In this document: positions 1 to 64,000 of the stretch, in pieces
How the letters are laid out: every line of letters starts with the position of its first letter
How positions within the stretch are numbered: position 1 is the stretch's first letter
Origin: a virus
IMG/VR virus record: IMGVR_UViG_3300045007_000107
Span: 1-64,000 of that record
DNA length: 64,000 nt
Direction: 5' to 3' (one strand)
Notes under the pieces: model-generated
Told to the model about the DNA's origin: nothing
Seen by the model: the letters and a program-made list of their open reading frames with translations, nothing else
Database searches by the model: none
Made by a program: the position numbers and the translations under genes

Positions 1-1
1 C

Positions 2-376
2 ATCGAATGGGCCGTCAAGAATTGGGAGCTTGTCCGCCGCAAGATATCGAACACCGACAAGCCGATTGGCCCGCCCGTCCCCGACATGCGGTACGTGGTC
101 TATCAGATCAGCCGCATCCACACCGCCTACCGACAGAACCGAGACGCCGCAACCCTCGATCTCTCGAAACGCCGACAGTCCGTGCAGCCGGCTGCAAGCG
201 AACCGCCCGCCTCCCCGGCCCCTAAGCTCCCCGCTCGCACCGCACTAGCCCACAAGCCCGCCACAACGCCCCGCAAGCCTCTCCCCAAACGTCCCCCGCC
301 CTCCCCCCAGCAAACCGACGCCGTTCGCGAACGCTACGGCCTCCCCCGGTTTGAGGACATCAGGAAGTCCCGCTAA
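2..376 (+). CDS. hypothetical protein, 5'-truncated (possible replication initiator by position)
   Basis: Frame open from base 2; stop overlaps next start (TAATG); upstream of loader-like gene and DnaB. Confidence 0.6.
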   Translation: MEWAVKNWELVRRKISNTDKPIGPPVPDMRYVVYQISRIHTAYRQNRDAATLDLSKRRQSVQPAASEPPASPAPKLPARTALAHKPATTPRKPLPKRPPPSPQQTDAVRERYGLPRFEDIRKSR

Positions 377-918
377 TGGAACCCGAAGAACTTCACGGCT
401 TGCTCAACGCCGCCAAGGTCCCCTACCGGTTCTGGAACTCGCAACTCTCGGCAGACCCGGACTTGGATCGGCTCCGCGCTTACTTCCTCCCCGAGGCCGG
501 TCCCTTCGATGGCGACTTCGAAGCCGGTATGGGCGCGGTGTTCAACGGACGCAGCAACCTCCTGAACCGGGCTGTGCCGCTCGCGGCGCGGTCGATGGTC
601 CTCTATCGCAAAGAGATCGTGTACGCCGAACTCAACGATATCATCGAGGATCGTGACGAACCGGACAGCGAACGCCTGCTGTACACGGCGGCCTACGAGG
701 TCCAAGGTCTGGTTATCGATCAGTTCTACCAGAACGGGATCGAGTGCCCCTACGATGCTCGCCAGCGCCGCATCATCGAGAGCCTGATCCGCACGAGGAT
801 CAATGCGAAGATGCCGACGTACTTCGGCTCGTCCGCCTCGATCCAGATGGCGCACCCCTGGTGGAGCCCTGCCATTCTCTGGTTGATCTCGGAGCATACC
901 AGGGAGATCACCCTCTAA
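376..918 (+). CDS. DnaC/IstB-like helicase loader, degenerate AAA+
   Basis: AKVPYRF N-terminal motif, LVIDQF Walker-B-like, LIRTRINAKMPTYFGS sensor-like segment; no Walker A; coupled to DnaB. Confidence 0.55.
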   Translation: MEPEELHGLLNAAKVPYRFWNSQLSADPDLDRLRAYFLPEAGPFDGDFEAGMGAVFNGRSNLLNRAVPLAARSMVLYRKEIVYAELNDIIEDRDEPDSERLLYTAAYEVQGLVIDQFYQNGIECPYDARQRRIIESLIRTRINAKMPTYFGSSASIQMAHPWWSPAILWLISEHTREITL

Positions 919-2297
919 TGCCCGAGGCATCGCTTGGCGTCCAACTGATATCCAGCCTGCGGCGGACAGGCTCGACATCGGCTCTGCGTGAGATCGACCC
1001 CGAGAAGTTTTTCAGCGATCCTGTCGAGCGCGCCGCGTTCAACTGGCTGCGCGACTATGTGCTACAGTACCGGGCCTTCCCCACCCCGGCGCTGGTACGC
1101 CAGCACACAACGATCACGACTGTGCAGACGACGCAGCCTGTGCAGTTCTATCTCGATCAAGCCCGAGAGCGGGCCTTGTACTATACCTTTGTCCCGATCT
1201 ACGGGCAGTTGCGGGAGGCGATGGAAGCCGCCAACCCGAATGCCGTCCTAGAGGCGGCCAAGGAAATGTCGCGCGCTGCCTCTGGCTTGCAGCGGTCTGC
1301 AACCGACTACGTGACTCTCGACACGGCGCTCGACGCGGTGCGGGAGGACTACAACATCGCGCGGCTGTCCTCGACCCTGCGCGGCATTCCGACGTACTGG
1401 CCCTACGTGGACGAGATCACCTCGGGTTGGCAGAACGACGACCTGATCTCTATCGTCGGCCGCCCCGGCGTCGGCAAGACCTATATCCTGCTGCTACTCG
1501 CCTATGCAGCGTGGCTGAACGGGTATTCCGTCCTGTTCGGTTCCATGGAGCTAGGTATGCTCCAATTGGCGCGGAGGTTGTTTGGTCTCCATGCCCGTCT
1601 TAATCCCGATCTCATCCGTAAGGGACGCCTGTCTACCCAGGTCACCCATACCCTCGATGAGCAGATGTCAGGTATGCGTAACGGAGTACCGTTCAATATC
1701 ATCGTGGGCGGATTTCGAAAGTCAGTTGACACCTTCCGCGCTGTTGCGGAAGCAACTTCTCCCGATATCATCATCGTGGATGCGTCCTACCTGCTTAAGC
1801 CGACTAAGACACGAGCCGGTAGTCAGGGTCGCCGCGAACAGGTCTCTGACACCATCGAGGAACTTAAGACGCTTGCTCTCGACTTGCGCCGTCCCGTGCT
1901 ACAATCCGTCCAGTTCAACCGAAACGCGGTACCGCACGTTCGTCGTGGAGCAGGGGGTCGTGGAGGAGAAAACGGTCCGGGTGCGGGATCACAACGGGAG
2001 AGCCCTGATCAGGATCGGAACAACCCGGTGGCTCACCTTAGTCTTGAGAAAATCGGCGAGACCGATGTCATCGGACAGGCGTCGTCCATCGTACTTGGCA
2101 TTGCCAAACCGCCAGCACCGTACAGCGAGGTTCAGCGGTGGATTGCCTTCCTCAAGGGTCGCGAAGGAGAGCAGGGCGTTATCAAAGTCAACTACCGTTT
2201 TCAGCCGGTAAACTTTGATATGATACAGGTCGGTCACGACCCCGACACGAACGAGCGGGTGAACGCCGAGAACGAACACATCACCGGAATGCTGTGA
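918..2297 (+). CDS. dnaB: DnaB-like replicative helicase
   Basis: GIPT..VDEITSGW, Walker A GRPGVGKT, SMEL, IIVDASYL, VQFNR, KGREG; ATG 918 in TAATG overlap. Confidence 0.95.
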   Translation: MPEASLGVQLISSLRRTGSTSALREIDPEKFFSDPVERAAFNWLRDYVLQYRAFPTPALVRQHTTITTVQTTQPVQFYLDQARERALYYTFVPIYGQLREAMEAANPNAVLEAAKEMSRAASGLQRSATDYVTLDTALDAVREDYNIARLSSTLRGIPTYWPYVDEITSGWQNDDLISIVGRPGVGKTYILLLLAYAAWLNGYSVLFGSMELGMLQLARRLFGLHARLNPDLIRKGRLSTQVTHTLDEQMSGMRNGVPFNIIVGGFRKSVDTFRAVAEATSPDIIIVDASYLLKPTKTRAGSQGRREQVSDTIEELKTLALDLRRPVLQSVQFNRNAVPHVRRGAGGRGGENGPGAGSQRESPDQDRNNPVAHLSLEKIGETDVIGQASSIVLGIAKPPAPYSEVQRWIAFLKGREGEQGVIKVNYRFQPVNFDMIQVGHDPDTNERVNAENEHITGML

Positions 2298-2303
2298 GGA
2301 ACG

Positions 2304-2510
2304 ATGGCCCGAGACCCCAAGCCCTTCATGGTCCCCTGTCCGACGTGCAACGGCACACGCTTCGCTACACATGAGGACAGGCACATCGACACCCGTGCAG
2401 ACATCTGCAAGACTTGTGGCGGCGAGGGCGAGATCCCTGCCGCCACTGGCACGACCGAGGAAAGCTCGTTCAATCACCGGATCGGCAAGGCTGGCGACAA
2501 GAGGGTCTAA
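2304..2510 (+). CDS. small zinc-finger protein (two CxxCxG motifs)
   Basis: CPTCNG and CKTCGGEG; RBS GAGGA. Confidence 0.7.
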   Translation: MARDPKPFMVPCPTCNGTRFATHEDRHIDTRADICKTCGGEGEIPAATGTTEESSFNHRIGKAGDKRV

Positions 2511-2512
2511 TC

Positions 2513-2770
2513 ATGGCGGATATGGTGAACCACCCCAAACACTACGGCGGTAAAGACAACCCGTACGAGACCATCAAAGTGATGCGTGCTCGCCTCACCC
2601 CCGAAGAATATCGGGGCGCCCTCAAGTTCCTCATCTACAAGTACAACGACCGAGCCCCGCACAAGGGTACGGAATTGGAGGACTACGAAAAGGCCCTCTT
2701 CTACCAGACCGAGCTTGCGCGGTTTACCCGTGAGCAGCACGACAAAGCGATGCAGCAAGAACACGCCTAA
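2513..2770 (+). CDS. DUF3310-family phage protein
   Basis: DMVNHPKHY...YKY..R..HKG..LEDYEKA.FY signature. Confidence 0.85.
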   Translation: MADMVNHPKHYGGKDNPYETIKVMRARLTPEEYRGALKFLIYKYNDRAPHKGTELEDYEKALFYQTELARFTREQHDKAMQQEHA

Positions 2771-2784
2771 GACGGAACCCTGTA

Positions 2785-5586
2785 ATGCCCCTGCGTCAGT
2801 TCAAGAAGCCAAGCTCTAGCCTTGCATCCGTCTGCAAGCTGCCGTGGATGGGCAACGAGCGCGGGTCGATCATGGTCGTGGTCGATCCCGTTATCGTGGC
2901 CGAAGAGGATCAGATCGAGCGCGTTCGCAAGCCCCTGAATTCCCACTTCCTCGACACCCTGGCTCCCCACATGCGAGAGGCGGGCATCAAGGGGCAGGAC
3001 TGCGTCTTCATCTCCGCTTGCCGTCCCATGACGAAGGACACCTTCGACCGCGACAGCAAGCTCGGCAACATCATCAAGGAAGACCACGACCTGTTTCTCT
3101 CGGCGTGGTCCGCCGTCAAGCCGAAGCTGATCATCACCCTCGGCAAGGCCGCAGCGCGACAGGTTATGAACCGCGCGGTCAAGGTCACGAAGGTTCGGGG
3201 CGTTGCATTCGACAGCCCGGCCCTCGGGTGCCCTGTCATGCCGTGCCTCGGTCTCGCTCACATCCTGCGAGTGCCTGAGCACATCGAGACGTTCGCCGCT
3301 GACATCAAGGAAGCCGGCCGTATCGTTCGTGACAAGTTCACGATCAAGGAAATCGAAACGGTCAAGGACTACCGGTGGACGACCGACCTGTCCGAACTTA
3401 TCGAGACGGTGAAGCAGTATCGTCGCGAGGGCAAGCGGCTGGTGCTCGGGCTCGACACCGAGTCCTCTAGTTTCGGCGCGTCTGAGTTCCCGCACTGGTA
3501 CGTCACCGAGACCAAGGTGCTGACGGTGCAGCTTACGCCGCGCGAGGGCTTGAGCTACGTCGTCCCGCTCAACTATCCCGGCTATCCCGTCTCGGACGTG
3601 ACGCGCCGAAAACTGATCTTTCAGCTTAAGGAAATACTAGAGGACCCCATCGTCGGGTGCGTGGGCCAGAACATCAAGCATGACTGGCTACAGTGCAAGG
3701 TAAAGCTCGGCATCAAGTTCCACATCGAGGATGACACCATCATGCTCGTTCACATGCTGAACGAGAACATGATCAGCAAAACGCTGGAAGACATCTCTCG
3801 TATCTACATTCCTCAAATGGCAGGGTACAAAGATGCGTTCGAACGAAAAGGCTACGACAAGTCGCGCATGGACCTTGTTCCTGCTGACGACATTCTTGCT
3901 TATTCCGGCGCTGATAGTGACGTTGTTCTGCGTCTTCGCGATATTCTCCTTCCTAAACTTAAGGCCGACGCCAAGCTTTGGAATTGCTATAGCCGGGTTG
4001 TGTTGCCTGCAATACGCGCTTTTTGCAACGTGGAACAGGAAGGTTTTCGGATTAACCGAAAAGCGCTTGGAGAGCTATATCAGAAGGTCGCGGCGCATCA
4101 GGCCGAGCAATACAAGAAACTGATCGACGCGATCCCGCAGACGATTAAGGATCAGTTCAAGGATACCGGTGTTGGCGTGAAGCCGACCCGTAAGGCGCTA
4201 CAGATCGCATGGCTGTTCGAGCATCCAGACGGTATGCGTCTCAAGCCTCGCACGTTCACCAAGACGGGCGAGATCTCCGCATCCAGTAAGCTGCACTTCC
4301 CGTACTTCGTGAACGCTCAGCCAATCGTCAAGACGCTGATCGATTACGTCAAGAACCAGAAGATGCTCGAAACCTTCATCGGGAAGGACGGACACTATGA
4401 CAGCGAAACCGGCCAGTGGATTGCGCCTACAGGTTTCTGGAAGTACATTTTTAACGAGTATGTCCGGCCTTCTTACCTCCTACATGGCACTGTCACGGGA
4501 CGTTCAAGCTCTCGTGATCCAAACGGACAGAACTTTCCAAAACGAGGCACATTCGCGAAGGCTTATCGAGCAGTTTTCGAAGCGCCACCAGGGTACCTCC
4601 TTGTTGAGGCAGACTATTCACAGCTTGAGCTTCGGATCGCAGGAATACTGTCTAAGGAACCCACATTCCTTAGTATCTACGCGTCAGGGGGCGACATTCA
4701 CTGTGCCACTGCGGCAGTGGTTATGGGAATTAGCCTCGAAGCCTTCATGCGACTCAAGGTCGATGACCCTGAGCAATTTGCACTCATGCGTTATCGGGCC
4801 AAGGCTGTAAACTTCGGCTTCATCTACGGCATGGGTTGGCGGAAGTTCATCGTGTACGCCAAGACGGAGTACGACATCGATTACAGCGAGGCAGAGGGCA
4901 AGCGTATCCGTGCGGCGTTCTTCGGCAAGTACAGCGCCATCGAAAGCTGGCACATCAAGGTCAAGGAATTCGTAAGGAAGCACCGCTATGTTCGCGCTAC
5001 TGATGGCCGCATCCGCCACCTGCCTGCTGTCGTGGTGGATGACGACGGAGTTGCATCATCTGCTGAACGTCAGGCGATTAACTCACCCGTCCAGGGCTTC
5101 GGATCAGACCTCGGCCTTGTTGCTATCGCTCTACTCAATGAACGCATTGACCGCTCTAAAATGCGCATCATTGGTTTCGTCCACGACGCTATCATCTGCA
5201 TAGCCAAGATCGGGTATGAGATGGAAGCGGCGCGGCTGATCAAGAAAACGATGGAAACCCTACCCCTCAAGGAATGGTTCGGTTTCGAGCCGCCCATCCC
5301 GTTCAAGTCGGAGGTTGCTATCGGTCACAATCTGGCAAAGACCATCGAACTCAACGACAACTGGATCGAGGACAAGCGGGTGCATAGCTTTGAGCAGATC
5401 AAGGCGCTCGACGCAGCCGGTGCGGCCAAGGGTAAACTCAGGAAGTCGCCAGACAAGCGTCACTTGCAGATAGCTGCAAGCGCGGCGCAGCGAAAGGCGG
5501 ATCGTATGCTGGCGATACCCCCGAAGCACACCCCCGCTCGCCTGCCCCTTCGCAAGGTCACGCTCGGCGCACGGAGGGCCGCATAA
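2785..5586 (+). CDS. polA: family A DNA polymerase with N-terminal UDG-like domain and 3'-5' exonuclease
   Basis: ExoI LDTES, ExoII QNIKHD, ExoIII YSGAD; TVTGRSSS, motif A DYSQLELR, motif B RAKAVNFGFIYG, motif C VHDA; N-term KPKLIITLG..A / TKVRG UDG fold. Confidence 0.97.
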   Translation: MPLRQFKKPSSSLASVCKLPWMGNERGSIMVVVDPVIVAEEDQIERVRKPLNSHFLDTLAPHMREAGIKGQDCVFISACRPMTKDTFDRDSKLGNIIKEDHDLFLSAWSAVKPKLIITLGKAAARQVMNRAVKVTKVRGVAFDSPALGCPVMPCLGLAHILRVPEHIETFAADIKEAGRIVRDKFTIKEIETVKDYRWTTDLSELIETVKQYRREGKRLVLGLDTESSSFGASEFPHWYVTETKVLTVQLTPREGLSYVVPLNYPGYPVSDVTRRKLIFQLKEILEDPIVGCVGQNIKHDWLQCKVKLGIKFHIEDDTIMLVHMLNENMISKTLEDISRIYIPQMAGYKDAFERKGYDKSRMDLVPADDILAYSGADSDVVLRLRDILLPKLKADAKLWNCYSRVVLPAIRAFCNVEQEGFRINRKALGELYQKVAAHQAEQYKKLIDAIPQTIKDQFKDTGVGVKPTRKALQIAWLFEHPDGMRLKPRTFTKTGEISASSKLHFPYFVNAQPIVKTLIDYVKNQKMLETFIGKDGHYDSETGQWIAPTGFWKYIFNEYVRPSYLLHGTVTGRSSSRDPNGQNFPKRGTFAKAYRAVFEAPPGYLLVEADYSQLELRIAGILSKEPTFLSIYASGGDIHCATAAVVMGISLEAFMRLKVDDPEQFALMRYRAKAVNFGFIYGMGWRKFIVYAKTEYDIDYSEAEGKRIRAAFFGKYSAIESWHIKVKEFVRKHRYVRATDGRIRHLPAVVVDDDGVASSAERQAINSPVQGFGSDLGLVAIALLNERIDRSKMRIIGFVHDAIICIAKIGYEMEAARLIKKTMETLPLKEWFGFEPPIPFKSEVAIGHNLAKTIELNDNWIEDKRVHSFEQIKALDAAGAAKGKLRKSPDKRHLQIAASAAQRKADRMLAIPPKHTPARLPLRKVTLGARRAA

Positions 5587-5592
5587 AGCCTA

Positions 5593-5621
5593 TTGCCCCC
5601 CTGCCAGACCTTTGCTATAAT
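5593..5621 (+). promoter_or_regulatory. sigma70-type promoter
   Basis: TTGCCC-N17-TATAAT. Confidence 0.7.
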
Positions 5622-5626
5622 CGAAG

Positions 5627-5752
5627 CATCGGACGGGGCTGGGGAGCCACGGGCGTCCGACAAGCCTCCGGTCAATCCTTACAGGGATCGACCGTCGAGC
5701 AAGGAAAGGGCTGGTAGGAGGGTTAACGCACCTCCCGCCGGCCCTTTCTTTA
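5627..5752 (+). ncRNA. candidate small structured RNA (~125 nt)
   Basis: Between promoter and terminator; stems TCGGACG/CGTCCGA, CGGTC/GACCG, GAAAGGGCTGGT/GCCGGCCCTTTC followed by TTTAT. Confidence 0.55.
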
Positions 5753-5822
5753 TGGACTGTACAATCCCATGGACAAAGAATATCGTATAGCCTATACTTA
5801 GCCTTGCAGCGGAGCTTTAACT

Positions 5823-6389
5823 ATGGCGACACACAAAACCCAAAAGTTCACGGAGCTTCGTGCGCGCGTCAACGCGTGGGTCGCGGCAAAGGCGAAAGCA
5901 CGGGAAGCTACGAATGCCCTCAACAAAGAAAGCACAAAACTCAAGAACACATTCAAAGCATGGCTCGAAGAAGCGAAGCTCCCGCCTGCAACCAAGCTGG
6001 AACTCGAAGACGGACGCTATTCTTACACCGCTTCCGTCACAGAGACGGTCGATCCGCGCGGTTGGTACAAGCTCTGGCAGGACGGAGAGATCACCGAAGA
6101 ACAGTTCTTCGACTGCCTCAAGGTTGGAAAGGCTCCTGCTGAGGCGGCTGCGGGCGCAGATCAACTTGCGACCATCACAACTTCGATCCCTGGTAAAAAG
6201 CGCGATATCCGGTTTGAGGAACTAGACCGGGTCGAGGGTCGGGAACTCGTTATCCTCCCCGAGACCGCCGCCAAGACGGGCGTCGCTCGTCGCTCCCCTC
6301 CCACCGTGCAGCCGTCTGCAAGCCCGGTCCCCAAGGTATCCCCTGCGGGCGGTCTGCGTAAACTGAGGATACCCACACATGGCCGATGA
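5823..6389 (+). CDS. hypothetical protein (coiled-coil N-terminus)
   Basis: ORF with RBS CGGAG. Confidence 0.8.
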   Translation: MATHKTQKFTELRARVNAWVAAKAKAREATNALNKESTKLKNTFKAWLEEAKLPPATKLELEDGRYSYTASVTETVDPRGWYKLWQDGEITEEQFFDCLKVGKAPAEAAAGADQLATITTSIPGKKRDIRFEELDRVEGRELVILPETAAKTGVARRSPPTVQPSASPVPKVSPAGGLRKLRIPTHGR

Positions 6390-6879
6390 CAACATCATCG
6401 CGTTCAACAAGGAAACCATCGAGGACCTCCGCACCAAGAAGGTTCTGCGCGAAACCGAGGAAACCATCGACCTGTCTCCGGTCGCTATCGGCGAAAAGGT
6501 CGTTGGTACTCTCAACGACTTCGAGCGTCCGCTGTTCGTGGAATGCGTGTTGCTCGACGCGGAGCTACGCGAACTAAGCCGGGAGCTACAGGCCCGGTCC
6601 CACGAACAGCTTGCTGATGCGGTACGTCGGTCGGCCGATCCAAGCAAGCTGATCGACAACCTCAACAAGGATATCCTCTTCCCGACCGCCGAGGATGCGG
6701 AAGAGTATTATTCCATCCTGACCCGAGTGGAATTGCTGCGGGCGCTGTTCAACGCCAGCCTGCGCGAACGCTTCGGTCACTCCGTCATCCTAGGCGTACG
6801 TCTAGGTTTCCAAGTCGCTCGTGTTCGGCTAAAGTACGACACGGCGGCCAACCTCAAGGCCGCGCACGGCCTCTCGTGA
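6379..6879 (+). CDS. hypothetical protein
   Basis: ORF with RBS GAGGA, GC3-rich codons. Confidence 0.8.
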   Translation: MADDNIIAFNKETIEDLRTKKVLRETEETIDLSPVAIGEKVVGTLNDFERPLFVECVLLDAELRELSRELQARSHEQLADAVRRSADPSKLIDNLNKDILFPTAEDAEEYYSILTRVELLRALFNASLRERFGHSVILGVRLGFQVARVRLKYDTAANLKAAHGLS

Positions 6880-6890
6880 AAGGTAGCACT

Positions 6891-7214
6891 ATGCTCGTCA
6901 AGCTCGGAGACATTTCCTTCCTGCGCTTCACCACCCGCACCGATGGCGTGCGCCTGGAACCGGTGACGAACATCCGCAACATCTCGGTGCGTCGCGTGTT
7001 CAAGGACCCGTCCGTCATCCCGACCGAGGCGCAGAAGGCCAACCCCGACAACTGGATCTCCGGCGCCGTGGTCGTCACGTGCGGCTCGTCGGTCATGCCC
7101 GGCACCGCGACCAATGGTCCGACCGTCGATTACGAGATCACCGAGACCCTCGAAGATCTCGACAAGGCGACCGGCTATACCTCCACCGCCTCGGCCGCCA
7201 AGAAGACGGCGTAA
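6891..7214 (+). CDS. hypothetical protein
   Basis: Strong codon bias, followed by terminator. Confidence 0.75.
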   Translation: MLVKLGDISFLRFTTRTDGVRLEPVTNIRNISVRRVFKDPSVIPTEAQKANPDNWISGAVVVTCGSSVMPGTATNGPTVDYEITETLEDLDKATGYTSTASAAKKTA

Positions 7215-7238
7215 CGGGGCACGTCCCGACTAAGCTTG

Positions 7239-7266
7239 CGGCCCAGGGAGACTTGGGCCGTTTTTC
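7239..7266 (+). terminator. intrinsic terminator
   Basis: CGGCCCAGG-GAGA-CTTGGGCCG then T-run. Confidence 0.8.
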
Positions 7267-7281
7267 GTTAGGGAGCCTGTA

Positions 7282-7584
7282 ATGTTGTATGAAATCGATG
7301 GCGTCAAGTTCCTCAAGCTCGATACCTACGACGGTATCCGCTTGTTTCGGATACGGGATATCGTGTCGATAGGTATAGGGCGTCGGCGTGTGCGCGGACC
7401 CCACGCTCAGTGGGTTAACATGCCGCAGGAAGAGATCGACCGTGACAAGCGCGAGAATTTTGAGGAATGCACAATTGTCGTGCTGGATAAGCACTTCAAC
7501 CCAGGGATAAACGGAGGAGGTTACCCGCAGGTTTATGTCAGGGATACCCTCGACAGCATCCTCAAGGTCAGGATCGCCTACTGA
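7282..7584 (+). CDS. hypothetical protein
   Basis: RBS GGGAG; stop overlaps primase start. Confidence 0.7.
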   Translation: MLYEIDGVKFLKLDTYDGIRLFRIRDIVSIGIGRRRVRGPHAQWVNMPQEEIDRDKRENFEECTIVVLDKHFNPGINGGGYPQVYVRDTLDSILKVRIAY

Positions 7585-8672
7585 TGAACCGCAAGGCAGT
7601 TCAAGACTTCGCGGTTCAGCTTCGGCTAGGACCGCCCTCTAATGAGTATCGCCCCAAGTGGGTGAACTATAGCTGTCCTTTCGCGCCGTGGACCCATCAA
7701 TCGAAGCGAGATCGGTCCAAGGGTTTCGGTATTACGTGCGACGAGGGCAAGCACTCGACGTTCTTCTGCATGACGTGTCATGCACGCGGCCCCTTCTCCC
7801 TGCTCCCCCACTCCCTAGGTCGCCGCCGTGGCGAGGACCTAGGGGCTATCGCCCAAGAGATCCAGCGCGCGGAGGTCTTAGGGCCTCGCGAAGTCTTGCC
7901 TTCTTGGGAGGATATCCACCTCAGAACGGACCCGTCTAATGAAGCGCTTGATCAGAACCCCGATGACGGAGGACTCCCACCCGCATCCGCTGAACTTGAT
8001 TACTTCTCGGCTGTGGGCCACCCGTACCTCCGAGAAAGAAAGATCACCGCCTTCACCACCGCCGCGCTCGGCCTTAGATATGACCGAGTCCTCCAACGCA
8101 TCCTTTTTCCTGTGCGCGATTACCGAGGACGGTTTGCAGGTTTTTCCGGCCGGAGCGTTATCGGTCCTGCCTACTTCGGAGAAGACGATAAACCCTACGA
8201 CCGGCACGGCGACAAATACCTCAAGGTTAAGGATTACTGTGGACTGCGAAAGCTGGAATTTCTCCTGGGGGAAGACACCGTATTACGATTGGGATCGCGA
8301 TATCCGAAGCCAGCGCCTATTATTGTCTGCGAGGGGCTTTTTGACTTCGCATGGCTTCGCCAGTTGGGCTACTGGTCTACTGTCGCTACTATGGGGACGT
8401 GGCTCACAGAGCCCAAGATCAGACGACTACGATCCTACAATCGTCCTATAATCCCGTTCATGGATAACGACGAGGCAGGGCGCAACGCACGTGATGAAAT
8501 CGTGCGCGCCTTTTGGGGACACGCCCCTGTTCTCGACGTTACTTACCCCGAAGAAATGGAGGATGCCGACCCGCACGCATTACCGCCAGTAGTAGTCCAC
8601 AATATGCTCCGCAATACTCGCCTAGTTACTACAGCACCGTTGACAAACAATGTCGCAACTGCTAGTTTCTAG
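7584..8672 (+). CDS. dnaG: DNA primase (Zn finger + TOPRIM)
   Basis: CPF..H...CMTC zinc finger, RILFPV..GFSGR, VCEGLFD, MDNDEAG. Confidence 0.92.
   Translation: MNRKAVQDFAVQLRLGPPSNEYRPKWVNYSCPFAPWTHQSKRDRSKGFGITCDEGKHSTFFCMTCHARGPFSLLPHSLGRRRGEDLGAIAQEIQRAEVLGPREVLPSWEDIHLRTDPSNEALDQNPDDGGLPPASAELDYFSAVGHPYLRERKITAFTTAALGLRYDRVLQRILFPVRDYRGRFAGFSGRSVIGPAYFGEDDKPYDRHGDKYLKVKDYCGLRKLEFLLGEDTVLRLGSRYPKPAPIIVCEGLFDFAWLRQLGYWSTVATMGTWLTEPKIRRLRSYNRPIIPFMDNDEAGRNARDEIVRAFWGHAPVLDVTYPEEMEDADPHALPPVVVHNMLRNTRLVTTAPLTNNVATASF
8640..8668 (+). promoter_or_regulatory. sigma70-type promoter for ssb
   Basis: TTGACA-N17-TAGTTT. Confidence 0.7.
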
Positions 8673-8742
8673 GGGCTGACTTCGGTCCAGCACGCAAGCA
8701 CAAGCTGACAAGCAAAACCCACAACTCACCCGAGGGTGTACT

Positions 8743-9603
8743 ATGCCGTTACCACGTCGTCCCATGCGCCCGCCCGTGCAGCCGTCTGCAAGCAAGCCGG
8801 CCCTTACCAAACGCCCTCTCGGAGGTGCCAAGCCTCCCGGCGCCAAAGCCGCTCCCCCGTCGATTGGCAAGGATGATCCCTTCGCCAAGGCGCGCAAGCT
8901 CAAGATGGAGGAAGACCGTCAGGCCGAAATCCGCCGCAACCAGCCGCGTGAATTCCGCATGAAGGTCGGCGAAGGCGGCGAGAAGGGCGTCGAGATCCTG
9001 CTGCTCGACACGGCTCGTCTCCCTGATATGCCGTTCTTCCACTACATGCACCGCTGGGGTTACGTCGAAGGCCAGCCCGGTTCCGGTAAGACCGAGGTCT
9101 GCATCCAAGACGGCCCCGATGGGTGCCCGCTGTGCGAGAGCCTCGGTCGTCAGGGCAAGTGGGAGATGGCGCTCTCCTGCATCGACAATCGTCCCTACAC
9201 CCCGAACAGCGGCCCCAACGCTGGCAAGACCGTGCAGCGCTCCAAGAAGCTCGTCACGGTCAAGAGCAAGATGATCCCGAAGTTCGAACGGCTCTACAAA
9301 GAGCACAAGACCTTCCGGGGCATGGTCGTGCGTCTCTTCCGAGACAACAAGCAGGACGAGTCCATCGGCTCCGATGTGCAGTTCGTCCGCTTCCTCAACG
9401 AGACGCAACTCGCCAAGTACGCCGACATGGCGAAGCCGGTCGATTACGAGAAGGCGTTCCCGCGCCCGACCTACGATCAACTCGCCTCGCAGCATGGCGG
9501 CGGCAACTCCGGGGGCGGCAACCGTAGCAGCGGCGGCAATTCTCGTGGTGGGGCTGGAAGCGCGGACTTCGATGGGTCCGATGACGACTCGATCCCCTTC
9601 TAG
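8743..9603 (+). CDS. ssb: single-stranded DNA-binding protein (gp32-like)
   Basis: H..C..CPLC zinc site, Gly-rich linker, acidic C-terminus DDDSIPF. Confidence 0.8.
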   Translation: MPLPRRPMRPPVQPSASKPALTKRPLGGAKPPGAKAAPPSIGKDDPFAKARKLKMEEDRQAEIRRNQPREFRMKVGEGGEKGVEILLLDTARLPDMPFFHYMHRWGYVEGQPGSGKTEVCIQDGPDGCPLCESLGRQGKWEMALSCIDNRPYTPNSGPNAGKTVQRSKKLVTVKSKMIPKFERLYKEHKTFRGMVVRLFRDNKQDESIGSDVQFVRFLNETQLAKYADMAKPVDYEKAFPRPTYDQLASQHGGGNSGGGNRSSGGNSRGGAGSADFDGSDDDSIPF

Positions 9604-9616
9604 CCCAGTGTGACCC

Positions 9617-11176
9617 GTGCCCGAACTTGTCCCCTACCTCGATGCCCTGTTCTATGTGCCTCTCACGAAAGCCGGTAACCTGCCGGCTCTCATGAAGAGG
9701 CTTCGTATCCGTCTTGAGCGGGACGACAGGAAAGATGTGGTTACGGACGAGTTCGGGGAAGAGAAAGACGAAACGGCCGAGGCAGACGAGATCCACTGTT
9801 ACGATCTGTCTCGGCCGGGCTACATCGGCGTCCCGCGTGCCTTCGGTCTCGACAAGTTCGGGCACCTCGGCTTCGTGGATCGGACAGCCAAACCGCTTCG
9901 GCGGTTCTATAAGTTTCCGAGAGTGCTCCGTCCGCGCGACCCGGTACAGGCCGACTTCTGGCATCACCTTGCAGCCGTCTGCAACGGACCACGACCAGTC
10001 GATGTCGTGTTCAATGCGGTTACTGGCGCGGGTAAGACCGAAACTGCCCTGTACATCATTGCGCACGAGTTACAGATCCCGACCCTGATCACCGTGCCAA
10101 CGAACAAGCTGCGGCGTCAGTGGTACCAGCGCATCGAGAGATACTTCGGTCGCGAGTGGTGCGAGCGGTACGTGGGCCACATCCAGCAAAACAAGATGGA
10201 CTACAAGGGACGGCTGATTGTGCTCGGTCTCGCGCCCAGCCTCGCCTTCCGCACCTATCCGCCAGAGTTGTGTCGTTATTTCGGGTGCCTGTGGGGCGAC
10301 GAGTTCCACAAGATCGGTGCCCCAAGAATGTCACAAATCTTCTTTAAGTATCCTGCCGCGATACGAGTAGGCGGGACGGCCACGAACCGGCGTGATGCGC
10401 TCAGGAAAATGTGCGACCTGCACATGGGAGTGCCGCGTGTCAAATCCCGACAGGAGGTTATGAAGCCACTCGTTCACGTGGTGTCGCACAGAACGGACCT
10501 GCCTGCTGGCTTTGAGATATCTTCGCCCTTCACGGTGAGATCGTTTCTAGCCCGCAGTAAGGAACGTAATCAGTTACTCGCACGACTGATTTATGAGCGC
10601 GGGTTCTTACGGGGACGTAACGTACTGTTCCTATCTGATGACACGAGACAACTGCAACGCTTGCAGGAAATACTCGTGCATACCCACGGCGTGCCGCCCG
10701 AGGCGGTAGGACTGATCGTGGGCGAGTATTACACGGGCCGTTGGCGCACGACGCGTACGGGGAACCGTGTAAAAGAAAAGCTCAAGATGACCGAAAAGGA
10801 GCAAGATCGTGTCGCGGCAGAATGTCAGATTGTGGGCGCCACTTATGGCATATTTGATACTGGCGCTGACGTTGCTCGGCTTGATATGGGCGTTGAGTGT
10901 ACCCCGCGTTCGAACGTACGTCAGGCAATGGGGCGAGTACAGCGCCTTATGGACGGGAAGCCCACCGTCGAGTGGTACAGCATCTTCGACCAAGTATTCT
11001 GGTACGACCCGGATGCCCTGGCACAGTCACGCGCTAATGGTAGCTTCGCCGCTCCCGTAGCCCCGCAACTAGAAAAGCTCAAAGACCCGGAAGCTCAGAA
11101 CCGACAAAGGATGGCATCCTTCAATGATCAGGGCGGCCGGGTCGTTGTATTCAAGGGGTTCGACAATGCCAATTGA
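9617..11176 (+). CDS. SF2 DExH helicase (UvsW-like)
   Basis: AVTGAGKT, DEFH, TAT, TGADV, QAMGRVQR. Confidence 0.92.
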   Translation: MPELVPYLDALFYVPLTKAGNLPALMKRLRIRLERDDRKDVVTDEFGEEKDETAEADEIHCYDLSRPGYIGVPRAFGLDKFGHLGFVDRTAKPLRRFYKFPRVLRPRDPVQADFWHHLAAVCNGPRPVDVVFNAVTGAGKTETALYIIAHELQIPTLITVPTNKLRRQWYQRIERYFGREWCERYVGHIQQNKMDYKGRLIVLGLAPSLAFRTYPPELCRYFGCLWGDEFHKIGAPRMSQIFFKYPAAIRVGGTATNRRDALRKMCDLHMGVPRVKSRQEVMKPLVHVVSHRTDLPAGFEISSPFTVRSFLARSKERNQLLARLIYERGFLRGRNVLFLSDDTRQLQRLQEILVHTHGVPPEAVGLIVGEYYTGRWRTTRTGNRVKEKLKMTEKEQDRVAAECQIVGATYGIFDTGADVARLDMGVECTPRSNVRQAMGRVQRLMDGKPTVEWYSIFDQVFWYDPDALAQSRANGSFAAPVAPQLEKLKDPEAQNRQRMASFNDQGGRVVVFKGFDNAN

Positions 11177-11678
11177 GCGCTTCAACCGCACGGTCCATAC
11201 CGTCTCCGACTTGCGGAGGCAGCGCTACAAGACCGAAGCGTCTTACCGGGAGTCCGCGAAAGCGATGTCCCGTCGCACGTATCGGCGCAAGGCGGGTGTT
11301 GAGCTATCCACCTGTTTGCATTCTTTGGAATTTATCTCTAGCATTGCAGAAGACCATCGGGTAAAATACCCGGACGGTTCGGAACACGTAATACCGGCGA
11401 TCACTACTCCGAACCTCGCGAAACTGTTGCAGAAGCTTTATCAAACGGTGTGGCGGTGGATTAAAAGCGAAATGATCCCTGCCCCCATCATTACTTCCTT
11501 GGCGTGGCCCTCAAAGCCGTTCTTTGTTTTCCACGTCGAAGAGGCCCGTGCCCTCGTTGAGATCATCGGGGAGCACGAAAAGACAACCCGGTACTTCCGC
11601 AAGGACCATCGGGACGTTGTGATGCGTATCGAGCAACGTATTACAGAGATCCGTCAATCGCTCGGCATACAGAGGTAA
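11166..11678 (+). CDS. HTH DNA-binding protein (MerR/excisionase-like)
   Basis: LAKLLQKLYQTVWRWIKSEMIPAP. Confidence 0.6.
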   Translation: MPIERFNRTVHTVSDLRRQRYKTEASYRESAKAMSRRTYRRKAGVELSTCLHSLEFISSIAEDHRVKYPDGSEHVIPAITTPNLAKLLQKLYQTVWRWIKSEMIPAPIITSLAWPSKPFFVFHVEEARALVEIIGEHEKTTRYFRKDHRDVVMRIEQRITEIRQSLGIQR

Positions 11679-11684
11679 GTTCTA

Positions 11685-12596
11685 ATGGCTCTCGCTCCCC
11701 GTTCCGGCGCTGCCGCTCCGAAGGCCGCCGCTCCTGCCAAGGCCGCTCCCGCCAAGGCCGCCGCCCCCGCCGCCAAGGCTTCCGTGCAGCCGGCTGCAAG
11801 CACCAAGACCGAACTCAAGGCGACTACGACCACGGTCACCAAGACCCTACTGGAAAACGGCAAGATCAAGGGCGAGCCCGTCGTCGCCGAGAGCATCGAG
11901 ATCAACCCGTTCGTCACCGCGACCGCCTCCACCTCCATCGGCCTCAAGTTCCGCAAGAACATGGGCAACTTCGAAGGTGCCGAGATCTCGGTCCACGTCT
12001 CGATGCCGCACTACGTCGAGGAAGCCGAGGGCGCGGCGGCTCAGGTCTCCGAGCGGGCTCGCGAGCTTCTCGAAACGCAGTTCGCTGAATTCGACTTCGA
12101 TCAATTCAAGGGCGAGATCGTCGGCGGCGCGGACTTCGCGGCCGATCCCGAGGGCGACGCGGCCGTGATCGAGGAAGAAACCTCCGGGGAGGCCGCCGAG
12201 GAAGAGGGCGGCGAGATGACGGCCGATTGGGTCATGGAGCAGGAACGCGACATGCTGGTCGAGGTCATCACGACCAACGAACTCGAAATCGATCCCGACG
12301 ACTACCCGGATGACGACGACCTCAAGTCCATGATCGTCGCCAGCCTGTTCCCCGACGAAGAGGGCGCCGCCGAGGAAGGCGCTGCTGCCGATGGCGACGC
12401 TGCTGCCGAGGAAGCCTCTCAGGGCTACACCGAGGAAGAACTGAACGCGGCGACCATCGACGAACTCAAGGAAGTCTACGCCGACTGGAACATCGGCACC
12501 TTCCCGGCCTACAACTCGAAGAACCAGGCCGTCGTCAAGAAAACCGTCATCAAGAAGATCCTCGCCCACCAAGAGACGATGCTCGCGGCCTCCTAA
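11685..12596 (+). CDS. acidic hypothetical protein with Ala/Lys/Pro N-tail
   Basis: Strong codon bias; NMGNFE..ISV motif; E/D-rich. Confidence 0.8.
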   Translation: MALAPRSGAAAPKAAAPAKAAPAKAAAPAAKASVQPAASTKTELKATTTTVTKTLLENGKIKGEPVVAESIEINPFVTATASTSIGLKFRKNMGNFEGAEISVHVSMPHYVEEAEGAAAQVSERARELLETQFAEFDFDQFKGEIVGGADFAADPEGDAAVIEEETSGEAAEEEGGEMTADWVMEQERDMLVEVITTNELEIDPDDYPDDDDLKSMIVASLFPDEEGAAEEGAAADGDAAAEEASQGYTEEELNAATIDELKEVYADWNIGTFPAYNSKNQAVVKKTVIKKILAHQETMLAAS

Positions 12597-12674
12597 GCTG
12601 CGACACGAGTAGAGTACCTTCCACGGGGGGCGGGGCACATGCCTCGTCCCCCTTTCCGTAGCGGAGACACCCTA

Positions 12675-13904
12675 ATGCCCCTGGCTCGTCGTGGCCCTCC
12701 CGCGTCGTCCCCTGCCGCTCCCCCCGTGCAGCCGTCTGCAAGCCCCCGTGGCGGTATCGCTCGCCGTCCCTCGCAAGTAGAAAGCGAGCATGTAGTTACC
12801 GGTGAACTCGCCGCAGTCATCAATCAAATCCGTGAAGTACACGCCCCGTCCGTCATCATCAAGGGCAGCACAGCGAAGAAGAACTTCGGGCGTGTCGCGT
12901 CCGGTATCCTCTCGCTGGATCTCTGCCTCGCGGGCGGCCTGATGCTCTCGCGCGGTAACATGATCTACGGCAACCGGTCGGCGGGTAAGTCCACCGCCTC
13001 CTGTCGGTTCATCGCTGGCGTGCAGCGCATGTTCCCCGATAAGTACGCTGTCGTCATGGATTTCGAAGGAACGTTCGATACCGCATGGGCCGCGCTCAAC
13101 GGGTGCGACCTAGACCGCCTCTTTATCGTGGAGCCGCCAACCGGCGAGGCGGGTATCGACATGGCGCATGGTCTCTTCTGCGCGGAAGAGGTTTCCATGG
13201 TCGTGACGGACTCCATCGCGATGATTACGCCGATGAAGGAAATCGCCAACTCGGCGGAGGACATGCTTCCGGGTATTCACGCCCGTGTCATCGGCAACTA
13301 TATTCGACGCCTCAACAATGCGATGCTTTCGGAACGCCAGCGGAACCACCACCCCTTGCTATTGCACCTCAACCAATGGCGTATGTCTATCGGCGTCACC
13401 TTCGGCGACCCTCGCGTTCTGCCGGGCGGTCGTGCCTTGGAATTCTCGACCTCTCAACAGATCGAGATGTACAACACCGAACACTTCTCGACCGACAAGG
13501 ACAAGAGCAGCGGGGCACCGAAGCTCTCCAAGGAAGAGAAGGCCGCGCTCAAAGAGCAGGGCGTTACCGCCAACGGCGAAAAGCTCGTCATGTTCAACGA
13601 GCACTCGTTCAAGATCACGAAGGATAAGACGGGAGGTCGTATCAAGGATGGGCGCTTCAAGCTCATTCGCGACGAGTCCATGGGCCTACCCGTGGGCTAC
13701 ATCGATCAGTCCCGTAGCATCGTGCAGCATGGCCTCAAGCGCGGCGTGCTGTCCGGTGCTCCTAATTCGTTCAGCCATGACGACTATCGCAAGTGGGGCG
13801 GTGCCGGCGATTTCGTTAAGTGGCTGGTCGAAAACCCGGAGGCCGAGCGGGCAATCGTCGGCCAAATCGTTGAAACCTACCGTCAAGCATGGGGTGTAAT
13901 GTAA
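12675..13904 (+). CDS. recA: RecA-family recombinase
   Basis: SGILSLDLCLAGG, GNRSAGKST, DFEG, VTDSIA, NQWR..IGVTFGDP..PGG.AL.F. Confidence 0.95.
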   Translation: MPLARRGPPASSPAAPPVQPSASPRGGIARRPSQVESEHVVTGELAAVINQIREVHAPSVIIKGSTAKKNFGRVASGILSLDLCLAGGLMLSRGNMIYGNRSAGKSTASCRFIAGVQRMFPDKYAVVMDFEGTFDTAWAALNGCDLDRLFIVEPPTGEAGIDMAHGLFCAEEVSMVVTDSIAMITPMKEIANSAEDMLPGIHARVIGNYIRRLNNAMLSERQRNHHPLLLHLNQWRMSIGVTFGDPRVLPGGRALEFSTSQQIEMYNTEHFSTDKDKSSGAPKLSKEEKAALKEQGVTANGEKLVMFNEHSFKITKDKTGGRIKDGRFKLIRDESMGLPVGYIDQSRSIVQHGLKRGVLSGAPNSFSHDDYRKWGGAGDFVKWLVENPEAERAIVGQIVETYRQAWGVM

Positions 13905-14320
13905 TGGCTATCGAAAAGCGTCCCCCTCCGGGGAAGCCCGCCATCGACCGTACGGCCGACGAGGCGGAAGTGGTGCCCGGTCACGCGGCTACCCCGGCCG
14001 CCCCGGTTGGCCCCGGTCCCGGCCCTTCCCCCTCCCCGCAGGGCGGTCCTGTCGAGATGGGCGACCCCGAATACGGCGGGGAGGAGCAACCCGCTCCCTC
14101 CACCGTCGAGATTCCCGAACTCAAGCCCAGCGTGTACGTCGCCTACAAGGTGTTCTACCCGAACAAGAGTCCGCGCGAGGATGCGACGGTTCTCGAAGGG
14201 ATCTACGATCTCGACACGCGGGCGCACCTCGACGCAGTCATCACCCGCTGCAAGGCGTACCCGAGTAACGAGGGGTGTACGCGTCTCGTCATCCTCTTCT
14301 GGCGCTCACTGAGAGCCTAG
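13904..14320 (+). CDS. hypothetical protein (Pro-rich N-terminus)
   Basis: Translationally coupled (TAATG). Confidence 0.7.
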   Translation: MAIEKRPPPGKPAIDRTADEAEVVPGHAATPAAPVGPGPGPSPSPQGGPVEMGDPEYGGEEQPAPSTVEIPELKPSVYVAYKVFYPNKSPREDATVLEGIYDLDTRAHLDAVITRCKAYPSNEGCTRLVILFWRSLRA

Positions 14321-14324
14321 CCCT

Positions 14325-14831
14325 ATGACGGACCGGTGGGTGTGCCTCTCGCGGAAACACGACATATGGACGGTTATTGACGAAGAGTTATGGCCGTTCA
14401 TAAGTCGCTGGAACTGGAACTACGCACGGTCTGGTACTTCTCCACAGAAGGTCTATGCCAAGCGTAACGAGGGTAAGGCACGCACACCGGTCCTAATGCA
14501 CCGAGCGATCCTGTTTCACGTCAACCCACTACCGACGTGTATGCAGGGTCGCAACGGTAACGGTAGACAAAAGTTCGTTTGCGATCATGAGGACGGCGAC
14601 AGCCTCAACAATCGATTAAGTAATCTCCGCTGGCTTACAAAGGCGGAGGATATTGTGAATAGCTGGAACAATCGGTTTAACTCCGAAGGGCAGTTGCTTA
14701 AAGCCAGCCTTCGCGAGCAAGCTCTACAGCAACTCGGGCTCGACGTTTCGATGTTCCTGCCCGAGAACAACGATAATCAACTGATCTTACCGGAACATAC
14801 CTATGCCAAATCCGTTCTTGGACCGGGCTAA
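14325..14831 (+). CDS. free-standing HNH endonuclease
   Basis: MHRAI...DHEDGDSLNNRLSNLR. Confidence 0.85.
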   Translation: MTDRWVCLSRKHDIWTVIDEELWPFISRWNWNYARSGTSPQKVYAKRNEGKARTPVLMHRAILFHVNPLPTCMQGRNGNGRQKFVCDHEDGDSLNNRLSNLRWLTKAEDIVNSWNNRFNSEGQLLKASLREQALQQLGLDVSMFLPENNDNQLILPEHTYAKSVLGPG

Positions 14832-15180
14832 GAAAGATGGTAAAACTTCGGTGGCGTACCGACACGCCCCGAAACAGGAGAAGTCGCTTGCAAAACGGTT
14901 TGGTGGCATCAAAACCCCGGCCAGTGGAGCAAAGGTTAAAAAGGGTGACGTGCAGGTTAAAGACCTTGTACGCATCGAGGCAAAGACGACTAGCGCCGAC
15001 TCTTTCCGCGTTACGAAGGAAATGCTTCGGAAGATACAGAATGCGGGTCTAGGGTCGAGCGAACTACCTGTAATGGTCATAGAGTTCTTGGGTCCACGCG
15101 GTAAGTCTGAGGGCGAGCTTGCCGTACTATCCATCACCGACTTGGAAATGCTGATCCATGCCGCTAAGGAAAATCGCTAA
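14803..15180 (+). CDS. Hjc-like PD-(D/E)XK Holliday junction resolvase
   Basis: QEK..AK..G..TPASGA..KGDV...IEAKTT. Confidence 0.75.
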   Translation: MPNPFLDRAKKDGKTSVAYRHAPKQEKSLAKRFGGIKTPASGAKVKKGDVQVKDLVRIEAKTTSADSFRVTKEMLRKIQNAGLGSSELPVMVIEFLGPRGKSEGELAVLSITDLEMLIHAAKENR

Positions 15181-16132
15181 GGCGCCCCCTCGTTTGCAGC
15201 CGTCTGCAAGCCCCGCCCTTCCGGCCGAACCGCCGGAGGGGCTTATTGCTGGGGTACTCAACCACACAATAGTGTCGGCCCAGCGCGTCAAGAACTATAG
15301 CCTCGCGAACCACTGGATACACGTCTCCGATCTGTGCAAGACGAAAGCACAGTACGCGTTCTGTCCGCGCGAGCGGGTACTGACGTACCTAAGCCCCGAC
15401 CAGACGCTCCCCATGACCGTCTCCCCCGGAATGAGCCTTCTGTTCAAGCTCGGGCACACGACGCAGGACCACATCACCGAGAGCTTCATCCAGCGCAGCC
15501 CCTACGGCCACCTCGTGTGGGGCGATTGGCAGTGCCACTGCGCGAAGCGGACGGGCTCGATGCAGGGCCTCACGATCCGTCACAGCTACAAGCCTGCGCG
15601 TGGACAGTTTCGCTGCAACGAATGCGGTGGCGAACCGGAGCACTACAAAGAGATCGACCTTGTCCTAGAGAACCGGCGTCTCGTCGCGCACCCGGATATC
15701 CTGATCCTATGGGGTGACACGCTCTATATCTATGAGGTCAAGACTATCGACCGGGAGGCCGTAGACTTCGACACACTCGATACACCCCTGGGCGAGCACA
15801 CGCTACAGGCCAGCTTTTATTATTGGATCATCCGCGATATGATCAAGCGGGGTGTCTTCAAGTTTAGCGTATCGCCCCACATTCGCTATATTTACGTTGA
15901 CCGAGGAAACAAGCGCGTTCGCGCTGGTAAGGTCTACAAGGAATTCGTGAAGGTCACCTCGCAGGCCAAGCGTATCGAAGACCGCCTCGCGCTCAGCGAT
16001 CAAGTCATCAAGGGTATCGAGACCAATGCTCTCCCGGCACGAATTTGTAAAACCACAAACGATGCCCGCGCAAAGAATTGTCCAAAGTGCGTTGCCTGCT
16101 TTAGTCGCAAAAGACCCACGTTCCGTGTGTGA
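15158..16132 (+). CDS. Cas4-like PD-(D/E)XK exonuclease
   Basis: CPR near N-terminus, HPD..EVKT, Q..FY, C-terminal Cys cluster. Confidence 0.8.
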   Translation: MPLRKIAKAPPRLQPSASPALPAEPPEGLIAGVLNHTIVSAQRVKNYSLANHWIHVSDLCKTKAQYAFCPRERVLTYLSPDQTLPMTVSPGMSLLFKLGHTTQDHITESFIQRSPYGHLVWGDWQCHCAKRTGSMQGLTIRHSYKPARGQFRCNECGGEPEHYKEIDLVLENRRLVAHPDILILWGDTLYIYEVKTIDREAVDFDTLDTPLGEHTLQASFYYWIIRDMIKRGVFKFSVSPHIRYIYVDRGNKRVRAGKVYKEFVKVTSQAKRIEDRLALSDQVIKGIETNALPARICKTTNDARAKNCPKCVACFSRKRPTFRV

Positions 16133-16778
16133 GTGCATCGTGGGGATCGATATCTCCCTCACCAACACGGGCCTGTTGGTGTTCCGGTGCGAGGGCGACG
16201 ACGGCTTCGTGAGCGAGCGGGCCAACATTCTCACAGAGCCGACCTTCCCTATCGAAGTGCGACAGCTTCATGTTGTCCACAACATCGTGCGGCTTGTTCT
16301 GCGCTACGTTGAGAAGTACGGGGAAATCGGAGTAATCATTGAGGGGTATAGTACCTCGCGCTTTGCAGGTAAGCTCTTTGAGCGTGTCGAAATTACTGCA
16401 ATGGTCAAATATATTCTCTCGTCCATTCATGGCGTTCGGCTCTATACTGCACGGGCGAAAAGCGTCAAAGCTTTCATGGGTAAAGGCAACTACGACAAAG
16501 CTCAGATGGCAAAAGCTGCACTCAATCGCTATGGCTTTGTTGCCGACAACGAGCACGTCGTGGACGCCTACTGCCTCGCGCGTTACCTGCACGCCTACAT
16601 CCACGGAAAGGATTTAAGCATTGAATTCGTGCAATACCCCTTCGTAGACGCTGCACTCTTGCAGCCGTCTGCACGCCCCGAAAATAAGGATTGCGCTTCT
16701 CCGTTGACAAAAAAATTACGGCGCATTACCTTACCAACTCGGTCGCACCCAGCCACCGCCCGCGCATTCAGCGCTTAA
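16125..16778 (+). CDS. ruvC: RuvC-like resolvase
   Basis: IVGIDISLTNTG, IIEG, VKAF.GKGN.DK..M, DNEHVVDAY; GTG start inferred. Confidence 0.88.
   Translation: MCECIVGIDISLTNTGLLVFRCEGDDGFVSERANILTEPTFPIEVRQLHVVHNIVRLVLRYVEKYGEIGVIIEGYSTSRFAGKLFERVEITAMVKYILSSIHGVRLYTARAKSVKAFMGKGNYDKAQMAKAALNRYGFVADNEHVVDAYCLARYLHAYIHGKDLSIEFVQYPFVDAALLQPSARPENKDCASPLTKKLRRITLPTRSHPATARAFSA
16704..16732 (+). promoter_or_regulatory. sigma70-type promoter
   Basis: TTGACA-N17-TACCTT. Confidence 0.7.
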
Positions 16779-16795
16779 TGGAAAGCGAACACATC

Positions 16796-18130
16796 ATGGC
16801 CGCCGTCAACCTCAAGAAGCCCGCCGCGAAGCCCGCTACCTCGATCAAGAAGCCGGGCGGCAAAGCAGCAGCCGCCAAGAAGCCGGCCGCCGAGAAGGCC
16901 CCCAAGCCCCCGAAGGAAATCAAGCCGTTCGAGCAGGGCCAGATCGTCATCTTCAAGGCGTACGCCCAGGAACTCGCCGAGGGCCAGGAAGCGCTCTTCC
17001 AGCCGGATCAGGAACTCGCCGTCGTCGGCCAGCAGGAAACGGACGGTCAGGTCTACGTCGCCTGCGTCGCGCTCGGCGACTACCACAACTACCTCAAGGA
17101 CCCGGAGAGCGTCGCCGGCCAGGAGGTCGTCCCGCTCGAAATCAAGCGCACGAACCGCGTGGTCGAGCCCGAGTACCACATGGCCTCGATCGGCGAACTC
17201 GTCACCCTCCAAGAGGAAATCCCGGACCCGCTGGAACTCGGCCTCAAGCTGTACGGCAACGCGCAGCAGGCGTTCTTCTATCTCGGCGGCGTCTTCGGCA
17301 AGCTCTGGAAGGAGCGCGACGAGAACGGCACCCTCATCTTCGCGACTTACGGCCGCGACGAGAACATGCCGACCGAGAACGCGGACGGTTCGGCGCTCGC
17401 CGGCCTCACCGAAGAGAACACCTACACCCAGGACAGCGACGGCTTCGCGCTGTTCCTCGCGGACAACTTCCCCGACGTGGGCGGCATCCGTAAGGTCAAG
17501 GAACTCATCGGCATCTACGACACGTTCTCGGTCCTGCCGAACGCCGAGGAAGTCATCGGCCGTCTCGCCGAGGTCGGCTGGTGGAAGGCCGGCATGATCC
17601 GGTCCTACCTCACCGAGGACAATGCCAGCGAGCTGGTCGAAGCGGCGGCGACCCTCACCAAGAAGGAACTCGAAACCCACCTCAAGACCTCGTACACCAC
17701 CGAGGGTTCGGACGGCGGCACCACGACGGCCTCCGGCAAGAACACCCAGCGGGCGGTCATCAAGAAGATCACGTTCACCTACGCGCTCTTCGAAGACCAA
17801 GCCGAGGGCGCCAAGCTGATCCTCAGCCTCGCCAAGAAGTCCACCGGCATCACCGACGACAACGCCCTCTTCGAGCACATCATGCAGGAGTGGGCCGGCG
17901 ATCATCTCGGTGCCGAGGGCGTCGCCAAGGCCGAGCAGGCGGCGGCGAAGGAAACCGCCCGCCTCAAGAAGCAAGGCGTCAAGTTCCCCGAGGGCCACAA
18001 GGAATACCAGCCCCCGGCGCCGAAGGCCGCCAAGGAAGCCAAGGCCGACGCCAAGCCGGCCGCCAAGGCTCCGGTCCGTCCGGCCGCCAAGCCGGCCGCC
18101 AAGCCCGCCGCTGCGGAAGCCGCCGCGTAA
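16796..18130 (+). CDS. probably abundant hypothetical protein with histone H1-like KPAA tails at both ends
   Basis: Very strong C/G-ending codon bias; own promoter and terminator. Confidence 0.85.
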   Translation: MAAVNLKKPAAKPATSIKKPGGKAAAAKKPAAEKAPKPPKEIKPFEQGQIVIFKAYAQELAEGQEALFQPDQELAVVGQQETDGQVYVACVALGDYHNYLKDPESVAGQEVVPLEIKRTNRVVEPEYHMASIGELVTLQEEIPDPLELGLKLYGNAQQAFFYLGGVFGKLWKERDENGTLIFATYGRDENMPTENADGSALAGLTEENTYTQDSDGFALFLADNFPDVGGIRKVKELIGIYDTFSVLPNAEEVIGRLAEVGWWKAGMIRSYLTEDNASELVEAAATLTKKELETHLKTSYTTEGSDGGTTTASGKNTQRAVIKKITFTYALFEDQAEGAKLILSLAKKSTGITDDNALFEHIMQEWAGDHLGAEGVAKAEQAAAKETARLKKQGVKFPEGHKEYQPPAPKAAKEAKADAKPAAKAPVRPAAKPAAKPAAAEAAA

Positions 18131-18153
18131 CCGCTTGCAGCCGTCTGCACGAC

Positions 18154-18188
18154 AAGAGGCCCCGCCATTCGGCGGGGTCTTTTCTTTA
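18154..18188 (+). terminator. intrinsic terminator
   Basis: AGGCCCCGCC-ATTC-GGCGGGGTCT then TTTCTTT. Confidence 0.85.
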
Positions 18189-18199
18189 GGAGCCTCCCC

Positions 18200-18511
18200 A
18201 TGCCTCTGCTGCGCCGTCCCCGCCCGCGCAAGCTTATCCCCTGGATCGCGCCCACGCCCGAAAGCGTCGCGGCAAAGCTCCGATGCGACGACCCCGACAA
18301 CATCTCTGAGGTCCGCTGCCCCATGTGTCTCGGCCGGGGCGCGTGGGATTGGAACAGTAAGGTTCCCTGCCCGACATGTGGTGGCCTACGCAAGGTATCT
18401 CGGCTACAATATGAGCGGTTCGGGAAGACACTCGCGGACCCGGCAAAGGTACGAACCTTGTCGGCACGAGTGGCCTTCCTCGTTAAGGCACGTATACCTG
18501 CGAGACTGTAA
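18200..18511 (+). CDS. zinc-finger protein
   Basis: CPMCLGRG, CPTCGG; RBS AGGAG. Confidence 0.7.
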   Translation: MPLLRRPRPRKLIPWIAPTPESVAAKLRCDDPDNISEVRCPMCLGRGAWDWNSKVPCPTCGGLRKVSRLQYERFGKTLADPAKVRTLSARVAFLVKARIPARL

Positions 18512-19122
18512 TGCTGCGTCGGATCGCCCTGCCCTCCCCTCCCCGTGCTGAACTCGTACGCCGAGCGCGTAAGCAAGAACTGTCGCCCGACGACATCGAG
18601 ATCTATCCGAACAAGCGCGTCCATAACTCAACAGACTCGCGCGGCAACAGCGTGTCCCGCGCCTACAACGCTCTCGGCATCACGCAGTCGCAGCGCTTCA
18701 CCCTGTTCAAGTACGCCAAAGCGTTCGTGTACCAGGGCTACAAGACCCGTGCCTACGATCACAAGGCGATGGGCGAACTGTTCGGCGTCAGCCGCGATAC
18801 GATCAACAGTTGGGTCGAGCGGGGACACCTCGGCGCACCGATGGTTCACGTTCACCAGGGCGGGCGCAAGCGGTACCTGTGGCTGTATCACCAAGTGCAG
18901 CCGATGTACATCTTCTACTGTCACGAGCGCAATCGCGGCACGACCAAGACCGGTCTGCGGTTCAGCGCGGAAGGGCTCAAGCGTCTCCACGTCGAGACCG
19001 AGCGCCTGGAAGCTGCCTTCCGACGCGCGGCCGGTTTGCCCCCGAAGACACGCACCATCCGCGACGCCTACCGCGAGGCGGCTGGCCTGTATGGCGTTAT
19101 CTGGTTGAGCGTTGACGTGTAA
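18511..19122 (+). CDS. HTH DNA-binding protein
   Basis: MGELFGVSRDTINSWVERG. Confidence 0.7.
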   Translation: MLRRIALPSPPRAELVRRARKQELSPDDIEIYPNKRVHNSTDSRGNSVSRAYNALGITQSQRFTLFKYAKAFVYQGYKTRAYDHKAMGELFGVSRDTINSWVERGHLGAPMVHVHQGGRKRYLWLYHQVQPMYIFYCHERNRGTTKTGLRFSAEGLKRLHVETERLEAAFRRAAGLPPKTRTIRDAYREAAGLYGVIWLSVDV

Positions 19123-19190
19123 TGTAATCTCGGCTATGTCGGATTGTTCGTCGGTGCTATACTATCCGCGCGGCAAACTACGGAGCTACA

Positions 19191-20474
19191 ATGCCCGACA
19201 CCGACGATGACAAACCGACGTTCGAACCGTTGCACCCGGCATTCGTGGGCGAAGCGGACGTGCTCGCCTACTCGGCGCACGCCAAGCGCGACCTAGACGG
19301 CAAGCGGTATCGCGTCAACCTCACCCACAACACCTGCGCCTGCCCGAAGGGTCAAGCCTGGGAGTGGCACAACACGCAGGAGCGGTGGGTTCCCTTCCAA
19401 TACTGCTCGCACAAGCTGCGTGCCATGGCTGAGATTGTCGATCTCAACGAGCGGCCCATGGACATGCTGTGGGCCTACATCAAAGCACTCGCTTCGCGCT
19501 ACAACAAGTACGAGGTCGTCAGCGCCTTCCACAAGGAGCTTCGGCGCGGGGCGGTCGAGCAAGCGGTCTTTTGGGGTTCCGTGCTCATGACGAGCCGGGG
19601 CCAAAAGGGCGTCTACAAGTACCTGCTCAATATCCTCTACGAGGAAACGCGCGACCATACGCTCGGCGCCCACATCCTCGAAAGGTGCATCGACAAGGAC
19701 AAGCAGAGCTACGAGGACTTGTGCCGCTGCATCGCTCTCTTCTGCCGCAGCAAAAAGAAATGGGAGCTTCCGCACCGCATCACCTATCTCGAAGGCGAGA
19801 TGCGCGGCTACGCCAAGCTTGTCAATGAGTTTGGTCGCGACGTTGCCAAGGGCGGCGACATCGTCTCGGAACGCTTCCGTAACAAGCTCGACGCGTCGAT
19901 GTTCAAGGGTATGGCGGACGGTGACCTCACCCTCTTCCAGTACGGCCTCAAGGGTCTGCAAAAGTCCAAGACGGCCAACATCGACAAGCTGCGTGCAGAC
20001 ATCTGCAACCGGCTGCTCATCCAGGCACGCAAGAGCGATCCACAAATCGGCATCGCGATGGAGGCGTTTCTCGCAAGGCGCGCGTCCCACGGTTTCGGTC
20101 TCGGCTACCACGAGCTAAACGCCCTCGGGGATCTTCTCACGGGCGAACCCTATGCGCCGGGCTGCACGACTGCGGAAGCGATACAGCGGGCCTATACGGA
20201 CCCCGCCCCGCCCCTACGTCTCGGGGTTACGCCGGTTATTCCGGTATACGCCCAGGACAATCACACTTGGGCCGGCAAAGCCCTCATTCGCCGGTACCCT
20301 ACGGAATGGCTCCCCAAGGCCGATCAGCAGCATTTCGACCTGCGGCTTTGCGGTGCCTACATCGGTGTCGTTTGGCGACACCTCGCACAAAAGCAGTTCG
20401 AGGACATCACCTGCGAGTGGCGTTCCCCGGATTGGCCTAAATGGGCTCTCGTCGTTCAGCAACTCTGGTATTGA
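19191..20474 (+). CDS. SWIM zinc finger + RarA/MgsA C-terminal-like protein
   Basis: CACP..YCSH SWIM; YEVVSAFHKELRRG..A.FW; IPVYAQDNHT..GK; promoter TTGACG-N17-TATGTC at 19112. Confidence 0.65.
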   Translation: MPDTDDDKPTFEPLHPAFVGEADVLAYSAHAKRDLDGKRYRVNLTHNTCACPKGQAWEWHNTQERWVPFQYCSHKLRAMAEIVDLNERPMDMLWAYIKALASRYNKYEVVSAFHKELRRGAVEQAVFWGSVLMTSRGQKGVYKYLLNILYEETRDHTLGAHILERCIDKDKQSYEDLCRCIALFCRSKKKWELPHRITYLEGEMRGYAKLVNEFGRDVAKGGDIVSERFRNKLDASMFKGMADGDLTLFQYGLKGLQKSKTANIDKLRADICNRLLIQARKSDPQIGIAMEAFLARRASHGFGLGYHELNALGDLLTGEPYAPGCTTAEAIQRAYTDPAPPLRLGVTPVIPVYAQDNHTWAGKALIRRYPTEWLPKADQQHFDLRLCGAYIGVVWRHLAQKQFEDITCEWRSPDWPKWALVVQQLWY

Positions 20475-20476
20475 TC

Positions 20477-20872
20477 ATGGCCGCACCCTCTCGGATCTAC
20501 TATGACCAGCAGCTTCGGCGCAATGCCGACGAACACATCGAGGTGCCCTTCGCTCATATAGCGACAGGCAACATCTCACAGGACGACCAAGCTGCGATCC
20601 CGAAGCTCGTGGACCCTTATGGTCTGCTCGCCGTAGGGGACGGGTACGTCAGCATCACCGATGGTCTTTGCAGCCGTCTGCACGCGAAACGGTGGGCTCG
20701 TCAATTCGGGTTTCTCATCGTCTCACGCGGGCGCGGGCAATACCGGGCACGGATCAACGGGCACTCATACGTTTACGCCCCCACGGAGCGCGAAGCGGCC
20801 CTTTTAGCCGGTTTGCAAGTCCTGCGGGAAGCCAGCATCGCCGTTCTTAACCAAGCGGGAACCATGCACTAA
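20477..20872 (+). CDS. hypothetical protein
   Basis: ORF fills gap in + strand operon. Confidence 0.65.
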   Translation: MAAPSRIYYDQQLRRNADEHIEVPFAHIATGNISQDDQAAIPKLVDPYGLLAVGDGYVSITDGLCSRLHAKRWARQFGFLIVSRGRGQYRARINGHSYVYAPTEREAALLAGLQVLREASIAVLNQAGTMH

Positions 20873-20887
20873 ACACGGAGCGAGGAA

Positions 20888-21298
20888 ATGCCGATAACAT
20901 CAAGGTTCAACGGCAATGGCGTAGCGGACGTGCGGGGCCGCTACCTCTTGCCGGGACCGATCTATGGGTTATTCGACAAGGCGCCGCCCATAGGTAACGT
21001 GTACACGCGTCGCGATTGGCGGCTAGAGTACGCCCGGTCCTACTACCGGCGCCAGGAGCTAGACGATCTTTGGTATTGGGTGCTCCCCGCCTTTACCAAC
21101 TACTACAGTGACCCACGAACGCGCGTTATCGTGATCGGCCACATTCTGCTCTGTGGCCTATCGGAGGAAACCCCCCTGGAAGTGGCGCGCTCGCGCCGTC
21201 TCTTCTCAGCCTCCCCCGAAGAACGCGTTAACCGTTACCACGAACTCCACAGGGTCATGTCCCGATGCCCGTCAGGCTCATCCGCCGTATCGGCGTAA
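20888..21298 (+). CDS. hypothetical protein
   Basis: RBS GAGGA. Confidence 0.65.
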   Translation: MPITSRFNGNGVADVRGRYLLPGPIYGLFDKAPPIGNVYTRRDWRLEYARSYYRRQELDDLWYWVLPAFTNYYSDPRTRVIVIGHILLCGLSEETPLEVARSRRLFSASPEERVNRYHELHRVMSRCPSGSSAVSA

Positions 21299-21888
21299 TC
21301 CAGCCCACCCCTCCCCAAGAACAGGAGCCGGCAGTCCCCGCTGCCGCTCCCCCTCCTCCCGTACTGGCTGGCGTTGGAACGCTCGGGCACGCCTTTCAGT
21401 CTCTCGGCGAAGCCGCCGCTCGCCTGATGGTTTCACCCGAGTTTCGTCGTCTAGCTTTCGCCTCGGCGTATGGTATGTCGAGCCTTCGTGCCAATCAGAT
21501 GGTGCAGAGGGCGGCCCCCGTTTTGCCGGACTCTTTACGTCCATACGTTGATCTTGAAGCTTCTTCATTTAGCCTCGACTCCCTCGTCCATGTAGGGATC
21601 GACTATGCCGGGGTCGAAGCCCGTGCGATGTTCTTCGATGAGATCACCCCGCGAGGACTGTTCTATCGTTCGCCACCTCCACCGCGCAGGGACGCTCGAC
21701 TAGAGGCCAAGCTGGCAGAGGTTCCGGTTCGTTGCACCAGCGGGCTCGATGATGACGTGTTTCGGTTCAAGCCTGTCGTCCTGCCGGAACAGAAAGTGAG
21801 CGATGCCGTTGAGCGCGTGGCACACCGCGAGCGAGCCCGCATCATGCGAGTAGGCGCCGATGCGTTACCGTTCCAGCGGCTCAGGTAG
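21265..21888 (+). CDS. RRIG-tag protein
   Basis: Starts MPVRLIRRIG + Pro-rich linker. Confidence 0.7.
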   Translation: MPVRLIRRIGVIQPTPPQEQEPAVPAAAPPPPVLAGVGTLGHAFQSLGEAAARLMVSPEFRRLAFASAYGMSSLRANQMVQRAAPVLPDSLRPYVDLEASSFSLDSLVHVGIDYAGVEARAMFFDEITPRGLFYRSPPPPRRDARLEAKLAEVPVRCTSGLDDDVFRFKPVVLPEQKVSDAVERVAHRERARIMRVGADALPFQRLR

Positions 21889-22120
21889 AAGGCGAATAGT
21901 AAATGGAAAACTGGCGCTTACAGTTGGAATAGTAAATGGATTAGGCCCTGGGTAGGTGGGGTAAGAGCCTCGCGTAGACCCTGTACGTGTACAACTGGAA
22001 TGGGTGTTCTGTTCCGGTGTATGGGAGTCCTTGGAGTAAGACTGACGTAATCAGCTTGTGCCGTAGCAGGGTTTACGATTTACTCGATAACGGGCCGTGC
22101 GGGCCTAGCGGAGCTTTGCA

Positions 22121-22378
22121 ATGTCTGTTACCATCACTCGTGCGAACGTCAACGAACTGCTCGACAAGCGTGTCATCGAAGTGGCGATGCGGTCGGGCAA
22201 ATGGTGGGAGATCCGGCGTAACGGGAAAACCAAAACGTGGAAGAAGGATGCCTCGCGCATCTGCATCCCGTTCAAGTACGGGTTCCGGGGGTGTTCTCAG
22301 ATCACGGAGACGGACTTCCGCGAGGACGGGACGCTCGACCCGACGCAGTACAGGGTCCGAGAGAGCTACAAGGGCTAG
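22121..22378 (+). CDS. early hypothetical protein
   Basis: GUGCG leader hairpin + CGGAG RBS; followed by terminator-like stem 22383-22413. Confidence 0.8.
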   Translation: MSVTITRANVNELLDKRVIEVAMRSGKWWEIRRNGKTKTWKKDASRICIPFKYGFRGCSQITETDFREDGTLDPTQYRVRESYKG

Positions 22379-22442
22379 GACTAAGGGGCGGGCCAGTAAC
22401 CCGCCCTTCTTCTTGCAGACGGCTGCACGCGGGGTTACGATA

Positions 22443-22691
22443 ATGGCAGCAGACCATAGCACGCACACGGTGCTGTTCGAAGACGGCGGTAAGATCGTAT
22501 TCATTCCGCGCGGTAAGTACGTTCACATGGAAGTGACGGACAAGACCGGCAAAACCATCCTCGTACGTGCAAGTGAGAAAGAGGCGCGCAGATGCGTAAC
22601 CCCGATCAAAAAGACAGCGTTCGCGGTGGAAACGAACAAGCACCGATTGGCAAGGGAGTCAATCTCGCCAATCTCCGACCGATCGAGTTAG
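22443..22691 (+). CDS. hypothetical protein
   Basis: 3' part of ORF 21987..22691. Confidence 0.55.
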   Translation: MAADHSTHTVLFEDGGKIVFIPRGKYVHMEVTDKTGKTILVRASEKEARRCVTPIKKTAFAVETNKHRLARESISPISDRSS

Positions 22692-23179
22692 GGGTCGCGG
22701 TCAACCTCTGCCTGTTCACGATGAAGGACCTCCCCACCTTCACGCAGAGCGAGGGCGGCAAAAAGATCCAGGGACTTTACGCGGGTCTCGCGCGCGAACT
22801 GTTGCAAGGCTATACCAACCCGGCCTCAGCCCGCCTTGTGCGTGACCGGATCGCGACGGAGTGCAAGCATCTGCTCACCCTCGTCTCGCCCGAGGAGTAC
22901 AACCCCACCCAGCGGTTCAACATCACCGCCAAGTTCTTCGATGATGCGGCCAAGGCCCTCGGCTGGCACGACAGCTTCTCGCGGTCTGTGCGCGCGGTGC
23001 TATTGGTTAATCGCACCTTTACGCAGGAGCAAAAATCGGTCTTGCAACTTGCAGGGTCGCCCAATATAAACGACCTAGCCATCGACGCGGGCGCGGTAAC
23101 GCTCATGGTTGGGGCCAAGGCACGCGGGTTGTTTTCGTCGGTTGACAAGCTCCCCGTTTTGTCTCAGGCTTCTCGTTAG
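22592..23179 (+). CDS. hypothetical protein (start uncertain)
   Basis: ORF with phage-like codon bias. Confidence 0.65.
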   Translation: MRNPDQKDSVRGGNEQAPIGKGVNLANLRPIELGVAVNLCLFTMKDLPTFTQSEGGKKIQGLYAGLARELLQGYTNPASARLVRDRIATECKHLLTLVSPEEYNPTQRFNITAKFFDDAAKALGWHDSFSRSVRAVLLVNRTFTQEQKSVLQLAGSPNINDLAIDAGAVTLMVGAKARGLFSSVDKLPVLSQASR

Positions 23180-23737
23180 GAATTCGGTTTGCGGTGGCTG
23201 GTTTGCTCCGATTACCAGTCATCGCCGCCGGGGGTAGCGAAGGTGGGGACCGCACTCCCTTCCCGTCGCCAAGACCCCCGGCGCAACTATCCCTAGGTTG
23301 GTCGGAGCCTAGGGTGACCCGGCCGGCATCCCGCCGGTCAACGCGAGGGTAGTCGTCAATGAACATTCTGCGGAATGTTAATCCACCGTTCTTCTGACGA
23401 TCAGGGCCTATGCGGCGGCCCCTAGGGGTTGCCTAGATACTGGATAGGAAGAGGCGACAGTCGTTAGACGACGGCCCATCTCATAGCTAGAGAGGCGCAC
23501 TAGCCCGCCTACCGGGAACGGCACGAGGCATTGACGGTGATACAACCCGAGCCTATGACTGCCCCCGACAATAGGATAGCTTCTGGCCCGGAGGAAGTTA
23601 CGTCTGTATGTGCTGAACCTTAGCAGAGTTATCCTTTGCGGTTCGTCGTTGAGCGGTTCGGCTAACACCCTGCGGAGAGTGGGCTCCGGCAAGACTGTAA
23701 CTTCCTCCCCCGCCGGCCTCTAGGCCGGTTTTATTTT
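23180..23737 (+). ncRNA. candidate large structured non-coding RNA (~550 nt)
   Basis: No + strand ORF; TTGACA-N17-CAGGCT at 23142; many G-U-containing stems, c(UGCG)g tetraloop, 12-bp long-range helix; terminator at 3' end. Confidence 0.75.
23713..23737 (+). terminator. intrinsic terminator
   Basis: CCGGCC-TCTA-GGCCGG-TTTTATTTT. Confidence 0.85.
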
Positions 23738-23740
23738 GCC

Positions 23741-23768
23741 TTGCATTACAAAGAAACTCGTATATAAT
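23741..23768 (+). promoter_or_regulatory. sigma70-type promoter with the palindromic site over its predicted start
   Basis: TTGCAT-N16-TATAAT; TGCAGCCGTCTGCA at 23776. Confidence 0.7.
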
Positions 23769-23802
23769 ACCCTCTTGCAGCCGTCTGCACGGGGTACCTC
23801 TA

Positions 23803-23874
23803 ATGAAGAATTTTGTCGCCTTTGTCTTCTGGTCTATGATCGCGGTTACTGCGGTAATACTGGTGTTCTCATGA
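23803..23874 (+). CDS. 23-aa membrane peptide
   Basis: MKNFVAFVFWSMIAVTAVILVFS; ATGA overlap with next gene. Confidence 0.5.
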   Translation: MKNFVAFVFWSMIAVTAVILVFS

Positions 23875-24401
23875 GACGACTGATACGCACACCCGGCCAG
23901 CGCCTCCCGCCTGACAAGCGGGCGGAACGCAAGGCAAGCATCCTAGGAGATCGCCCCACCGAACCCCCGCAGTACATGGCGGATGTTCGGTGGGGCGAAG
24001 CCGTTGCGGAGGTCGGTCAGGTCAACACCGGCTGCATGTCCAACGGCCTGCATTATGTAGTGCTCAACGATGCGTTGCTTCGCAAGTTCCACCTGTCGAA
24101 GCCCTCGCAGTGCCAACTCATGCTGATGGTACAAGGCGCCGGTCTACACGCCTGCGAGAACACGCAAGAGATGGTTCACCGGTTCACGGTGTTCAACGAC
24201 AGTCGGCACCACCAGCGCGACGGCTACCTCTGGTACCCCGACATGATCGACATGCCGGCGGCCATCGGCGGCGAGATAGGCAGTCGCTATACCGCCGTCG
24301 CATCCGTAAGGTATGAACGATGCTCGTTCACTCCATGGGGCGAGCGGGTATATTTCCAGCCACGCCACGGCGTCATCTATCTAGGGTATGCCTACCGATG
24401 A
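23871..24401 (+). CDS. RRIG-tag-like protein
   Basis: MRRLIRTPG start. Confidence 0.7.
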   Translation: MRRLIRTPGQRLPPDKRAERKASILGDRPTEPPQYMADVRWGEAVAEVGQVNTGCMSNGLHYVVLNDALLRKFHLSKPSQCQLMLMVQGAGLHACENTQEMVHRFTVFNDSRHHQRDGYLWYPDMIDMPAAIGGEIGSRYTAVASVRYERCSFTPWGERVYFQPRHGVIYLGYAYR

Positions 24402-24829
24402 GACGGATGATCAAGCGCATAGGTACGGAAGCGGTTAGCTACGACACGGCGGTCTATGAGTGCCGTGTCTGTGGCGACACCCGCACGATGCTTGGCCTGT
24501 CAAAGGACGCGGTGCATCTCAAGACGCCCCGCTGCGACGGCCTGCCTATGGAGCAAGTCGCGTACAACGCGGACAAGCCGGCCGAACGAGTTCCGCTAGA
24601 GTATAAGCAGAGGCTCGCCTCGGGTACACGGCTCTGGTGCTTGATCCACCGCGAAAAGGGCGACCCGACGAAGCATGATCACGCCGGGCGTAGCCCCAAG
24701 CTCGCTGACAAGGGGTACAAGTATAAGCCTAGCCCCCACGTCGCGGGTAACGAGGACTTCGAGGATCTCTACCTGATGTATGTGGCGGCCAACCCCGGCA
24801 CCGAGCAAGAAGACAAGGAAGCCCCATGA
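24398..24829 (+). CDS. RRIG-tag protein with zinc ribbon
   Basis: MRRMIKRIG; YECRVCG. Confidence 0.7.
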   Translation: MRRMIKRIGTEAVSYDTAVYECRVCGDTRTMLGLSKDAVHLKTPRCDGLPMEQVAYNADKPAERVPLEYKQRLASGTRLWCLIHREKGDPTKHDHAGRSPKLADKGYKYKPSPHVAGNEDFEDLYLMYVAANPGTEQEDKEAP

Positions 24830-25161
24830 GCCAGATCGACATCAAGACCCTCGCCGAGTTCAAGCGGTTCCTCGCCCTCCCCGGCGCGACAGTGCAGATC
24901 GTGCAGCACGACAGTATGCTGCCTATCAATAGGGACGATCCCGAGGCTGTCGCCAAGCGCGAGGCGTTCTTGAAACCTCGTACCGTGGCAAAGGTGCGGA
25001 GCAACACTGTGCAGTTCATCAACGGGTCGTGGCTCCGCCACAAGGCGGCCAGCCATTACCGGTTTCACGGCAACCGGGTGACGATCGATCTCAAGGAAGA
25101 TGGGTCGTTTAGCAAGGTCATGGTCTATGAATGCAGCATCATGGAAGGCGCAAATAACTAG
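24826..25161 (+). CDS. hypothetical protein
   Basis: RBS AAGGA, ATGA overlap. Confidence 0.75.
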   Translation: MSQIDIKTLAEFKRFLALPGATVQIVQHDSMLPINRDDPEAVAKREAFLKPRTVAKVRSNTVQFINGSWLRHKAASHYRFHGNRVTIDLKEDGSFSKVMVYECSIMEGANN

Positions 25162-25223
25162 CCTTGCAGACGGCTGCACGCTATCGTCGCTCTCGGACCC
25201 GTGCGGGGTCCGGGAGCTTTTTA

Positions 25224-25526
25224 ATGGCTAAACGCACCGTCTTTGACGACATCGCCCGGCTCAAGCTCAAGCATGGGCGGGATCGTTCACTAGCCCGGTC
25301 CTTCCCCGACCTGTCCTGCAAGCCCGGTGCACCTTCGCTAAGCGACGGTTTCGCCCCCATCACGGATAACCGGGCTAAAACCTTAGCCGACCGGTTCCGC
25401 AACGAGGAAAAGCGGGTAGCGGATGAGATCGCGGCCAAAGCCTCGCGCATTCGTCCTCACTACAACAAGGGTGCGTATCAGTACGCCACCGATGACGTAA
25501 GCCCTATCGGGATCTATAGGAAATAA
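25224..25526 (+). CDS. early hypothetical protein
   Basis: GUGCG leader hairpin; C-terminal YNKGAYQY. Confidence 0.75.
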   Translation: MAKRTVFDDIARLKLKHGRDRSLARSFPDLSCKPGAPSLSDGFAPITDNRAKTLADRFRNEEKRVADEIAAKASRIRPHYNKGAYQYATDDVSPIGIYRK

Positions 25527-25697
25527 CATGAATACGCTTAGACTTTACGGCCCGTTCACCATCGACCACGGCCCCGTGGACCATGATCGAGGCGACTATG
25601 AGTCCGGCACGTACGTTGTGGTATACTATCACGAGGACTCGGGCGCTGGTACGCGAAACGAGTCCGTTCGCATGTGGTGGTTCCCGTAGGAGAGAAC

Positions 25698-25952
25698 ATG
25701 GCTAAGCAAGACAGAGTACCGCTCGCTCCCGTTATCGACAGCTACGAGGCGCGGGATCGTAAGGGCAAACCCGTTGTCATCGGCTCCACTGGTTACGCGG
25801 ATAACGCGACTGATATTAGGTTCGTGGTCAGCGCGATCATCTTCCGCACCAGCGGAGTCCTGTTCGAGTGCAACTACTTCCACCAGGGCATCCACTACAC
25901 GCTTAACGTTGAGTCGTGGCGCTTCACTGGCAACGGTTACGAACGCGACTAG
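25698..25952 (+). CDS. hypothetical protein
   Basis: RBS AGGAGA. Confidence 0.7.
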   Translation: MAKQDRVPLAPVIDSYEARDRKGKPVVIGSTGYADNATDIRFVVSAIIFRTSGVLFECNYFHQGIHYTLNVESWRFTGNGYERD

Positions 25953-26045
25953 CCTTGCAGACGGATGCAATATGCTTGCGTCGGGGGAGACCCCGGCGCA
26001 TTCTGCGTCTACGGCCCGTGCGGGGTCGCAACCGGAGCAACAGTT

Positions 26046-26393
26046 ATGGGTCTCATCGCGTACATCATGAAACACAAGGGTACGGATTGCTCCAACGGGG
26101 GCCTGTCTTCGCGACACGATGAAGTGACCATCGTGAACGCCGATGGGCCGTTCGATCCGACCGAGGACCGCCCGGCTGTCATTCTCGTGGCCCGTGCGCC
26201 TGTCGGTACGCGCCAGATCCTCACCGCCTATCCTGCGGTGCATCAGGGTGGCAAGTGGGTCAAAGACCCGCGCTGGCTCATGATGGGAGGCACCTACATC
26301 TCGTGCTCGGACAGCCGCTTCGGTGAGTTGTGCAACCGGCTTGGCGTGCCGTTCTATGGCGCCGTTGCCCTCCACGACCGGTACGAGGGTTGA
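26046..26393 (+). CDS. early hypothetical protein
   Basis: GUGCG leader hairpin; DCSNGGLSS...MMGG..DSRF..LHDRYE. Confidence 0.8.
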   Translation: MGLIAYIMKHKGTDCSNGGLSSRHDEVTIVNADGPFDPTEDRPAVILVARAPVGTRQILTAYPAVHQGGKWVKDPRWLMMGGTYISCSDSRFGELCNRLGVPFYGAVALHDRYEG

Positions 26394-26396
26394 TCC

Positions 26397-26705
26397 ATGG
26401 CACGACGGGTAACGACCAAAGAGATCGAAGCTGTCTTCGGTCTTGTCTGCCGCGAGATGGGGTGGTCTCGCGAAGTTCTCCGCCCGGCTACTGCGGGCGG
26501 CCACGATTGGATTGTTGGGTCGGTGCTTATCGACAACAATCCCACCTATGGCGGTCGTCAAGTCGAGATGGTCACCAGCGACACGGGCTCCACCCGCGCG
26601 CTCACCCCCTACCGCCTCAAGCCGGCTGAATTCGAGATATGGTGCCGAGGCGTCCTCTTAGCGAAGGAATACTCCCGTGGTAAAGACAACTCGCGAGCAG
26701 CGTGA
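26397..26705 (+). CDS. hypothetical protein
   Basis: Operonic ORF. Confidence 0.7.
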   Translation: MARRVTTKEIEAVFGLVCREMGWSREVLRPATAGGHDWIVGSVLIDNNPTYGGRQVEMVTSDTGSTRALTPYRLKPAEFEIWCRGVLLAKEYSRGKDNSRAA

Positions 26706-26862
26706 AGCGATCAAACGTGCCTATGATTGCGCCAGGGGCGACATGACCTATCGCGAGTTCCGCAAGAAGGTCACGCCTACCTTCGGGTGCGATGGCGCGG
26801 TCACTGTCCCCTGGTGCGGCTTTTGGCTCTGTATCGAGCGCGACGGCTATACCCATTCCTGA
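26677..26862 (+). CDS. small hypothetical protein
   Basis: RBS AAGGA; ends WLCIERDGYTHS; terminator-like stem 26871-26898. Confidence 0.7.
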   Translation: MVKTTREQREAIKRAYDCARGDMTYREFRKKVTPTFGCDGAVTVPWCGFWLCIERDGYTHS

Positions 26863-26916
26863 TAGAGTTCGCCGGGGGCACTTCGTCCCCGGCATTTTCG
26901 CGAGAAAGGTAATGCG

Positions 26917-27372
26917 ATGATCACCGACGACCAGAAACAGGCCATGCTCGGCCACATGCTCAAACTCAACAGTCCAGACCGTGACGAGGCCAACGCGGCT
27001 GTCGATGGTATTCGTGAGATCCTCGATGAAATCGATTTGCGGCAACCGCCCATCGCCAAGCAGAAGGCCGATGCACGAGCGCAGCGTACGGTCTGGATCG
27101 ATAGCTGCGGAGAGAAGTACGCGGCCTACGACGACGAGGGTAAGGTTATACCCGATACCCTTGCAGCCAGTGTGGGGGACGTTGACCGTATAGTCAGCGT
27201 TATGTCGATCCCTGATGGTCACTTGGAGCACGTCCAAGCTATCGCTATAATGGCTCCCGCCGGTTGGGCGGGCCTGCGTATGAAAGGTCGTCCTCAGACA
27301 GATACTTCCGCCGTGCAGCCGTCTGCAAGACCCAAGCGTAGAATGCGCGCGGGTAACAACGAGGAAAGCTAA
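26917..27372 (+). CDS. hypothetical protein
   Basis: RBS GAAAGG. Confidence 0.7.
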   Translation: MITDDQKQAMLGHMLKLNSPDRDEANAAVDGIREILDEIDLRQPPIAKQKADARAQRTVWIDSCGEKYAAYDDEGKVIPDTLAASVGDVDRIVSVMSIPDGHLEHVQAIAIMAPAGWAGLRMKGRPQTDTSAVQPSARPKRRMRAGNNEES

Positions 27373-27698
27373 TGATCGCCTCCGAAATGCAATCTATCCT
27401 GGCGGTGCTCTACGAGTATAAGGGCACCTGTCTGACTATCGCCGCGTTACTTCTCGCACGGTACTACATCAAGTGGTCATAGCCCAATGAGCGGCGTCGA
27501 AAATCTAGCGCGGTGGTACACCAGGGCCGATGACACGGACAAGCGTGAGGGCGCCCTGGCCTATCCCCGATATCACCGCGTGATGCAGGGCCTCGCCGAC
27601 TTGTGGAAGACAATGGTCGATCCCGAGAGCATTAAACCTTACCCGTTGATAGCTAAACGTGATACAGTTGAGGCAGCACCTCAATAAGGCACGCCCAC

Positions 27699-28241
27699 AT
27701 GCCCCGATTTCTTCGAAGAATTGGACGCCTCTACAGCAAAGAAGCGTCGGCGCAAGAGCCCGACCCACAGACCCAACGCATGATCGCTGACCCGTCTGCG
27801 CCGGGGTGTGATACGTGTCGGTTCATGTCGAGCATGACCCACCGTTGCCTCAATCGCAACAGCCCCTACTATAGGCGACCCGTAGGGGTGGACGATGCTA
27901 TGACGTGCCGCTTCCACTTGAGCGGAGACCGTGATCGGCGCACACAGCAGTTCGTGGATCAGTTTGCAGAGTCCTTGGTCGCGCAGACCCCCGCATTTCC
28001 CGCCGGTGAGACGCCCGTCGATCACTTACGCAGTATGCGAGCGATGGACGCGCTGTTGACGCCGGGCGCGGTACAGGGTGGTCATAATGGCTGTTTCTCT
28101 TGTGCCTACAACACGCGGCGATCCGAAGGTGTCGGCTACCAGGGATGTCACTATCCCGGCAGTCAAATGGACCTCGATCCACTGGACGACGGGCTGCGCT
28201 GTCCCGAATGGACACGTGCGCCCGACGCTGAACCTAGGTAG
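27699..28241 (+). CDS. RRIG-tag protein, two 4-Cys domains
   Basis: MPRFLRRIG; CDTC..C..C and CFSC..C..CPEW. Confidence 0.75.
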   Translation: MPRFLRRIGRLYSKEASAQEPDPQTQRMIADPSAPGCDTCRFMSSMTHRCLNRNSPYYRRPVGVDDAMTCRFHLSGDRDRRTQQFVDQFAESLVAQTPAFPAGETPVDHLRSMRAMDALLTPGAVQGGHNGCFSCAYNTRRSEGVGYQGCHYPGSQMDLDPLDDGLRCPEWTRAPDAEPR

Positions 28242-28324
28242 CGGAAAATAGCTTGTGCGCGTGACGGCTTCTGCTACCTTGCAACCGGGCGACCGTGCGG
28301 CGCCCTATACGGAGCAAAGGGACA

Positions 28325-29011
28325 ATGGCTAAGGATCACATCATCGTTATGGTCGAGAGCCTGCCGGCTCGCCCGCAATTCGAGGCGGCGAAGAACGCCC
28401 CCAAGGGTCGGGTTTTCGGCAGCTACACCCACACTCTGCGCGAGGACGGTGAGCACGACGAGATCGACAACCCCGAAGTCTGTACGATGCCGGAACTCTG
28501 TGCGCGTCTGCTCAACGAGGGCGGCAAGGGTATTATTTTCGTGCCCTATACCCACCATACCGAGGGTGATGTTCACTTCTGCATCGTCGTAGCGGGCATC
28601 ACGCGCGAGCAGGAGGCGCAAGCCCGTATCGAGGAAGAGATCCACCGCCTCACCCGCAAGAGTATGCTGATCGGCGGCCTCTTCGGCGCCTTATTCGGCA
28701 GCGACCGAGCCGAGGACGGCGACGGTACCCTTTCCGGCCGTGCGGCCATCAAGAAACACACCGAGGCGCTGACGCCGGGGAGCAAGATCGTAGTCATGCC
28801 GGCCAACTATCGCGGCAACGATCCCGAGCAACGTGTAGAAGTTCCGTACGCGACCTACAACCGCCTCATGGAACTCGAAATGATCGACCCCTGCCCGGTT
28901 TGCACCCTGCGCGAGGATCGGCTTGTCTGCCATACCGAAGACGACTATACTATGGAGGATGTCCTGCGCATCGTCCGCGAGCCGATCCCGAACGCCTCGC
29001 CGAAGCTGTAG
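28325..29011 (+). CDS. early hypothetical protein
   Basis: Promoter TTGTGC-N16-TACCTT, leader hairpin, RBS. Confidence 0.8.
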   Translation: MAKDHIIVMVESLPARPQFEAAKNAPKGRVFGSYTHTLREDGEHDEIDNPEVCTMPELCARLLNEGGKGIIFVPYTHHTEGDVHFCIVVAGITREQEAQARIEEEIHRLTRKSMLIGGLFGALFGSDRAEDGDGTLSGRAAIKKHTEALTPGSKIVVMPANYRGNDPEQRVEVPYATYNRLMELEMIDPCPVCTLREDRLVCHTEDDYTMEDVLRIVREPIPNASPKL

Positions 29012-29036
29012 TACGTTTTCCTCCCTAGACTATTAA

Positions 29037-29077
29037 GCCCCGCTTGCAGCCGACTGCAATGCGGGGCATTCTTTTTT
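29037..29077 (+). terminator. intrinsic terminator whose upper stem is the palindromic site
   Basis: GCCCCGC-TTGCAG-CCGA-CTGCAA-T-GCGGGGC-ATTCTTTTTT. Confidence 0.7.
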
Positions 29078-29107
29078 CGGGACGTGCGGTCCCACGGAGC
29101 AACGACC

Positions 29108-29383
29108 ATGAAACAGATCCTTTCCCGCAAGCAGCGTCGCGCCATTGCCTGGGAGAACATGAGCGAAACGCACTACAATCGCCACTGTCAGGGCGCAGTG
29201 CGCCGTATCACCAACGCGGACTTCCACTGGTACTTGGCGATGGCGAACAGCTACCTGTTCACCTACCGCGATATCGCCTCTCGGCTCGACATGACGTACG
29301 CCGAGGCCAAGGTTCATGCGCGTAATGTTATCGGGGCTGCACGCGCGGCACGTCTCGATGTCGGTTGCGTCATCCCCGGTTAA
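29108..29383 (+). CDS. early hypothetical protein
   Basis: GUGCG leader hairpin + CGGAG. Confidence 0.75.
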   Translation: MKQILSRKQRRAIAWENMSETHYNRHCQGAVRRITNADFHWYLAMANSYLFTYRDIASRLDMTYAEAKVHARNVIGAARAARLDVGCVIPG

Positions 29384-29395
29384 GGAGCTACCACA

Positions 29396-29644
29396 ATGCA
29401 AGGAAGATTTGAGAACCTGACCGTCGATGAACTCGACTTATTGATGCGTTGTCTAGCAGGGCGGATCGAGAGCTATGGGCTCAACACTGAGAACACGGAT
29501 CACCGTATGCTACTGGCGCTGTTCGTGGAACTTGACTGCCCCTACTGTGCGCCTCACGATCTCGAAGAAAAGCTGCTGAACTACATTAGCGAGCACAATC
29601 GCGATCAAGTGCGAGACGCGGTCAAGGACTTGGGTCTGATCTAA
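29396..29644 (+). CDS. hypothetical protein
   Basis: RBS TAAGGAG. Confidence 0.75.
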   Translation: MQGRFENLTVDELDLLMRCLAGRIESYGLNTENTDHRMLLALFVELDCPYCAPHDLEEKLLNYISEHNRDQVRDAVKDLGLI

Positions 29645-29710
29645 CGCTTGCAGCCGTCTGCACGTCGCGTATTATCGATCTTGCGCCGTGCGGGCGCATC
29701 GGAGCCAGCC

Positions 29711-30046
29711 ATGTACACCACTGAGCAGCGCAAGAGCCTTCTTCGCCTTTTCCGTACCTTTCGTAACCAGTACCGTGATGACGCCCTCGCCGAGCGCCAG
29801 CGCGTCGCCCAAGCCATCACCGAGCGCGCCACCAACGGCGAGGTGCTGACTGTGAGCGGCGGCACGGACTGCGATGGTTACCGCCACGGCCCCCACTTCG
29901 GCTACGTACAGGCGAGCGTAGTAGCATTCGAGTACGCCCGCAGCAAAGCCTATGAGTGGGCGGACGGCCCCCACTACTTCCGTCTCGCGACCCCGCGCGA
30001 GATCGAAGAGTACAACGAGCGCTGCGACGAGATGGAGGTCGCGTAA
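29711..30046 (+). CDS. early hypothetical protein
   Basis: GUGCG leader hairpin + CGGAG. Confidence 0.8.
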   Translation: MYTTEQRKSLLRLFRTFRNQYRDDALAERQRVAQAITERATNGEVLTVSGGTDCDGYRHGPHFGYVQASVVAFEYARSKAYEWADGPHYFRLATPREIEEYNERCDEMEVA

Positions 30047-30277
30047 TGGCGATCAACGAACAGATCAAGTTTCGACTGATACAGATGCCGTGCTGCGGTA
30101 CGCTCTCGTGTTGGGTCAATCCCCGCCTTCCCACCTATTGCGCGGAATGCGGTCAGAATGTCTACCTCCGGCTCAAGTCGGGGGGGGTATACGCGCATGG
30201 AGTCGGACGGTTGGCTCAAGGTCAACGATCCTACCATGCACCGCCTGCCTTCCGACCCCGAGTAAGGAAACCGTTCC

Positions 30278-30496
30278 ATGGCATCGCATCTCGCCCACAA
30301 GGACTATCGCGACCTCACCCCGGAGGAACAGGACTACATCGACCGTGAGGGCGGACCCTTCTATGTCATCCACCCTCGTGCCCTATGCGTCTTTGATTAT
30401 TGGTCCGAGGCGTGGGAGTTTGCTCTCGACCTACAAGAGACCTACGACGGTAACAAGTCTCGCGCCACGGTCTACCATTCAGGACAGTATACATAG
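30278..30496 (+). CDS. hypothetical protein
   Basis: RBS TAAGGA. Confidence 0.65.
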   Translation: MASHLAHKDYRDLTPEEQDYIDREGGPFYVIHPRALCVFDYWSEAWEFALDLQETYDGNKSRATVYHSGQYT

Positions 30497-30583
30497 GAAA
30501 TTCTTTGCAGCCATCTGCAAGCAACTGTTGCCGGGGGAGTGATCCTCCGGTATACTTGTTTTAGGACCTATGGATCGGAGCCT

Positions 30584-31054
30584 ATGTCCAAGTTTCTACT
30601 CTTCCTACAACTCGTGATCCTGGTACAGCTTGGTACCCTCTGGCACGATTACGGCTTCAAGCTGTTTGCAGTCGTGCTCGCCATTCTGCTGTTCGGTACC
30701 CTGCGCGGTGCGCTCAAGGCTGAGCAGCAGATGAACGAGCGGATGCATACCTGTGAGCGGTGCCAGCGCAAGTTTCACGGAGCGATGGTCGAGAGGTGCC
30801 AGTTTGAGGGGTGCGTCCACGATGCCGGCGCCCTGAACAGGTTATCCGAGCAACTTACCGTCGCCCTACGTCTCGCTAACGAACGGGCAACGGCCCCTCG
30901 CCCTACAGCGGCGCAATTGCGCGCCACACGCCCGCGCCGCGTTATTCGCGGACTATCCCCCTCCCCTACCGTCGAGCCAGCCCATGCGTCGCCTAATACG
31001 GATAAAGCCCCGACAACAGAAGATCTCCCCCGCGCCTTCTACGACGGGTCTTGA
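30584..31054 (+). CDS. membrane protein with small zinc motif
   Basis: Two N-terminal hydrophobic helices; CERC..C..C; RBS CGGAG. Confidence 0.65.
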   Translation: MSKFLLFLQLVILVQLGTLWHDYGFKLFAVVLAILLFGTLRGALKAEQQMNERMHTCERCQRKFHGAMVERCQFEGCVHDAGALNRLSEQLTVALRLANERATAPRPTAAQLRATRPRRVIRGLSPSPTVEPAHASPNTDKAPTTEDLPRAFYDGS

Positions 31055-31370
31055 GCAACTGTTCTCGCACGGTGCCAACGACCTTCCGCGCGCAGTAACT
31101 GCTATCCGCAGAGATAAGCCGATCACCGCTGTCGTGACATACGTTCGGGTCGAGCACAACAAGTTCAAGAACTGCCCGCAGGTTACCCTCAAGGGTGCCG
31201 ACGACGGCGCGGGGTGGAACTGGTATAGCGTGTACGAGCCGAGCGGCAAGCTGTCCCACAATGTAGGAACGTACTCGGGTCCGTACATCGTTGACTTTAG
31301 CTTTATTAAAGAAATGATCGATAGGTTTTACGAAAAGCCGGTCAACGAGCTAAGTGCGGAGGACTTCTAA
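30984..31370 (+). CDS. RRIG-tag-like protein
   Basis: MRRLIRIKP; stop coupled to next start. Confidence 0.6.
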   Translation: MRRLIRIKPRQQKISPAPSTTGLEQLFSHGANDLPRAVTAIRRDKPITAVVTYVRVEHNKFKNCPQVTLKGADDGAGWNWYSVYEPSGKLSHNVGTYSGPYIVDFSFIKEMIDRFYEKPVNELSAEDF

Positions 31371-32143
31371 TGCCGAGACTGATCAGACGCATAGGGCACG
31401 CTCCCGCACTCCCACCCCCGCCCGAGAATGTTTGGCCGGGGTTTCGCATTCTGTCGGGGTACAAAGTCTATTGCGGCGACAGGGACTTGCGCGAGGTCTA
31501 TGTTCTGCACGGGATCAACTGTGACGCCGCAGGATCACCCCACGAGGATGCGGACACCTTGCGGGAGCAGTTTTTCTCGTCGCCTTATGACGCGCGAACA
31601 GGACAAATGCAGGTAGGTTACGGAGAGATCGATAACTGTTTCAGTGGCCGGTATCCCGAACGCCTGCCCGATAAGGTGCGCGAGGCGTGCTACGATATTC
31701 TTCATGATGCGCAGGAATACGTCACTTGTCAGATCCTATTTCCGCCCATGACCGGCGACTTGCAGCCGTCTGCACGTGTTGATGTACGCAGACCTATCGA
31801 TCCTCCCGCACTAGGTCGTATCGAGGATCACCCCGATGTGAGCGCCCTGCCGCCGAACACGGTGATTTGCGAGGGTTGCGGTCGGCTGAGCTATGAGCAC
31901 GTACGACACCCGCGCTGCTGTCCTGATAACAGTTTCCATCGCCTCGATACACAGCGGGGTCGCATTGCTGTGCGTCAGTTTCGTCGCCACCAACAGATAC
32001 GTAGTGACGTATGCGTGGCGTGCGATGCCCTAGAGACAAACGACTTTGGGCGGAGTTGTCGCTTCGGGATGAGTAGTCCGCGCAACCGCACCTCGTGTAC
32101 CATGCACACGTCGTTAGCTTATCGCCGAGAGAGGAGGAGCTAG
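31370..32143 (+). CDS. RRIG-tag protein, C-terminal 4-Cys domain
   Basis: MPRLIRRIG; CVAC..C..CTMH. Confidence 0.75.
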   Translation: MPRLIRRIGHAPALPPPPENVWPGFRILSGYKVYCGDRDLREVYVLHGINCDAAGSPHEDADTLREQFFSSPYDARTGQMQVGYGEIDNCFSGRYPERLPDKVREACYDILHDAQEYVTCQILFPPMTGDLQPSARVDVRRPIDPPALGRIEDHPDVSALPPNTVICEGCGRLSYEHVRHPRCCPDNSFHRLDTQRGRIAVRQFRRHQQIRSDVCVACDALETNDFGRSCRFGMSSPRNRTSCTMHTSLAYRRERRS

Positions 32144-32898
32144 TGCCAGCCCGCGTTCTTCGCAAGATTGGTATACCGCTACCGCCTCCGGTTAAGGAAC
32201 CCCTGCCGCGCATACCGGACAGCGATAGCTCACGCCCACAGTATGGTTTGTGCGGTAGCTGCCGGTATAAAGGTAGTATGGAGCCGGACCGGGGCGGTGA
32301 ATGGTTATGTGGTGTCTCGCGCCTGTATGTCAGCAATAGTCATTTCATTGATGGTGGCGAGTGTTCTCACTACGAGGATGTATCCGTCCCTGGAACGATT
32401 ACCATAGACGCTAGTCAGATAGTCGTAGGGTCGATAATGGCAGACCAGATAGTTGCGGGCTCTATCGGTGTCGATAGAATAATGGTCGCTGATAATGTGG
32501 CCGAGCAATTAATACAAGATGTGCGAGAGGCGCAGTTAGTTGGCGCGCTTACCTCCGAACAGATAGAGCAGATAAACAGCCATACCCTAGTAGGTGGGCT
32601 CAGGGTCACGAACGAACCAGTACCTATCGCGCCACGCATCACGGCCGCACATAGGCTCACAGGAGTGCGTAGAATAAGGGACAGGGCGCGCGTGTTGTTT
32701 CTGGTCTATATGGAGTTGGACATACAGCAACAGGGTATGGCGACCGAGGTGATGCCTGTTGAGGTCATGTACGACCATCACGGAAACCTCAATGATCAGC
32801 GCCTCTATTATGTGCCGCAAAGCTTAGGTGTTGGCGAGGTATATCGCATTACCCGAGCTACAAGAGAGCGACTTGACGGGGAGTTTGTCGAGCTATGA
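32143..32898 (+). CDS. RRIG-tag protein, 4-Cys domain + tail-fibre-like repeats
   Basis: GTG after AGGAGGAG; PARVLRKIG; CGSC..C..CSHY; IDASQIVVGSIMADQIVAGSI. Confidence 0.75.
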   Translation: MPARVLRKIGIPLPPPVKEPLPRIPDSDSSRPQYGLCGSCRYKGSMEPDRGGEWLCGVSRLYVSNSHFIDGGECSHYEDVSVPGTITIDASQIVVGSIMADQIVAGSIGVDRIMVADNVAEQLIQDVREAQLVGALTSEQIEQINSHTLVGGLRVTNEPVPIAPRITAAHRLTGVRRIRDRARVLFLVYMELDIQQQGMATEVMPVEVMYDHHGNLNDQRLYYVPQSLGVGEVYRITRATRERLDGEFVEL

Positions 32899-33137
32899 GA
32901 AGATCTTTACGCAAGATCGGCCCGGCCGAGGAAGCACCTGTCAAGGTTACGCCTTTGATGCGGGCTAACGCTACTATGAAGGTGAGGCCCAACCGGGCAA
33001 GCCTCTGTAAGATGTGTACGCTCCGCGACCGTCTCGCGTACAACGCGCGGGGTCTTATCGTGTGCTCGTGGTCTATGATCGAAACACCCGAGGACACGCC
33101 AATCACAAAGTGCCCCTACTATGAGTGCGTGATATGA
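32895..33137 (+). CDS. RRIG-tag protein, one 4-Cys domain
   Basis: MRRSLRKIG; CKMC..C..CPYY. Confidence 0.75.
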   Translation: MRRSLRKIGPAEEAPVKVTPLMRANATMKVRPNRASLCKMCTLRDRLAYNARGLIVCSWSMIETPEDTPITKCPYYECVI

Positions 33138-33637
33138 AGCGCCAATTACGCCGCATAGGCTTGCAGCCATCTGCACCCGCGCCTCCACCCCCACCAGAAC
33201 CTAGCGATGCGCGATCCTGCGATACGTGCCGGTTCAACAGGAAGGCAAGCATTTACTCTACGCCGCCGCATGAGCTGATTATTCATTGCTCGGGCAGGAT
33301 CGGGGTCGGGTATACTACCCTACGAACCAACTGCCACGGATGGGAGGCAACCGTACCTCACCACGTCGGATCTCTCTGCAATAGGTGCGTACACGGTACA
33401 GTACACTACGATCATCCTGTTCATGGGATAGCGGTTAATTGTACGAGGTTTACCACGCAACGGATCGCATACGCCACTGAATGTCGTGATTATCGCGATG
33501 AAGAGATGCAGGCACACTTTCGCCGAGCCGCTGAGGAAGAGGCTATGTACGCGGCTACGCTACCCGATCCGCCTGCCCCTTGGTACGCGCGCTTGCGGGA
33601 TCGTCTGATGTGGTGGTGGGGAGGTTACAATGCATAG
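33134..33637 (+). CDS. RRIG-tag protein, two 4-Cys domains
   Basis: MKRQLRRIG; CDTC..CHGW; CNRC..CRDY. Confidence 0.75.
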   Translation: MKRQLRRIGLQPSAPAPPPPPEPSDARSCDTCRFNRKASIYSTPPHELIIHCSGRIGVGYTTLRTNCHGWEATVPHHVGSLCNRCVHGTVHYDHPVHGIAVNCTRFTTQRIAYATECRDYRDEEMQAHFRRAAEEEAMYAATLPDPPAPWYARLRDRLMWWWGGYNA

Positions 33638-34007
33638 GCTCTTACGCAGGATCGGGCGTATACCGCCCACCATCGTCACCCGAGAGCAGACTGCTCACAT
33701 CACCCGCGCAGGCCGTGTCCACGAGACTATCGTTCACCTCTCGCCGGCCTCCCTAGGGGACGAGATCAATGCAGGCGAGCGCGTTATCTCTATAACCGAG
33801 GAAAGCCGCTATCAGGAGAGGGAAATGGACGGGGAACGTATCCTCTATCCTGTAGCGCCCACGGGTACCCGCAAGGTCGAGACTATACGCATCGAGTCCA
33901 ATTGGGATGGTAGCAGCCGTATCCGTAAGCGCACCTACCGAGAATTCATGGACCAAAGCGGTGACGTGCAACGCATGATTATCGAACAAAGCTGGGAGTA
34001 TCAGTGA
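33630..34007 (+). CDS. RRIG-tag protein without Cys domain
   Basis: MHRLLRRIG; RBS GGAGG. Confidence 0.75.
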   Translation: MHRLLRRIGRIPPTIVTREQTAHITRAGRVHETIVHLSPASLGDEINAGERVISITEESRYQEREMDGERILYPVAPTGTRKVETIRIESNWDGSSRIRKRTYREFMDQSGDVQRMIIEQSWEYQ

Positions 34008-34297
34008 TGCTACGTCGCATCAAAGGCATCGGTAGACCGAGACCTGTGCAGCCGTCTGCAACCGAGCAACCCTCCGTGGAGCCCCCACGGAGGGTTGAAC
34101 TACTTAAAGCGGTACCTGTAGGGCGGAAGTGCCATAGTTGCGTCTACCGTACGGAACTTCTGCCCCTGTACCACCGGGACACGAGAACCAACGACCCGCC
34201 GCAGGTAAAGGGCTATACCTGTCCCATCGTCTCGCGGCACTACCCTCTGGACGATGGTCCGCGCATCTGCAACCGACATGAGCCCACGGGGATCTAA
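34004..34297 (+). CDS. RRIG-tag protein, one 4-Cys domain
   Basis: MLRRIKGIG; CHSC..C..CNRH. Confidence 0.75.
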   Translation: MMLRRIKGIGRPRPVQPSATEQPSVEPPRRVELLKAVPVGRKCHSCVYRTELLPLYHRDTRTNDPPQVKGYTCPIVSRHYPLDDGPRICNRHEPTGI

Positions 34298-34299
34298 TC

Positions 34300-34893
34300 A
34301 TGCCTCGCAAGATCAGACGCATTGGGCGTGAGACTCCACCGCGACCGGCACCCGCCCCTGAGCCTCCGCGCGGGAACTACAAGCGCAACTCTAACACAGG
34401 GCACTCATGTAACTACTGTATCTACCGGGAGCATCACGTCTATAACAAGTGGAGCCCCGACTTCCCTGAGCGCGCGTGGTGCCCGGTCGCTAACACAACC
34501 TACGTGACCGACAGCAGCAGGGATCAGGTTACGGTGTGCGGCACCTTCCGCGCGGGCGATCACGTTGTGGTAGCAGTGGAACCTACCATCGATACGCTCC
34601 TTGAGATGGTGGGCGCCACAAGTCAGGAGGAAGCGCGGCGTCGTGGTCGGCATACTATTGCTGGTACGGTAACCGGACGTGCGAGTTCCACGCGCGGTCT
34701 CACTGATTTCCCCCTAGAAGTCATGCCCGAGGACTCCATCTGCCGTACCTGTCGCCATCGTGATCATATACGCGCTAGGCTTCGTCGGTCGGAAGCGGGT
34801 ACTGACGTGCGTTCGTGGGCGTGTAACCACGCATTGCGCCAGCGTATATATGGTGCCGGGGTTCGGACATGCCAGTCATGGGAACAGGACTAA
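34300..34893 (+). CDS. RRIG-tag protein, two 4-Cys domains
   Basis: MPRKIRRIG; CNYC..CGTF; CRTC..CQSW. Confidence 0.75.
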   Translation: MPRKIRRIGRETPPRPAPAPEPPRGNYKRNSNTGHSCNYCIYREHHVYNKWSPDFPERAWCPVANTTYVTDSSRDQVTVCGTFRAGDHVVVAVEPTIDTLLEMVGATSQEEARRRGRHTIAGTVTGRASSTRGLTDFPLEVMPEDSICRTCRHRDHIRARLRRSEAGTDVRSWACNHALRQRIYGAGVRTCQSWEQD

Positions 34894-35321
34894 TGGCTAA
34901 GGAACCAACCCCCAAAGCTCTCGCCCGCCGTCGTGAGCGCGAGCGTATGACGGAGGAACAGAAAGAGCGGGAGCGCGAACGTAAACGCGCTTCGGCCAAG
35001 CGGCATCGGGAAAGCGAGAATGCTCGACAGCGTAAATATATCGCCGCGCATCCCGAACTAAGAGCCTACTATCGGCGGCGCTACAGCCTGCGCAAGATGA
35101 AACCCCACAACGCGAAAAAGCGTACAATAGAGATCATGGCCGAACTACAGGCCAAGGCACCCAGGCATCACGGTCGCGAAGAGATCATCGCGGCGGCGAC
35201 AATGTTCGTACTAGAGGGCGATACCGTCGAAGTGGCGCTCGCCAAAGCCTCGAAACAGCACAACGCCGAGACACGTATCCAGCGGTCGAGCACCAACTTC
35301 GAAGAAGCGTATTGGCTATGA
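34893..35321 (+). CDS. Arg/Glu-rich basic protein
   Basis: Coupled start; RERER repeats. Confidence 0.7.
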   Translation: MAKEPTPKALARRRERERMTEEQKERERERKRASAKRHRESENARQRKYIAAHPELRAYYRRRYSLRKMKPHNAKKRTIEIMAELQAKAPRHHGREEIIAAATMFVLEGDTVEVALAKASKQHNAETRIQRSSTNFEEAYWL

Positions 35322-35836
35322 AGCGCATTATCCGAAACATAGGCAGCATCGCGCCCTTGCAGCCGTCTGCAATCCCCGAGTTTACCGCCACGATTACCGG
35401 GCGGCCTCCGTTCGATGAGCACGGCAATCCGCACGTGCGGGGCGTCTGCGCGCGTTGCACCTCTCGCAGACGCTTTACCTTCGACGCCCAGCGACAGGAG
35501 TATACCTGCCCTCGGATAGATCGCGTGATTACACCTGGCGGCGGGCGTACCGAATGTGCATCCTATGACCTCGACATGCCCGAGCATGATCGCCGCCGTA
35601 CAATCCAGCAGTCATTCAACGGTCCTGCCGCTCGTCCTCCGAACCTAGACATCGTGGGTCGAACCTCCGACTGTCATACCTGTAATGCGGCGTGGAGTAT
35701 CGACCGCGTCTCTCCCTCTCACTGGCGGTGTCCTCGTATTGCTCGCACTCTCGCCAGCGCGGTCGGTATCGTTAACTGTTCCGGCTATGAGCATGATCTC
35801 GAACTCTACCGTACTGCCCCATGGGAGCCTGACTGA
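35318..35836 (+). CDS. RRIG-tag protein, two 4-Cys domains
   Basis: MKRIIRNIG; CARC..CPRI..CASY; CHTC..CPRI..CSGY. Confidence 0.75.
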   Translation: MKRIIRNIGSIAPLQPSAIPEFTATITGRPPFDEHGNPHVRGVCARCTSRRRFTFDAQRQEYTCPRIDRVITPGGGRTECASYDLDMPEHDRRRTIQQSFNGPAARPPNLDIVGRTSDCHTCNAAWSIDRVSPSHWRCPRIARTLASAVGIVNCSGYEHDLELYRTAPWEPD

Positions 35837-36096
35837 TGCTTACTCTCGATACTGTTCGCGCTAACATCTTCGCAGGAGATCCGTTAGCTAAATCACCAGA
35901 TGAGGTGACCGATACAGGTACAGCAATCGAAATTGCCGGTATCGATGACGGTACAGAGTTCCGTGAAGACCTACGTTTCGTTTCCGAGGGCGATGGCGTA
36001 GAGCTACTTGTGCGCGATCCCGGTACGGTTTCGTGGAACTCGCACGGCGTCTTTCGTGATTGGCGCGAGCTTCATATATGGATTTACGAACTATGA
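35836..36096 (+). CDS. hypothetical protein
   Basis: Coupled start TGATG. Confidence 0.65.
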   Translation: MLTLDTVRANIFAGDPLAKSPDEVTDTGTAIEIAGIDDGTEFREDLRFVSEGDGVELLVRDPGTVSWNSHGVFRDWRELHIWIYEL

Positions 36097-36184
36097 ACCA
36101 GCGGGCTCGTCTTACCCTGGCCGTTATGCTAATCGGTACGGCGGTTCTCATCACTGCTTGCATTCGCGGGATATGGTCGCTGAT

Positions 36185-36886
36185 ATGAAACGCTTGATCA
36201 GAGGGATCGGCCGCCAAGAGCTACGTACCGAGGCAACCACTCAGCGCATCTTGGATAAGTGCGACAGCATCATCGGCGTATTACAAGAAGGTATTGCTGC
36301 AAGCCCCAGCCCGATAGCATCTCAACTTCATGCGGACAGTCTGTGTCGGCGGTGCCCCCACCAGAACCGGATTAGGCAGAACCCGAACGTTCCTCGTAAC
36401 CCGGCCGAGGTCTACTGTCCTGCGCACGACTACTACTTCAATGCTCATGTGCCGGTCGAGTCCTGCGCGCGGTATCATCGCGATGTAATACAGCCTAACC
36501 CTCCCTGGGAGCGCCCAGCGCGGTCTATCACCGAAGTGGGCCTACCGCCTATCCCCGAGGGTAGTATCTGCGAGTCGTGCCCTCACCGTGCTACAAGACA
36601 TTATGCGCGCGGCGAGAGTTATGTCCATTGTAATTCGCCCGAGCAACTCCACACTGTAGCGATAGGTGCGACCATATACTCGTGTACCAGCTACCCTCCC
36701 GAACGTGTCCAACGCGCGGTCGTATACGATACACCTCGTGAAAGTCAATGCAGGACATGCTTACACGGGACTCGCCTAGTCCGCTCTAGTGTCAATCCTG
36801 AACGCGGTGCTGTATGTCGTCAGGCAGATCGTCGGTTCACTACAGACGCTGTAATACAACAGTGTCACGATTATAGGGCTTTCTGA
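36185..36886 (+). CDS. RRIG-tag protein, three 4-Cys domains
   Basis: MKRLIRGIG; CRRC, CESC, CRTC units each ending CxxY. Confidence 0.75.
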   Translation: MKRLIRGIGRQELRTEATTQRILDKCDSIIGVLQEGIAASPSPIASQLHADSLCRRCPHQNRIRQNPNVPRNPAEVYCPAHDYYFNAHVPVESCARYHRDVIQPNPPWERPARSITEVGLPPIPEGSICESCPHRATRHYARGESYVHCNSPEQLHTVAIGATIYSCTSYPPERVQRAVVYDTPRESQCRTCLHGTRLVRSSVNPERGAVCRQADRRFTTDAVIQQCHDYRAF

Positions 36887-36887
36887 T

Positions 36888-37532
36888 ATGCGTCGGCTCA
36901 TTCGCGGGATCGGTATTACACCTGTATTACAAACGGTTGCAGAGCCGTCACGCTATCAGGACGCGGTCGTATCCCGTACCCATGAAGAAAACATCTGTAG
37001 GCACTGCCAGCACTCCGACTGCCTGAGCTACGCGTCCGGAGAGCCGGGCCAACTTGCGGACGTTCGATGCGCCCATGCCGGTCATAGCTATCCAGGCGAC
37101 GTCGGTCTGTCGGACTGTATCGACTACCAGCGTATTACAGGTCCAAGCGTAACGTCGAACTCCCAGCGCGCGGTCGTTGATCTATTACCCCAAGACAGTC
37201 TATGTCGTCAGTGTAGCTTCTCTCCCCGTCTATACGCCCACTCCGAGGAGGACGGTATACCGGGAACAGTTACCTGTCGGTATACGGGTTACACCACAGA
37301 CATCAACGTACCGGTGCGCGAGTGCTCGGCGTATTACACGTACTCGACACCACATTCCCAACGCGCGGTCGTTGATACCTTACACCCTAATACCCTATGT
37401 AGACAGTGCAGGCACGGAACGTCTATCCGACCATACAATAGATCACCCGAGTGGTATGCCTGCCCTGTAGCCGACCGCTATTTCAGACCCTACAACTTCA
37501 TCCTCTCATGCCGGTCTCTGGTACGTCTCTAG
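36888..37532 (+). CDS. RRIG-tag protein, three 4-Cys domains
   Basis: MRRLIRGIG; CRHC, CRQC, CRQC units with SQRAVVD linkers. Confidence 0.75.
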   Translation: MRRLIRGIGITPVLQTVAEPSRYQDAVVSRTHEENICRHCQHSDCLSYASGEPGQLADVRCAHAGHSYPGDVGLSDCIDYQRITGPSVTSNSQRAVVDLLPQDSLCRQCSFSPRLYAHSEEDGIPGTVTCRYTGYTTDINVPVRECSAYYTYSTPHSQRAVVDTLHPNTLCRQCRHGTSIRPYNRSPEWYACPVADRYFRPYNFILSCRSLVRL

Positions 37533-37927
37533 GGAACTCTCCCGCGTATCCAGCAGCCGTCTGCAAGCTCCTGTGTAATACGTATCTCGGATGTAATACG
37601 GAAAACCCTCGATCCCTCAACATCCCTAAACCCCTGGCGCGGCGTTTTCCTGAAAAAACTACCAGCGCGGGGTCTTTAATTTAATGCGTAATGAATAAGA
37701 ACACATAGAAGCATCAGTAGAACCCCTAGTAAACACTATAGGCCCTTCCCGTAGTTCTCAACAACTCTCAACACATCCACACACAAGCAAGTTAGTAATG
37801 GCTGGCGAAATTTCCGAATAGTAAATGGGGAGGCTCCCTGATGGAGTAGGAATAGTAAAAGATCAACGTATTCAAGGAGTTGTAGGAATAGTAAAAGAGC
37901 ATGGTCCCGTAGAAGGAGGAGGAAATC

Positions 37928-37996
37928 ATGGTGATCTTGGGCCTCGTGGTGGTGTTGGTCGTGTGCGTCCTGATCCTGGCGACCGGCCTGGACTAG
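37928..37996 (+). CDS. 22-aa membrane peptide
   Basis: RBS AGGAGGAGG; MVILGLVVVLVVCVLILATGLD. Confidence 0.5.
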   Translation: MVILGLVVVLVVCVLILATGLD

Positions 37997-38065
37997 AGAT
38001 TGGACCCGGAGTAGTCTGTATAGACTATGTGGTATAGAAGTACCACATAAAGGAGATAGACGAGT

Positions 38066-38260
38066 ATGTCGAGGATCAATGGAGTAGGTAGAAGTCGTGG
38101 ATATCACCCGATAGAAGGAGGTGGGTTTGTCTACGTCCATATGTACAAAAAGCAATGGTGGTGGAGGGCTACTGACGAGAACAAGACCCCCGTGGGGCAG
38201 CGTATGGGACCGTTCACTGATAGTGACGCCGCCGCTGCCGACGCCAATAGGAACGTGTAA
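38066..38260 (+). CDS. small hypothetical protein
   Basis: RBS AAGGAG; WWW..GPF....A. Confidence 0.65.
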   Translation: MSRINGVGRSRGYHPIEGGGFVYVHMYKKQWWWRATDENKTPVGQRMGPFTDSDAAAADANRNV

Positions 38261-38331
38261 TACACGCTTGCATCCGTCTGCACGATCCGGTACGTATTAC
38301 ATCGGGTCGTGCGGACCCACGGAGATATGTT

Positions 38332-38499
38332 ATGTTCAAAGTACAGACGAAAGAGTATTCGCTCGGGCGGCGTTGGCAGGACCTTAAGTCCTTTCACCGC
38401 AATCGCTTCGTGACCGAAGAAGATGCATGGGCCTACGTCGAGAGCCTGGATCAGGACGGTGTTCGTGACACGGGGAATTTTCGGGTAGTGCCCGCGTAA
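38332..38499 (+). CDS. early small protein (55 aa, below ORF-track cutoff)
   Basis: Promoter, GUGCG hairpin, CGGAG, MFKVQTKEY...VVPA. Confidence 0.7.
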   Translation: MFKVQTKEYSLGRRWQDLKSFHRNRFVTEEDAWAYVESLDQDGVRDTGNFRVVPA

Positions 38500-38567
38500 C
38501 CCCTTGCAGCCATCTGCACGCTCGCGTATTACAGCTACGGGGCGTGCGGCCCCACGGAGCAAAGACC

Positions 38568-38876
38568 ATGCGTCTCGCGATTGGTGAAAAGATCATTAAG
38601 TCCTCGCGACCCAACCGCCACTTCGTGGCCCTGATCGAGGGCGGCGAGGGGGACAACCGTTACTACTACGTGCATACGAGTATGGCGGTCGTCCATGACG
38701 AGCCCATGGAGGACGACTACGACTGCGAGGATATCGTGGAGGCCGCCCGCGTTTACGAGCGCGAGGTCAAGGACCTGTCCAGTACTGGCAACCCACAGGC
38801 CCAGGCTGAATATGACGATGCACATGGTACCGTCAACGGTTACGCGCCGTGGCAGTACTCGGCCAGCGAATACTGA
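38568..38876 (+). CDS. early acidic protein
   Basis: Promoter, GUGCG hairpin, CGGAG. Confidence 0.8.
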   Translation: MRLAIGEKIIKSSRPNRHFVALIEGGEGDNRYYYVHTSMAVVHDEPMEDDYDCEDIVEAARVYEREVKDLSSTGNPQAQAEYDDAHGTVNGYAPWQYSASEY

Positions 38877-38892
38877 GGGGGAGTGTAATACA

Positions 38893-39168
38893 ATGTCTGG
38901 CAAGCCTTCCGCTCTCGGCTATAAGTTCCTGCGCGAGAACTTCCCCGAGTTCCCCCGCAGCCACTACGCTCGTACGCGGGCGTTCACTGGTAAGGACAAT
39001 GGCCCGATCCCCAAGGATCAGCAGGGTGTGACCACCATGGGCGGGATCATCGTCCGCCTGTTCAAGGCTGATGGAGGCCGGCATCGCATCCACGCCGAGT
39101 GCCCCAAGTGCAGGAAGGACATCCCTGCGGGCCGTCTTCACCAGCATGTAGGGGTGTGCGAAGGCTAA
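38893..39168 (+). CDS. small zinc-finger protein
   Basis: CPKC...H.H..C; RBS GGGGAG. Confidence 0.75.
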   Translation: MSGKPSALGYKFLRENFPEFPRSHYARTRAFTGKDNGPIPKDQQGVTTMGGIIVRLFKADGGRHRIHAECPKCRKDIPAGRLHQHVGVCEG

Positions 39169-39242
39169 CCCTTGCAGCCGTCTGCACACGTGCTACCTTA
39201 GCCCCTGCCCCGTGCGGGGTTTCTTTTTGCGGAGCTACTGTT

Positions 39243-39566
39243 ATGACCCTTAAGGCTTACACCCACCTCTTCACTGATGGTCCGCAGCTTCCTTCTCTCC
39301 GCATCCCTATCCAGGATGAGATGGGCACCGCTTTCTTGGATGTCTGTGGTATCTCACTCTCGGACGCGGCGGATCAAATGGAGGATGGTACGACCATTCA
39401 ACACGCTATTGATATCGAGGATGGCACGGCCTCGGATACGTACGACGATCCGGCCTCGCTCGTGCGAGACATAGTAGGTAGGTCTTTCTCTAACCAAGCG
39501 GCGGGCGTCGTACTTAGCCGTGATGATCAGACGTACCTGCTCACGGTATACTATCTCGTCCCCTGA
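39243..39566 (+). CDS. early acidic protein
   Basis: Promoter, hairpin, CGGAG; terminator follows. Confidence 0.75.
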   Translation: MTLKAYTHLFTDGPQLPSLRIPIQDEMGTAFLDVCGISLSDAADQMEDGTTIQHAIDIEDGTASDTYDDPASLVRDIVGRSFSNQAAGVVLSRDDQTYLLTVYYLVP

Positions 39567-39571
39567 TGATT

Positions 39572-39595
39572 AGGCCCTTCGGGGCCTTTTCTTTT
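39572..39595 (+). terminator. intrinsic terminator
   Basis: AGGCCC-TTCG-GGGCCT-TTTCTTTT. Confidence 0.9.
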
Positions 39596-39763
39596 GTCTA
39601 AATAGTAAATGACTATGTGATGAATGTAGTAGGAGGAGTTGTTCGAACAGTAAATGGCTATGTGCGCGCGTGGAGTAGGGGAAGAAGGAATAGTAATAGT
39701 AAAAGTGTATGTGCAAGTCAAAGATGGTGGAGAAGGATAAGAAGTAGATCCAGTTGTTGTTCA

Positions 39764-40012
39764 GGAGTAACATGTTGTAAGACAGTCACGTGTAGTCGAG
39801 GAGTAACATGTAGTATGGCTGTCACATGTAGTATTGGAGTAACATGTTGTCGCCGAGTACCACTGTTGTCGTGGAGTAACGTTGTTCCCGTGTCACATGT
39901 GGCTCAGGAGTAACGTGTTGTAATACGAGTACATGTTGTAGGGAAAGTACACCGAGGTGGTGGAGTAACATGTGGCCGAGGAGTAACGTGTTGCGCCCGA
40001 GACACTAGGTGG
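39764..40012. repeat. degenerate ~18-bp tandem repeat array (~14 units, consensus GGAGTAACATGTTGTnnn)
   Basis: GGAGTAAC at 39764, 39800, 39836, 39873, 39907, 39962, 39980 with degenerate units in between. Confidence 0.9.
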
Positions 40013-40328
40013 AGCGGCAGTTCCCCCGGCGTCACCTCCCCGTCCTGCGGGCGAGCGTTGCCACTCCGCCCCGGCGTCGTCTCGGCCGCGCCCTAGCGCG
40101 CCACTCGGTTAAGCCGTTATGCCTCGGTCCCTCTCCTGCTCCGGTCCTTACGTATTACAGCCCCTTGCAGCCGGCTGCAAGCGGAAAAACGCGTCAACCC
40201 CTAAAAATCGTACGCCCCTCGTTTCGCCTCATCCGTTGCCGTATTACATCTTGCCTTCGCCTGCGGCGTTAACTACTCGTTTACTTGCGACTGCTACAAC
40301 TCTACTTGCCTACAACGGAGCTTTACCA

Positions 40329-40670
40329 ATGCGCGTCCATCCTACCGCCGATCTCGCCCAGCTTATCGGTCCCGCCCCCTTCGATATCGAGCCGACCGCT
40401 CCCGCCTTCGCCGATTTCACCCCGGCCCCTAGCGCGCCCGCGCGTATCTATACCGGCATCGTCGCCGATGCGCCGGTCTACAGCGGTATTACAGCCCCGT
40501 ACACGGCAACCACGGGCCGCGCGGCCCTAGCCTTCATCCTCGCCTTTGCGGGCCTCCTCGCCTTCGCTGCAATCGTCTTTGCGGCCTTCGCCTCGACCGA
40601 TCCGACCCCGGTCAAGCGCGCCGACCGTCTCCCTCAGCATCACACTTTTTTCGCCCTCACCCAAAAATAA
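40329..40670 (+). CDS. membrane-anchored Ala/Pro-rich protein
   Basis: RBS CGGAG; one TM helix. Confidence 0.7.
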   Translation: MRVHPTADLAQLIGPAPFDIEPTAPAFADFTPAPSAPARIYTGIVADAPVYSGITAPYTATTGRAALAFILAFAGLLAFAAIVFAAFASTDPTPVKRADRLPQHHTFFALTQK

Positions 40671-40750
40671 CCCCTTGCAGCCATCTGCAAGCCGTGCAAT
40701 AACCCTCTTACCGGCAGCGGTGCCGGACTAACCCATACGGAGCTTTACCA

Positions 40751-41296
40751 ATGCGCGCCATCTCCCTCGCCTCGACCGTCGCCTTCTCCGCCCCGGACCT
40801 GCTCTCCGGCACCACGGCCCCGGCCCCGGCTGCCACAGCCCCGGCCACCCCGGCCCCGACCGACGCGAAGCCTGCCAAGCCTGCCAAGCCCCGCAAGCCG
40901 GTCGCAGCTAAGCCGACCACGGAAGCCAAGCCTGCTCCGGTCGCCAAGCCCGCCCCGGCCGCCGACGCGGAACCCGCCGTCCGCGTCATCGGGACCGCCC
41001 GGACCGCCGCCACCATTGCCAACGGCGCGGCCTCGTTCGGCGGGGTCCTCTCGGATCGGGATCAAGCCTACCTCGCTTTCTTCGCGTCCTTCGCGGGCGC
41101 CAAGCGGGACAAGCGGGTTACCGTCTCCGATATCGCGAACTCGGGTCGCCGCCCCGCCTACAACGGCAGCAACAAGCCGCACGATGCGGGCGTCGTCACC
41201 CGTCTAGCGAAAGCCGGTATCCTCACGGTCGAAGCGGACGGCGCGGCCTTCACGTTCACGAAGCGGGGTCGCGAAACCAAGCTCATCGGGGCCTAA
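40751..41296 (+). CDS. Ala/Lys/Pro-tailed protein with winged-helix-like C-terminus
   Basis: PAKPAK tail; VVTRLAKAGIL...FTFTKRG. Confidence 0.75.
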   Translation: MRAISLASTVAFSAPDLLSGTTAPAPAATAPATPAPTDAKPAKPAKPRKPVAAKPTTEAKPAPVAKPAPAADAEPAVRVIGTARTAATIANGAASFGGVLSDRDQAYLAFFASFAGAKRDKRVTVSDIANSGRRPAYNGSNKPHDAGVVTRLAKAGILTVEADGAAFTFTKRGRETKLIGA

Positions 41297-41646
41297 TCCA
41301 ACGGGGGGGCCACGCGCCCCCCAACTTTCCCCTCCCTGCGACATATCTGCCACTGCGACCTCGGAGCAACACTCCGGGGTTTTTCGCGTTTGCTGTAAAA
41401 CGGCAACACTGCACACACCCCCTCCCTATCTCTAGGTGGACGAAAATTTCTACCAAATGGTGGGAGACTTTCGTTCGTGTTCCTGAACCCCGTGACCTCT
41501 CGTCGTAAAATTTTTCCGGTAAAATGAGGAACACTGAAAGAAACACTCTTGTAATACGTCGGTATTACACTGGAAGACAGGCACAATTTATTTGCGGGCA
41601 CTGGTAATCGCGGCTACCCTACACTTCCACGGAGCATCGACTATTC

Positions 41647-41802
41647 ATGTATTACATCATCCTGCTTGTTACCGGTTTCTTCGCCGGGATCAACCTGTCT
41701 CGCACCTACATAGATGCACGAACTAGAGACCACGACGCGTTCGAGGCAGACATGCGGAACTTCCTGCTCTGCGTGCTCATCCTCACTGTCCTCGCTAAGT
41801 AA
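41647..41802 (+). CDS. small membrane protein
   Basis: RBS CGGAG; two hydrophobic stretches. Confidence 0.55.
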   Translation: MYYIILLVTGFFAGINLSRTYIDARTRDHDAFEADMRNFLLCVLILTVLAK

Positions 41803-41814
41803 GCGGATACTCTT

Positions 41815-42225
41815 ATGCAAGTCGGTCCCTACCTTCGCGTCATCCCTCGCGATCTCTTCAATGAGGCTAATCTGCTCAAGTGCCTTGGGCTTCTCACCCT
41901 GGCCCTAGAACAGCATCAGGGTCATTGGGCGAGCTTTGCGATCCAAGACGACAGCGTCTCGCACTTCGAGATCGGGCAAGACCCGTCTGACGGATCGATC
42001 GAGGTTACGAACATGCCGTTCATGATCGGCGGGTTTCGCTATCGCCTGTATCGGCCACTCAACTCGCGGATGGACTTCCCTCTCTACTGTCTGCGGATGG
42101 GCGACATGCATTCTGATCAGCATGACTGTCTTACAGATCCCGTCCATGTCTTCAATCGCGAGGGCAAGCTCAGTCGAGCCATGAAGGGTTTGCTCGGACT
42201 TCCTCAGAGGGAGAACGAGCGATGA
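41815..42225 (+). CDS. hypothetical phage protein
   Basis: YLRVIPRDLFNEANLLKCLG...PLNSR..FPLY. Confidence 0.8.
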   Translation: MQVGPYLRVIPRDLFNEANLLKCLGLLTLALEQHQGHWASFAIQDDSVSHFEIGQDPSDGSIEVTNMPFMIGGFRYRLYRPLNSRMDFPLYCLRMGDMHSDQHDCLTDPVHVFNREGKLSRAMKGLLGLPQRENER

Positions 42226-42593
42226 GTACACGCAAAGGGATCCGACACGTCGGTATCAAGCGCATCCTCGAAAGGCTCGCTGGACGGTACCGGGGGTTCA
42301 TGAGCGAGCAAGAGTGCCAGATCCAGGCAAAGTGTGAGCTTGGCTCGATGCTCATGCAGGCCAGGGAAGCGGGAGCCAAGATCGAGGACATCTCCCGCAT
42401 CCTTGGTCACACCAATACCGCTACCACTCGGATGCTGATCCACAAGGCGTACGAGCGGCAGGGCCGGATCGAACCGGTTCAACGCTACTGTGATCCTCTC
42501 AACGAGTACGAACTGAACGAGCTTGCAGACGGCTGCAATCGTTCTCTCGACATGATAAGATTGTCGGAGGCTCAGGGTTATCACGGGGCCTAG
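42222..42593 (+). CDS. HTH-like protein
   Basis: GAKIEDISRILG..TATTRMLI. Confidence 0.6.
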   Translation: MSTRKGIRHVGIKRILERLAGRYRGFMSEQECQIQAKCELGSMLMQAREAGAKIEDISRILGHTNTATTRMLIHKAYERQGRIEPVQRYCDPLNEYELNELADGCNRSLDMIRLSEAQGYHGA

Positions 42594-42647
42594 TTCGGCA
42601 CATGTAATAAAAAATTCGCGCGGCCTGTGGCAGAGAGGACGAAGCAC

Positions 42648-42845
42648 ATGGATAAATATGATCGCGCGTTGGCGGTTTTTCTACTGCTCGTTGGTGCGGG
42701 GAATGCGGCAGTCTTGATCCGCCTTTACCATCTCGGCATTCCGGTAAACACGACCAAGGTCGCCATCCACCTGTTCTTCGTCGGTATGTCGGTCTGTGCC
42801 CTCGTCGCGCTGTGGCTGGATCGCGACTTGCGGGGTGACCGGTGA
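42648..42845 (+). CDS. small 2-TM membrane protein
   Basis: Two hydrophobic helices; RBS GAGGA. Confidence 0.7.
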   Translation: MDKYDRALAVFLLLVGAGNAAVLIRLYHLGIPVNTTKVAIHLFFVGMSVCALVALWLDRDLRGDR

Positions 42846-43048
42846 TGAACTGGCGGATGTTTGCCTTTTACTTCGGTGCGCGCTTTGGGGCAATTGGTTA
42901 CGGCTGGTTGCTCGCGTACGCGCTCGCTCAGGGCGGGGCGCTCAAGGCGTCGGTCTTGTTCGGTACCCTCATGGGGCTCATGCTCGCCTTCTTTATTTGG
43001 GGCGTGTGGGAGTACCGGCGTAGTCTGCGGGAAGAGGACGACGAATGA
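42842..43048 (+). CDS. small 2-TM membrane protein
   Basis: Two hydrophobic helices; coupled. Confidence 0.7.
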   Translation: MMNWRMFAFYFGARFGAIGYGWLLAYALAQGGALKASVLFGTLMGLMLAFFIWGVWEYRRSLREEDDE

Positions 43049-43224
43049 TGATTTGGGCTTGGATCTTAATGCTTGCAGCCGGCTGCACGGCGATCAGTAA
43101 CCTCGTGGCCTCCGGCGGCTACAGCGTCGATAGGGACGATAGGCCACTGAGCGGGTTCTTATTCTGGAACGGGATCTTGCTGGGCTTTATCACGATCCTG
43201 CTCGTTGTTATTATCGTTAAGTGA
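43045..43224 (+). CDS. small 2-TM membrane protein (not in ORF track)
   Basis: MMIWAWILMLAAGC...LLVVIIVK; ATGA overlap. Confidence 0.65.
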   Translation: MMIWAWILMLAAGCTAISNLVASGGYSVDRDDRPLSGFLFWNGILLGFITILLVVIIVK

Positions 43225-43230
43225 GGCGCT

Positions 43231-43401
43231 ATGTCGGATCTCGCAACAATCGGTTATCTGCTAAGTCACCTGGGATGCCTGCTCGTTGGTCTCGGTGCCG
43301 GTGACTACGCTGTCACGTCACAGGGTGACCGCGCCCTACCCGCCTTTCTCGTCGGGGCTGCGTCCCTCTTGCTAGGGTGCTACCTCTTCGGGTGGCACTG
43401 A
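43231..43401 (+). CDS. small 2-TM membrane protein (not in ORF track)
   Basis: MSDLATIGYLL...CYLFGWH; RBS GAGG. Confidence 0.65.
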   Translation: MSDLATIGYLLSHLGCLLVGLGAGDYAVTSQGDRALPAFLVGAASLLLGCYLFGWH

Positions 43402-43634
43402 TGCCGATATTTCCCGAAGACATTCAACAGCTTAGTTACCAAGTAGAGTACGGGTTAACCGTAGCAGCGATCCTCGGTAACTCTGCCCTTATCCTGTTCA
43501 TCTTGGGCGGGGTAAGTGACCTGTACCGTGTCAAAATAGGGGGCTGGTCGATGCGGTACACACTGGTGGGCATACTGCTGGTTTGGGTGGTTCTCGGGAT
43601 CATCGGCTGGCTGGTTCTGACCAATCAACTGTAG
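43401..43634 (+). CDS. small 2-TM membrane protein
   Basis: Coupled TGATG; two hydrophobic helices. Confidence 0.7.
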   Translation: MPIFPEDIQQLSYQVEYGLTVAAILGNSALILFILGGVSDLYRVKIGGWSMRYTLVGILLVWVVLGIIGWLVLTNQL

Positions 43635-43696
43635 TCAAAAGAAACGCAATAGGGTATAATCCTTCGTCGGAAATACCCCCTAATGAGGTAATACGT

Positions 43697-44365
43697 ATGT
43701 CTAAGGTGATCGTTCGTGCTAAATATGCTGAGGCAAAGACGCTCGGAGAGCTGTACGAACTGCTCGGAATGTTGATTACCGATGACGTAATGGGGACTAT
43801 GCCTGTCCGTTTGGCTGGCGATGACGAGAATAATAAGGGCGTCAAGGTCTCGATTTTGTTCACGGACGAGGACGCGGAAGGGCAAACTATCGCCCCGGCA
43901 GTGACGCTTTCAGACGTTTACATTGATCCCGAAGACATTTTAGCGCCCGCATTTGTTGACGTGGGAGGGCTAAAACCCTTCGAAAAGACCATCGAAGATG
44001 CCATGCTGCGGGTTATCGAGAGGCAAATGCGGCCCGGTGGTCTGCTCAATGACTTCTTCGCCAAGCGCGTGACCATCGAGGTTCTGCCCGAGTTCATCGA
44101 GGCCGAGAACTTCGGCGATGGCGGTAAGCCGTACGAGGCCGAGGCACGCTACCCGACCCACGCGCAAGTACAGGGCTCGGGCGAGTACCAGGGGGCTATC
44201 GTCCCTGGCGAATTCACCATTCCCGCAGGCGCCGGTCCTGGCGCGCGTGTTCGGGTAGGGACGACGCCCCTCGGCGAGAGCTACATCGAGTTCTGCGACG
44301 GCAGCGGCAATGGCCTGTCGAAGCATGTGCTCAACACCTATGTGGTGCCACGCGCCAAGGACTAA
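43697..44365 (+). CDS. hypothetical protein
   Basis: TATAAT upstream, RBS GAGGT. Confidence 0.75.
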   Translation: MSKVIVRAKYAEAKTLGELYELLGMLITDDVMGTMPVRLAGDDENNKGVKVSILFTDEDAEGQTIAPAVTLSDVYIDPEDILAPAFVDVGGLKPFEKTIEDAMLRVIERQMRPGGLLNDFFAKRVTIEVLPEFIEAENFGDGGKPYEAEARYPTHAQVQGSGEYQGAIVPGEFTIPAGAGPGARVRVGTTPLGESYIEFCDGSGNGLSKHVLNTYVVPRAKD

Positions 44366-44423
44366 GCGTGCAGCCGTCTGCAAGGGAGTCTCGTGCTCCC
44401 TTTTTCTATGGGATCGATCATCT

Positions 44424-44807
44424 ATGTCCTGTATTGTCTATCGCTGGACGCGCGAGCGTAACGAGGAACTAGCGGCGCTGTACGCAAAAGCCGACACCGT
44501 ACACGAAGTCGTTGAGCGGCTTAAGGAATTGCATCCCGGTGAGCGGTTCAACTACGGCCTTGTTCGCAAACAGGCCAACCTCATAGGGTCACGACTTGAG
44601 CGGCGCTACAAGACGCGGAATAAAGAGGAGCGGGGTGTGCATATCAGGATACCTCACGACTCTTACGCCCGTATCAAAGACGAGGCAAAGCGCAGGAGGT
44701 TGAGCATAAGCAATCTGGTAACGACCATCTTGCAGAACGTTGAGCGCGACAGCTTATTCAACGCTGTCCTAGAAGAGGAAGCCGACCATGGACATGCAGA
44801 AGCCTGA
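44424..44807 (+). CDS. GcrA-like HTH + ribbon-helix-helix protein
   Basis: WTRERNEELAALY; VHIRIP..Y.RIK.EA.RR.LSISNLV. Confidence 0.55.
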   Translation: MSCIVYRWTRERNEELAALYAKADTVHEVVERLKELHPGERFNYGLVRKQANLIGSRLERRYKTRNKEERGVHIRIPHDSYARIKDEAKRRRLSISNLVTTILQNVERDSLFNAVLEEEADHGHAEA

Positions 44808-45063
44808 GACCGAACTAGGCGACCCGAAAAACCCCGATGGGTTCTGTCCTCACTGCGGATCGCCCGTGTACACACGCGTGACCCCCGAGAACCAAGCGTT
44901 CGAGTTCGCGGATAAGATGCACGACGAGCACAGTCTCGTGGTACCGGACGAGGTGATCCTCCGGCCCGAAACCATGTATGACTGTTGCGACGGCTGCATG
45001 GACGACCTGATCAAGGAACGCCTGCCGCAGTATCGGCAGAGGTGGCCGGCGAACCAAGACTGA
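44788..45063 (+). CDS. small zinc-binding protein
   Basis: CPHC...CDGC. Confidence 0.65.
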   Translation: MDMQKPETELGDPKNPDGFCPHCGSPVYTRVTPENQAFEFADKMHDEHSLVVPDEVILRPETMYDCCDGCMDDLIKERLPQYRQRWPANQD

Positions 45064-45132
45064 CGGAACGAGCGTGCAACCCTGGGGGCGGGGCGCTACA
45101 CTCTCCCCGTCATCCTGCTAACGGAGCAGCCT

Positions 45133-45414
45133 ATGTTCAGCCTTAGAGATCCGCTCGTGCGGCGGCGTATCTTCATCTGCGCGTTCACCACGACAGACAC
45201 CGTGGATGGGTCCATGCTTCACTTAAAAACTGTTCGGGCCGACAACCCGGCACAGGCCACCGGCATCATCATGTCGTGGGTGTGGAGCCACAACGGCCAC
45301 CACAACATGTTTCGCCTAATCGAGTGGCGGGAACAGTCGAACATGTCCATCGATCAGAACGCGTATTACGGTGATCCCGCAATCGTGGAGCCGAAAAGTG
45401 CCGAAGCAAATTAG
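45133..45414 (+). CDS. hypothetical protein
   Basis: RBS CGGAG. Confidence 0.7.
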   Translation: MFSLRDPLVRRRIFICAFTTTDTVDGSMLHLKTVRADNPAQATGIIMSWVWSHNGHHNMFRLIEWREQSNMSIDQNAYYGDPAIVEPKSAEAN

Positions 45415-46504
45415 GACCAAGTGGCACGACTTTCTGGACTGTTACCGCAAGGGGCAGATCCAGCTAAATATCGGCGGCGGCAAGTTCCGCTCCCCCTCCC
45501 GGTTCAAGAACTGGAACCAGAGTCCGCTCGACACCGTTCTTGCCGAGATCACCCTGCATCCCGAGGTGGTTCAGCACTTCGTCTTCGAGGATGATGCGCG
45601 CCCGTTCATCGTCTCGAAGCAAGCGATTGACACCATCGAGGTGCTCAAGCGGTTCAACAAATACCGTCTGCCGGCACCGATCTGTCTGGCCGAATTCCAG
45701 ACAACCGATAGGTTCATGCGGGCGTTTGTTCTCTGCTACGAGAACGACTACGTGTCGAAGCATCGGCCACTTCAACCAGCGAGGTCGCAGTACCCGTTCA
45801 GTGTTGTATGCTTTGGGCTGTTAGACATCGCGGCGGCCTACGAAAAATCCAGCCTCAAGGAAAAGCTGGCGGACGATGGCACGCCGATGCGCCCGATTTA
45901 CGACCAGTGTGCAGTGATCTACCCCGTACGCGCGCACATGGAGAATGTGCCCGGTACCTACGAGTTCGATGACGCGCTCGACCGCTTCGGCAATGCCGAC
46001 GAGATCACCTACGAGAAGCGGGAGATTGGCGGGGTCACGTACTCGATGGAACCGGTGCCCTGGATCGACATGAGCCGTGCCGAGTACGAGCGCGAAGAGG
46101 TCAACATCAACCACGTACACGGCACCTTCGTGAGCATTGGCGGATACGCGATCCGCGCGCTGACCGTCATGCTCAACACCAAGGGTATCGGGCGCGAGCG
46201 GATCGCGGATGCAGACATCTGCAAGCTCAACAAGCGGCGCAATGCCAAGCGCATCCCGACAATCCCGGCCCATGTCTACATCCATATCGCCTCGTACACG
46301 AACAGGAAGGGGGCACAGGTCCTGGTGGGGGATCGAGGGAAGACCGGGCGCAAGCAACGGTTCCACATGCGCAGCGCGCACGTCAAGCAACAGCCCTATG
46401 GGCCGGGCAAGTCGTTGCGCAAGGAAATCATGGTCGATAGCTATCTCGTCAACGAGGACGAGGGCGGCGATCTCTACAACCCCGTAAGAGTGGTGACAGC
46501 CTGA
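45398..46504 (+). CDS. hypothetical phage protein
   Basis: Long ORF; C-terminal HMRSAH..Q.YGPG.SLRK basic motif. Confidence 0.8.
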   Translation: MPKQIRTKWHDFLDCYRKGQIQLNIGGGKFRSPSRFKNWNQSPLDTVLAEITLHPEVVQHFVFEDDARPFIVSKQAIDTIEVLKRFNKYRLPAPICLAEFQTTDRFMRAFVLCYENDYVSKHRPLQPARSQYPFSVVCFGLLDIAAAYEKSSLKEKLADDGTPMRPIYDQCAVIYPVRAHMENVPGTYEFDDALDRFGNADEITYEKREIGGVTYSMEPVPWIDMSRAEYEREEVNINHVHGTFVSIGGYAIRALTVMLNTKGIGRERIADADICKLNKRRNAKRIPTIPAHVYIHIASYTNRKGAQVLVGDRGKTGRKQRFHMRSAHVKQQPYGPGKSLRKEIMVDSYLVNEDEGGDLYNPVRVVTA

Positions 46505-46719
46505 TGGGTGTACACAGCAAAGTCGGCTTCAAGCGGTTCCCCAAGCAAGGGGATATGCTAGGTCGCGAGGTTCGTGTCTGTTTCAACTACGACACGTCAC
46601 GGACAATACCAGGGAAAGTCGTGCGTAACGACCACGAAGACCCTCACCTCATGCTCATTCAACTCGAAGACGGTCGTATCGTTCGCGATGTTGAGTGCCA
46701 GTATACATTCAAGGATTAG
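46504..46719 (+). CDS. small SH3-like protein
   Basis: FPKQG..G..V.VCF.YD..G.VVR.D...LEDGR. Confidence 0.75.
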   Translation: MGVHSKVGFKRFPKQGDMLGREVRVCFNYDTSRTIPGKVVRNDHEDPHLMLIQLEDGRIVRDVECQYTFKD

Positions 46720-46721
46720 CC

Positions 46722-47075
46722 ATGAGCGTCAAGCATCGCAACTACGTCATGTTCGGCGTGATCCGTCGGCACAAGTTCAAGGATCGTTCCGAGGTTTACG
46801 AGGCCCTGGAAGGGCTTACGGACGAGGGCAACGGACTGCCAGACCCGCGCGAACTTTGCATCCTGTGGGACGGCATGGGTGCGGGGTACGTCGCGATGGG
46901 CTTTATCTATGCAAAAAGCCGAGAATTCGAGGGGTTTTCCGACATCGTAACGATCCCCGAGACTACCCCGGAACTGGTCGCTGCCTGTGTCGAGAAGGTT
47001 CTTCTCGCTCTACCGCAGCAAGACGGCGAACCGCCGCTCGAATTCAAGTGGCACGTGATCTCGCACTACTATTGA
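46722..47075 (+). CDS. hypothetical protein
   Basis: RBS AAGGA. Confidence 0.7.
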   Translation: MSVKHRNYVMFGVIRRHKFKDRSEVYEALEGLTDEGNGLPDPRELCILWDGMGAGYVAMGFIYAKSREFEGFSDIVTIPETTPELVAACVEKVLLALPQQDGEPPLEFKWHVISHYY

Positions 47076-47081
47076 GAGCCC

Positions 47082-47573
47082 ATGCACGACAAGTGGTTTA
47101 GGTGGTCGTCCGAAGATTTCGCCGAGGTTGAGCGTCTGCGCGCAAAGAACAAGACGTGGCAGGAAATTGGCGAAGTCTTCGGGGTTACGAAATACGCTAT
47201 GTGCATGGCGTATGGGCACTATAAGAAGAAGGGCTATAAGGCAAAACTCGAAGAACGACAGCAGTTAAGGGAAAGCGTTATCGCCTCTGTCGAAGGAGGG
47301 TGCAGCAGCGTCGCACAGATCGCCAGGGATCACGGCATACTGCCCCGCTCCGCACACTGGATACTGGAACACGCCGGCATAGACCGCGAGATGCGCGAGT
47401 TCTACGCTAAACAACCGATAAGGGAACCGAATGTCCGACCATACAAAGCTCGAAGAACCGAACCTCTGGATACCGGAGCAGAACCAAGTCCATCTAGCTC
47501 TACTCGGGAAGCTGGCCGAGGAAGCGAACGAACTCGGGGGCCGGGCGGCGCGATGCATCATCCAGGGGCTTGA
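47082..47573 (+). CDS. double-HTH protein (GcrA-like N-terminus)
   Basis: WSSED...TWQEIGEVFGVT; SVAQIARDHGI. Confidence 0.65.
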   Translation: MHDKWFRWSSEDFAEVERLRAKNKTWQEIGEVFGVTKYAMCMAYGHYKKKGYKAKLEERQQLRESVIASVEGGCSSVAQIARDHGILPRSAHWILEHAGIDREMREFYAKQPIREPNVRPYKARRTEPLDTGAEPSPSSSTREAGRGSERTRGPGGAMHHPGA

Positions 47574-47778
47574 CGGGATCGATCCCGAGGACGGCCGCTT
47601 GAACCGGGAGCATCTGGCCGACGAGATAGCGGACGTGCGCGCCCTGTGCGACCTTGCGTCGAACATGTTCTTCCCCGAGAAGGCGCAGCACATCCACGAG
47701 CGCAAGCTCGCCAAGTACGACCACAAGCAACGGTGGTTCGACAAGCTCGCCCGCTGGGTCATGGAACGCGTCCAGTAG
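47431..47778 (+). CDS. MazG-like NTP pyrophosphohydrolase
   Basis: KLAEEANEL...LADEIADV (ExxE..ExxD). Confidence 0.75.
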   Translation: MSDHTKLEEPNLWIPEQNQVHLALLGKLAEEANELGGRAARCIIQGLDGIDPEDGRLNREHLADEIADVRALCDLASNMFFPEKAQHIHERKLAKYDHKQRWFDKLARWVMERVQ

Positions 47779-47840
47779 CGCGTTATCTGCTTGCAGCCGT
47801 CTGCACGTCTGCTACTCTCACTCAACGGAGCAAACGTGCG

Positions 47841-48662
47841 ATGATAAGCCTGCTAAACGCCGACTGTCGGGCGGTCCTGCCAAAGCTGCCCGATCAGTCC
47901 TTCGATATGATCTTTCTCGACCCTCCCTGGGGCGAAAGCAACCACGAATGGGACGTTCCCGTGGTAGGCTGGGGGCGGGAAATCCGCCGCCTACTCAAGC
48001 CCTCTGGCACGATATGGGTCATGACCAGCATGGGTCATTTCCTCCGGCACATGCACGCCGAGATCAATGCGGGCCTGTTTCGCTACGTGCAGGACGTAGT
48101 GATCGAACACCCGAACGGTAATGGCCCGACCCTGCGGCCCGAGTTTCGCAAGGTGCATCATCACGCGATCCAGTTTCGGATGAACGGCCACTCACGCAAC
48201 CTGCTCACGCAGAACCGCCCGAAGGACGGCGCGCGCATGGTGCGCAGTGTCCTTCCCAACCAAGACCCAAAGCGGCGCTGGCACCCCGCGCAGCAGCCTA
48301 TCAACGTCGTGTCTGAGCTTATCGCGCAGAGCACGAACCCCGGAGATTGTATCCTCGACCCGTTCGCTGGCAGCGCCACGTCCGCTATCGCCGCGTTCAT
48401 CTTGGATCGTGATTGCGTGTGTATCGAAAAAAACTACCCGATATACACACAAGCCGAGGCTCGCCTTATCGAGGCGGGCGTCCCGTATAACACTCCCCTA
48501 GTCGTAGGATTGAACCGTGTCGAAGATCAAGCGCAGCGACCTCAACGAAATCCAGAGCCTCAACCAACAACTGGCGGACCTAGAGGCGCAATACCTGACC
48601 CTCCGCGAGTACAAAGAAACCGTGGCATTCGCGGTAGACTACGGTCCCAGCCTAAAGCCTGA
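47841..48662 (+). CDS. orphan amino-DNA methyltransferase (N6A/N4C, beta class)
   Basis: DPPW motif IV before HPAQQP and LDPFAGS motif I. Confidence 0.88.
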   Translation: MISLLNADCRAVLPKLPDQSFDMIFLDPPWGESNHEWDVPVVGWGREIRRLLKPSGTIWVMTSMGHFLRHMHAEINAGLFRYVQDVVIEHPNGNGPTLRPEFRKVHHHAIQFRMNGHSRNLLTQNRPKDGARMVRSVLPNQDPKRRWHPAQQPINVVSELIAQSTNPGDCILDPFAGSATSAIAAFILDRDCVCIEKNYPIYTQAEARLIEAGVPYNTPLVVGLNRVEDQAQRPQRNPEPQPTTGGPRGAIPDPPRVQRNRGIRGRLRSQPKA

Positions 48663-48870
48663 CCACGTAAAGAAGCCCCATTTTCCCCTGGAAATTCCGC
48701 AGGGATCGGTGGCGTACGGACTCGTCGTGCAGGGCTTCTGTGAGGCGGTTGCCGTGCGTATCAGCACCGTCGTGTACGCTCTGCAAAAGCTCAATGTCGA
48801 TATCGATTACGATGCGCTCATGCGCGGGTTGAAGTCGGACATCGCGCCGCCCACTTCCGCCGACGACTAA
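48517..48870 (+). CDS. hypothetical protein
   Basis: RBS AGGA; overlaps disordered MTase tail. Confidence 0.6.
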   Translation: MSKIKRSDLNEIQSLNQQLADLEAQYLTLREYKETVAFAVDYGPSLKPDHVKKPHFPLEIPQGSVAYGLVVQGFCEAVAVRISTVVYALQKLNVDIDYDALMRGLKSDIAPPTSADD

Positions 48871-48918
48871 TACATGGTAGGCTCTTGCTTGCAGCCATCT
48901 GCAAACCAGGGGCCTACC

Positions 48919-49086
48919 ATGAACGACATCAAGACCAACTCCTGCGTTCGCCTCAAGGACTCCGAACGCAACATGCTGGTGCAGCGTGTGAGCGGGGATC
49001 GCGCCATCTGCTTCTGGTTCGAAGAGGGTGGCGACAATTTCCGCTCGGGCATCTTCCCGCTCAAAGAACTCACTGTGGTGGGGTAG
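48919..49086 (+). CDS. YodC/DUF2158-like small protein
   Basis: VRLKD...M.V.......C.WF...F....L. Confidence 0.6.
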   Translation: MNDIKTNSCVRLKDSERNMLVQRVSGDRAICFWFEEGGDNFRSGIFPLKELTVVG

Positions 49087-49090
49087 CGTC

Positions 49091-49324
49091 ATGGCGCAGC
49101 TTATCCAGCAGAGCGAAGAAGACGAAAACATGTACATCGCCGTGGAGCCCGGTCCTGACGTGACCGTGGGGATCGGCACCATCAAGGACATGGAGGGGCG
49201 CGAGCGCCCGTGCGTGACCATCGGCGATAACACCCTCGTCTTCGATCCGCAGGACGTGAAAGACTTCCTCCCCATCCTCATGCAGGCCCGTAGTGACGAC
49301 ATGGGCTGCGAGGGCCAAGCCTAG
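49091..49324 (+). CDS. hypothetical protein
   Basis: Codon bias, operonic. Confidence 0.6.
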   Translation: MAQLIQQSEEDENMYIAVEPGPDVTVGIGTIKDMEGRERPCVTIGDNTLVFDPQDVKDFLPILMQARSDDMGCEGQA

Positions 49325-49652
49325 GAGCGTTCTAGTGCCTAATCGCGAGACGCGAAACCCCACAGCCGTGTTGCAGGGTATCGTATCGGGTCGAATACCG
49401 GAGGGCGAGGAACGGCAGCGGGCGAAACTGGAACAGGCCATCCAGATTATCGAGGTTCTGACCTCCAACAATCGTAAGGTCACGATCTCCCCGGAAGATG
49501 CTGCCGATCTCATGAACTACCTGGGCGATCCCGACGCCTGGAAGCAGACCCTCCTTGTCGCGTTCAATATAGACTGACGCTTTATCGTAGCGGGTGCTGG
49601 CACCATCCGCTACGATCTTAATGCTATACCTCTTGCAGACGGCTGCACGCAC

Positions 49653-49868
49653 ATGCCTATCCAGCGACGCTCAGCCTTCGTGGTCAAGCCTGCTCCCCGG
49701 TGGACCCATCGCGTCACCGCCAAACACTTCACCGCCCACTTCCAAGTCAGCGGCGGGGATAAGGTGATCGCCTCGGAGCCTGTGATCCACTGGACGATGG
49801 GGCAGCGCCTCGACCACATCCGCGAACTGTGCAATCAACGCGGCTATACCTTGGAGAAGGTCAACTAA
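49653..49868 (+). CDS. hypothetical protein
   Basis: Coupled to next gene. Confidence 0.65.
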   Translation: MPIQRRSAFVVKPAPRWTHRVTAKHFTAHFQVSGGDKVIASEPVIHWTMGQRLDHIRELCNQRGYTLEKVN

Positions 49869-50098
49869 TGGATCGAGTGGAATTCCACCGAAGCCTGCGG
49901 GCACTCGGCTGGTCGCAGCGCGAGCTAGGTCGCAAACTCGGGGCTTGCGAGAAACGCATAACGGGATGGGCGAACAACAGGCAGCCGATCCCGAGAGATG
50001 TAGCCGATTGGCTACGTGGTCTTGTGGCAGCCCATGCGGCGTTGCCGCCCCCGGATACGTATCAAGTAAAGCCGGTTACTCGGAAGGCCGCAGCATGA
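49868..50098 (+). CDS. Cro/XRE-type HTH protein
   Basis: LGWSQRELGRKLG...ITGW...IP..VA.WL. Confidence 0.8.
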   Translation: MDRVEFHRSLRALGWSQRELGRKLGACEKRITGWANNRQPIPRDVADWLRGLVAAHAALPPPDTYQVKPVTRKAAA

Positions 50099-50538
50099 AC
50101 GTCGTCGGCGCGGGCGCACGTGACTACACGAAAGAGGTAGTCGTCTACACCGTCCTCAACTGGCTCGATGTAGCCTACGGCATCGACCGGATATCGGAGG
50201 GCAAGCAACACGGGGCGGATGCGCTGATCCGCCAGTGGCGTGAGCACCACGAGCGTCCCGGTCAGAGCTATGAAGCGTTTTGGACTCGGCTCAAGCGCGG
50301 GGCTGGTCCCGAACGCAATGCGCGGATGGTCAAGGCAGAGCAACCGGATCTATGGATCGGTTTCGAGGGCGGGAGCGGTACCGGCAACTGTATGTCGGAG
50401 GCTCTTAAGCTACCTCACTGCCGCTGTATCCACGTCGCGTCGGCCGAGATACTGCGTGACAGGATCGATCTCACCGTCACGTTCAGCCGACATGGGATGC
50501 TGCCCAAGATCACGGCTCTATCTCTGCTTCTGGTATAA
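50095..50538 (+). CDS. SLOG-family (DUF2493-like) protein
   Basis: GARDY, G..HGAD, AGPERNARM, FEGGSGT. Confidence 0.8.
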   Translation: MNVVGAGARDYTKEVVVYTVLNWLDVAYGIDRISEGKQHGADALIRQWREHHERPGQSYEAFWTRLKRGAGPERNARMVKAEQPDLWIGFEGGSGTGNCMSEALKLPHCRCIHVASAEILRDRIDLTVTFSRHGMLPKITALSLLLV

Positions 50539-50539
50539 G

Positions 50540-50565
50540 AAAAGGGGGCCTCGCGGCCCCCTCTC
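50540..50565. terminator. terminator between convergent genes
   Basis: AAAAGGGGGCC-TCGC-GGCCCCCTCT. Confidence 0.75.
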
Positions 50566-50589
50566 CGTTCTTGCAGCCGTCTGCACGTA

Positions 50590-51339
50590 TCAGCCGTAGA
50601 GGCTCTCGTCGTGAACGTCGCCCGCACCTTCCAGCAGCTTGTAGCCGTTCGCGGTGCGCTCGGCCTTCGGCGCCCGATCCGCCGAATGGTTCTGCCAGTA
50701 TTCCTTCGACAGGCCCCGGCGGACCATCGTGCCGTCCACGAGGGACTTGAGATGGGTGCGGCGGTAATACTTGTCGTCGGTGTTCGGGTTGTGCAGGAAG
50801 CCGGCGAGGAACTGGTCGCCGACCTTCACCGCCTTCACGCCGTCGCGGCTCTCGACCAGCAGAAGGCCCTCGGTCGGGCCGGTGCGGGGATCGACCTCGT
50901 GACCCTCGCCGATGGCGGCCTGGACGCCTCGCTTGTGAAGTTCCTGGGTCGCCGCCGCGTCATCGAGGTTCACGGCGTTCTTGCCGCCGTTGGTCGGATC
51001 GGTCGTCGTGTTCAGGATGTACTCGTTGTTGAGCGACGCCTTGTCCGCGTTCTCCACCTCGTCGCCGGTCTCGCGGGTCTCGTGGGAAACCGAACGACCG
51101 GTGTGGGGGTCGCCTTCGAGGTGCGTGCCGGCCGAGTCCTCGACCTTCTTCGTGTCGCCCTCGGCGGACTCGCCCTGGGAGTTGCGCTGCTCGGTCTCGG
51201 AGGTCTGCGCCTCTTGCGCCTGCTTGTTCTCCTCGGTACGGTCGGGAGCGTCGGCCGGCTTCTCGGTCGTGGGCGCCGGGGCAGTCGCGGTGGTGGTCGC
51301 ACCCGGCTTCGGGCCGGGGATCGTGGGTGTGCGGGCCAT
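50590..51339 (-). CDS. acidic hypothetical protein; only convincing minus-strand gene
   Basis: RBS AGGAGA, strong minus-strand codon bias, terminator after stop. Confidence 0.8.
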   Translation of the reverse strand: MARTPTIPGPKPGATTTATAPAPTTEKPADAPDRTEENKQAQEAQTSETEQRNSQGESAEGDTKKVEDSAGTHLEGDPHTGRSVSHETRETGDEVENADKASLNNEYILNTTTDPTNGGKNAVNLDDAAATQELHKRGVQAAIGEGHEVDPRTGPTEGLLLVESRDGVKAVKVGDQFLAGFLHNPNTDDKYYRRTHLKSLVDGTMVRRGLSKEYWQNHSADRAPKAERTANGYKLLEGAGDVHDESLYG

Positions 51340-51782
51340 GCTTGTGTCTCCTGACATCGCGGATGCGAGGCCAGTATGATAGTCCTGCCTACATGCGTAC
51401 GCAATGGGTTCTATTTTTTAGCAGGAGTGTATGCCGTGTCGAGAGCTAAGTCGAAGCCTGCCAAGCCCCAGGTCTGCACCGATGTGCGCGAATGCGCCGA
51501 GGAAGTGTTCCGTCAACTCAGTACACCGGGCTACGGGATCGACAGTATCCGCTACCCGGACGCCCTTCGCTCTAAGGCTAAAGCCTTACTGGTACACGAG
51601 GGACGCATCCGCTATTGCTTTGCCAGAGGGCACCACGTTCCGTACGATGCGCCGCATTATGGGGCACAAAGTAGTGCCGGATCGGCCCCGAGAGGACGCA
51701 GATCATTCGGACAAAGAGCTTGATCCGACAAACAATCTCGCATATACTATGTCAGCCTTGCAGCCGTCTGCATGTTCAAAGG

Positions 51783-51895
51783 TTGACAGATGCATTACTC
51801 GACCATATCTTATTCTGACCGCGAGCGACGCGCGGTTTCATCGGCCATGGTGATAGAGCAGGCTGGTTGGGTTAGTAGCCCGGCCAGCCTGTTTG
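51783..51895 (+). promoter_or_regulatory. promoter followed by structured leader/attenuator
   Basis: TTGACA-N17-TATCTT; stem GACCGCG/CGCGGTT and 15-bp GCAGGCTGGTTGGGT/GCCCGGCCAGCCTGT. Confidence 0.55.
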
Positions 51896-51907
51896 CGTGA
51901 GGTGACC

Positions 51908-52150
51908 ATGCTCGACATCGGAACCTATAGACGCTACCGTGCCGTGGCAGAAAACGGCGTCGCGCACGCCCTGAGCCTGGACATCCTGAGCGAGAACGAA
52001 GAGACGTTCCTGCACAGTATGCAAACGAAATTCCAGCAGTATCGCCGCAACACCTTTCTGTCCCCGAAACAGATCGAGTGGCTCGACCAGATCGAGAGCA
52101 AGTTGCAGGACGAACTCGGCAGCGTCTACGAAGAGTATCAGGGGGAGTAG
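51908..52150 (+). CDS. hypothetical protein
   Basis: RBS GAGGTG; E..FL.SM...LSPKQ..WL..I. Confidence 0.75.
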   Translation: MLDIGTYRRYRAVAENGVAHALSLDILSENEETFLHSMQTKFQQYRRNTFLSPKQIEWLDQIESKLQDELGSVYEEYQGE

Positions 52151-52151
52151 C

Positions 52152-52409
52152 ATGAGCATTCTACGCCGCGTTCCCGAGGTGGACCGAGAGATCGCCAACC
52201 ATCTCAAGCAGATCGACATCAACGGCTGGCCCAAGAACTACGAGACGGCCAAGCGCTTTGAGCGCTACATCAACTACGGTTGGGTGTCGAAGGGCGGCAC
52301 GCTCACGCAGTTGGGCGAGCAAGCCATGAACTCCTACTTCGATCAGGCCGCCAAGGATCGTATGGACGACAGTCCGTACAATCGCGTGCAGCCGTCTGCA
52401 CGGGGCTGA
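52152..52409 (+). CDS. hypothetical protein
   Basis: RBS GGGAG. Confidence 0.7.
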   Translation: MSILRRVPEVDREIANHLKQIDINGWPKNYETAKRFERYINYGWVSKGGTLTQLGEQAMNSYFDQAAKDRMDDSPYNRVQPSARG

Positions 52410-52410
52410 C

Positions 52411-52794
52411 ATGCCTATCCGGTACGAGAAGCACTATACTCGCGGCTTGTGCCGGCGCTACCCCACACACCTGTTTGTGTTCGGTGACAACCTCGCCGGA
52501 TGGGGGCGCAAGGGACAAGCCTGTATACGTGACGAACCGAACGCTGTAGGCATACCGACCAAGAAGCGCCCGAGCATGGACGATGACGCGTTCTTCGCCA
52601 ACGGCGATGCGCAAATGTTCGTCAATGCAGTCAACCCGCCGCTGCGGCGGCTGCGGGCGCACCTTAAAAAGGGCGGCTTTGTCGTTCTACCGACTGACGG
52701 CATCGGTACGGGTCTCGCGGAGTTGAACGTCCGCGCGCCGGTCATTCGTCGGCTTATCGATCTAGTCGTAGAGGATCTCTCTGCTACCGGGTAG
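52411..52794 (+). CDS. hypothetical phage protein, possibly macro-domain-like
   Basis: FVFGDN..G.GRKGQA.IR.EPNAVGIPTK...GIGTGLA. Confidence 0.6.
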   Translation: MPIRYEKHYTRGLCRRYPTHLFVFGDNLAGWGRKGQACIRDEPNAVGIPTKKRPSMDDDAFFANGDAQMFVNAVNPPLRRLRAHLKKGGFVVLPTDGIGTGLAELNVRAPVIRRLIDLVVEDLSATG

Positions 52795-52862
52795 GTAATC
52801 CGTTTGCGCATACACCCCGTTGGTTTTCCGTGCTATCAACGGGGGATCAACGGGGTTTTCTT

Positions 52863-53423
52863 ATGCCTAAAGCCAAGACCACCACCACGCGCAATCCTCG
52901 CATCGCCAAGGGCCGGCACCCGATGCTCAAGGATGGGTCGCTCGCCCATCGCATCTTTGTGCAACTCAAGATGATAGACGAGCCGGTGCAGACCCCGGAG
53001 CTTGCGCGCGTGCTGATCGAGCCGCACGGCACAGTCGCGTCGATGCTCGGCAAGATGCGACAAGAGGGTCTCGTCCGACTGGCGCAGATCGTGCGAGACT
53101 ATCCCGATGGCCCCGAGATCGAGTCGGGCTGGGTGGCGAATAAGCCGGCCGAACAGGGCGTGCGTCGTGACCGTATCGAGGTTGAAACCATCGTTTACGT
53201 CAACGAGGATGGTGAGTACAGTGTTCGATCACGTGTCGTCGGCGGCCTCCCCACCATGCATGATGGTCACCCTCTCCCGGTGCATGTCGTACGGCAGATA
53301 GTGTCGGTTCCAAAGCATGAGGAAATGGGCCGCAAGCGGGTCAATCCACTCGTGCTCGCAGGCACTAAAAAACTCGATCCAATTGTCATCGACGGTGAAT
53401 TAGCCGACACTACGCCGAGGTAG
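52863..53423 (+). CDS. winged-helix DNA-binding protein
   Basis: TPELARVL...TVASMLGKMRQEGLV. Confidence 0.65.
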   Translation: MPKAKTTTTRNPRIAKGRHPMLKDGSLAHRIFVQLKMIDEPVQTPELARVLIEPHGTVASMLGKMRQEGLVRLAQIVRDYPDGPEIESGWVANKPAEQGVRRDRIEVETIVYVNEDGEYSVRSRVVGGLPTMHDGHPLPVHVVRQIVSVPKHEEMGRKRVNPLVLAGTKKLDPIVIDGELADTTPR

Positions 53424-53441
53424 GCCACCGGCGAGAGTGAG

Positions 53442-53810
53442 ATGCGTTACGCGGTTTTCGGGCCGTCGTTCGTGCAAGACAAACTGTATGATCGCTACGA
53501 CCACGTAGCTGCTTCCCTGTCTCTGCTGCCGAACGTCGAGGAACTTGTGCTAGGCGGCGGTAAGGGCGTGGAAACCCTTGCCGACACCTGGGCGAAAGAG
53601 AACAACATCCCCGTCCACCACATCCCGCCGCTCAACCGAGATTGGCGCAACAGGATCGGACAGGAGCAGGTATTCATCCTCCGCAACAACAAGATCATCG
53701 AGCGCATGGACGCCATGGTTCTTTTTTGGGATGGGTACTTCGCGGAACACCTCCACTTGCAGATGTCTGCAATCAATAAGCGGAAAATGTGCGTAGTCTT
53801 TCCGCTCTAG
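53442..53810 (+). CDS. SLOG-family (DUF2493-like) protein, divergent
   Basis: GGGKGVETLA..WAKENNIP...RNNKII...VLFWDG. Confidence 0.75.
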   Translation: MRYAVFGPSFVQDKLYDRYDHVAASLSLLPNVEELVLGGGKGVETLADTWAKENNIPVHHIPPLNRDWRNRIGQEQVFILRNNKIIERMDAMVLFWDGYFAEHLHLQMSAINKRKMCVVFPL

Positions 53811-53852
53811 CTCGGGTACACTGGCGCCACCTAATGTCTTACGGTGAAGTCT

Positions 53853-55475
53853 ATGCCCGAGCAGTACCGGCCCCGTCTCCGCATTCTGATTGACCCCGTC
53901 TACGTGCAGATCAGCAATCTGTCGGGGTCGTCCACCTACCGCAAGTACGTCACTCTTGTCCGTGAGCTAGTCGCTCGCGGTCATTATTGTTTTTGGTGTG
54001 TCCCCGACGCCGAAGGTTACGTGCCCGATGAGATCGAGAACCATCCTAACGTTGGCATTATTCGCACTGGCGTTATCCAAGACCAGTTCGTGGTCGATGG
54101 ACTCGTCACGGATGACTTCTTCAACCTCTTCAACCGGGTCGCGGGCAAGTACCACATCGACGTTCTTTGCACATCCAGAAACAGCCTTGCAGCCTATTAT
54201 AAACGACTGTTGGAGCCGCCCCGGTTCCACGACAATCGTGGTGACTATACCGACAAGGGATACGGCGTCCCGACTGTTCTCATCGAAGAGTTTCCTCAGA
54301 CCCGAGAGCGACAGAATTCGGGTGAGGCTTACTGGCTTATGCAAACTCTAGGGTACATCGCCAGCGACAAGACGGTGTTCCTGTCCGGCCACAACCGTTC
54401 GGAAGTGGTCAAAGAGATGGCGGACTATATCGTCACCTCCAAGGTCAAGAGGTTCATCGATGAGCAAGCGCGTGTCATCCCCGCCGGCATCGAATGTGAT
54501 CAGCTTGACACGATCTACGACCCGAACCGCTGGCAGCACGAAGAAGGCTTTCGGGTGGTCTCTATTGGCCGCATTTTTGGCGTCTCTTATTCTGAATACG
54601 TGCCTTGGTTTGATTATCTGTTCAAGAGTGGACTGTCTGACGCGCAGCTTACCGTCTCGCTCTCTGGCGCCCTTGGTGGCCCCATGCGGAACAAGCTCAA
54701 GAAACTAGGGTTCGACTTCGGCAACGTGGGCCGGCAGTACCGCATCCTCGAAAATAACAACCGGGCAAACTTCATCCGACAGCTTCGGGGGTATCACGCC
54801 TTCGTCTGCCCGCTAAGTCACCTCGACCATCCTACGGGGCTTTTCGAAGCCATTTACATGGGCCTCCCCGGCGTCATGCCGGTCTCGGACTATCAGCGTA
54901 CGTTCTTCCATGACTGGCCCTGGGTTATCGAGCCCAAGGATAAGGCGCGTTTGCTCGCGCATCTTCGCTGGATCAGGGAGAACAAAGCCGAAGCGCGCGA
55001 GATGGTCCTACCGTGGCGCCAGCGTATCCGTGAGCAGTACAACGCGAAAGATCGGATTGGCGAACTCTGCGACGTGATCGAGGGGGCGGGTCGTGCTCAC
55101 ATCAACCGCTTTAAGACTTCTTCCGCTGTTCTTAAATTCTGCCGCGAACTTAAGGGCGTTAGTTACAGCTTTGCGGACGTTGTCGCGTTCCTCAAGGAAC
55201 AGGGCTACATGGGGATCAGTATCGGCGATATGTCGATACGCACGACGTTCACCTACGCACGCGGGGCTGTGCATCACGCCATGGGTATGGCTGGATACGT
55301 TGATGCTTGTAACGGCCCTGATGATCTGTTCGTGCGCCGAGACGTGTTCGACCGGGATTACCTCCCTGCGCCGATTGCTCCGCTCCCGCTAACGCAGGAA
55401 GAGAAAATCGATATCCCCTTGCAGACGGCTGCAAAGCCCGGTCTGCGCCGCTTCACCCCCACGAGGAAAGCCTAA
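53853..55475 (+). CDS. GT-B glycosyltransferase (putative DNA-modifying)
   Basis: VIPAGIE, VVSIGRI, AFVCP..D..TGLFEAIYMGLP (GT4-like acid-x7-E). Confidence 0.75.
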   Translation: MPEQYRPRLRILIDPVYVQISNLSGSSTYRKYVTLVRELVARGHYCFWCVPDAEGYVPDEIENHPNVGIIRTGVIQDQFVVDGLVTDDFFNLFNRVAGKYHIDVLCTSRNSLAAYYKRLLEPPRFHDNRGDYTDKGYGVPTVLIEEFPQTRERQNSGEAYWLMQTLGYIASDKTVFLSGHNRSEVVKEMADYIVTSKVKRFIDEQARVIPAGIECDQLDTIYDPNRWQHEEGFRVVSIGRIFGVSYSEYVPWFDYLFKSGLSDAQLTVSLSGALGGPMRNKLKKLGFDFGNVGRQYRILENNNRANFIRQLRGYHAFVCPLSHLDHPTGLFEAIYMGLPGVMPVSDYQRTFFHDWPWVIEPKDKARLLAHLRWIRENKAEAREMVLPWRQRIREQYNAKDRIGELCDVIEGAGRAHINRFKTSSAVLKFCRELKGVSYSFADVVAFLKEQGYMGISIGDMSIRTTFTYARGAVHHAMGMAGYVDACNGPDDLFVRRDVFDRDYLPAPIAPLPLTQEEKIDIPLQTAAKPGLRRFTPTRKA

Positions 55476-55617
55476 TGTCCCCTGACGATCTCAACGACGT
55501 ACTGTCGGCCTACCGCGAAGCCCTGCTAGAGCACGGGCCGGACATGGGGATCAAGCCGAAGTACGTTGAAACCCTCGTGGCGCAACTCGGCGCCCGCATC
55601 CTGGGAGCACTCAAGTA

Positions 55618-56481
55618 ATGGCCCTCGCTAAGAAGCTTCCTCCGAAGGTCGCGCCGAAGAAGCCGGCTCCGCTCAAGCGTTCGACCCTGGAAATTTTCGA
55701 CATTCCGGTCGATGATCTGGTCGGCCACGAGGACAACCCGAACGAGCAGGACGAAGCAACCTTCGACCAGCTTGTCGAGGGCATCCGCGCGGACGGGTTC
55801 GATGAGCCGATCCAAGTCGTTCCTATCGAGGGCGGCACGCACGCCGGCAAGTGGCAGATCTTCTCGGGTCACCACCGCGCCAAGGCTGCGAAAGTCCTCG
55901 GCCTCAAGGTCATCCCCGCTGTCGTCAAGAAGGGCTGGAACGAGGACAAGGTCAAGATCGAACTCGTGCGCCGGAACCGGCTGCGCGGCAACCTCAATTC
56001 CGAGAAGTTCACGAAGCTCTACAACGAACTCAAGACGCGTGGCTGGGACGAGTCCATGCTCAAGTTGCAGATGGGCTTCACAAAAGAGGACGCGTTCAAG
56101 AAGGTCTACAAGTCCATCGAAAAGGCGATGACGCCCTCGCAAAAGAAAAAGCTCGAAGAGAGCAAGGAGAGCATCAAGTCGGTGGACGGCCTTTCGTCCG
56201 TGCTCAACGACATCTTCAAGAACCATGGCTCCGACCTCGACCACGGCTTTGTCGTGTTCAACTTCGGGGGCAAGGAGATCCACTACATCGAGACCGACAC
56301 CTCGCTCAACAAGCAGGTCAAAGCGCTCGAAGAGGAGTGCCGCAACAAGGGCATCACCCTGGCGGACGCCTTCAAGCACCTGCTGAACCGCCCGAACTTG
56401 AGCGGCGTGAAGAAGTCCGGTACAGTCCAAGCTCCCGCGAAGGTGAAGCCCAATGCTAAGACATCGTCGGCCGCTGCGTAA
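55618..56481 (+). CDS. ParB/Srx N-terminal-domain protein
   Basis: NPN..D..FDQL..GI..GF.EPI.V, IFSGHHRAKAA, N..RG. Confidence 0.88.
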   Translation: MALAKKLPPKVAPKKPAPLKRSTLEIFDIPVDDLVGHEDNPNEQDEATFDQLVEGIRADGFDEPIQVVPIEGGTHAGKWQIFSGHHRAKAAKVLGLKVIPAVVKKGWNEDKVKIELVRRNRLRGNLNSEKFTKLYNELKTRGWDESMLKLQMGFTKEDAFKKVYKSIEKAMTPSQKKKLEESKESIKSVDGLSSVLNDIFKNHGSDLDHGFVVFNFGGKEIHYIETDTSLNKQVKALEEECRNKGITLADAFKHLLNRPNLSGVKKSGTVQAPAKVKPNAKTSSAAA

Positions 56482-57088
56482 GCTCAGCATCTCCAAGGAC
56501 ATTCGCTCCCCCTCCGAACGGCAGCGGGACGCGCAAGAACGGTACATGGTGAAGCTCGTTGTCGAGAACCCCAAGTACCAGCTTGCGCTCGCGACGCTCA
56601 AGGAGGGGGTGCCGATCATCCAGATTGCCTCCCACTTCGCGGACAATGCCTGGATCACAGTCAACGAGCGCACGTTCGCGGAGGCCCTGCGGACGTATCG
56701 TCGCCTGCACCAAGACCACATCGACAACTTCCAGCCTGACAGCATCGACAAGTACGTGGATGCGAACAGCCCGAACATCGATGTCGAGAGCGCCCTCTCT
56801 CAGATGCTCCGTCTACAGAAGGAGCGCATCGCCATCGACTACCGTCACGAAAAAGAGATGGGAAAGCTGTTCGACACCACGCACCGCGAGATCAAGACGT
56901 TCGGCGAGATCGCAGAACTCATGCTCAAGACGCAGGGCAAGGTCAGCGGGACCGGCGGACCTGTGCGGCGTTCGGGCGAGGCAACTCCGCAGGACGTGAA
57001 CGACAACCTCGCCCTGATCAAGAAGGATCAGAACACGCAGGATCGTCTTCACGGCCTCACGCGACAATTGGTTGAGGCCAAGTCATGA
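56453..57088 (+). CDS. putative terminase small subunit
   Basis: Position directly before terL (ATGA overlap); helical with HTH-like N-part; no diagnostic motif. Confidence 0.5.
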   Translation: MLRHRRPLRKLSISKDIRSPSERQRDAQERYMVKLVVENPKYQLALATLKEGVPIIQIASHFADNAWITVNERTFAEALRTYRRLHQDHIDNFQPDSIDKYVDANSPNIDVESALSQMLRLQKERIAIDYRHEKEMGKLFDTTHREIKTFGEIAELMLKTQGKVSGTGGPVRRSGEATPQDVNDNLALIKKDQNTQDRLHGLTRQLVEAKS

Positions 57089-59211
57089 TCATCATCTCCG
57101 ACAAGCCCCCGACCAAACCGCCGCTCCGTAAAGTGCCCCCGCCCAAAAGGCGGGGTCCTGTCGTTGAGGCGACCGGTCTCAGCTTGCAGCCGTCTGCACG
57201 CCCGAAGGTCAGCCCGGCCGATACCGGGTTCTCTCTGGACGAGCGCACGCAAATGGTGCTCGATCAAATCCGCGAGGAAGCGGAATTCCTAGAGGATCGG
57301 GAGACGCGCGACCTCTGGCTCGACGGCTGCAACACCTTCGAACAGACCGGTGATATCGCCTCGCTCATCCAGCTTACAGCCTACCGTCGCAGGATCGTCC
57401 CCATTGACGAGTTCATGTACGGGCGGACCTATCTCGGGCTCAAGCGCGATGAGATCTATCCCGGCGTGATCGAAGCCTGCGAGGCTATCGACACCGACCA
57501 GTTTACCGAAGTCATCCTCAAGGGCGCGTTGGGCGGCGGTAAGACGACCATCGGCAACTTCATGCTGGCGCGCAGCCTTTACAAGATCTCCTGTATGCGG
57601 CACCCGCAGTCGAGCTTCGGCATCAAGTCGGGATCGTCGCTGATCTTCACCATCCAATCGATCCGCAAGTCTACCGCGCAGAAGGCGGTGTTCGAAGAGT
57701 TCGGCGGCGTCATCAACAAGTCGCCCTACTTCAAGCGGACCTACCCGTACGATCCGCTGATCACGTCGAGCATGATCTTCCGTGAGCAGAACGTGACAAT
57801 CATGCCGGTCGCAACCTCGACCACGGGCGCCATTTCGATGAACGTCATCGGCGGCATCTTGGACGAGGTGAACTTCATGCAGAAGATCCTCAAGTCCACG
57901 TCGCAGCACGCCGACGACCAGGGCGCGTTCGATCAGGCGAAACAGATCTACCAGAACATCGCCCGCCGCCGTAAGTCCCGCTTCGCCAAGCACGGCAAGC
58001 TGCCGGGCATCCTGTTCCTGATCTCGTCCTCGCGCTTCCCCGACGACTTCACCGAGAAGAAAGCGGCCGAAGCTGCAATGTGCGGCGGCACCGACCCGAC
58101 CATCTATGTTTATTCGAAGGCGGTGTGGGAGTCCAAGGGTCGCGACAACTTCCTGCCTGAGAACTTCCGGGTGCAGGTTGGTAACGCCTCGCTGCGGTCC
58201 AAGATCCTCGAAGAGGGCGAAGCCTGCGATCCCGAGTGCCAGGAGCTTCACGTTCCGCTCGACTTCCTCGATGAGTTTAAGGACGATCTGGACGGGTGTA
58301 TTCGCGACTTCGCGGGCGTGTCTACGCTGTCTACCAATCCGTTCTTTACGAACCGCGACCGCATCAACGAGTGCATGAAGCTGGGAGCCGAGCATGGGTA
58401 CCAGAGCCCCTTCGACCTGGAAACATACGACTTCTCCCTTGGGATACCGCACCCCAATGTACACCGACTGCGAGCAGACATTGATGCTCCTCGCACAGTT
58501 CACATCGATCTCGGCCTTAAGCGGGATGCTTGTGGGATCACTATTGCTCACCTTGCCGGCCAGAAGCTTGTTAAGAGAGTGGACCCCGTAAACGGCTACG
58601 AGGAGAGCCACCTGCTGCCGGTCATCGGCGTGGATTGCTCTCTTCGTGTTGTGCCGCCGAAGGGCGGGGAGATCCAGTTCGCGCATATCCGCAGCTTCAT
58701 CCTCATGATGCGGGATCGTTACAAGATACCGATCAAGTGGGTCACGACGGACGGCTTCCAGAGCGTGGACACCCGCCAGATCCTCAAGACACAGGGGTTC
58801 CTTACCGACTACCGATCGGTCGAAGACTTGGAGTCCTATCGCAGCCTGCGCGACACGATCTATGAGCAACGGCTGTTGCTGCCGAACAATGAATTCCTCA
58901 AGCAGGAGTTGGCCGGTCTTGAGTACAAGCGAACTCCCACTAAAGATAAGATCGATCACCGTGCTAATGGCACTAAGGATATGGCTGACGGCCTCTGCGG
59001 CGCTGTTGCATTTCTGCTGGAAAGGAAAGCTGCCTGGATCGGGCTAGGTCCGGTGCCGCAGCGACACCCGATGCAGGGGCACAACAATCCGCCCTCAGAC
59101 ACCGAGGTCGCACGCGACAACGCCCATCTCGCCGGCACCCAAGCCCAGGGGACTGTACGGCGTGCAACCATGCGAAAATCGGTATTTAGGCGACGTTCCG
59201 TGCGCAAATAG
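57085..59211 (+). CDS. terL: terminase large subunit
   Basis: GALGGGKT, ILDEVNF, ISS, HIDLG..D, DGFQS, KIDH...KDMADG. Confidence 0.93.
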   Translation: MIIISDKPPTKPPLRKVPPPKRRGPVVEATGLSLQPSARPKVSPADTGFSLDERTQMVLDQIREEAEFLEDRETRDLWLDGCNTFEQTGDIASLIQLTAYRRRIVPIDEFMYGRTYLGLKRDEIYPGVIEACEAIDTDQFTEVILKGALGGGKTTIGNFMLARSLYKISCMRHPQSSFGIKSGSSLIFTIQSIRKSTAQKAVFEEFGGVINKSPYFKRTYPYDPLITSSMIFREQNVTIMPVATSTTGAISMNVIGGILDEVNFMQKILKSTSQHADDQGAFDQAKQIYQNIARRRKSRFAKHGKLPGILFLISSSRFPDDFTEKKAAEAAMCGGTDPTIYVYSKAVWESKGRDNFLPENFRVQVGNASLRSKILEEGEACDPECQELHVPLDFLDEFKDDLDGCIRDFAGVSTLSTNPFFTNRDRINECMKLGAEHGYQSPFDLETYDFSLGIPHPNVHRLRADIDAPRTVHIDLGLKRDACGITIAHLAGQKLVKRVDPVNGYEESHLLPVIGVDCSLRVVPPKGGEIQFAHIRSFILMMRDRYKIPIKWVTTDGFQSVDTRQILKTQGFLTDYRSVEDLESYRSLRDTIYEQRLLLPNNEFLKQELAGLEYKRTPTKDKIDHRANGTKDMADGLCGAVAFLLERKAAWIGLGPVPQRHPMQGHNNPPSDTEVARDNAHLAGTQAQGTVRRATMRKSVFRRRSVRK

Positions 59212-59242
59212 CTTGTACAAATAAAGTCCTCTATGCTATAAT

Positions 59243-59280
59243 AGCCCCTGCCAGCAACAGCTTGCGGGGGCTTCTTTTAT
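59243..59280 (+). terminator. terminator overlapping a promoter (TTGTAC-N18-TATAAT, 59213-59242)
   Basis: GCCCCTGC...GCGGGGGC-TTCTTTTAT. Confidence 0.65.
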
Positions 59281-59310
59281 CGCCTCGCGAGTGACTTAGG
59301 GGCCGGTCTA

Positions 59311-59958
59311 ATGGTTCTACGCAAACTACCCGTGCAGCCGTCTGCACGACTTACGGAGTTCGAACTTTGCCCCACCCCTTACATGATCGGTTCGGACGAT
59401 CCGAGCGTTATCTGGCGGGAGGCCGTCCACGGTCTCTTCGCTCACCTCTGCCGCTACTTCGAACCTGACAAAACCTACGGTGAATTCGAGGTCGCTCAAC
59501 GTCTCGACGTTCACCGCATCATCGCCGACGAATGGCTTACGGCGATGGTTCGGCTCGAATTGATCGAACCTATACCGGTCAAGCATCGCGTCGATCCGTT
59601 CATGCAGTGCCTCGCCTTCCGTATCCCCAAGGCGCAGCATGTCGGCAAGAAAATCAGGGTCGAGATCGAATACGGGGACCTACGCGAGTACGACCCGTGG
59701 ACGGATCGGCAGTACGACGATCAGCTAGTCGAGGCACACTGGCCGGAGCGCTACTGCGACAAGTATTTCAACGCACACCATCATGAGTATTACCTGATCA
59801 CAGGGCGGTCGCGTAAACGCCCTGACGGAACCATCTTCGTGCCTTTGCCGGCGGATAGGGCGGGGCTTCCTCCCCTCCGTACGCGCAAGGACCCCGTTAA
59901 ACCCGAAGAGAGACAGGTCTATGCCAAAGCAAACAGCCTCGACCTCTCGGAATACTAG
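59311..59958 (+). CDS. hypothetical protein (winged-helix-like N-part)
   Basis: EVAQRLDV....EWL..M..LELI. Confidence 0.65.
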   Translation: MVLRKLPVQPSARLTEFELCPTPYMIGSDDPSVIWREAVHGLFAHLCRYFEPDKTYGEFEVAQRLDVHRIIADEWLTAMVRLELIEPIPVKHRVDPFMQCLAFRIPKAQHVGKKIRVEIEYGDLREYDPWTDRQYDDQLVEAHWPERYCDKYFNAHHHEYYLITGRSRKRPDGTIFVPLPADRAGLPPLRTRKDPVKPEERQVYAKANSLDLSEY

Positions 59959-60072
59959 GTTTCCGTTGTTGCGTACGATCCTCCTGGGTCTGCTATGCGC
60001 TGCTCTGGTAATCGGTGCGTTCTGGATTGGTACGAGTATCTATCTCTGGTACTTGCTGTCGTTGGTCGTGCC

Positions 60073-60648
60073 ATGATGGAAGCCCTACAATCCATCATCG
60101 ATCCTGCCACGGGCTACAGTTTGGTGATATGGGCTGTCGCCTCTGCGCTGATAGTTATTCATGCAATCTGGAAGTTCGTCCGTAACTGTATGCTCGCGCG
60201 GCGGGAGCGGGCAAGGGAGGAAGAGGAGGTCCGCGTCCGCACCCGAAACCGGATGCGTCGGCAGCTAGAGGTAGAAAGCCTTGAGCGTGCGCTCGCTTCG
60301 GGGCCTTCGTCTGTGCATACAGGGATCGAACCTCCGCTAGACCCACCGTTAGGGACAAGTTGGGTCGATCCACGGACGGGCTACCTGTTCGTACACGTGC
60401 GTCCTCGCTTCTGGCGGTCTGTTTCGGGCCAAACCGAGGACTTCTACGACCGGCGCCCACCCGAAGGGTTCCCGAGAGTGAGCGTAGCCTCCGAACTAGC
60501 GCGCATCACCACAAGGCCCAAGCCCTTGCAGCCGGCTGCAAGCAAAGTCGAGGAACCGTTCTCGCTCAAGCGGCGAGTACGCATCAAAGCACCTACAACG
60601 CTGAAACGCAATGCGATACCCTTACGGAAACTTCGGATGCCCGACTAA
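60073..60648 (+). CDS. membrane-anchored protein
   Basis: N-terminal TM helix; PP.DPPLG.SW.D motif. Confidence 0.65.
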   Translation: MMEALQSIIDPATGYSLVIWAVASALIVIHAIWKFVRNCMLARRERAREEEEVRVRTRNRMRRQLEVESLERALASGPSSVHTGIEPPLDPPLGTSWVDPRTGYLFVHVRPRFWRSVSGQTEDFYDRRPPEGFPRVSVASELARITTRPKPLQPAASKVEEPFSLKRRVRIKAPTTLKRNAIPLRKLRMPD

Positions 60649-60953
60649 TGGCGATAGCCCAGCGCAAGCGACTTCCCGACGTGCGAGAGTACGTCAAAGC
60701 CGGCGTCAAGCCGCACCAGCTACCGGGGCTCCTCGCCGAGTATTCGATGGATGAGTACCTCAACTTCTGCCAGCGGTTCCGGCTCTGGTTTCCCGACAAT
60801 CTGGAATACTACATCCGGTCCACGTACGGACTAATGGAATACCTCAAGAAGCACGACCGTCTCGACGCCGAAGAGAAAACCTACTGGCTCGGGCGGATCG
60901 TGTCATACAAGCGGATGCTTTGGAGAGTACGTAATGGCCTTGACCCATACTGA
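60648..60953 (+). CDS. hypothetical protein
   Basis: Coupled TAATG. Confidence 0.7.
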   Translation: MAIAQRKRLPDVREYVKAGVKPHQLPGLLAEYSMDEYLNFCQRFRLWFPDNLEYYIRSTYGLMEYLKKHDRLDAEEKTYWLGRIVSYKRMLWRVRNGLDPY

Positions 60954-61482
60954 CCTACGGTCGGATGCCTTGCTCAAGGAACAGGGCTTTACCGCCGAAG
61001 ACATCGAGTTTATGCACGAACTGGCACAAGCCTACTGGACCTATCTTGTCGAGTACGACGAAGCCGAACAAAAGCGGGATTGGGACGCGCACAACCGGCT
61101 TGAGGGCGTCATCCAAGTGACCGAGTTCCAGCTTCTTTATCGCGGGCTCCACCCTCGCGAGATTCCCTTCGACGCACTTGTCGCGATCACCCGTGCTCCC
61201 CTGGACGGTCGCGGCGACGTAGCGGACCAGATCACCGCCAAGTACAAAGAACGCATCCACAACCCCGCGACCGCGATGCGGGCGAACTGCGTGGTTTGCA
61301 TGGGCGGCTCAACCGCTGAAATTCGACGCTGTGGCGCGGTCAACTGCCCGCAGTGGCCTTTCCGCCTCGGAACTAACCCTCTCCGTAATGCCATACTGCC
61401 GCCTGTAGCACTCACGGTCATTGAGGACGACGACGTTCTCGATATCGATGAGTCCACGGACAGCGGCGACGCAAGCGAGTAA
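60934..61482 (+). CDS. Cys4 protein (CxxC..C..CP.W.FR.GTNP)
   Basis: AMRANCVVCMGG..EIRRC...NCPQWPFRLGTNP. Confidence 0.75.
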   Translation: MALTHTDLRSDALLKEQGFTAEDIEFMHELAQAYWTYLVEYDEAEQKRDWDAHNRLEGVIQVTEFQLLYRGLHPREIPFDALVAITRAPLDGRGDVADQITAKYKERIHNPATAMRANCVVCMGGSTAEIRRCGAVNCPQWPFRLGTNPLRNAILPPVALTVIEDDDVLDIDESTDSGDASE

Positions 61483-61875
61483 GTGATGCCTATTCAACGT
61501 CGCACCGTCGATCCGAACGCTATACCTGTCGTCGTCGCCAAGAAGGAATACACCCCCGATTCAAAGGCGCGGCTGCGGCATGTGCCGAAGCAGAACCTCC
61601 GTACCGCCGCCTTTGTCGGACTCGGTGCGAACGAGGAACCAAAGCTGATCTCGATTGACGACATCGCGACCTGTCTGCGCCTCGCCAACAACCCCGGCTG
61701 GCACACCGAGGAAGCCACGCGTAATCGGATCAAAGGGCGCTTGAGCGCGATCCGTGCTTTCTGTATCCTTTGTGCTGACGGCCCGAAGGGTGCGCGCATG
61801 TGCCCGCAAGTTACCTGCCCCCTGTGGGCCTTCCGAATGGGGACCAACCCCTTCCATCGCAAAGGCAAGAAGTAA
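61483..61875 (+). CDS. Cys4 protein, paralogue of preceding gene
   Basis: AIRAFCILC..G...MC..TCPLWAFRMGTNP. Confidence 0.75.
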   Translation: MMPIQRRTVDPNAIPVVVAKKEYTPDSKARLRHVPKQNLRTAAFVGLGANEEPKLISIDDIATCLRLANNPGWHTEEATRNRIKGRLSAIRAFCILCADGPKGARMCPQVTCPLWAFRMGTNPFHRKGKK

Positions 61876-62069
61876 TGACGCTCCCCGGCTACAAGCACAC
61901 CGGCATCTGCTCGACCTACGAAAGGCTGATCACGATGTACGGGCACCAGAAGTTCCCGCAAAACCCCGATGATGGCACGCGTGTGGACGACCATCACGGC
62001 GTCTGGATCTACAGCGAGGCCGAGGGGGTGTGGTGGTACTTCGAGCCGAAAACGAAGGAAGCAGCGTAA
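61875..62069 (+). CDS. small hypothetical protein
   Basis: Coupled TAATG at both ends. Confidence 0.6.
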   Translation: MTLPGYKHTGICSTYERLITMYGHQKFPQNPDDGTRVDDHHGVWIYSEAEGVWWYFEPKTKEAA

Positions 62070-62359
62070 TGGCGCAATACGAAGACGATATCGAGTTCTG
62101 GCGGGAGCACGCCATCCCGCAATTCGCCGTAGCTCAAGAGATGTGTCGGCAAGGCTCGTGGAAAATCGAGCACGATACGGGCAAGCTCCAATACGACCTG
62201 CTCTATGGCGGTGATTTGATCTATCCTGGCTACATGGTTATGATCATCGAGAGGGGCGGGATCACCCGTACCGGTATGATCGTCAAGCGGCAACACCTGG
62301 GCGGGGACGTGTGGCGGTTCTACGTGGACTTGCCTCCGCTGGATAATAAAGACGGATAG
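62069..62359 (+). CDS. hypothetical protein
   Basis: RBS AAGGA, coupled. Confidence 0.65.
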   Translation: MAQYEDDIEFWREHAIPQFAVAQEMCRQGSWKIEHDTGKLQYDLLYGGDLIYPGYMVMIIERGGITRTGMIVKRQHLGGDVWRFYVDLPPLDNKDG

Positions 62360-62415
62360 GTTCACTTGCAGCCGTCTGCAAACTACGATGGTTCCCGGAT
62401 TTCCTGGGGATCATC

Positions 62416-64000
62416 ATGCCGCTCCGCAAACTGCATCCAACCAAGCAAGTAAAGGCTGCACGCCGCGCCGGTCGCGTGAGCAATGCCCGCCTTATCGAGG
62501 TCGAGCGCAAGGGCGTTACCGCCCCGTTCGATGAGTTCATCGAGAAGGCCGCCGACCTGAATTCGCAACAGGTCTCCGACCCCTTCACAAGCTGGTACGG
62601 CCACAACACGGCCGGTCTCAACCTGAACCCGGTACAGCCGGTGTTCTCGTTCGACCGCCTCGCGTTCATGGTCACGCAGTCGAACATCCTGCGTCAGTGC
62701 ATCGAGGCGTACGTCGTTAACATCGAGTCCTACGGTCATACGCTCGAATATATCGGGCCGGAGGGCCAAGAGGACAGCGAGGACGCCAAGAGCGAGAAGG
62801 CGCGGCTCGAAGCGTTCCTGTCCTCGTGCTCGGCCACCTCCTCCCTACGCGAGATGCGCGAGCGCGCCCGCTGGGATCAAGAGACCCTAGGCAACAAAGC
62901 ATTCGAGATCGGCCGCAACCTCACCGACGAGGTTGTGATGATGGAGCACGTGCCGTTCAACACCCTGCGGCGTACCAAGCAGGAAGAGGACGCTATCGAA
63001 GTCGTCGTCTCGGTGCCGAACCCGGCCGATCCTTCCGAGATGGTCACGCGCATCGTGCGTCGTCGCTTCTGCCGCTGGGTGCAGACGAAGAACGGCGGAA
63101 CCGAAAAGGTCTACTTCAAGGAATTCGGCGACCCGCGCCCCATCGATCCGAAGACCGGCCTCGTGAACCCCGGCCTCCCCTTCGAGCGGCAGGCGACGGA
63201 GATCCTCGCGTTCTCGCTCTACACGCCGGGATCGTTCTACGGTCTCCCGCGCTGGATCGGACAGATCAAGTCGATCATGGGTTCGTCCGAGAGCGAGTTG
63301 GTCAACCTCAACTTCTTCAAGGACAACGCGATCCCCGCGATGGCTGTGCTCGTTTCGGGCGGCGCGCTCACGCAGGAAAGCTTCGACGTGATCGAGAGCT
63401 ACCTTACCGCCGTGACCGGCGTGAAGGCGATGCAGCGCATCATGGTGCTTGAGGCGACGGCCGACGAGAGTAGCGGATCGGTGGATCACGCGACTGCCGC
63501 CCCGAAGATCGACATGAAGCCGATGATCAGTGAGCGGCAGCAGGACGGTCTCTTTCAGGACTACGACCAGAAGAACCAGGGCAAGGTCCGTTCGGCCTTC
63601 CGTCTGCCGCCGATCTATACCGGACGCGCCGAGGACTACACCCGCGCGTCCGCGTACGCATCGATGTTGACTGCGGAGAACCAGATCTTCATCCCTGAGC
63701 GTCAAGCGTTCGATGACATCATGAACACGCGCATCCTGCGCACCTACAATCCGAGGTTCTGGCGCTACAAGTCCAACGGCGCCCCGATCACCGACAGCGA
63801 CAGCCTGTCGAAGATGATGTCTTCGTTCGAAGCCTCGGGCGCTCTCACCCCGAATGTGGCGATCAAGATCGCGAACAAGGTGCTCGGCGTGGACATCAAG
63901 CCCGTGGTCGAGTCGTGGGGCGACTACCCCTTCGCGATCATCGAAGGCTACATCCAGCAGGGTCGCGAGATCGACGGTCTCAACGAATTCCTTGTCGAGA
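62416..64000 (+). CDS. portal protein (PBSX/P2-like), 3'-truncated by window
   Basis: Hand translation MPLRKLHP...TLGNKAFEI...YGLPRWIG...NLNFFKDNAIP...FRLPPI; downstream of terL; absent from ORF track because no stop in window. Confidence 0.9.
   Translation, partial: MPLRKLHPTKQVKAARRAGRVSNARLIEVERKGVTAPFDEFIEKAADLNSQQVSDPFTSWYGHNTAGLNLNPVQPVFSFDRLAFMVTQSNILRQCIEAYVVNIESYGHTLEYIGPEGQEDSEDAKSEKARLEAFLSSCSATSSLREMRERARWDQETLGNKAFEIGRNLTDEVVMMEHVPFNTLRRTKQEEDAIEVVVSVPNPADPSEMVTRIVRRRFCRWVQTKNGGTEKVYFKEFGDPRPIDPKTGLVNPGLPFERQATEILAFSLYTPGSFYGLPRWIGQIKSIMGSSESELVNLNFFKDNAIPAMAVLVSGGALTQESFDVIESYLTAVTGVKAMQRIMVLEATADESSGSVDHATAAPKIDMKPMISERQQDGLFQDYDQKNQGKVRSAFRLPPIYTGRAEDYTRASAYASMLTAENQIFIPERQAFDDIMNTRILRTYNPRFWRYKSNGAPITDSDSLSKMMSSFEASGALTPNVAIKIANKVLGVDIKPVVESWGDYPFAIIEGYIQQGREIDGLNEFLVE

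Follow-up and report, generated by a model that had tools for sequence, protein, structure and literature searches.

An evenly spaced palindrome array with lineage-specific sequences in a lake-water phage and its relatives

The genome of a lake-water phage (a 101.7-kb viral contig) carries a 14–16-bp quasi-palindrome at regular intervals, and we lean towards the reading that these palindromes form a genome-wide docking array for a phage-encoded reader of double-stranded DNA that has two-fold symmetry. The window, that is, the whole 64-kb stretch of DNA that was analyzed, contained 45 perfect TGCAG-N4-CTGCA sites, compared to 0.06 expected from shuffled sequences (shuffle maximum 1). Five further sites carried a mismatch in one arm (2823, 25956, 37552, 38269 and 4282, the last being doubtful). 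The array therefore comprises 45 perfect and five one-mismatch copies between 183 and 62380 (no strand assigned), about one per 1.3–1.4 kb, and runs on past the window to the contig end; the whole contig held 62 perfect and 8 one-arm-mismatch sites. An unbiased k-mer count, made with no prior pattern, ranked the palindrome motif top. These results confirmed that the array is real in this phage and well above chance. The count of 49 copies given in the first-pass annotation of this DNA was reproduced, comprising the 45 perfect sites and one-arm-mismatch sites.

Composition, spacing and placement of the sites

The full site follows the pattern (c)K-TGCAG-[C/A]C-G[T/G]-CTGCA-M(g). The centres of the perfect sites in the window were CCGT (23), ACGG (5), CCGG (5), CCAT (5), ACAT/ATGT (4) and others (3), matching the earlier centre counts exactly. 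The flanking letters K and M were mostly non-pairing, being G and A at genic sites and T and C at intergenic sites. We also observed an extreme avoidance of 6-bp palindromes: CTGCAG was found in 0 copies compared to 55 expected, and GACGTC in 1 compared to 31. At least partly because CTGCAG is wholly avoided in the genome, no site has C at −1 or G at +1, indicating that this lack does not purely reflect the specificity of a reader protein. The avoidance thus accounts, at least in part, for the letters at the flanks and for the asymmetry of the centre.

Next, the gaps between sites were analyzed. The coefficient of variation (CV) of the gaps was 0.44 for perfect sites and 0.41 for all sites, compared to 0.97 for uniform placement (P<5e-5). 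Gaps below 400 bp numbered 0 (perfect sites) or 1 (all sites), where 10.8–13.2 were expected, and the largest gap was 2.5–3.1 kb instead of 5.6–6.1 kb. This evenness also exceeded that of random draws from gene junctions (null CV 0.88–0.89). The under-dispersion claimed earlier was thus borne out, and its two landmarks, the 2642-bp gap spanning polA (2823 to 5465) and the sole gap under 400 bp (38269 to 38505), were recovered. One site appears to be required per 1–2.5 kb, and the same was observed in every relative examined.

In the window, about 23 sites were intragenic and about 27 intergenic, compared to 28 and 21 in the first-pass annotation; the counts disagree because gene calling differs in the small-ORF region at 27–38 kb. 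Most intragenic sites lay no more than about 35 codons from a protein end. The intragenic sites had been described as read in multiple frames, whereas one frame dominates: 24 of the 31 in the contig share it, giving [V/L]QPSA or [V/L]QTAA. The accompanying claim that selection targets DNA, not peptide, was upheld. Genic examples include a site in the SF2 helicase gene (9970–9983, plus strand), located just 5′ of the Walker A motif and encoding LAAVCN, one in the C-terminal tail of a glycosyltransferase (GT; 55420–55433, plus strand), and one in the N-terminal tail of TerL at residue 34 of 708 (57185–57198, plus strand).

Among the intergenic sites, that at 29649–29662 (plus strand) lies 5 nt past a stop codon. 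TTGCAG, the left half of this site, precedes TATTAT by 16 nt, after which come a GTGCG-loop hairpin and a ribosome-binding site. Together with the sites at 22414, 39173 and 47792, this site may belong to a subset overlapping putative early promoters. The site at 18136–18149 (plus strand), 6 nt past a stop codon, is directly 5′ of an intrinsic-terminator-like hairpin, and those at 15195, 34047 and 44369 are similarly arranged. Two sites (50572–50585 and 51759–51772; span 50572–51772, no strand assigned) bracket the sole well-supported minus-strand gene (50590–51339).

Site orientation relative to transcription was biased, with 44 forward and 13 reverse sites in the study phage and similar values in relatives. 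This preference, present in every genome looked at, is a bias and follows no strict rule; it is not predicted by a symmetric dimer bound to a docking array. The first-pass annotation had missed it, as well as the clade-wide dialects described below and the shaping of flanks and centre by restriction-site avoidance.

Lineage-specific dialects in related phages

Lattices of such sites, each with a lineage-specific sequence, were found in G001, RcTiptonus, JP1, L338C, DLP5, SM1, SIO-2, RcZahn and uncultured relatives. The gap CV was 0.49–0.74 in the six genomes measured, compared to approximately 0.96 for random placement. The dialect is TGCAA-TCGA-TTGCA in the Rhodobacter phage RcTiptonus, TGCAA-ACGT-TTGCA in the Agrobacterium phage JP1, and TGCAG-GTAC-CTGCA in the closest relative, L187. 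Further dialects, all evenly spaced, occur in Rhizobium, Stenotrophomonas, Pseudomonas and Vibrio phages; the Vibrio phage SIO-2 has 26 sites that are evenly spaced though degenerate. RcTiptonus and RcZahn share one host strain and have different dialects, which favours a phage-encoded reader.

The two halves of the site vary independently. Of 10 sites in L188, 9 have non-complementary bases at positions 5 and 10; L190 mixes variants at positions 3 and 12, and RcZahn combines TGCAA with CTGCA. This free assortment fits two independently read half-sites and not a hairpin. Furthermore, orthologous sites hold their position while switching to the local dialect. The helicase site has a JP1 counterpart in the identical codon register (LANVCN, in the dialect of JP1) and a G001 counterpart in the same alignment column with a 1-nt shift. 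The GT-tail site matches the L187 site base for base in arms and flanks, the centre being ACGG in one and GTAC in the other, and the surrounding DNA has diverged between the two phages. The 4 relatives compared for TerL all carry a site in its N-terminal tail as well. Half-site independence, retuning in place and two dialects in one host strain together point to a phage-encoded symmetric reader of double-stranded DNA. The earlier assignment of the 16-mer as a double-stranded site for a two-fold symmetric protein is in line with this anatomy, as is the lack of a stable hairpin.

A candidate reader and a proposed mechanism

Among the candidates, a ParB/KorB-like protein whose gene adjoins the terminase genes is the likeliest reader. 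Its gene (55618–56481, plus strand; 287 aa), the best candidate by fold, lies in the order GT, 47-aa ORF, ParB-like, TerS, TerL. The protein has a ParB_N domain (37 bits) followed by a helical domain, and its AF2 model matched KorB (8qa9), Noc (7nfu) and ParB (6t1f) over approximately 190–230 columns, including their helical DNA-binding domain. GHHRAKA and RRNRLRG align to the CTP motifs GERRxRA and ENLQR; the Arg and Asn are kept and the catalytic Glu is absent, so that CTP-clamp chemistry is uncertain from the sequence. A ParB_N protein was found in eight lattice phages. However, neither Pfam nor a clade-specific HMM detected ParB_N in SIO-2, despite its evenly spaced lattice, and L338C has distant ParB_N paralogues without the terminase-linked gene. 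The ParB-like candidate named in the first-pass annotation thus gained a KorB/Noc/ParB-like fold and met a counter-example in SIO-2. As the SIO-2 lattice stands without a detectable ParB domain, the reader and the function of the array are inferred. Protein binding and what it would achieve (silencing, compaction, shielding or licensing) are likewise inferred, whereas the array, its evenness, its phage specificity, the dialects, the independence of the half-sites and their retuning in place were observed. The putative recognition helix is identical in the study phage and L187, as are the arms; since the centres are different, this helix cannot explain the centre.

A MerR/HTH_17-like protein (18511–19122, plus strand; 203 aa) is the second candidate. 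Its gene is syntenic in G001, RcTiptonus and JP1, but neither L338C nor SIO-2 yielded a copy. The remaining HTH proteins proposed earlier are not conserved across lattice-bearing phages.

We propose that the half-sites, consisting of K-TGCA-G and one or two bases of the centre, would be read independently of each other and that selection would keep a site within ~1–2.5 kb of any point on the chromosome. Where intergenic space is missing, the phage would write sites into tolerant protein tails or linkers, usually as [V/L]QPSA. The first-pass view that a dimeric protein needs a site every 1–2.5 kb agrees with the symmetry and with the spacing in every relative examined, the binder itself being a candidate. 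The lattice may be ancestral to a clade of 80–130 kb siphoviruses, in which each lineage would have its own dialect and retune its sites in place upon a dialect change. The ParB-like protein would load at the sites and then cover, by spreading or sliding, about the distance between neighbouring sites, thereby marking or coating the entire phage chromosome, and it may double as an operator-binding protein at the subset of sites overlapping early promoters. For comparison, sliding takes KorB clamps as far as 1.5 kb from their 13-bp palindromic operators (PMC11790492), and the lattice spacing is of a similar length. RcF phages have been reported to be virulent (PMC8601537), and a role in lysogenic silencing is therefore unlikely.

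More tentatively, and with doubts outweighing confidence, the lattice could be a chromosome-wide "self code" in a large clade of virulent siphoviruses, providing one loading site per 1.4–3 kb for a genome-covering phage reader, either the ParB/KorB-like clamp or another protein. The sequence common to the 30–80 sites and the specificity of the reader would then co-evolve, with host restriction enzymes forcing dialect changes. If true, this code would be a new phage genome organization with a scope like that of parS/ParB or Chi.

Alternative explanations and comparison with known systems

The sites could instead be substrates of a sequence-specific phage enzyme, such as a nickase, a resolvase of branched replication intermediates, a nuclease linked to the terminase for which the headful cut is possible only at such a site, or an enzyme that modifies DNA site-specifically. 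One site per 1–3 kb would be needed, as each resolution, cut or nick must take place near the point that requires it. We consider this unlikely, although several observations suit it. The universal core of the lattice phages is a replication/recombination block (DnaB, PolA, primase, SSB, SF2 helicase, RecA, two resolvases, Cas4-like exonuclease and TerL), and no classical regulator was universal among the phages compared. The ParB-like gene carries a nuclease-type annotation and adjoins TerS–TerL, and two-fold symmetric sites suit dimeric nucleases. Headful tolerance is a few percent of the genome, which on a ~100-kb genome is close to the inter-site distance. However, RcTiptonus has a defined left end that does not coincide with a palindrome, the extreme restriction-site avoidance speaks against bulk DNA modification, and no methyltransferase or base-modification pathway was common to the clade. 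Part of the same core, namely RecA, the Cas4-like exonuclease, the SF2 helicase and the resolvases, is kept in all lattice phages and would also serve a self-mark of the Chi kind. Its reader would be a helicase-nuclease, namely the phage Cas4-like exonuclease with the SF2 helicase or host RecBCD/AddAB. Degradation would halt and RecA load within 1–2 kb, and unmarked DNA would be destroyed. A mark of this kind would require even spacing free of long gaps, as observed, and the orientation bias recalls Chi polarity. Known Chi sites are asymmetric, 5–8 nt long and abundant in the host genome, whereas the lattice site is palindromic, 14–16 bp long and absent from bacterial genomes beyond chance singletons; its two-fold symmetry would be left unexplained, and this reading is improbable.

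A still smaller probability is given to single-strand hairpins, acting either as a priming or replication signal per Okazaki length or as an mRNA processing or stabilizing element. The spacing approximates the length of Okazaki fragments, every site is transcribed because the genes are all on one strand, the orientation is biased, and the arm-to-arm distance of 13 or 14 nt in L338C would be tolerable for a loop. Against this, the independently varying positions 5/10 and 3/12 show no covariation, the flanks mostly do not pair, and the 5-bp stem of approximately −4.8 kcal/mol has no extra stability (z −1.9 to +0.05 compared to shuffles). As no compensatory change was seen, a hairpin acting as terminator, REP element, single-strand initiation site or N4-type promoter is largely refuted. 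Equally remote is a host reader (a conserved regulator, a nucleoid protein or a sigma-70 protein recognizing a −35 box) or a host-derived uptake or REP-like sequence. The JP1 dialect contains a PurR/LacI-type box, and the core GCCGTCTG is identical to that of the Neisseria DNA uptake sequence (DUS). Uptake sequences (Neisseria DUS, Haemophilus USS) occur about once per kb in coding and non-coding DNA, as the phage sites do, and saturate the host chromosome in hundreds to thousands of copies. In contrast, when the host/REP check proposed earlier was run, the 18-mer was found among 185,579 species genomes as 60 singletons, approximately the chance number, and in no genome as multiple copies. On the evidence of these genomes, the motif is phage-borne and not a host uptake or REP-like repeat; the palindromic arms define the motif, not the DUS core. 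The two dialects within one host strain also oppose a host reader. TTGCAG, the left half of the site, is similar to a −35 box, and TAnnnT follows at 16–18 nt in 4 of 31 intergenic sites compared to a 2% background. However, TAnnnT was seen in 0 of 31 genic sites, and a consensus scan of 22–42 kb found neither a lattice site nor a promoter excess; a general role of the sites as sigma-70 −35 boxes is therefore improbable, although a subset may overlap promoters.

No description of such a lattice was found in the literature searched; its parts resemble known dispersed-site systems. Stoperators of mycobacteriophage L5/Cluster A are bound by the immunity repressor gp71 (PMC9283540, PMC6550527). They likewise occur at ~1 per 2 kb genome-wide with biased orientation relative to transcription, and in both systems one site class overlaps an early promoter. 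Stoperators are asymmetric 13-bp sites of temperate phages, bound by a monomer in short intergenic gaps, whereas the lattice sites are palindromic and often genic; identity was rejected on this symmetry and the reported virulence of RcF relatives (PMC8601537). Cluster O mycobacteriophages carry 17-bp dyad repeats (TGTTCGG-N3-CCGAACA; 34 copies in Corndog), the orientation of which is reported not to be meaningful (PMC4351075). Like the lattice sites, these are inverted repeats whose arms are invariant and whose centre varies, scattered over a siphovirus genome in tens of copies between genes and near gene starts; the likeness is descriptive, sequence and phage lineage being unrelated, and not that of a homologous family. 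Even spacing, dialects among distant relatives and sites deep inside conserved genes, all seen here, are not mentioned in the passages considered (PMC4351075).

KorB, a CTP-dependent sliding clamp of the ParB family, acts as a global repressor and has 12 OB operators on the IncP plasmid RK2 (PMC11790492). As with KorB-OB, ParB-parS and Noc-NBS, a short palindromic site is distributed over a whole mobile element, with some copies at promoters, and, as for KorB-OB, others far from promoters or within genes. Two features of ParB/KorB/Noc arrays, a multi-copy 13–16 bp palindrome and an encoded ParB-family protein, were found; in this protein, as in KorB, the N domain is accompanied by a helical domain of the DNA-binding type. 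Unlike KorB-OB, the phage sites are evenly spaced at approximately five-times higher density (62–80 sites), about half are written into coding sequence, and they sit on a virulent-type phage instead of a plasmid. The phage protein has GHHR instead of GERR, its binding being putative, and, unlike in ParB-type arrays, sites and protein do not always occur together, as in SIO-2. A Methylobacterium plasmid-like contig carries identical arms 5′ of parA and also 5′ of a resolvase gene, an arrangement that resembles the use of operators.

The palindrome array and its position among genes

The window, covering the opening 64 kb of a 101.7-kb viral contig in IMG/VR (completeness estimate, 79%; lake-water metagenomes), contained 45 perfect copies of TGCAG-N4-CTGCA against 0.06 expected, confirming the dense palindrome array claimed in the first-pass annotation. 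The whole contig (G000) held 62 copies and none of a backwards control pattern, and the motif ranked first in an unbiased k-mer count. Eight more sites with a mismatch in one arm were located in the larger gaps of the array, and the extended consensus was c-K-TGCAG-[C/A]C-G[T/G]-CTGCA-M-g. The under-dispersed spacing described in the same annotation also held up; the gap CV in the window was 0.44 compared to 0.97 for random placement (P<5e-5), gaps shorter than 400 bp were absent where 10.8 were expected, and the spacing was more even than draws from gene junctions. Contigs from the four lake-water metagenome runs compared were identical to the window and so yielded no variants, ends, or nicks. 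This array, hereafter called the lattice, is a real and very strong feature.

Of the 143 genes called by codon usage, 135 were on the + strand, and approximately half of the lattice sites were genic. Such sites mostly lay within ~35 codons of a protein end, with internal ones in the tape-measure gene and the gene of a 3595-aa tail protein, and 24 of 31 were read in one frame, giving [V/L]QPSA[S/R] or [V/L]QTAA. Intergenic sites usually began 3–10 nt past a stop codon, with either a terminator hairpin or a −10 box like that of a promoter downstream of them. Site orientation relative to transcription was biased in every genome (44:13 in G000, 18:3 in the related contig G001, and 9:0 in Agrobacterium phage JP1). 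Use of the palindrome as a −35 box was rejected, since it fits only a few intergenic sites and a sigma-70 consensus scan of 22–42 kb found none.

The sole well-scoring minus-strand gene (50590–51339, 249 aa), for which neither a Pfam family nor a homologue in the relatives was found, was flanked by lattice sites at 50572 and 51759, the latter having TAGTAT on the reverse strand 18 nt away. Hairpins with a GTGCG loop (25189–25217, 29690–29710, 38540–38560, 39203–39220, and others) were located 3′ of intergenic lattice sites and, in several early genes, 5′ of the ribosome-binding site; they are boxB-like leaders.

Dialects in related phages and the proposed reading of the palindrome

Relatives found through TerL and the ParB-like protein (gene 55618–56481, + strand) carried sister palindromes in lineage-specific versions, here called dialects. 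T[G/A]CAA-TCGA-TTG[C/T]A was present in G001 (39 copies in 90 kb), many IMG/VR contigs, and Rhodobacter phage RcTiptonus; TGCAA-ACGT-TTGCA in JP1 (34 copies in 97 kb); TGCAAC-N1-2-GTTGCA in Rhizobium phage L338C (60 copies in 110 kb); and TGCAA-RCGY-TTGCA in Pseudomonas phage SM1 (12 copies in 42 kb). Stenotrophomonas phage DLP5 and Rhodobacter phage RcZahn had TGCAA-TYAA-YTGCA (in RcZahn, 28 copies of TGCA-N6-TGCA in 102 kb), and a degenerate dialect was found in Vibrio phage SIO-2 (26 copies). The closest relative, contig L187, with 78% identity in the glycosyltransferase (GT) and 64% in the ParB-like protein, showed TTGCAG-GTAC-CTGCAA (9 copies in 19 kb). Spacing was even in all six measured genomes (G000, G001, RcTiptonus, JP1, L338C, and SIO-2; CV 0.49–0.74), and the G000 array, in the TGCAG dialect, was the densest among the genomes examined. 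RcTiptonus and RcZahn, both isolated on one host strain, use two dialects, which argues that the reader, a hypothetical protein recognizing lattice sites, would be phage-encoded. Maribacter phage Colly_1, a distant TerL relative, had neither the TGCA lattice nor ParB_N; its own repeat, ATTAGGATCGACATC, occurred in 7–8 copies in 41 kb.

Individual lattice sites persisted and were retuned in place. The codon register of the helicase site was identical in G000 (cTT GCA GCC GTC TGC AAc) and JP1 (cTT GCA AAC GTT TGC AAt), and the G001 helicase had a site at the same alignment column. Similarly, the G000 and L187 sites in the C-terminal tail of GT aligned base for base, with identical arms and flanks and a different centre, within surrounding DNA that had diverged.

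The two halves varied separately. Positions 5 and 10 were non-complementary in nine of ten sites of the related contig L188, positions 3 and 12 mixed freely in contig L190, and RcZahn combined TGCAA with CTGCA. In G000, most genic sites had G..A flanks and most intergenic ones T..C, neither of which can pair, and the 5-bp stem (approximately −4.8 kcal/mol) was not better than that of shuffled sequence. Taken together, these features indicate that the halves would be read independently on duplex DNA, a pattern characteristic of a symmetric dimer; a hairpin model was rejected on the lack of covariation and the weak folding.

We observed massive avoidance of restriction sites in G000. CTGCAG was absent against 55 expected copies, while GACGTC and GTGCAC occurred once each (31 and 21 expected); other avoided 6-mers in the contig were CTCGAG (0 observed/50 expected), CCGCGG (0/48), GTCGAC (0/47), and GGATCC (1/40). 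Among the 49 six-bp palindromes expected eight or more times, 15 were present at 0–1 copies, and the total of 6-bp palindromes in the contig was 1170 against 1914 expected. The relatives likewise avoided palindromes, although of other sets, such as GTAC in RcTiptonus (1/221) and GGCC in SIO-2 (1/197). This avoidance shaped the lattice site itself: position −1 was never C and +1 never G, at least in part because either makes CTGCAG, and the fully symmetric centre ACGT was absent in G000 because it would make GACGTC. The CCGT centre keeps one AC-type half and breaks the palindrome in the other; ACGT was in use in JP1, L188, and L190. Palindrome avoidance argues that the phage DNA is not bulk-modified, and bulk modification by the conserved GT is also unlikely as there was no shared base-modification pathway. 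The avoidance further suggests that new host restriction enzymes may drive dialect change.

Candidate readers and alternative explanations

We consider it most likely, with moderate confidence, that the lattice is a protein-docking array. As a candidate reader, the ParB-like protein contained a ParB_N domain, its model matched KorB, Noc, and ParB over a span including the DNA-binding domain, and its gene adjoined those of TerS and TerL, which was conserved in G001, RcTiptonus, JP1, DLP5, and RcZahn. KorB can slide as far as 1.5 kb away from its palindromic operators (PMC11790492). However, several observations count against the ParB-like protein as a universal reader: SIO-2 kept the lattice with no detectable ParB_N, L338C had only distant ParB_N paralogues, G000 and L187 have the putative recognition helix in common but not the centre, and the N domain has GHHR instead of GERR. 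The helix had TKED where the arms were TGCAG and TKEA where they were TGCAA; this covariation of residue and dialect is suggestive, but phylogeny confounds it and the centre contradicts it. As other universal readers, the syntenic MerR/HTH_17-like protein (18511–19122, + strand) was rejected because it was found in four genomes only, and an RHH protein in the AAA+ module because Pfam gave DUF1257 and DUF2997 and no RHH.

The universal core of the lattice phages consisted of replication, recombination, and packaging genes, which keeps alive the rival explanation that the sites are enzyme substrates. Among cut sites, a pac/cos role was rejected for the defined end of RcTiptonus, which falls in a different repeat. 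A host origin was also considered. Because the core GCCGTCTG is also that of the Neisseria uptake sequence, 185,579 genomes (one per species) were scanned with the 18-mer, giving 60 single matches, approximately the chance number. A DNA uptake sequence or host repeat was rejected on these chance singletons, in agreement with the first-pass view of the motif as a phage repeat. An exact 14-mer scan of IMG/VR gave single chance matches only, among the matches listed. One exception among bacterial sequences was a 9-kb plasmid-like Methylobacterium trifolii contig (NZ_BPRB01000267.1) with four TGCAG-N4-CTGCA sites at 56, 2027, 3327, and 7927. One of them lay ~110 bp upstream of parA, next to which comes an RHH gene, and another ~47 bp before the start of a serine resolvase gene. 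No protein was common to this contig and the phage, and its layout suggests that the same arms serve there as operators or as a centromere.

Parallels, significance, and accompanying genes

A literature search for the motif strings found no match in a phage context, and the paper on the RcF phages does not mention the repeat. The nearest published parallels to the docking array were KorB with its OB operators (PMC11790492), stoperators (PMC9283540), and the Cluster O 17-bp dyad repeats, which have no known function (PMC4351075). If a phage protein must dock every 1–3 kb, the lattice would be an undescribed layer of phage genome organization, imposing limits on protein sequence, on the order of genes, and on the range of hosts for widespread 80–130 kb phages of Rhodobacter, Rhizobium, Agrobacterium, Pseudomonas, Stenotrophomonas, and Vibrio. 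Nature would also be supplying a case where a reader and its dozens of binding sites shift specificity jointly, and the conflict of the sites with restriction-site avoidance (CTGCAG and GACGTC being forbidden) is a concrete selective force for such change. With relatives in culture (RcTiptonus, RcZahn, JP1, DLP5, SM1, L338C, and SIO-2), the lattice can be tested directly, and its sites offer a simple sequence signature to spot clade members in metagenomes.

GT (53853–55475) was the best-conserved protein of the clade (59–78% identity), ahead of both TerL and the capsid protein, and lay in a constant gene block of DprA/SLOG-like, GT, small ORF, ParB-like, TerS, and TerL; DLP5 had a sugar-nucleotide pathway directly upstream. 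A Pfam-confirmed AAA+ ATPase-DUF1257-DUF2997 module at contig positions 96198–99689 was conserved in five of five genomes compared, and its ATPase was also present in SIO-2. An HNH_3 endonuclease gene (14325–14831), probably encoding a homing endonuclease, had recA on one side and the Holliday-junction resolvase gene on the other, with no counterpart in the compared relatives. The proteins at 11685–12596 and 16778–18130 carried Lys/Ala/Pro-rich (histone H1-like) tails, whose low-complexity DNA led to cross-joins among 11730, 16871, and 18080 in metagenome contigs.

Follow-up and report, generated by a model that had tools for sequence, protein, structure and literature searches.

Fifteen neighbouring genes with a shared N-terminal peptide

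We analysed a window of 64,000 nucleotides (positions 1 to 64,000 of the IMG/VR record IMGVR_UViG_3300045007_000107) from the 101.7 kb genome of an uncultured phage. Between positions 21265 and 37532, fifteen plus-strand ORFs begin with a nine-residue, Arg- and Ile-rich peptide, M-x-R-x-[IL]-[RK]-x-I-G (hereafter the tag), which occupies the free N-terminus in all fifteen carriers (Table 1). All fifteen tagged starts listed in the initial annotation could be confirmed in the sequence, two of them with a minor correction. The eleventh tag had been placed at 34004, where the codon is GTG, and its ATG lies one codon downstream at 34007; the tag at 32143 had been credited with an initiator Met, whereas the start codon of this ORF is GTG. 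A public gene call for the ORF at 23871 begins at an internal Met instead.

Table 1. Coordinates of the tagged ORFs and of the sites of a related terminal motif.
Feature	Position	Strand	Description
Tagged ORF 1	21265..21888	+	207 aa; MPVRLIRRIG at 21265-21294; Pro-rich linker; no 4-Cys module
Tagged ORF 2	23871..24401	+	176 aa; MRRLIRTPG, deviant end; no 4-Cys module
Tagged ORF 3	24398..24829	+	143 aa; MRRMIKRIG; partial CxxC...C pattern only
Tagged ORF 4	27699..28241	+	180 aa; MPRFLRRIG; two 4-Cys modules
Possible 16th, degenerate tag	28295..29011	+	GTG start, VRRPIRSKG; alternative ATG ten codons downstream
Tagged ORF 5	30984..31370	+	128 aa; MRRLIRIKP, deviant end; no 4-Cys module
Tagged ORF 6	31370..32143	+	257 aa; MPRLIRRIG; one clear 4-Cys module near C-terminus
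Tagged ORF 7	32143..32898	+	251 aa; GTG overlaps upstream stop; (M)PARVLRKIG; one 4-Cys module and a different C-terminal body
Tagged ORF 8	32895..33137	+	80 aa; MRRSLRKIG; one 4-Cys module
Tagged ORF 9	33134..33637	+	167 aa; MKRQLRRIG; two 4-Cys modules
Tagged ORF 10	33630..34007	+	125 aa; MHRLLRRIG; no 4-Cys module
Tagged ORF 11	34007..34297	+	96 aa; MLRRIKGIG; one 4-Cys module
Tagged ORF 12	34300..34893	+	197 aa; MPRKIRRIG; two 4-Cys modules
Tagged ORF 13	35318..35836	+	172 aa; MKRIIRNIG; two 4-Cys modules
Tagged ORF 14	36185..36886	+	233 aa; MKRLIRGIG; three 4-Cys modules
Tagged ORF 15	36888..37532	+	214 aa; MRRLIRGIG; three 4-Cys modules; paralog of ORF 14 (BLASTP E 1e-14)
LPLRKVTLG	5542..5568	+	near C-terminus, family A DNA polymerase
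MPLRKIAKA	15158..15184	+	N-terminus, exonuclease-like protein
RPLRKLSIS	56468..56494	+	N-terminal extension, TerS-like protein
PPLRKVPPP	57118..57144	+	TerL N-terminal extension, upstream of the part aligning with relatives
MVLRKLPVQ	59311..59337	+	N-terminus, 215-aa protein
MPLRKLHPT	62416..62442	+	N-terminus, portal protein

A loose regular expression for the tag retrieved 17 matches from the six-frame translation of the full 101.7-kb genome, 15 of which are the tagged ORF starts, all on the plus strand and all within 21.2-37.5 kb; 100 shuffled genomes yielded a mean of 2.4 matches (maximum 9) anywhere in the translation. Unbiased clustering of N-terminal heptapeptides likewise produced the tag as a single cluster of 14 members, compared to clusters of at most three members in 30 control sets of internal heptapeptides, and this cluster also took in the possible sixteenth, degenerate tag at 28295. 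When the tags are aligned on the Gly (position 0), Arg at -6, Ile or Leu at -4 and Arg or Lys at -3 are found in 15/15, Ile at -1 in 13/15 and Gly itself in 14/15, the ORFs at 23871 and 30984 being the two in which the end of the tag deviates. The tag is a real shared N-terminal peptide in fifteen neighbouring genes.

The Arg at tag position 3 (-6 from the Gly) is invariant and never replaced by Lys, and all six Arg codons are used for it. Pairwise nucleotide identity among the tag codons is 0.54, 0.70 and 0.28 at codon positions 1, 2 and 3, respectively, the third positions being no more similar than expected by chance, and the 18 nt upstream of the tag ATG are also at chance level (0.24-0.32). 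Because both the third codon positions and the upstream DNA are at chance, selection on the tag acts on the peptide and not on the DNA, in agreement with the initial observation that the peptide is conserved while its codons vary. Purifying selection maintains the tag peptide on at least 15 early/accessory proteins.

Linker and cargo of the tagged proteins

The 20 residues downstream of the tag are non-hydrophobic and contain 19.3% Pro, compared to 5.4% in the proteome, which bears out the Pro-rich spacer of the initial annotation. Its exclusion of Sec and Tat export also stands, as no h-region was found within the first 60 aa of the tagged proteins, where the Kyte-Doolittle mean is at most 1.3 in every 15-residue window. 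None of the residues at +1 to +20 after the tag Gly is conserved (entropy of 2.2-3.3 bits per column) and no conserved prohead-protease cleavage site is seen among them, although the phage's own protease might recognise a cryptic one.

The tag has a mean hydrophobic moment of 0.73 when treated as a helix and 0.24 as a strand, so that the pattern of conserved positions suits a helix rather than a strand. Against a helical reading, AlphaFold2 modelled the tag as coil (pLDDT near 60). Each tag contains 3-4 basic residues, two of them at invariant positions, for a net charge of +3 to +4. With these properties, the tag could be a membrane-targeting amphipathic helix, a cationic two-turn segment which would rest on the inner membrane and tether the small proteins to it through the flexible linker that follows its terminal position. 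Its mean moment exceeds those computed alike for the FtsA (0.61) and MinD (0.41) helices, and a high helical moment with a cationic polar face, which the tag has, is a necessary but not sufficient property of membrane helices. However, the tag is only nine residues long and has no aromatic residue, its invariant Arg and Gly suggest specific recognition, whereas membrane helices usually keep only the pattern, and the hydrophobic surface of the related PLRK motif described below would be too small for lipid binding. We consider membrane targeting quite unlikely.

Behind the linker, a 4-Cys module is found in 18 copies spread over ten of the fifteen tagged proteins, and these ten are a lineage-specific paralog family. 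The five other bodies lack the module, and those at 21265, 23871, 30984 and 33630 have no detectable similarity to one another. The cargo is thus heterogeneous in part, as first described, but calling the fifteen proteins unrelated overstated the case. Since two-thirds of the carriers are paralogs, common descent accounts for much of the sharing of the tag. No homolog of any of the fifteen tagged proteins was found outside this phage, and the tag was seen in one phage lineage only. One of the 18 modules matches Zn_Ribbon_TF (E 9e-4), and a PDB profile search with the module gave a best E of 0.12; its AlphaFold2 model has a pLDDT of 64 and retrieved only matches with Z below 3 in fold searches and E above 1 in Foldseek. 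The 4-Cys proteins are small, private and fast-evolving, and probably bind metal.

The paralogy raises the alternative that the tag has no common reader. It would then be left over from repeated duplication of a single ancestral gene and be retained through a local constraint on its opening codons, for example re-initiation after translational coupling, and the bodies lacking the 4-Cys module would be replacements of the sequence behind the linker. In at least eight cases, the tag ATG overlaps the upstream stop codon or lies within about 2 nt of it, many tagged ORFs lack a Shine-Dalgarno sequence, and the tagged ORFs have a weak codon bias, all in keeping with such a constraint. A constraint at the nucleotide level would not, however, give fixed residues with saturated synonymous sites, and in the tag five residues are fixed while synonymous sites are saturated and Arg is drawn from both CGN and AGR codons. 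The remainder of each protein, moreover, has diverged beyond recognition, and the tag has not. A tag without a common reader seems improbable to us.

A related terminal motif on DNA-handling proteins

The core of the tag, phi-R-[RK]-phi, reappears, in the form P-L-R-K-[LIV], in the terminal extensions of several further proteins, among them the DNA polymerase, the exonuclease, TerS, TerL and the portal, and a scaffold/protease-like protein also bears a related motif. The carriers are nearly all DNA-handling proteins, and synonymous codons differ between the copies. Even without the 15 tags, the density of phi-R-[KR]-phi is 4.9-fold higher at protein termini than in protein interiors (15 and 17 sites, respectively; binomial p 2.5e-5), and the corresponding ratio for LRK-phi is 8.8 (p 2e-4). 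We would like to note that, in genomes as compact as these, some C-terminal basic motifs are confounded by the ribosome-binding site of the next gene. What connects the tag with the PLRK-type motif is a core of four residues, and a basic-hydrophobic composition in both could produce this likeness by coincidence. In a relative with a 90 kb genome (TerL 49% identical), the terminal extensions concerned, which do not align, bear another basic-hydrophobic peptide in the orthologs (M[AP]I[KR][KR]R or R-phi-phi-phi-RK), its carriers being the helicase, the polymerase (at both ends), an SSB-like protein, RecA, a glycosyltransferase, a ParB-like protein, TerS, TerL and the portal. In TerL of more distant relatives (at most 38% identity), the terminal motif is mostly missing.

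Such carriers would also suit an Arg-rich nucleic-acid-binding arm, in which the tag binds GUGCG-loop hairpins, structured RNA from 23180-23737 or a 16-bp palindrome in the DNA and tethers its carriers to transcripts or the phage genome. Like lambda N, the tag combines an invariant Arg with an N-terminal position, the plus strand has seven GUGCG-loop hairpins within 22.0-38.6 kb, and the ORF-free stretch at 23180-23737 (558 nt) folds far better than its shuffles (z = -4.4). Nevertheless, fifteen tags face seven hairpins, several intergenic hairpins are located just upstream of untagged genes, some are terminator-like, and an Rfam search of the window gave no known RNA family. The tag has three conserved hydrophobic positions and only two invariant basic ones, unlike known arginine-rich motifs, and it contains 3-4 basic residues where five or more Arg would be expected in a helix of the lambda N type. 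The tie to the ncRNA candidate or the hairpins, proposed initially, is not supported, and we hold a nucleic-acid-binding arm to be an improbable explanation.

The same carriers bear on the first reading of the tag as a capsid-targeting sequence (CTS) that loads proteins into the procapsid for injection, as in T4, where diverse internal proteins have only a short N-terminal peptide in common (PMC3012670). Here, too, such a peptide is common to diverse small proteins (15 ORFs, five of them without the 4-Cys module), and the portal and the scaffold/protease-like protein carry the related motif. In contrast, the tag does not end at a conserved prohead-protease site and, amid the high entropy at +1 to +20, is followed by no conserved maturation-protease residue; the tagged genes are in an early/accessory block between the replication and the lysis/structural modules; and the polymerase, exonuclease, TerS and TerL that bear the related core are not head contents. 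We found no pointer to the capsid, and regard loading into it as very improbable.

A candidate docking peptide and its parallels

Without its capsid and ncRNA parts, the original idea of a sorting signal still provides the best fit in the form of a peptide-level address or docking label, given the codon evidence, the strict N-terminal placement and the Pro-rich tether. From the tag, the selection on its peptide, its position, the linker, the paralogy of most of the cargo and the second class of terminal motif, we infer a helix, a single reader and a location. Our leading explanation, held tentatively, is that the tag forms an amphipathic docking helix which is portable and is bound by one shared partner. 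Residues 1-8 (M-x-R-x-[IL]-[RK]-x-I) would form two turns, in which Met1, Ile/Leu5 and Ile8 point to one side and Arg3, which is invariant, and Arg/Lys6 to the opposite side, Gly9 would cap the helix, and the disordered Pro-rich leash would keep it apart from the protein body. The partner, most likely a protein, would hold the helix and thereby collect all carriers at one place, which is likelier to be the site of phage DNA replication and packaging than the capsid interior because of the DNA-handling proteins that bear the core motif. That Arg3 is never Lys favours a specific pocket over generic electrostatics. Counting against this docking model, shared ancestry of the ten paralogs together with any N-terminal constraint could yield the same picture.

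A wider version, which we think unlikely, is a two-class peptide address code, with P-L-R-K-phi on the replication, recombination and packaging machinery and M-x-R-x-I-R-x-I-G on private, fast-diversifying 4-Cys effectors, in which one hub would read both labels and build a viral factory around the phage DNA, the label changing between lineages along with its reader. If true, this would mean factory assembly in a mid-sized tailed phage without a known nucleus-like shell.

The reader could instead be an AAA+ unfoldase, the tag docking on the host ClpX N-domain or on a phage AAA ATPase, or acting as an N-terminal degron, such that early accessory proteins would be remodelled or cleared on schedule. 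The free N-terminus of every tag, with a disordered stretch behind it, would suit this role. The XB peptide of SspB (RGGRPALRVVK) binds the ClpX N-domain from a flexible linker, by which lambda O, MuA, UmuD and the FtsZ tail are recognised as well (PMC3983244); XB is functional at any position and turns eGFP into a ClpXP substrate (PMC12373786). The R-phi-phi-[RK] core of the tag resembles XB, a likeness judged by eye over 4-5 residues, and among the phage's own proteins is a PF00004 AAA ATPase whose N-terminal ~360 aa have no assigned function. This ATPase is, however, also present in 9/10 distant relatives tested, in which TerL mostly lacks the terminal motif, so its presence does not track the motif, and the PLRK-bearing replication and packaging enzymes would be odd protease substrates. 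We rate an unfoldase tether or degron as rather unlikely.

The proposed docking of the tag on a shared partner has parallels in several known systems. Lambda N has an N-terminal arginine-rich motif that binds boxB, and the tag is similar in being a short, N-terminal, putatively helical Arg-containing segment in a region with constant-pentaloop hairpins, but differs in having far fewer Arg, conserved hydrophobic residues and fifteen carriers rather than one. Like the T4 CTS, the tag is found on diverse small phage proteins and is portable in principle; unlike it, the tag lacks a conserved protease site, belongs to early/accessory genes, has a related motif on replication and packaging enzymes and is not known to resemble the T4 CTS in sequence. 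Encapsulin cargo-loading peptides and microcompartment encapsulation peptides are short and terminal, often form amphipathic helices and sit on poorly conserved linkers, and through them one shell protein reads unrelated cargo. The tag shares the short terminal peptide and poorly conserved linker, but its sequence differs, no shell except the phage capsid is evident, and carriers of the related motif include enzymes acting on free DNA. The N-terminal helix of MreB and the C-terminal helices of MinD and FtsA, which are membrane anchors, are similarly terminal, cationic, strongly amphipathic, 9-15 residues long and adjoined by a linker, and it is in its invariant residues and want of aromatic ones that the tag departs from them. 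XB, which is bound as a strand (PDB 2DS8), is likewise a short basic-hydrophobic terminal peptide. It is tethered by a long flexible linker, the single hub domain that reads it also recognises phage proteins, and the tag and the PLRK motif are reminiscent of its R-phi-phi-[RK] and P-x-L-R-x-V; XB is C-terminal, whereas the tag is N-terminal with a pattern fitting a helix. Set beside these systems, the tag looks like a hitherto undescribed docking label on a flexible Pro-rich leash.

The tag as a conserved peptide

The tag M-x-R-x-[IL]-[RK]-x-I-G is present in the sequence at all fifteen sites listed by the initial annotation, whose start positions hold except for the eleventh, where the ATG is at 34007. 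A loose regular expression for the tag matched 17 times when run on the entire genome translated in six frames. Fifteen of these matches are the starts of the tagged ORFs, which all lie on the plus strand at 21.2-37.5 kb; the mean for shuffled genomes was 2.4 matches, counted anywhere in the translation. Pattern-free clustering of the first seven residues after Met in every called protein produced one cluster of 14 members and added the ORF at 28295 as a possible degenerate sixteenth tag; internal heptapeptides never formed groups of more than three. Aligned on the glycine, the tags have Arg at -6, Ile or Leu at -4, and Arg or Lys at -3 in 15/15 cases each, Ile at -1 in 13/15, and the Gly itself in 14/15. 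Public, independently made gene calls give exactly the tagged length for six ORFs and choose an internal Met for two others. The ORF at 32143 begins with GTG, and this start overlaps the preceding stop codon.

All six Arg codons are used for the invariant Arg, and the codons at the Ile/Leu position alternate among ATH, CTT, and TTA. Mean pairwise nucleotide identity across the tag codons is 0.54, 0.70, and 0.28 at codon positions 1, 2, and 3 (0.66, 0.87, and 0.30 for the five conserved codons alone), and in the 18 nt 5' of the ATG it is 0.24-0.32, as expected by chance. Because the third-position and upstream identities are both near chance, synonymous sites must be saturated while the peptide is held, which bears out the earlier claim that the peptide rather than its codons is conserved. 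The tag is thus under strong purifying selection as a protein sequence, and the saturated synonymous sites rule out conservation of an RNA or DNA element at the tagged starts.

The 20 residues after the tag are rich in Pro (19.3%, against 5.4% proteome-wide) and have high column entropy. Within the first 60 residues of the tagged proteins, no 15-residue window reaches the hydrophobicity of a signal peptide, so Sec and Tat export had been correctly set aside. A helix would place the conserved tag positions on two faces (Met1, [IL]5, and Ile8 on one, Arg3 and [RK]6 on the other), and the mean hydrophobic moment is 0.73 for a helix against 0.24 for a strand. After this putative helix come the Gly, a common helix C-cap, and the Pro-rich sequence. 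AlphaFold2 rendered the tag as coil with a pLDDT of about 60, which is evidence neither for nor against a helix; low-confidence coil is usual for peptides that fold upon binding. Were the tag a membrane anchor, its physics would be as observed and its invariant Arg and Gly would be unaccounted for, and we regard this role as quite unlikely. Arg3 is never Lys, which points to recognition by a specific pocket rather than to bulk charge.

The tagged proteins and their genomic neighborhood

The cargo was initially described as unrelated, but ten of the fifteen tagged proteins share a four-cysteine module, CxxC-x(8-32)-C-x(6-28)-C-x2-[aromatic/His], present in 18 copies with one to three in each protein. 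The proteins at 36185 and 36888 match each other at E 1e-14, and other tagged pairs match weakly; those at 21265, 23871, 24398, 30984, and 33630 have no full module and no significant mutual similarity. The module had no significant match in Pfam, among PDB sequences, or by fold. Two AlphaFold2 runs modeled it as a CxxC knuckle with three strands at a pLDDT of 64, and Foldseek and VIA searches returned nothing above noise. A metal-binding ribbon would be plausible.

An exhaustive profile search, its query built from tag, linker, and first module, covered 1.84 billion representative proteins and gave 7 matches. Each equals one of the window's tagged ORFs in length (one of them called from an internal Met), and the two examined at the sequence level are proteins of the window itself or differ from one by a single residue. 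Word-indexed searches with the 36888, 23871, and 30984 proteins retrieved nothing beyond the proteins of this phage itself, four tagged proteins searched by tblastn had no match in 50,697 phage records, and a Pfam search of the tagged proteins gave nothing. Judged by sequence, the tagged cargo proteins are ORFans.

The source genome is that of a tailed phage, and the window covers the first 64 kb of its 101.7-kb IMG/VR record (CheckV completeness 79%). Its gene blocks are listed in the table below; no tRNA genes or Rfam families were found in the window. The tagged ORFs fill their region end to end, at least 8 of the 15 having a tag ATG that overlaps the upstream stop codon or lies within about 2 nt of it. 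Their codon bias is weak: GC3 is 0.63, whereas core genes have 0.66-0.90. This would be expected of young accessory genes with a high content of Cys, Arg, His, and Pro.

Several other elements of the genome were recorded. Among the GUGCG-loop hairpins, several intergenic ones lie directly 5' of untagged genes, and the one at 25189 is followed by a T-run and is terminator-like. The 16-bp near-palindrome TGCAG-CCGT/ACGG-CTGCA occurs in 44 copies genome-wide; intragenic copies encode LQPSA, often in the linker 20-100 nt past a tagged start, and relatives have LQTSA or LQVPA at similar places. This suggests arms common to the relatives and a lineage-specific center. The proteins of 11685-12596 and 16691-18130 look highly expressed and have Ala/Lys/Pro-rich tails (AAPKAAAPAKAAPAKA, AAKPAAKPAAA) that resemble histone H1/AlgP. 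The latter was considered as a phage sliding clamp hub and rejected, having no Pfam or PDB sequence match and a poor Atlas model.

An RNA-binding tag would find candidate targets in the GUGCG hairpins of the same neighborhood and in a structured, ORF-free stretch nearby (z = -4.4). Such a role is at odds with the hydrophobic conservation of the tag and with the positions of the hairpins, and we consider it quite unlikely.

Features of the window and of related genomes (window coordinates unless stated; phi, hydrophobic residue)
Feature	Coordinates	Strand	Remarks
Replication block	0.7-20 kb		DnaB-like helicase, family A DNA polymerase, primase, helicase, RecA-like protein, exonuclease
Small-gene block	21 to 53 kb		follows the replication block
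Glycosyltransferase, ParB-like protein, TerS, TerL, portal, head and tail genes			after the small-gene block
Classic AAA ATPase (PF00004)	L083 (genome part beyond the window):12009-13943; genome 96009-97943		near the genome end; DUF1257-like genes follow
GUGCG-loop hairpins (n=7)	22092-22106, 25189-25217, 26012-26028, 29079-29093, 29682-29698, 38304-38318, 38539-38553	+	
ORF-free stretch	23180-23737		folds far better than shuffles (z = -4.4); terminator-like hairpin at end; no Rfam match
16-bp near-palindrome, examples	8778, 15196, 34048, 35359, 59334		
Protein with Ala/Lys/Pro-rich tail	11685-12596		overall net charge -36
Protein with Ala/Lys/Pro-rich tail	16691-18130		
Untagged 150-aa protein	34869-35321		Arg/Glu-rich repeat (RERERMTEEQKERERERKR); between tagged genes
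Adjacent paralogs	60934-61482, 61483-61875		common C-terminal C-x2-C...C...C-P-x-W-x-F-R-x-G-T-N-P motif; acidic tail on the first; pair kept between TerL and portal across the clade
PLRK motif (P-L-R-K-[LIV]), examples	5542-5568, 15158-15184, 56468-56494, 57118-57144, 59311-59337, 62416-62442, and others		
phi-R-[RK]-phi at C-terminus			polymerase, 5823 protein, glycosyltransferase
phi-R-[RK]-phi at N-terminus			exonuclease, MerR-like protein, TerS, TerL, 59311 protein, RHH protein
phi-R-[RK]-phi at N-terminus and near C-terminus			portal
K-R-A-ending proteins of G012 (distant relative; L084-L088)	genes 24510, 24899, 34201, 34548, 36165, 38775, 41209	-	

Related terminal motifs in this phage and its relatives

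The called proteome contains 48 phi-R-[RK]-phi sites, 27 of them within the terminal 15% of protein length. Setting aside the fifteen tags leaves 15 terminal and 17 interior sites, which per residue is a 4.9-fold enrichment at the termini (p 2.5e-5); the enrichment is 8.8-fold for L-R-K-phi. The PLRK-type motif is carried by replication, packaging, and portal proteins, and its codons differ at synonymous sites among carriers. Tags such as RVLRKIG and RSLRKIG include the L-R-K-phi core, and the accessory tag reads as this terminal core preceded by an invariant Arg and closed by a Gly.

A TerL search of IMG/VR found relatives at 45-58% identity and a wider group at 24-38%; a TerL profile against 185,579 species genomes found no relative and no prophage. 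The M-x-R-x-I-R-x-I-G tag is absent from all relatives fetched. A degenerate DNA pattern for the tag had no match in ten TerL-related records, and a stricter one gave four isolated matches and no cluster in all viral contigs. Neither the 19191 protein against viral contigs nor the 27699 protein against metagenome contigs found a relative with a tag region.

In the 90-kb relative G001 (completeness 96%), a basic-hydrophobic peptide occupies the matching terminus, outside the aligned domain, in the orthologs of roughly twelve families, among them helicase, polymerase, SSB-like, RecA, glycosyltransferase, ParB-like, TerS, TerL, and portal. The consensus of this peptide differs, being M[AP]I[KR][KR]R or R-phi-phi-phi-RK, and N-terminal heptapeptides of G001 also cluster significantly. 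A TerL N-terminal extension with such a peptide is present in the closer clade and absent in most distant relatives. From the G001 orthologs and the closer-clade TerL, terminal labeling of DNA-handling proteins is a clade trait whose label sequence varies by lineage; the fifteen-fold expansion onto accessory proteins is limited to this phage.

The distant relative G012, in which seven proteins end in K-R-A-[IVF]-x-[LI], was considered as having a C-terminal mirror image of the tag. All seven stop codons lie within ATGA/GTGA overlaps with the next start, and the K-R-A codons (AAR MGR GCN) are purine-rich and at the distance of the next gene's ribosome-binding site, such sites being AAGGGAG-like in G012. 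These ends are best explained by that ribosome-binding site and the start-stop overlap, not by a peptide tag, and serve as a caution for C-terminal basic motifs generally. The N-terminal tags of the window are not explicable by the next gene's ribosome-binding site.

Possible destination of the tag and known address peptides

We tentatively favor a docking peptide on a leash, in which a short, strictly terminal helix would be joined by a disordered tether to variable bodies. Since the related core marks proteins acting on phage DNA, our best guess is that the tag leads to the common location of the proteins that handle it. The capsid interior is a poor guess, though the capsid was one of the destinations initially proposed: no conserved cleavage site follows the tag, and the genes lie in the early block.

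The main rival, which we consider unlikely, would have the tag serve an AAA+ machine as a tether or degron. In SspB, the terminal peptide XB (RGGRPALRVVK) sits on a leash and binds the N-domain of ClpX, by which lambda O, MuA, and the tail of FtsZ are recognized as well (PMC3983244), and GFP fused to XB undergoes ClpXP-dependent decay (PMC12373786). This phage encodes its own AAA ATPase, with an N-terminal region of ~360 aa of unassigned function; its presence, however, does not track the terminal motif, as the ATPase is kept in 9/10 distant relatives tested and TerL there mostly has no motif. A complex prediction of tag and linker with two copies of E. coli ClpX residues 1-61, run without controls, scored below the mark and speaks neither for nor against binding.

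A literature search for a described tag of such a kind returned nothing relevant; the tag has no prior description that we found, and no homolog was found for any carrier. The tag observation is well supported and comes from a single lineage. Within phages, shared terminal address peptides direct whole sets of proteins, and known address peptides include those of T4 internal proteins, encapsulin cargo, and ClpX adaptors. To our knowledge, very few are known in phages, and each discovery has yielded a tool with which selected proteins can be packaged or degraded. The label described here combines a short, sharply defined sequence with clear selection on the protein, and it sits on an ORFan family that has no relatives among 1.8 billion representative proteins; a related label marks replication and packaging enzymes across a clade. 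Identifying the single partner proposed to grip the tag would reveal how a 100-kb phage organizes its early proteins and give a first functional handle on the four-cysteine family, and the tag could become a nine-residue portable label for this phage group. As a kind, shared terminal address peptides are known, the T4 CTS being one example (PMC3012670).

Follow-up and report, generated by a model that had tools for sequence, protein, structure and literature searches.

Nine hairpins with an invariant GUGCG loop look like a common regulatory tag at message starts in an uncultured lake phage

The hairpins lie in the genome of an uncultured lake phage, a siphovirus of ~100 kb (101.7-kb genome), and the window analysed here is a stretch of 64,000 nucleotides, positions 1 to 64,000 of its record. 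The first-pass annotation had placed nine hairpins closing C-GTGCG-G between 22.1 and 39.2 kb, and all nine were confirmed there on the + strand. All are intergenic, on the same strand and within 17 kb, in a region that is probably early; promoter-like sequences precede them, and small orphan genes, with their ribosome-binding sites, follow. The nine are paralogues from one clonal genome, with no orthologues among them. Each hairpin is given below with its promoter-like hexamers, SD and start codon.

22092..22106, + strand: h1, leader hairpin GGGCC-GUGCG-GGCCU with a G.U pair at the base; -35 TTGTGC at 22056-22061, -10 TTTACT, 7 nt to the stem; SD 22110-22113; ATG 22121, product an 85-aa basic orphan.
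25189..25217, + strand: h2, 12-bp stem enclosing GUGCG, then UUUUU, terminator-like; SD 25213-25216, buried in the 3' arm of the stem; ATG 25224.
26012..26028, + strand: h3, leader hairpin CGGCCC-GUGCG-GGGUCG with an internal G.U pair; -35 TTGCGT at 25976-25981, 17 nt, CATTCT, 7 nt to the stem; SD 26034-26037; ATG 26046, product of 115 aa (phrog_6045).
28287..28306, + strand: h4, leader hairpin GGGCG(AC)C-GUGCG-GCGCCC, the bulge being AC or alternatively A with a GUGC tetraloop; -35 TTGTGC at 28253-28258, 16 nt, TACCTT, 6 nt to the stem; SD 28311-28314; ATG 28325, product of 228 aa.
29079..29093, + strand: h5, leader hairpin GGGAC-GUGCG-GUCCC; palindrome/-35 TTGCAG at 29044-29049, 17 nt, CATTCT, 6 nt to the stem; SD 29096-29099; ATG 29108, product a 91-aa basic protein with an HTH-like lead.
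29682..29698, + strand: h6, leader hairpin UGCGCC-GUGCG-GGCGCA; -35 TTGCAG at 29648-29653, 16 nt, TATTAT, 6 nt to the stem; SD 29701-29704; ATG 29711.
38304..38318, + strand: h7, leader hairpin GGGUC-GUGCG-GACCC; -35 TTGCAT at 38268-38273, 17 nt, TACGTA, 7 nt to the stem (alternatively TATTAC at 3 nt); SD 38321-38324; ATG 38332.
38539..38553, + strand: h8, leader hairpin GGGGC-GUGCG-GCCCC; -35 TTGCAG at 38504-38509, 17 nt, TATTAC, 6 nt to the stem; SD 38556-38559; ATG 38568.
39209..39219, + strand: h9, weak hairpin CCC-GUGCG-GGG (or GCCCC-GUGC-GGGGU) of 3-4 bp, then a U-run, terminator-like; -35 TTGCAG at 39172-39177, 16 nt, TACCTT, 9 nt to the stem; SD 39231-39234, 11 nt past the stem; ATG 39243.

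The bare heptamer CGTGCGG was not enriched in the window (24 matches vs 20.8 expected). Strict Watson-Crick stems of at least 5 bp around GTGCG were observed five times against 0.43 expected from Markov-1 simulated sequences, in which the maximum was 3. GTGCG was the commonest pentaloop genome-wide, and C-gtgcg-G was the top loop class among SD-adjacent hairpins in an unbiased loop tally. In the alignment of the nine stems, 83% of the cells were paired and both sides changed in 4 of 6 pairs; the covariation score was reached by none of 500 shuffles and collapsed in slid registers. The invariant columns were C-GTGCG-G, whose seven bases were identical in 9/9 copies while the stems, -10 boxes and spacers had diverged, and GGAG. 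The earlier description of compensating stems around a constant loop was therefore borne out, and the covariance model search that it had proposed, run on 1.1 Mb of own and related DNA, retrieved exactly the same nine hairpins and nothing more. Rfam gave no match at the hairpins with E up to 1 in the 20-42 kb searched. Since no other genome examined carries a GUGCG loop, the invariance of GUGCG stands without confirmation from orthologues.

By its G·U wobbles as well as its folding energies, the sense strand is the favoured one, which assigns the structure to RNA. The aligned stems contained three G.U wobble cells, at h1 and h3, and no A.C cell, and the sense fold was better than the antisense fold by 1-6 kcal/mol in every hairpin (-8.3 vs -6.4 kcal/mol for h1, -9.7 vs -3.9 for h3). 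The sense stem energies ranged from -7.9 to -25.1 kcal/mol, the latter being that of h2. The exact hairpin with the 5-nt loop was present in the minimum-free-energy structure of 5/9 predicted leaders, in a sixth (h4) its register was shifted and a GUGC tetraloop closed it, and the SD was unpaired in most of those folds. These results support a sense-strand RNA structure with pairing under selection and an invariant loop.

A TTG-type -35 hexamer was located 28-31 nt upstream of the stem in eight of the nine units, followed by a -10-like hexamer that was clean in seven, with its end 6-7 nt from the stem; six such cases had been counted before. Because of this spacing, the hairpin would start at or beside the predicted +1. 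The GGAG reported earlier as a ribosome-binding site was located 2-5 nt past the stem in seven units, and (A)CGGAG(C), without a U-tract, was directly 3' of 7/9 hairpins. The strict pattern of -35, -10 and 6-7 nt, which was partly picked post hoc, fitted 5/9 hairpins versus 0.06% of genome positions. The -35 TTGCAG agrees with TTGACA at just 3/6 positions, the -35 box is often the genome-wide palindrome of the phage, and a generic promoter scan did not pick up the hairpin-associated promoter-like sites. In h2 and h9 the promoter geometry was poor and a U-run was present, and h2 is left without a clean -10 because the palindrome/TTGCAG at 25164 is just 19 nt upstream. The same hairpin is thus also found in terminator-like settings, and a place at the predicted +1 of a transcript fits seven hairpins, h2 (25189) and h9 (39209) looking more like terminators. 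The genome also has promoters that lack a hairpin, such as the one at 47791, and the hairpin is thus the mark of some promoters only.

No RNA polymerase gene of the virion or T7 type was detected in the phage, and a search with PF00940 gave no match there, the control genomes being silent too. JP1, a complete syntenic relative, has no RNA polymerase annotated either, and transcription would thus depend on the host polymerase. The genes behind the hairpins matched no Pfam family, and just two of them had a significant PHROG match, of unknown function there.

The clade consists of widespread siphoviruses of ~100 kb, the cultured members of which infect alphaproteobacteria (Agrobacterium, Rhizobium, Rhodobacter). 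The same layout, with other hairpins, was found in related phages. In G003, whose PolA is 50% identical to that of this phage, eight units consisted of a -10, 6-7 nt, a GC stem, a hexaloop, 1-8 nt, (A)GGAGC and ATG; the hairpins were GC-rich with variable loops, which implied that in G003 a fixed loop is not required for the hairpin to serve. G001 and G002 (PolA 58-59% identical to that of this phage) had six SD-proximal hairpins in common, with an invariant C-AUGCAAC-G loop and covarying stems (both sides change in 3/5 pairs, the score being reached by 0/500 shuffles), while the proteins behind the hairpins were only 43-68% identical between the two. For one G001 hairpin gene, the orthologue in G002 also had a hairpin at the corresponding position, but the loop differed. 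In the GUGCG and AUGCAAC families alike, the closing pair was always C-G and the second pair showed all four Watson-Crick forms.

We give an even chance to the reading that the element is a 5'-end leader hairpin which stabilises and insulates the mRNA and whose loop is recognised by an RNA-binding factor specific to the lineage. Host RNA polymerase of the sigma70 type would make hairpin-tipped mRNAs from the phage promoters of the orphan-gene region, each expression cassette being ordered as -35, -10, hairpin from ~+1, 2-5 nt spacer, GGAG and ATG. As its position suggests, the stem-loop, with 0-1 unpaired 5' nt, would shield the triphosphate end against RppH/RNase E-type 5'-end-dependent decay, and it would also leave the adjoining SD clear of upstream pairing. 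Emory, Bouvet and Belasco reportedly found in 1992 that 5'-terminal stem-loops with fewer than ~4 unpaired nt stabilise E. coli mRNAs. The invariance of the closing C-G and the GUGCG loop points to a site at which a single trans-acting factor, encoded by the phage or the host, would dock in a sequence-specific way; as the site is 14-20 nt upstream of the AUG, this factor could switch the translation or stability of all members of the set in concert. The identity of the loop would follow lineage, with GUGCG in this phage and AUGCAAC in two related phages. A sequence-specific loop reader is supported as the most economical explanation of the invariant loop, and to that extent the protein-recognised mark proposed in the first-pass annotation stands, although not in a strict boxB sense. 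More tentatively, the loop and a putative phage protein may form a co-evolving RNA operator/regulator pair for post-transcriptional control of an orphan-cassette regulon, with GUGCG/AUGCAAC as a specificity switch between sister phages.

A purely structural leader hairpin, serving as 5' stabiliser, SD insulator or promoter-escape aid with no trans-acting reader, is an unlikely account, in which the constancy of the loop would have a cis cause such as the initially transcribed sequence from +6 to +12 or loop-specific folding kinetics. Leader hairpins with other loops that follow promoter-like sites in the same genome (at 96133, 98908 and upstream of 40751) agree with it, as do the layout kept in G003 despite variable loops and the different loop at the same place in the G002 orthologue. 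However, under such a scheme the unpaired bases of the loop should diverge more quickly than the stems, yet the seven bases are identical in all nine copies, and a second invariant loop is kept in two phages whose hairpin-associated proteins have diverged. To our knowledge, GUGCG has no special stability bonus in nearest-neighbour models. Quite improbable is a boxB-like nut site, at which an N-like arginine-rich phage protein on the nascent hairpin would render RNA polymerase terminator-resistant at each early promoter. The stem of 5-6 bp with a pentaloop fits this proposal, and so do loops that are lineage-specific like those of lambda, P22 and phi21 and the 91-aa basic protein behind h5 (29108-29383), the arginine-rich N-terminus of which starts MKQILSRKQRRAIAW and resembles an arginine-rich motif; this protein had no Pfam or PHROG match, and its leads, at low confidence, were to helix-turn-helix, sigma region 4 or Mor. 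The boxB-like label given earlier nevertheless fails in the strict sense, because GUGCG, present in 9/9 hairpins, is excluded from the GNRA-like boxB fold (G-N-R-(N)-A) by its last base G, no register fitting. No boxA-like (CGCUCUUA-like) word was found within 60 nt of 8/9 hairpins, and if transcription starts at the stem there is no RNA upstream of the hairpin to hold one. Downstream terminators are few, with five terminator-like sites on the + strand at 21.5-41 kb, two being h2 and h9 themselves, and, as far as we know, there is no precedent for as many as nine separate nut sites, all of them 2-5 nt away from an SD.

A DNA-level element, whether a PeSL-like recombination cassette, a protein-binding site or an extruded hairpin promoter of the N4 type, is highly improbable. 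As in the PeSL setting (PMC2839356), the region is hyperplastic and its orphan genes are flanked by the hairpins, and the repeated cassettes of 30-60 bp would be substrates for homologous recombination. Against this, the G.U wobbles and folding energies are strand-specific, a constant centre with variable arms is the opposite of a dimeric DNA-binding site, and the PeSL stem-loop is located upstream of the promoter as a terminator, unlike here. The N4 analogy drawn earlier failed on the undetected virion or T7-type RNA polymerase gene, the giant ORFs encoding a gpJ-like tail protein (3547 aa) and the tape measure protein (1720 aa), and on loop size. Cruciform extrusion without assistance is not expected of 5-bp stems. 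We give next to no weight to intrinsic terminators or attenuators of upstream genes: a GC-rich stem with a U-tract, which had h2 (12 bp + UUUUU) and h9 (U-run) called terminator-like, was found in these two only of the nine, whereas the other seven have ACGGAGC next in place of a U-tract and are located downstream of promoter hexamers, not between stop codon and promoter.

The overall interpretation of the first-pass annotation is thus partly supported. If the loop is a protein-read tag, the clade would offer compact natural orthogonal RNA operator/regulator pairs, and the joint switching of dozens of horizontally shuffled orphan genes would be explained; an operator/regulator pair, if true, would be a parallel to the N-boxB specificity families at the level of translation or decay. 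On the leader-hairpin reading at its minimum, the unit of promoter, +1 hairpin and SD would be a ready-made, context-insulated expression cassette and would show 5'-end protection built into the early transcripts of phages of this clade.

Among the known systems compared, the hairpins fail membership of boxB/nut sites, N4 hairpin promoters and PeSLs. With the lambda-family nut boxB/N system they share a short 5-bp stem with a pentaloop on early transcripts (early by inference here) and the placing of specificity in the loop over the stem, related phages differing in the loop. The lambda nut differs in its GNRA-like loop and boxA, neither of which is found here, and in having two copies versus nine; here the hairpin is at the predicted +1, abutting the SD and not inside the leader, with no N homologue found and no clear terminators to overcome. 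Promoter loops of N4 are 3 nt and are used by a giant virion RNA polymerase, whereas the loop here is 5 nt and no such gene was detected; a start downstream of the hairpin, as in N4, would delete or truncate the SD, which begins 2-5 nt past the stem. T4-type PeSLs are composite units, a sigma70-like promoter with a G/C-rich stem-loop, that recur between the orphan genes of hyperplastic regions (PMC2839356, PMC4122927). Repeated cassettes flanking orphan genes in such a region are seen here too, but the PeSL stem-loop ends incoming transcription, whereas the present hairpin is downstream of the -10, within the predicted new transcript. The SAS/ESAS of mycobacteriophage cluster K is a one-orientation repeat that immediately precedes the start codon in some of the genes, with a motif including the SD, an inverted repeat before it and no assigned function (PMC3203893). 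A repeated one-orientation pre-start motif with an SD is common to both, but the ESAS has sequence-conserved 17-bp arms and a variable spacer (PMC3203893), as against variable arms of 3-12 bp and a fixed centre here, and the hosts and phage families are unrelated. The E. coli ompA-type stabiliser is alike in its hairpin at the extreme 5' end (0-1 unpaired nt, predicted here) followed by the SD and in its stable sense-RNA stem, which covaries here, but it needs no particular loop, in contrast to the seven bases invariant in nine units. The coat-protein operators of leviviruses (MS2, Q-beta, PP7) are likewise small hairpins near a ribosome-binding site, the loop bases of which are read by a lineage-specific protein that represses translation; they differ in containing the start codon and occurring once per genome, whereas the present hairpins are upstream of the SD and occur nine times. 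The hairpin type, uncatalogued so far, is conceptually close to the known RNA operators of phages, and since related phages keep the layout with a different invariant loop (C-AUGCAAC-G), it resembles lineage-specific operator/protein pairs.

The nine leader hairpins (h1-h9) that the first-pass annotation had described around a C-GTGCG-G loop were all present as described, all on the + strand, all intergenic (9/9) and all within 22.1-39.2 kb. The coordinates of four of them are:

25189-25217, + strand: h2, terminator-like hairpin
28287-28306, + strand: h4, leader hairpin with a bulged stem
29079-29093, + strand: h5, leader hairpin
39209-39219, + strand: h9, weak, terminator-like hairpin

The heptamer CGTGCGG by itself was not enriched in the window (24 observed, 20.8 expected); GTGCG closed by a perfect stem of at least 5 bp was found five times against an expectation of 0.43, and the maximum in 100 simulations was 3. 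GTGCG was the commonest pentaloop genome-wide, and C-gtgcg-G ranked first in an unbiased tally of the loops of hairpins adjoining a Shine-Dalgarno sequence (SD). The covariance model search that the first-pass annotation had called for recovered exactly those nine (23.7-38.8 bits), with no further match elsewhere in the genome, across 1.1 Mb of related DNA, or in the cultured phages RcTiptonus and L338C. No match was obtained from Rfam with the hairpins, from IMG/VR with the hairpin-SD consensus GGGNCGTGCGGNCCCACGGAG, or from GenBank phages in a near-identity DNA search with the hairpin region, and a GUGCG loop was not found in a literature search. The hairpins are a real, statistically solid and previously uncatalogued family.

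The nine copies are paralogues in one genome, and in their loop-anchored alignment the C-GTGCG-G and GGAG columns were invariant while the stems varied. The stem compensation claimed around the constant loop held: 83% of the aligned stem cells were paired, both sides had changed in four of six pairs, the second pair occurred as C-G, A-U, U-A or G-C, and the covariation score was reached by none of 500 shuffles. Pairing was lost once the 3' partner was slid out of register. The stems also contained G.U wobbles, which would be A.C on the opposite strand, and for every hairpin the sense RNA folded better than the antisense by 1-6 kcal/mol. Together, the covariation, the wobbles and the folding preference suggest that the structure forms as RNA, in the sense transcript. 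For five of the nine predicted leaders (h2, h5, h6, h7 and h8) the minimum-free-energy structure included the exact hairpin; a sixth, h4, formed it with the register shifted and GUGC as a tetraloop. A pseudoknot with a CGCAC-like partner downstream of each hairpin was considered by eye and dropped, as it was inconsistent between units.

A TTG-type hexamer (TTGCAG, TTGCAT, TTGTGC or TTGCGT) ended 28-31 nt before the stem in eight of the nine units, an interval filled by a spacer of 16-17 nt, a hexamer resembling a -10 box (TATTAT, TATTAC, CATTCT, TACCTT, TTTACT or TACGTA) and a further 6-7 nt, or 9 nt in h9. The first-pass annotation had given the same 6-7 nt for six cases. The spacing places the beginning of the stem at, or at most 1 nt from, the predicted +1, where the first base was mostly G. 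The strict promoter-stem pattern, which is partly post hoc, was found at 5/9 stems versus 0.06% of genome positions. The -35-like hexamers matched the E. coli consensus weakly, and a generic promoter scan missed them; promoter-like sites without a hairpin also occurred, for example at 47791. The GGAG ribosome-binding site reported after the hairpin was located 2-5 nt past the stem in seven units, followed by ATG 6-10 nt further on.

Two hairpins were called terminator-like: h9, with a weak stem, a U-run and an SD 11 nt away, and h2, with a 12-bp stem, a U-run, a buried SD and no clean -10. The SD of h2, GGGAG, is contained in the 3' arm of the stem (-25 kcal/mol), and this hairpin would have to open for the gene at 25224 to be translated. 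The genes downstream of the hairpins were small orphans, none with a Pfam family. The protein encoded behind h5 (29108-29383) is basic, 91 aa long and arginine-rich at its N-terminus (MKQILSRKQRRAIAW), and its C-terminal half gave low-confidence helix-turn-helix, sigma region 4 and Mor-like leads; it is a candidate regulator of the hairpins or of the palindrome described below. At 29004-29084 Rfam gave a match below threshold to the alphaproteobacterial sRNA suhB/mmgR (27.7 bits, gathering score 41, E 0.044), which ended in the 5' half of h5 and was probably due to chance.

The window spans the first 64 kb of a full IMG/VR record of 101,701 bp. The record carries genes for DnaB, a DNA polymerase of family A (PolA), RecA, a tape measure protein of 1720 aa and a gpJ-like tail protein of 3547 aa, and the phage is accordingly a siphovirus. 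Judged by PolA, the cultured phages closest to it (identity about 39%) were Agrobacterium phage JP1, Rhodobacter phage RcTiptonus and Rhizobium phage L338C. The complete 96.9-kb genome of JP1 (PQ741606) had the same gene order over its full length (DnaB-PolA, orphan genes, GT-ParB-terminase, tail, AAA ATPase), and because of this synteny the record is probably nearly complete rather than 79% complete as estimated by CheckV. In four lake-water metagenome DNA runs the phage population was essentially clonal and carried no variants at the hairpins or close to them; metagenome contigs ended at palindrome sites. No RNA run was among the sequencing runs listed for the phage.

This 15-nt palindrome, TTGCAG-N4-CTGCA(A), was present in about 65 copies in the window (183-62380), both intergenic and within genes. 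Its left arm formed the -35 box in six of the nine hairpin units; its absence from the other three -35 boxes shows that palindrome and hairpin are separable motifs. The survey covered the whole genome, four related genomes (G001-G004) and the three cultured phages.

Palindrome in relatives
G001: TGCAGGAACCTGCA, 42 copies
G002: GTAC, GTTC and GCAC centres
JP1: CAAACGTTTGCA, 47 copies
RcTiptonus: CAATCGATTGCA, 56 copies
L338C: CAACCTGTTGCA, 17 copies

The palindrome is a trait of the clade with a lineage-specific centre. The RcTiptonus genome paper contained no mention of it, and scans of IMG/VR and JGI metagenomes with the 15-mer and an 18-mer gave single chance matches and no relative. Separately, at 39600-40030, 3' of a terminator at 39572-39587, units similar to GGAGTAAC(A/G)TGTTGT form an array that resembles iterons or a packaging site.

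PolA homologues with 50-60% identity exist, and three in IMG/VR (G001, G002 and G003), located with a PolA alignment as query after a search with the single protein had given no match, were read whole. The GUGCG hairpin was absent from all three genomes. G003 carried eight units at 52.6-59.5 kb in the order -10, 6-7 nt, GC stem, hexaloop, 1-8 nt, (A)GGAGC and ATG, with stems CCGGG/CCCGG, GCGGG/CCCGC, CGGGG/CCCCG or TGCCGGT/ACCGGTG and hexaloops CCAGCA (three times), AACGTC, ACCGTC, AACGGT, ACCAAT and GCTTTT. Across G001 and G002, six SD-proximal hairpins with covarying stems shared an invariant C-ATGCAAC-G loop; three of five pairs changed on both sides, no score among 500 shuffles reached theirs, the closing pair was C-G throughout and the second pair took all four forms. 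The proteins behind these hairpins were 43-68% identical between the two genomes, which implied that the intergenic identity of the loop was not inherited by default. For one G001 hairpin gene, the leader hairpin of the G002 orthologue stood at the matching place with a different loop. Loop tallies gave no repeated-loop family in the more distantly related genomes G004 and G005 or in the cultured phages JP1, RcTiptonus and L338C. Anticodon-loop mimicry as a common explanation was rejected, since AUGCAAC fits (U33, GCA, A37) and GUGCG does not. At two places in G003 (IMGVR_UViG_3300044530_001128), 57840-57900 and 59390-59440, a terminator hairpin of 12 bp (ATACCCCGTATG...CATACGGGGTAT) overlapped the following promoter at its -10, TATTAT, and the leader hairpin stood after that -10, forming a repeated terminator-promoter-hairpin-SD cassette between orphan genes.

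The layout of putative promoter, hairpin at the predicted +1 and SD is a trait of the clade, as would suit a general function in cis: a stem-loop at the 5' terminus would block 5'-end-dependent decay and insulate the SD, a role for which Belasco and colleagues reportedly laid the basis in E. coli. The loop adds a further element: seven bases were identical in nine copies despite diverged stems, -10 boxes and spacers, and such unpaired bases without drift, in GUGCG as in the second invariant loop of two diverged phages, would imply that the loop is read by a sequence-specific factor. The AUG follows this site at 14-20 nt, close enough for a bound factor to control ribosome access or decay across the entire gene set. 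The likeliest function of the hairpin is that of a 5'-terminal stabiliser which also serves as the operator of a reader specific to the lineage.

Among known systems, the boxB likeness originally proposed does not hold in the strict sense. A loop-borne, lineage-specific recognition logic is common to nut sites and h1-h9, but the loop is not GNRA-like, no boxA-like sequence lay within 60 nt of eight of the nine hairpins, and the hairpin is located at the predicted +1 adjoining the SD with few terminators to overcome, which places the family outside the boxB/nut class. The analogy with N4 hairpin promoters also failed, and the family falls outside that class too: the loop size differs and no virion polymerase was detected in this phage. 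A T7-type polymerase profile gave no match (control genomes were silent too), and no RNA polymerase gene is annotated in the complete, syntenic JP1. The PeSL cassettes of T4-type phages likewise combine a promoter with a G/C stem-loop between orphan genes, but their stem-loop stands upstream and acts as a terminator (PMC2839356, PMC4122927). The start-associated sequences of cluster K mycobacteriophages (SAS/ESAS) resemble h1-h9 in position; ESAS keep their arms, whereas h1-h9 keep their centre (PMC3203893). The principle of controlling translation through a specific loop would link h1-h9 to levivirus operators.
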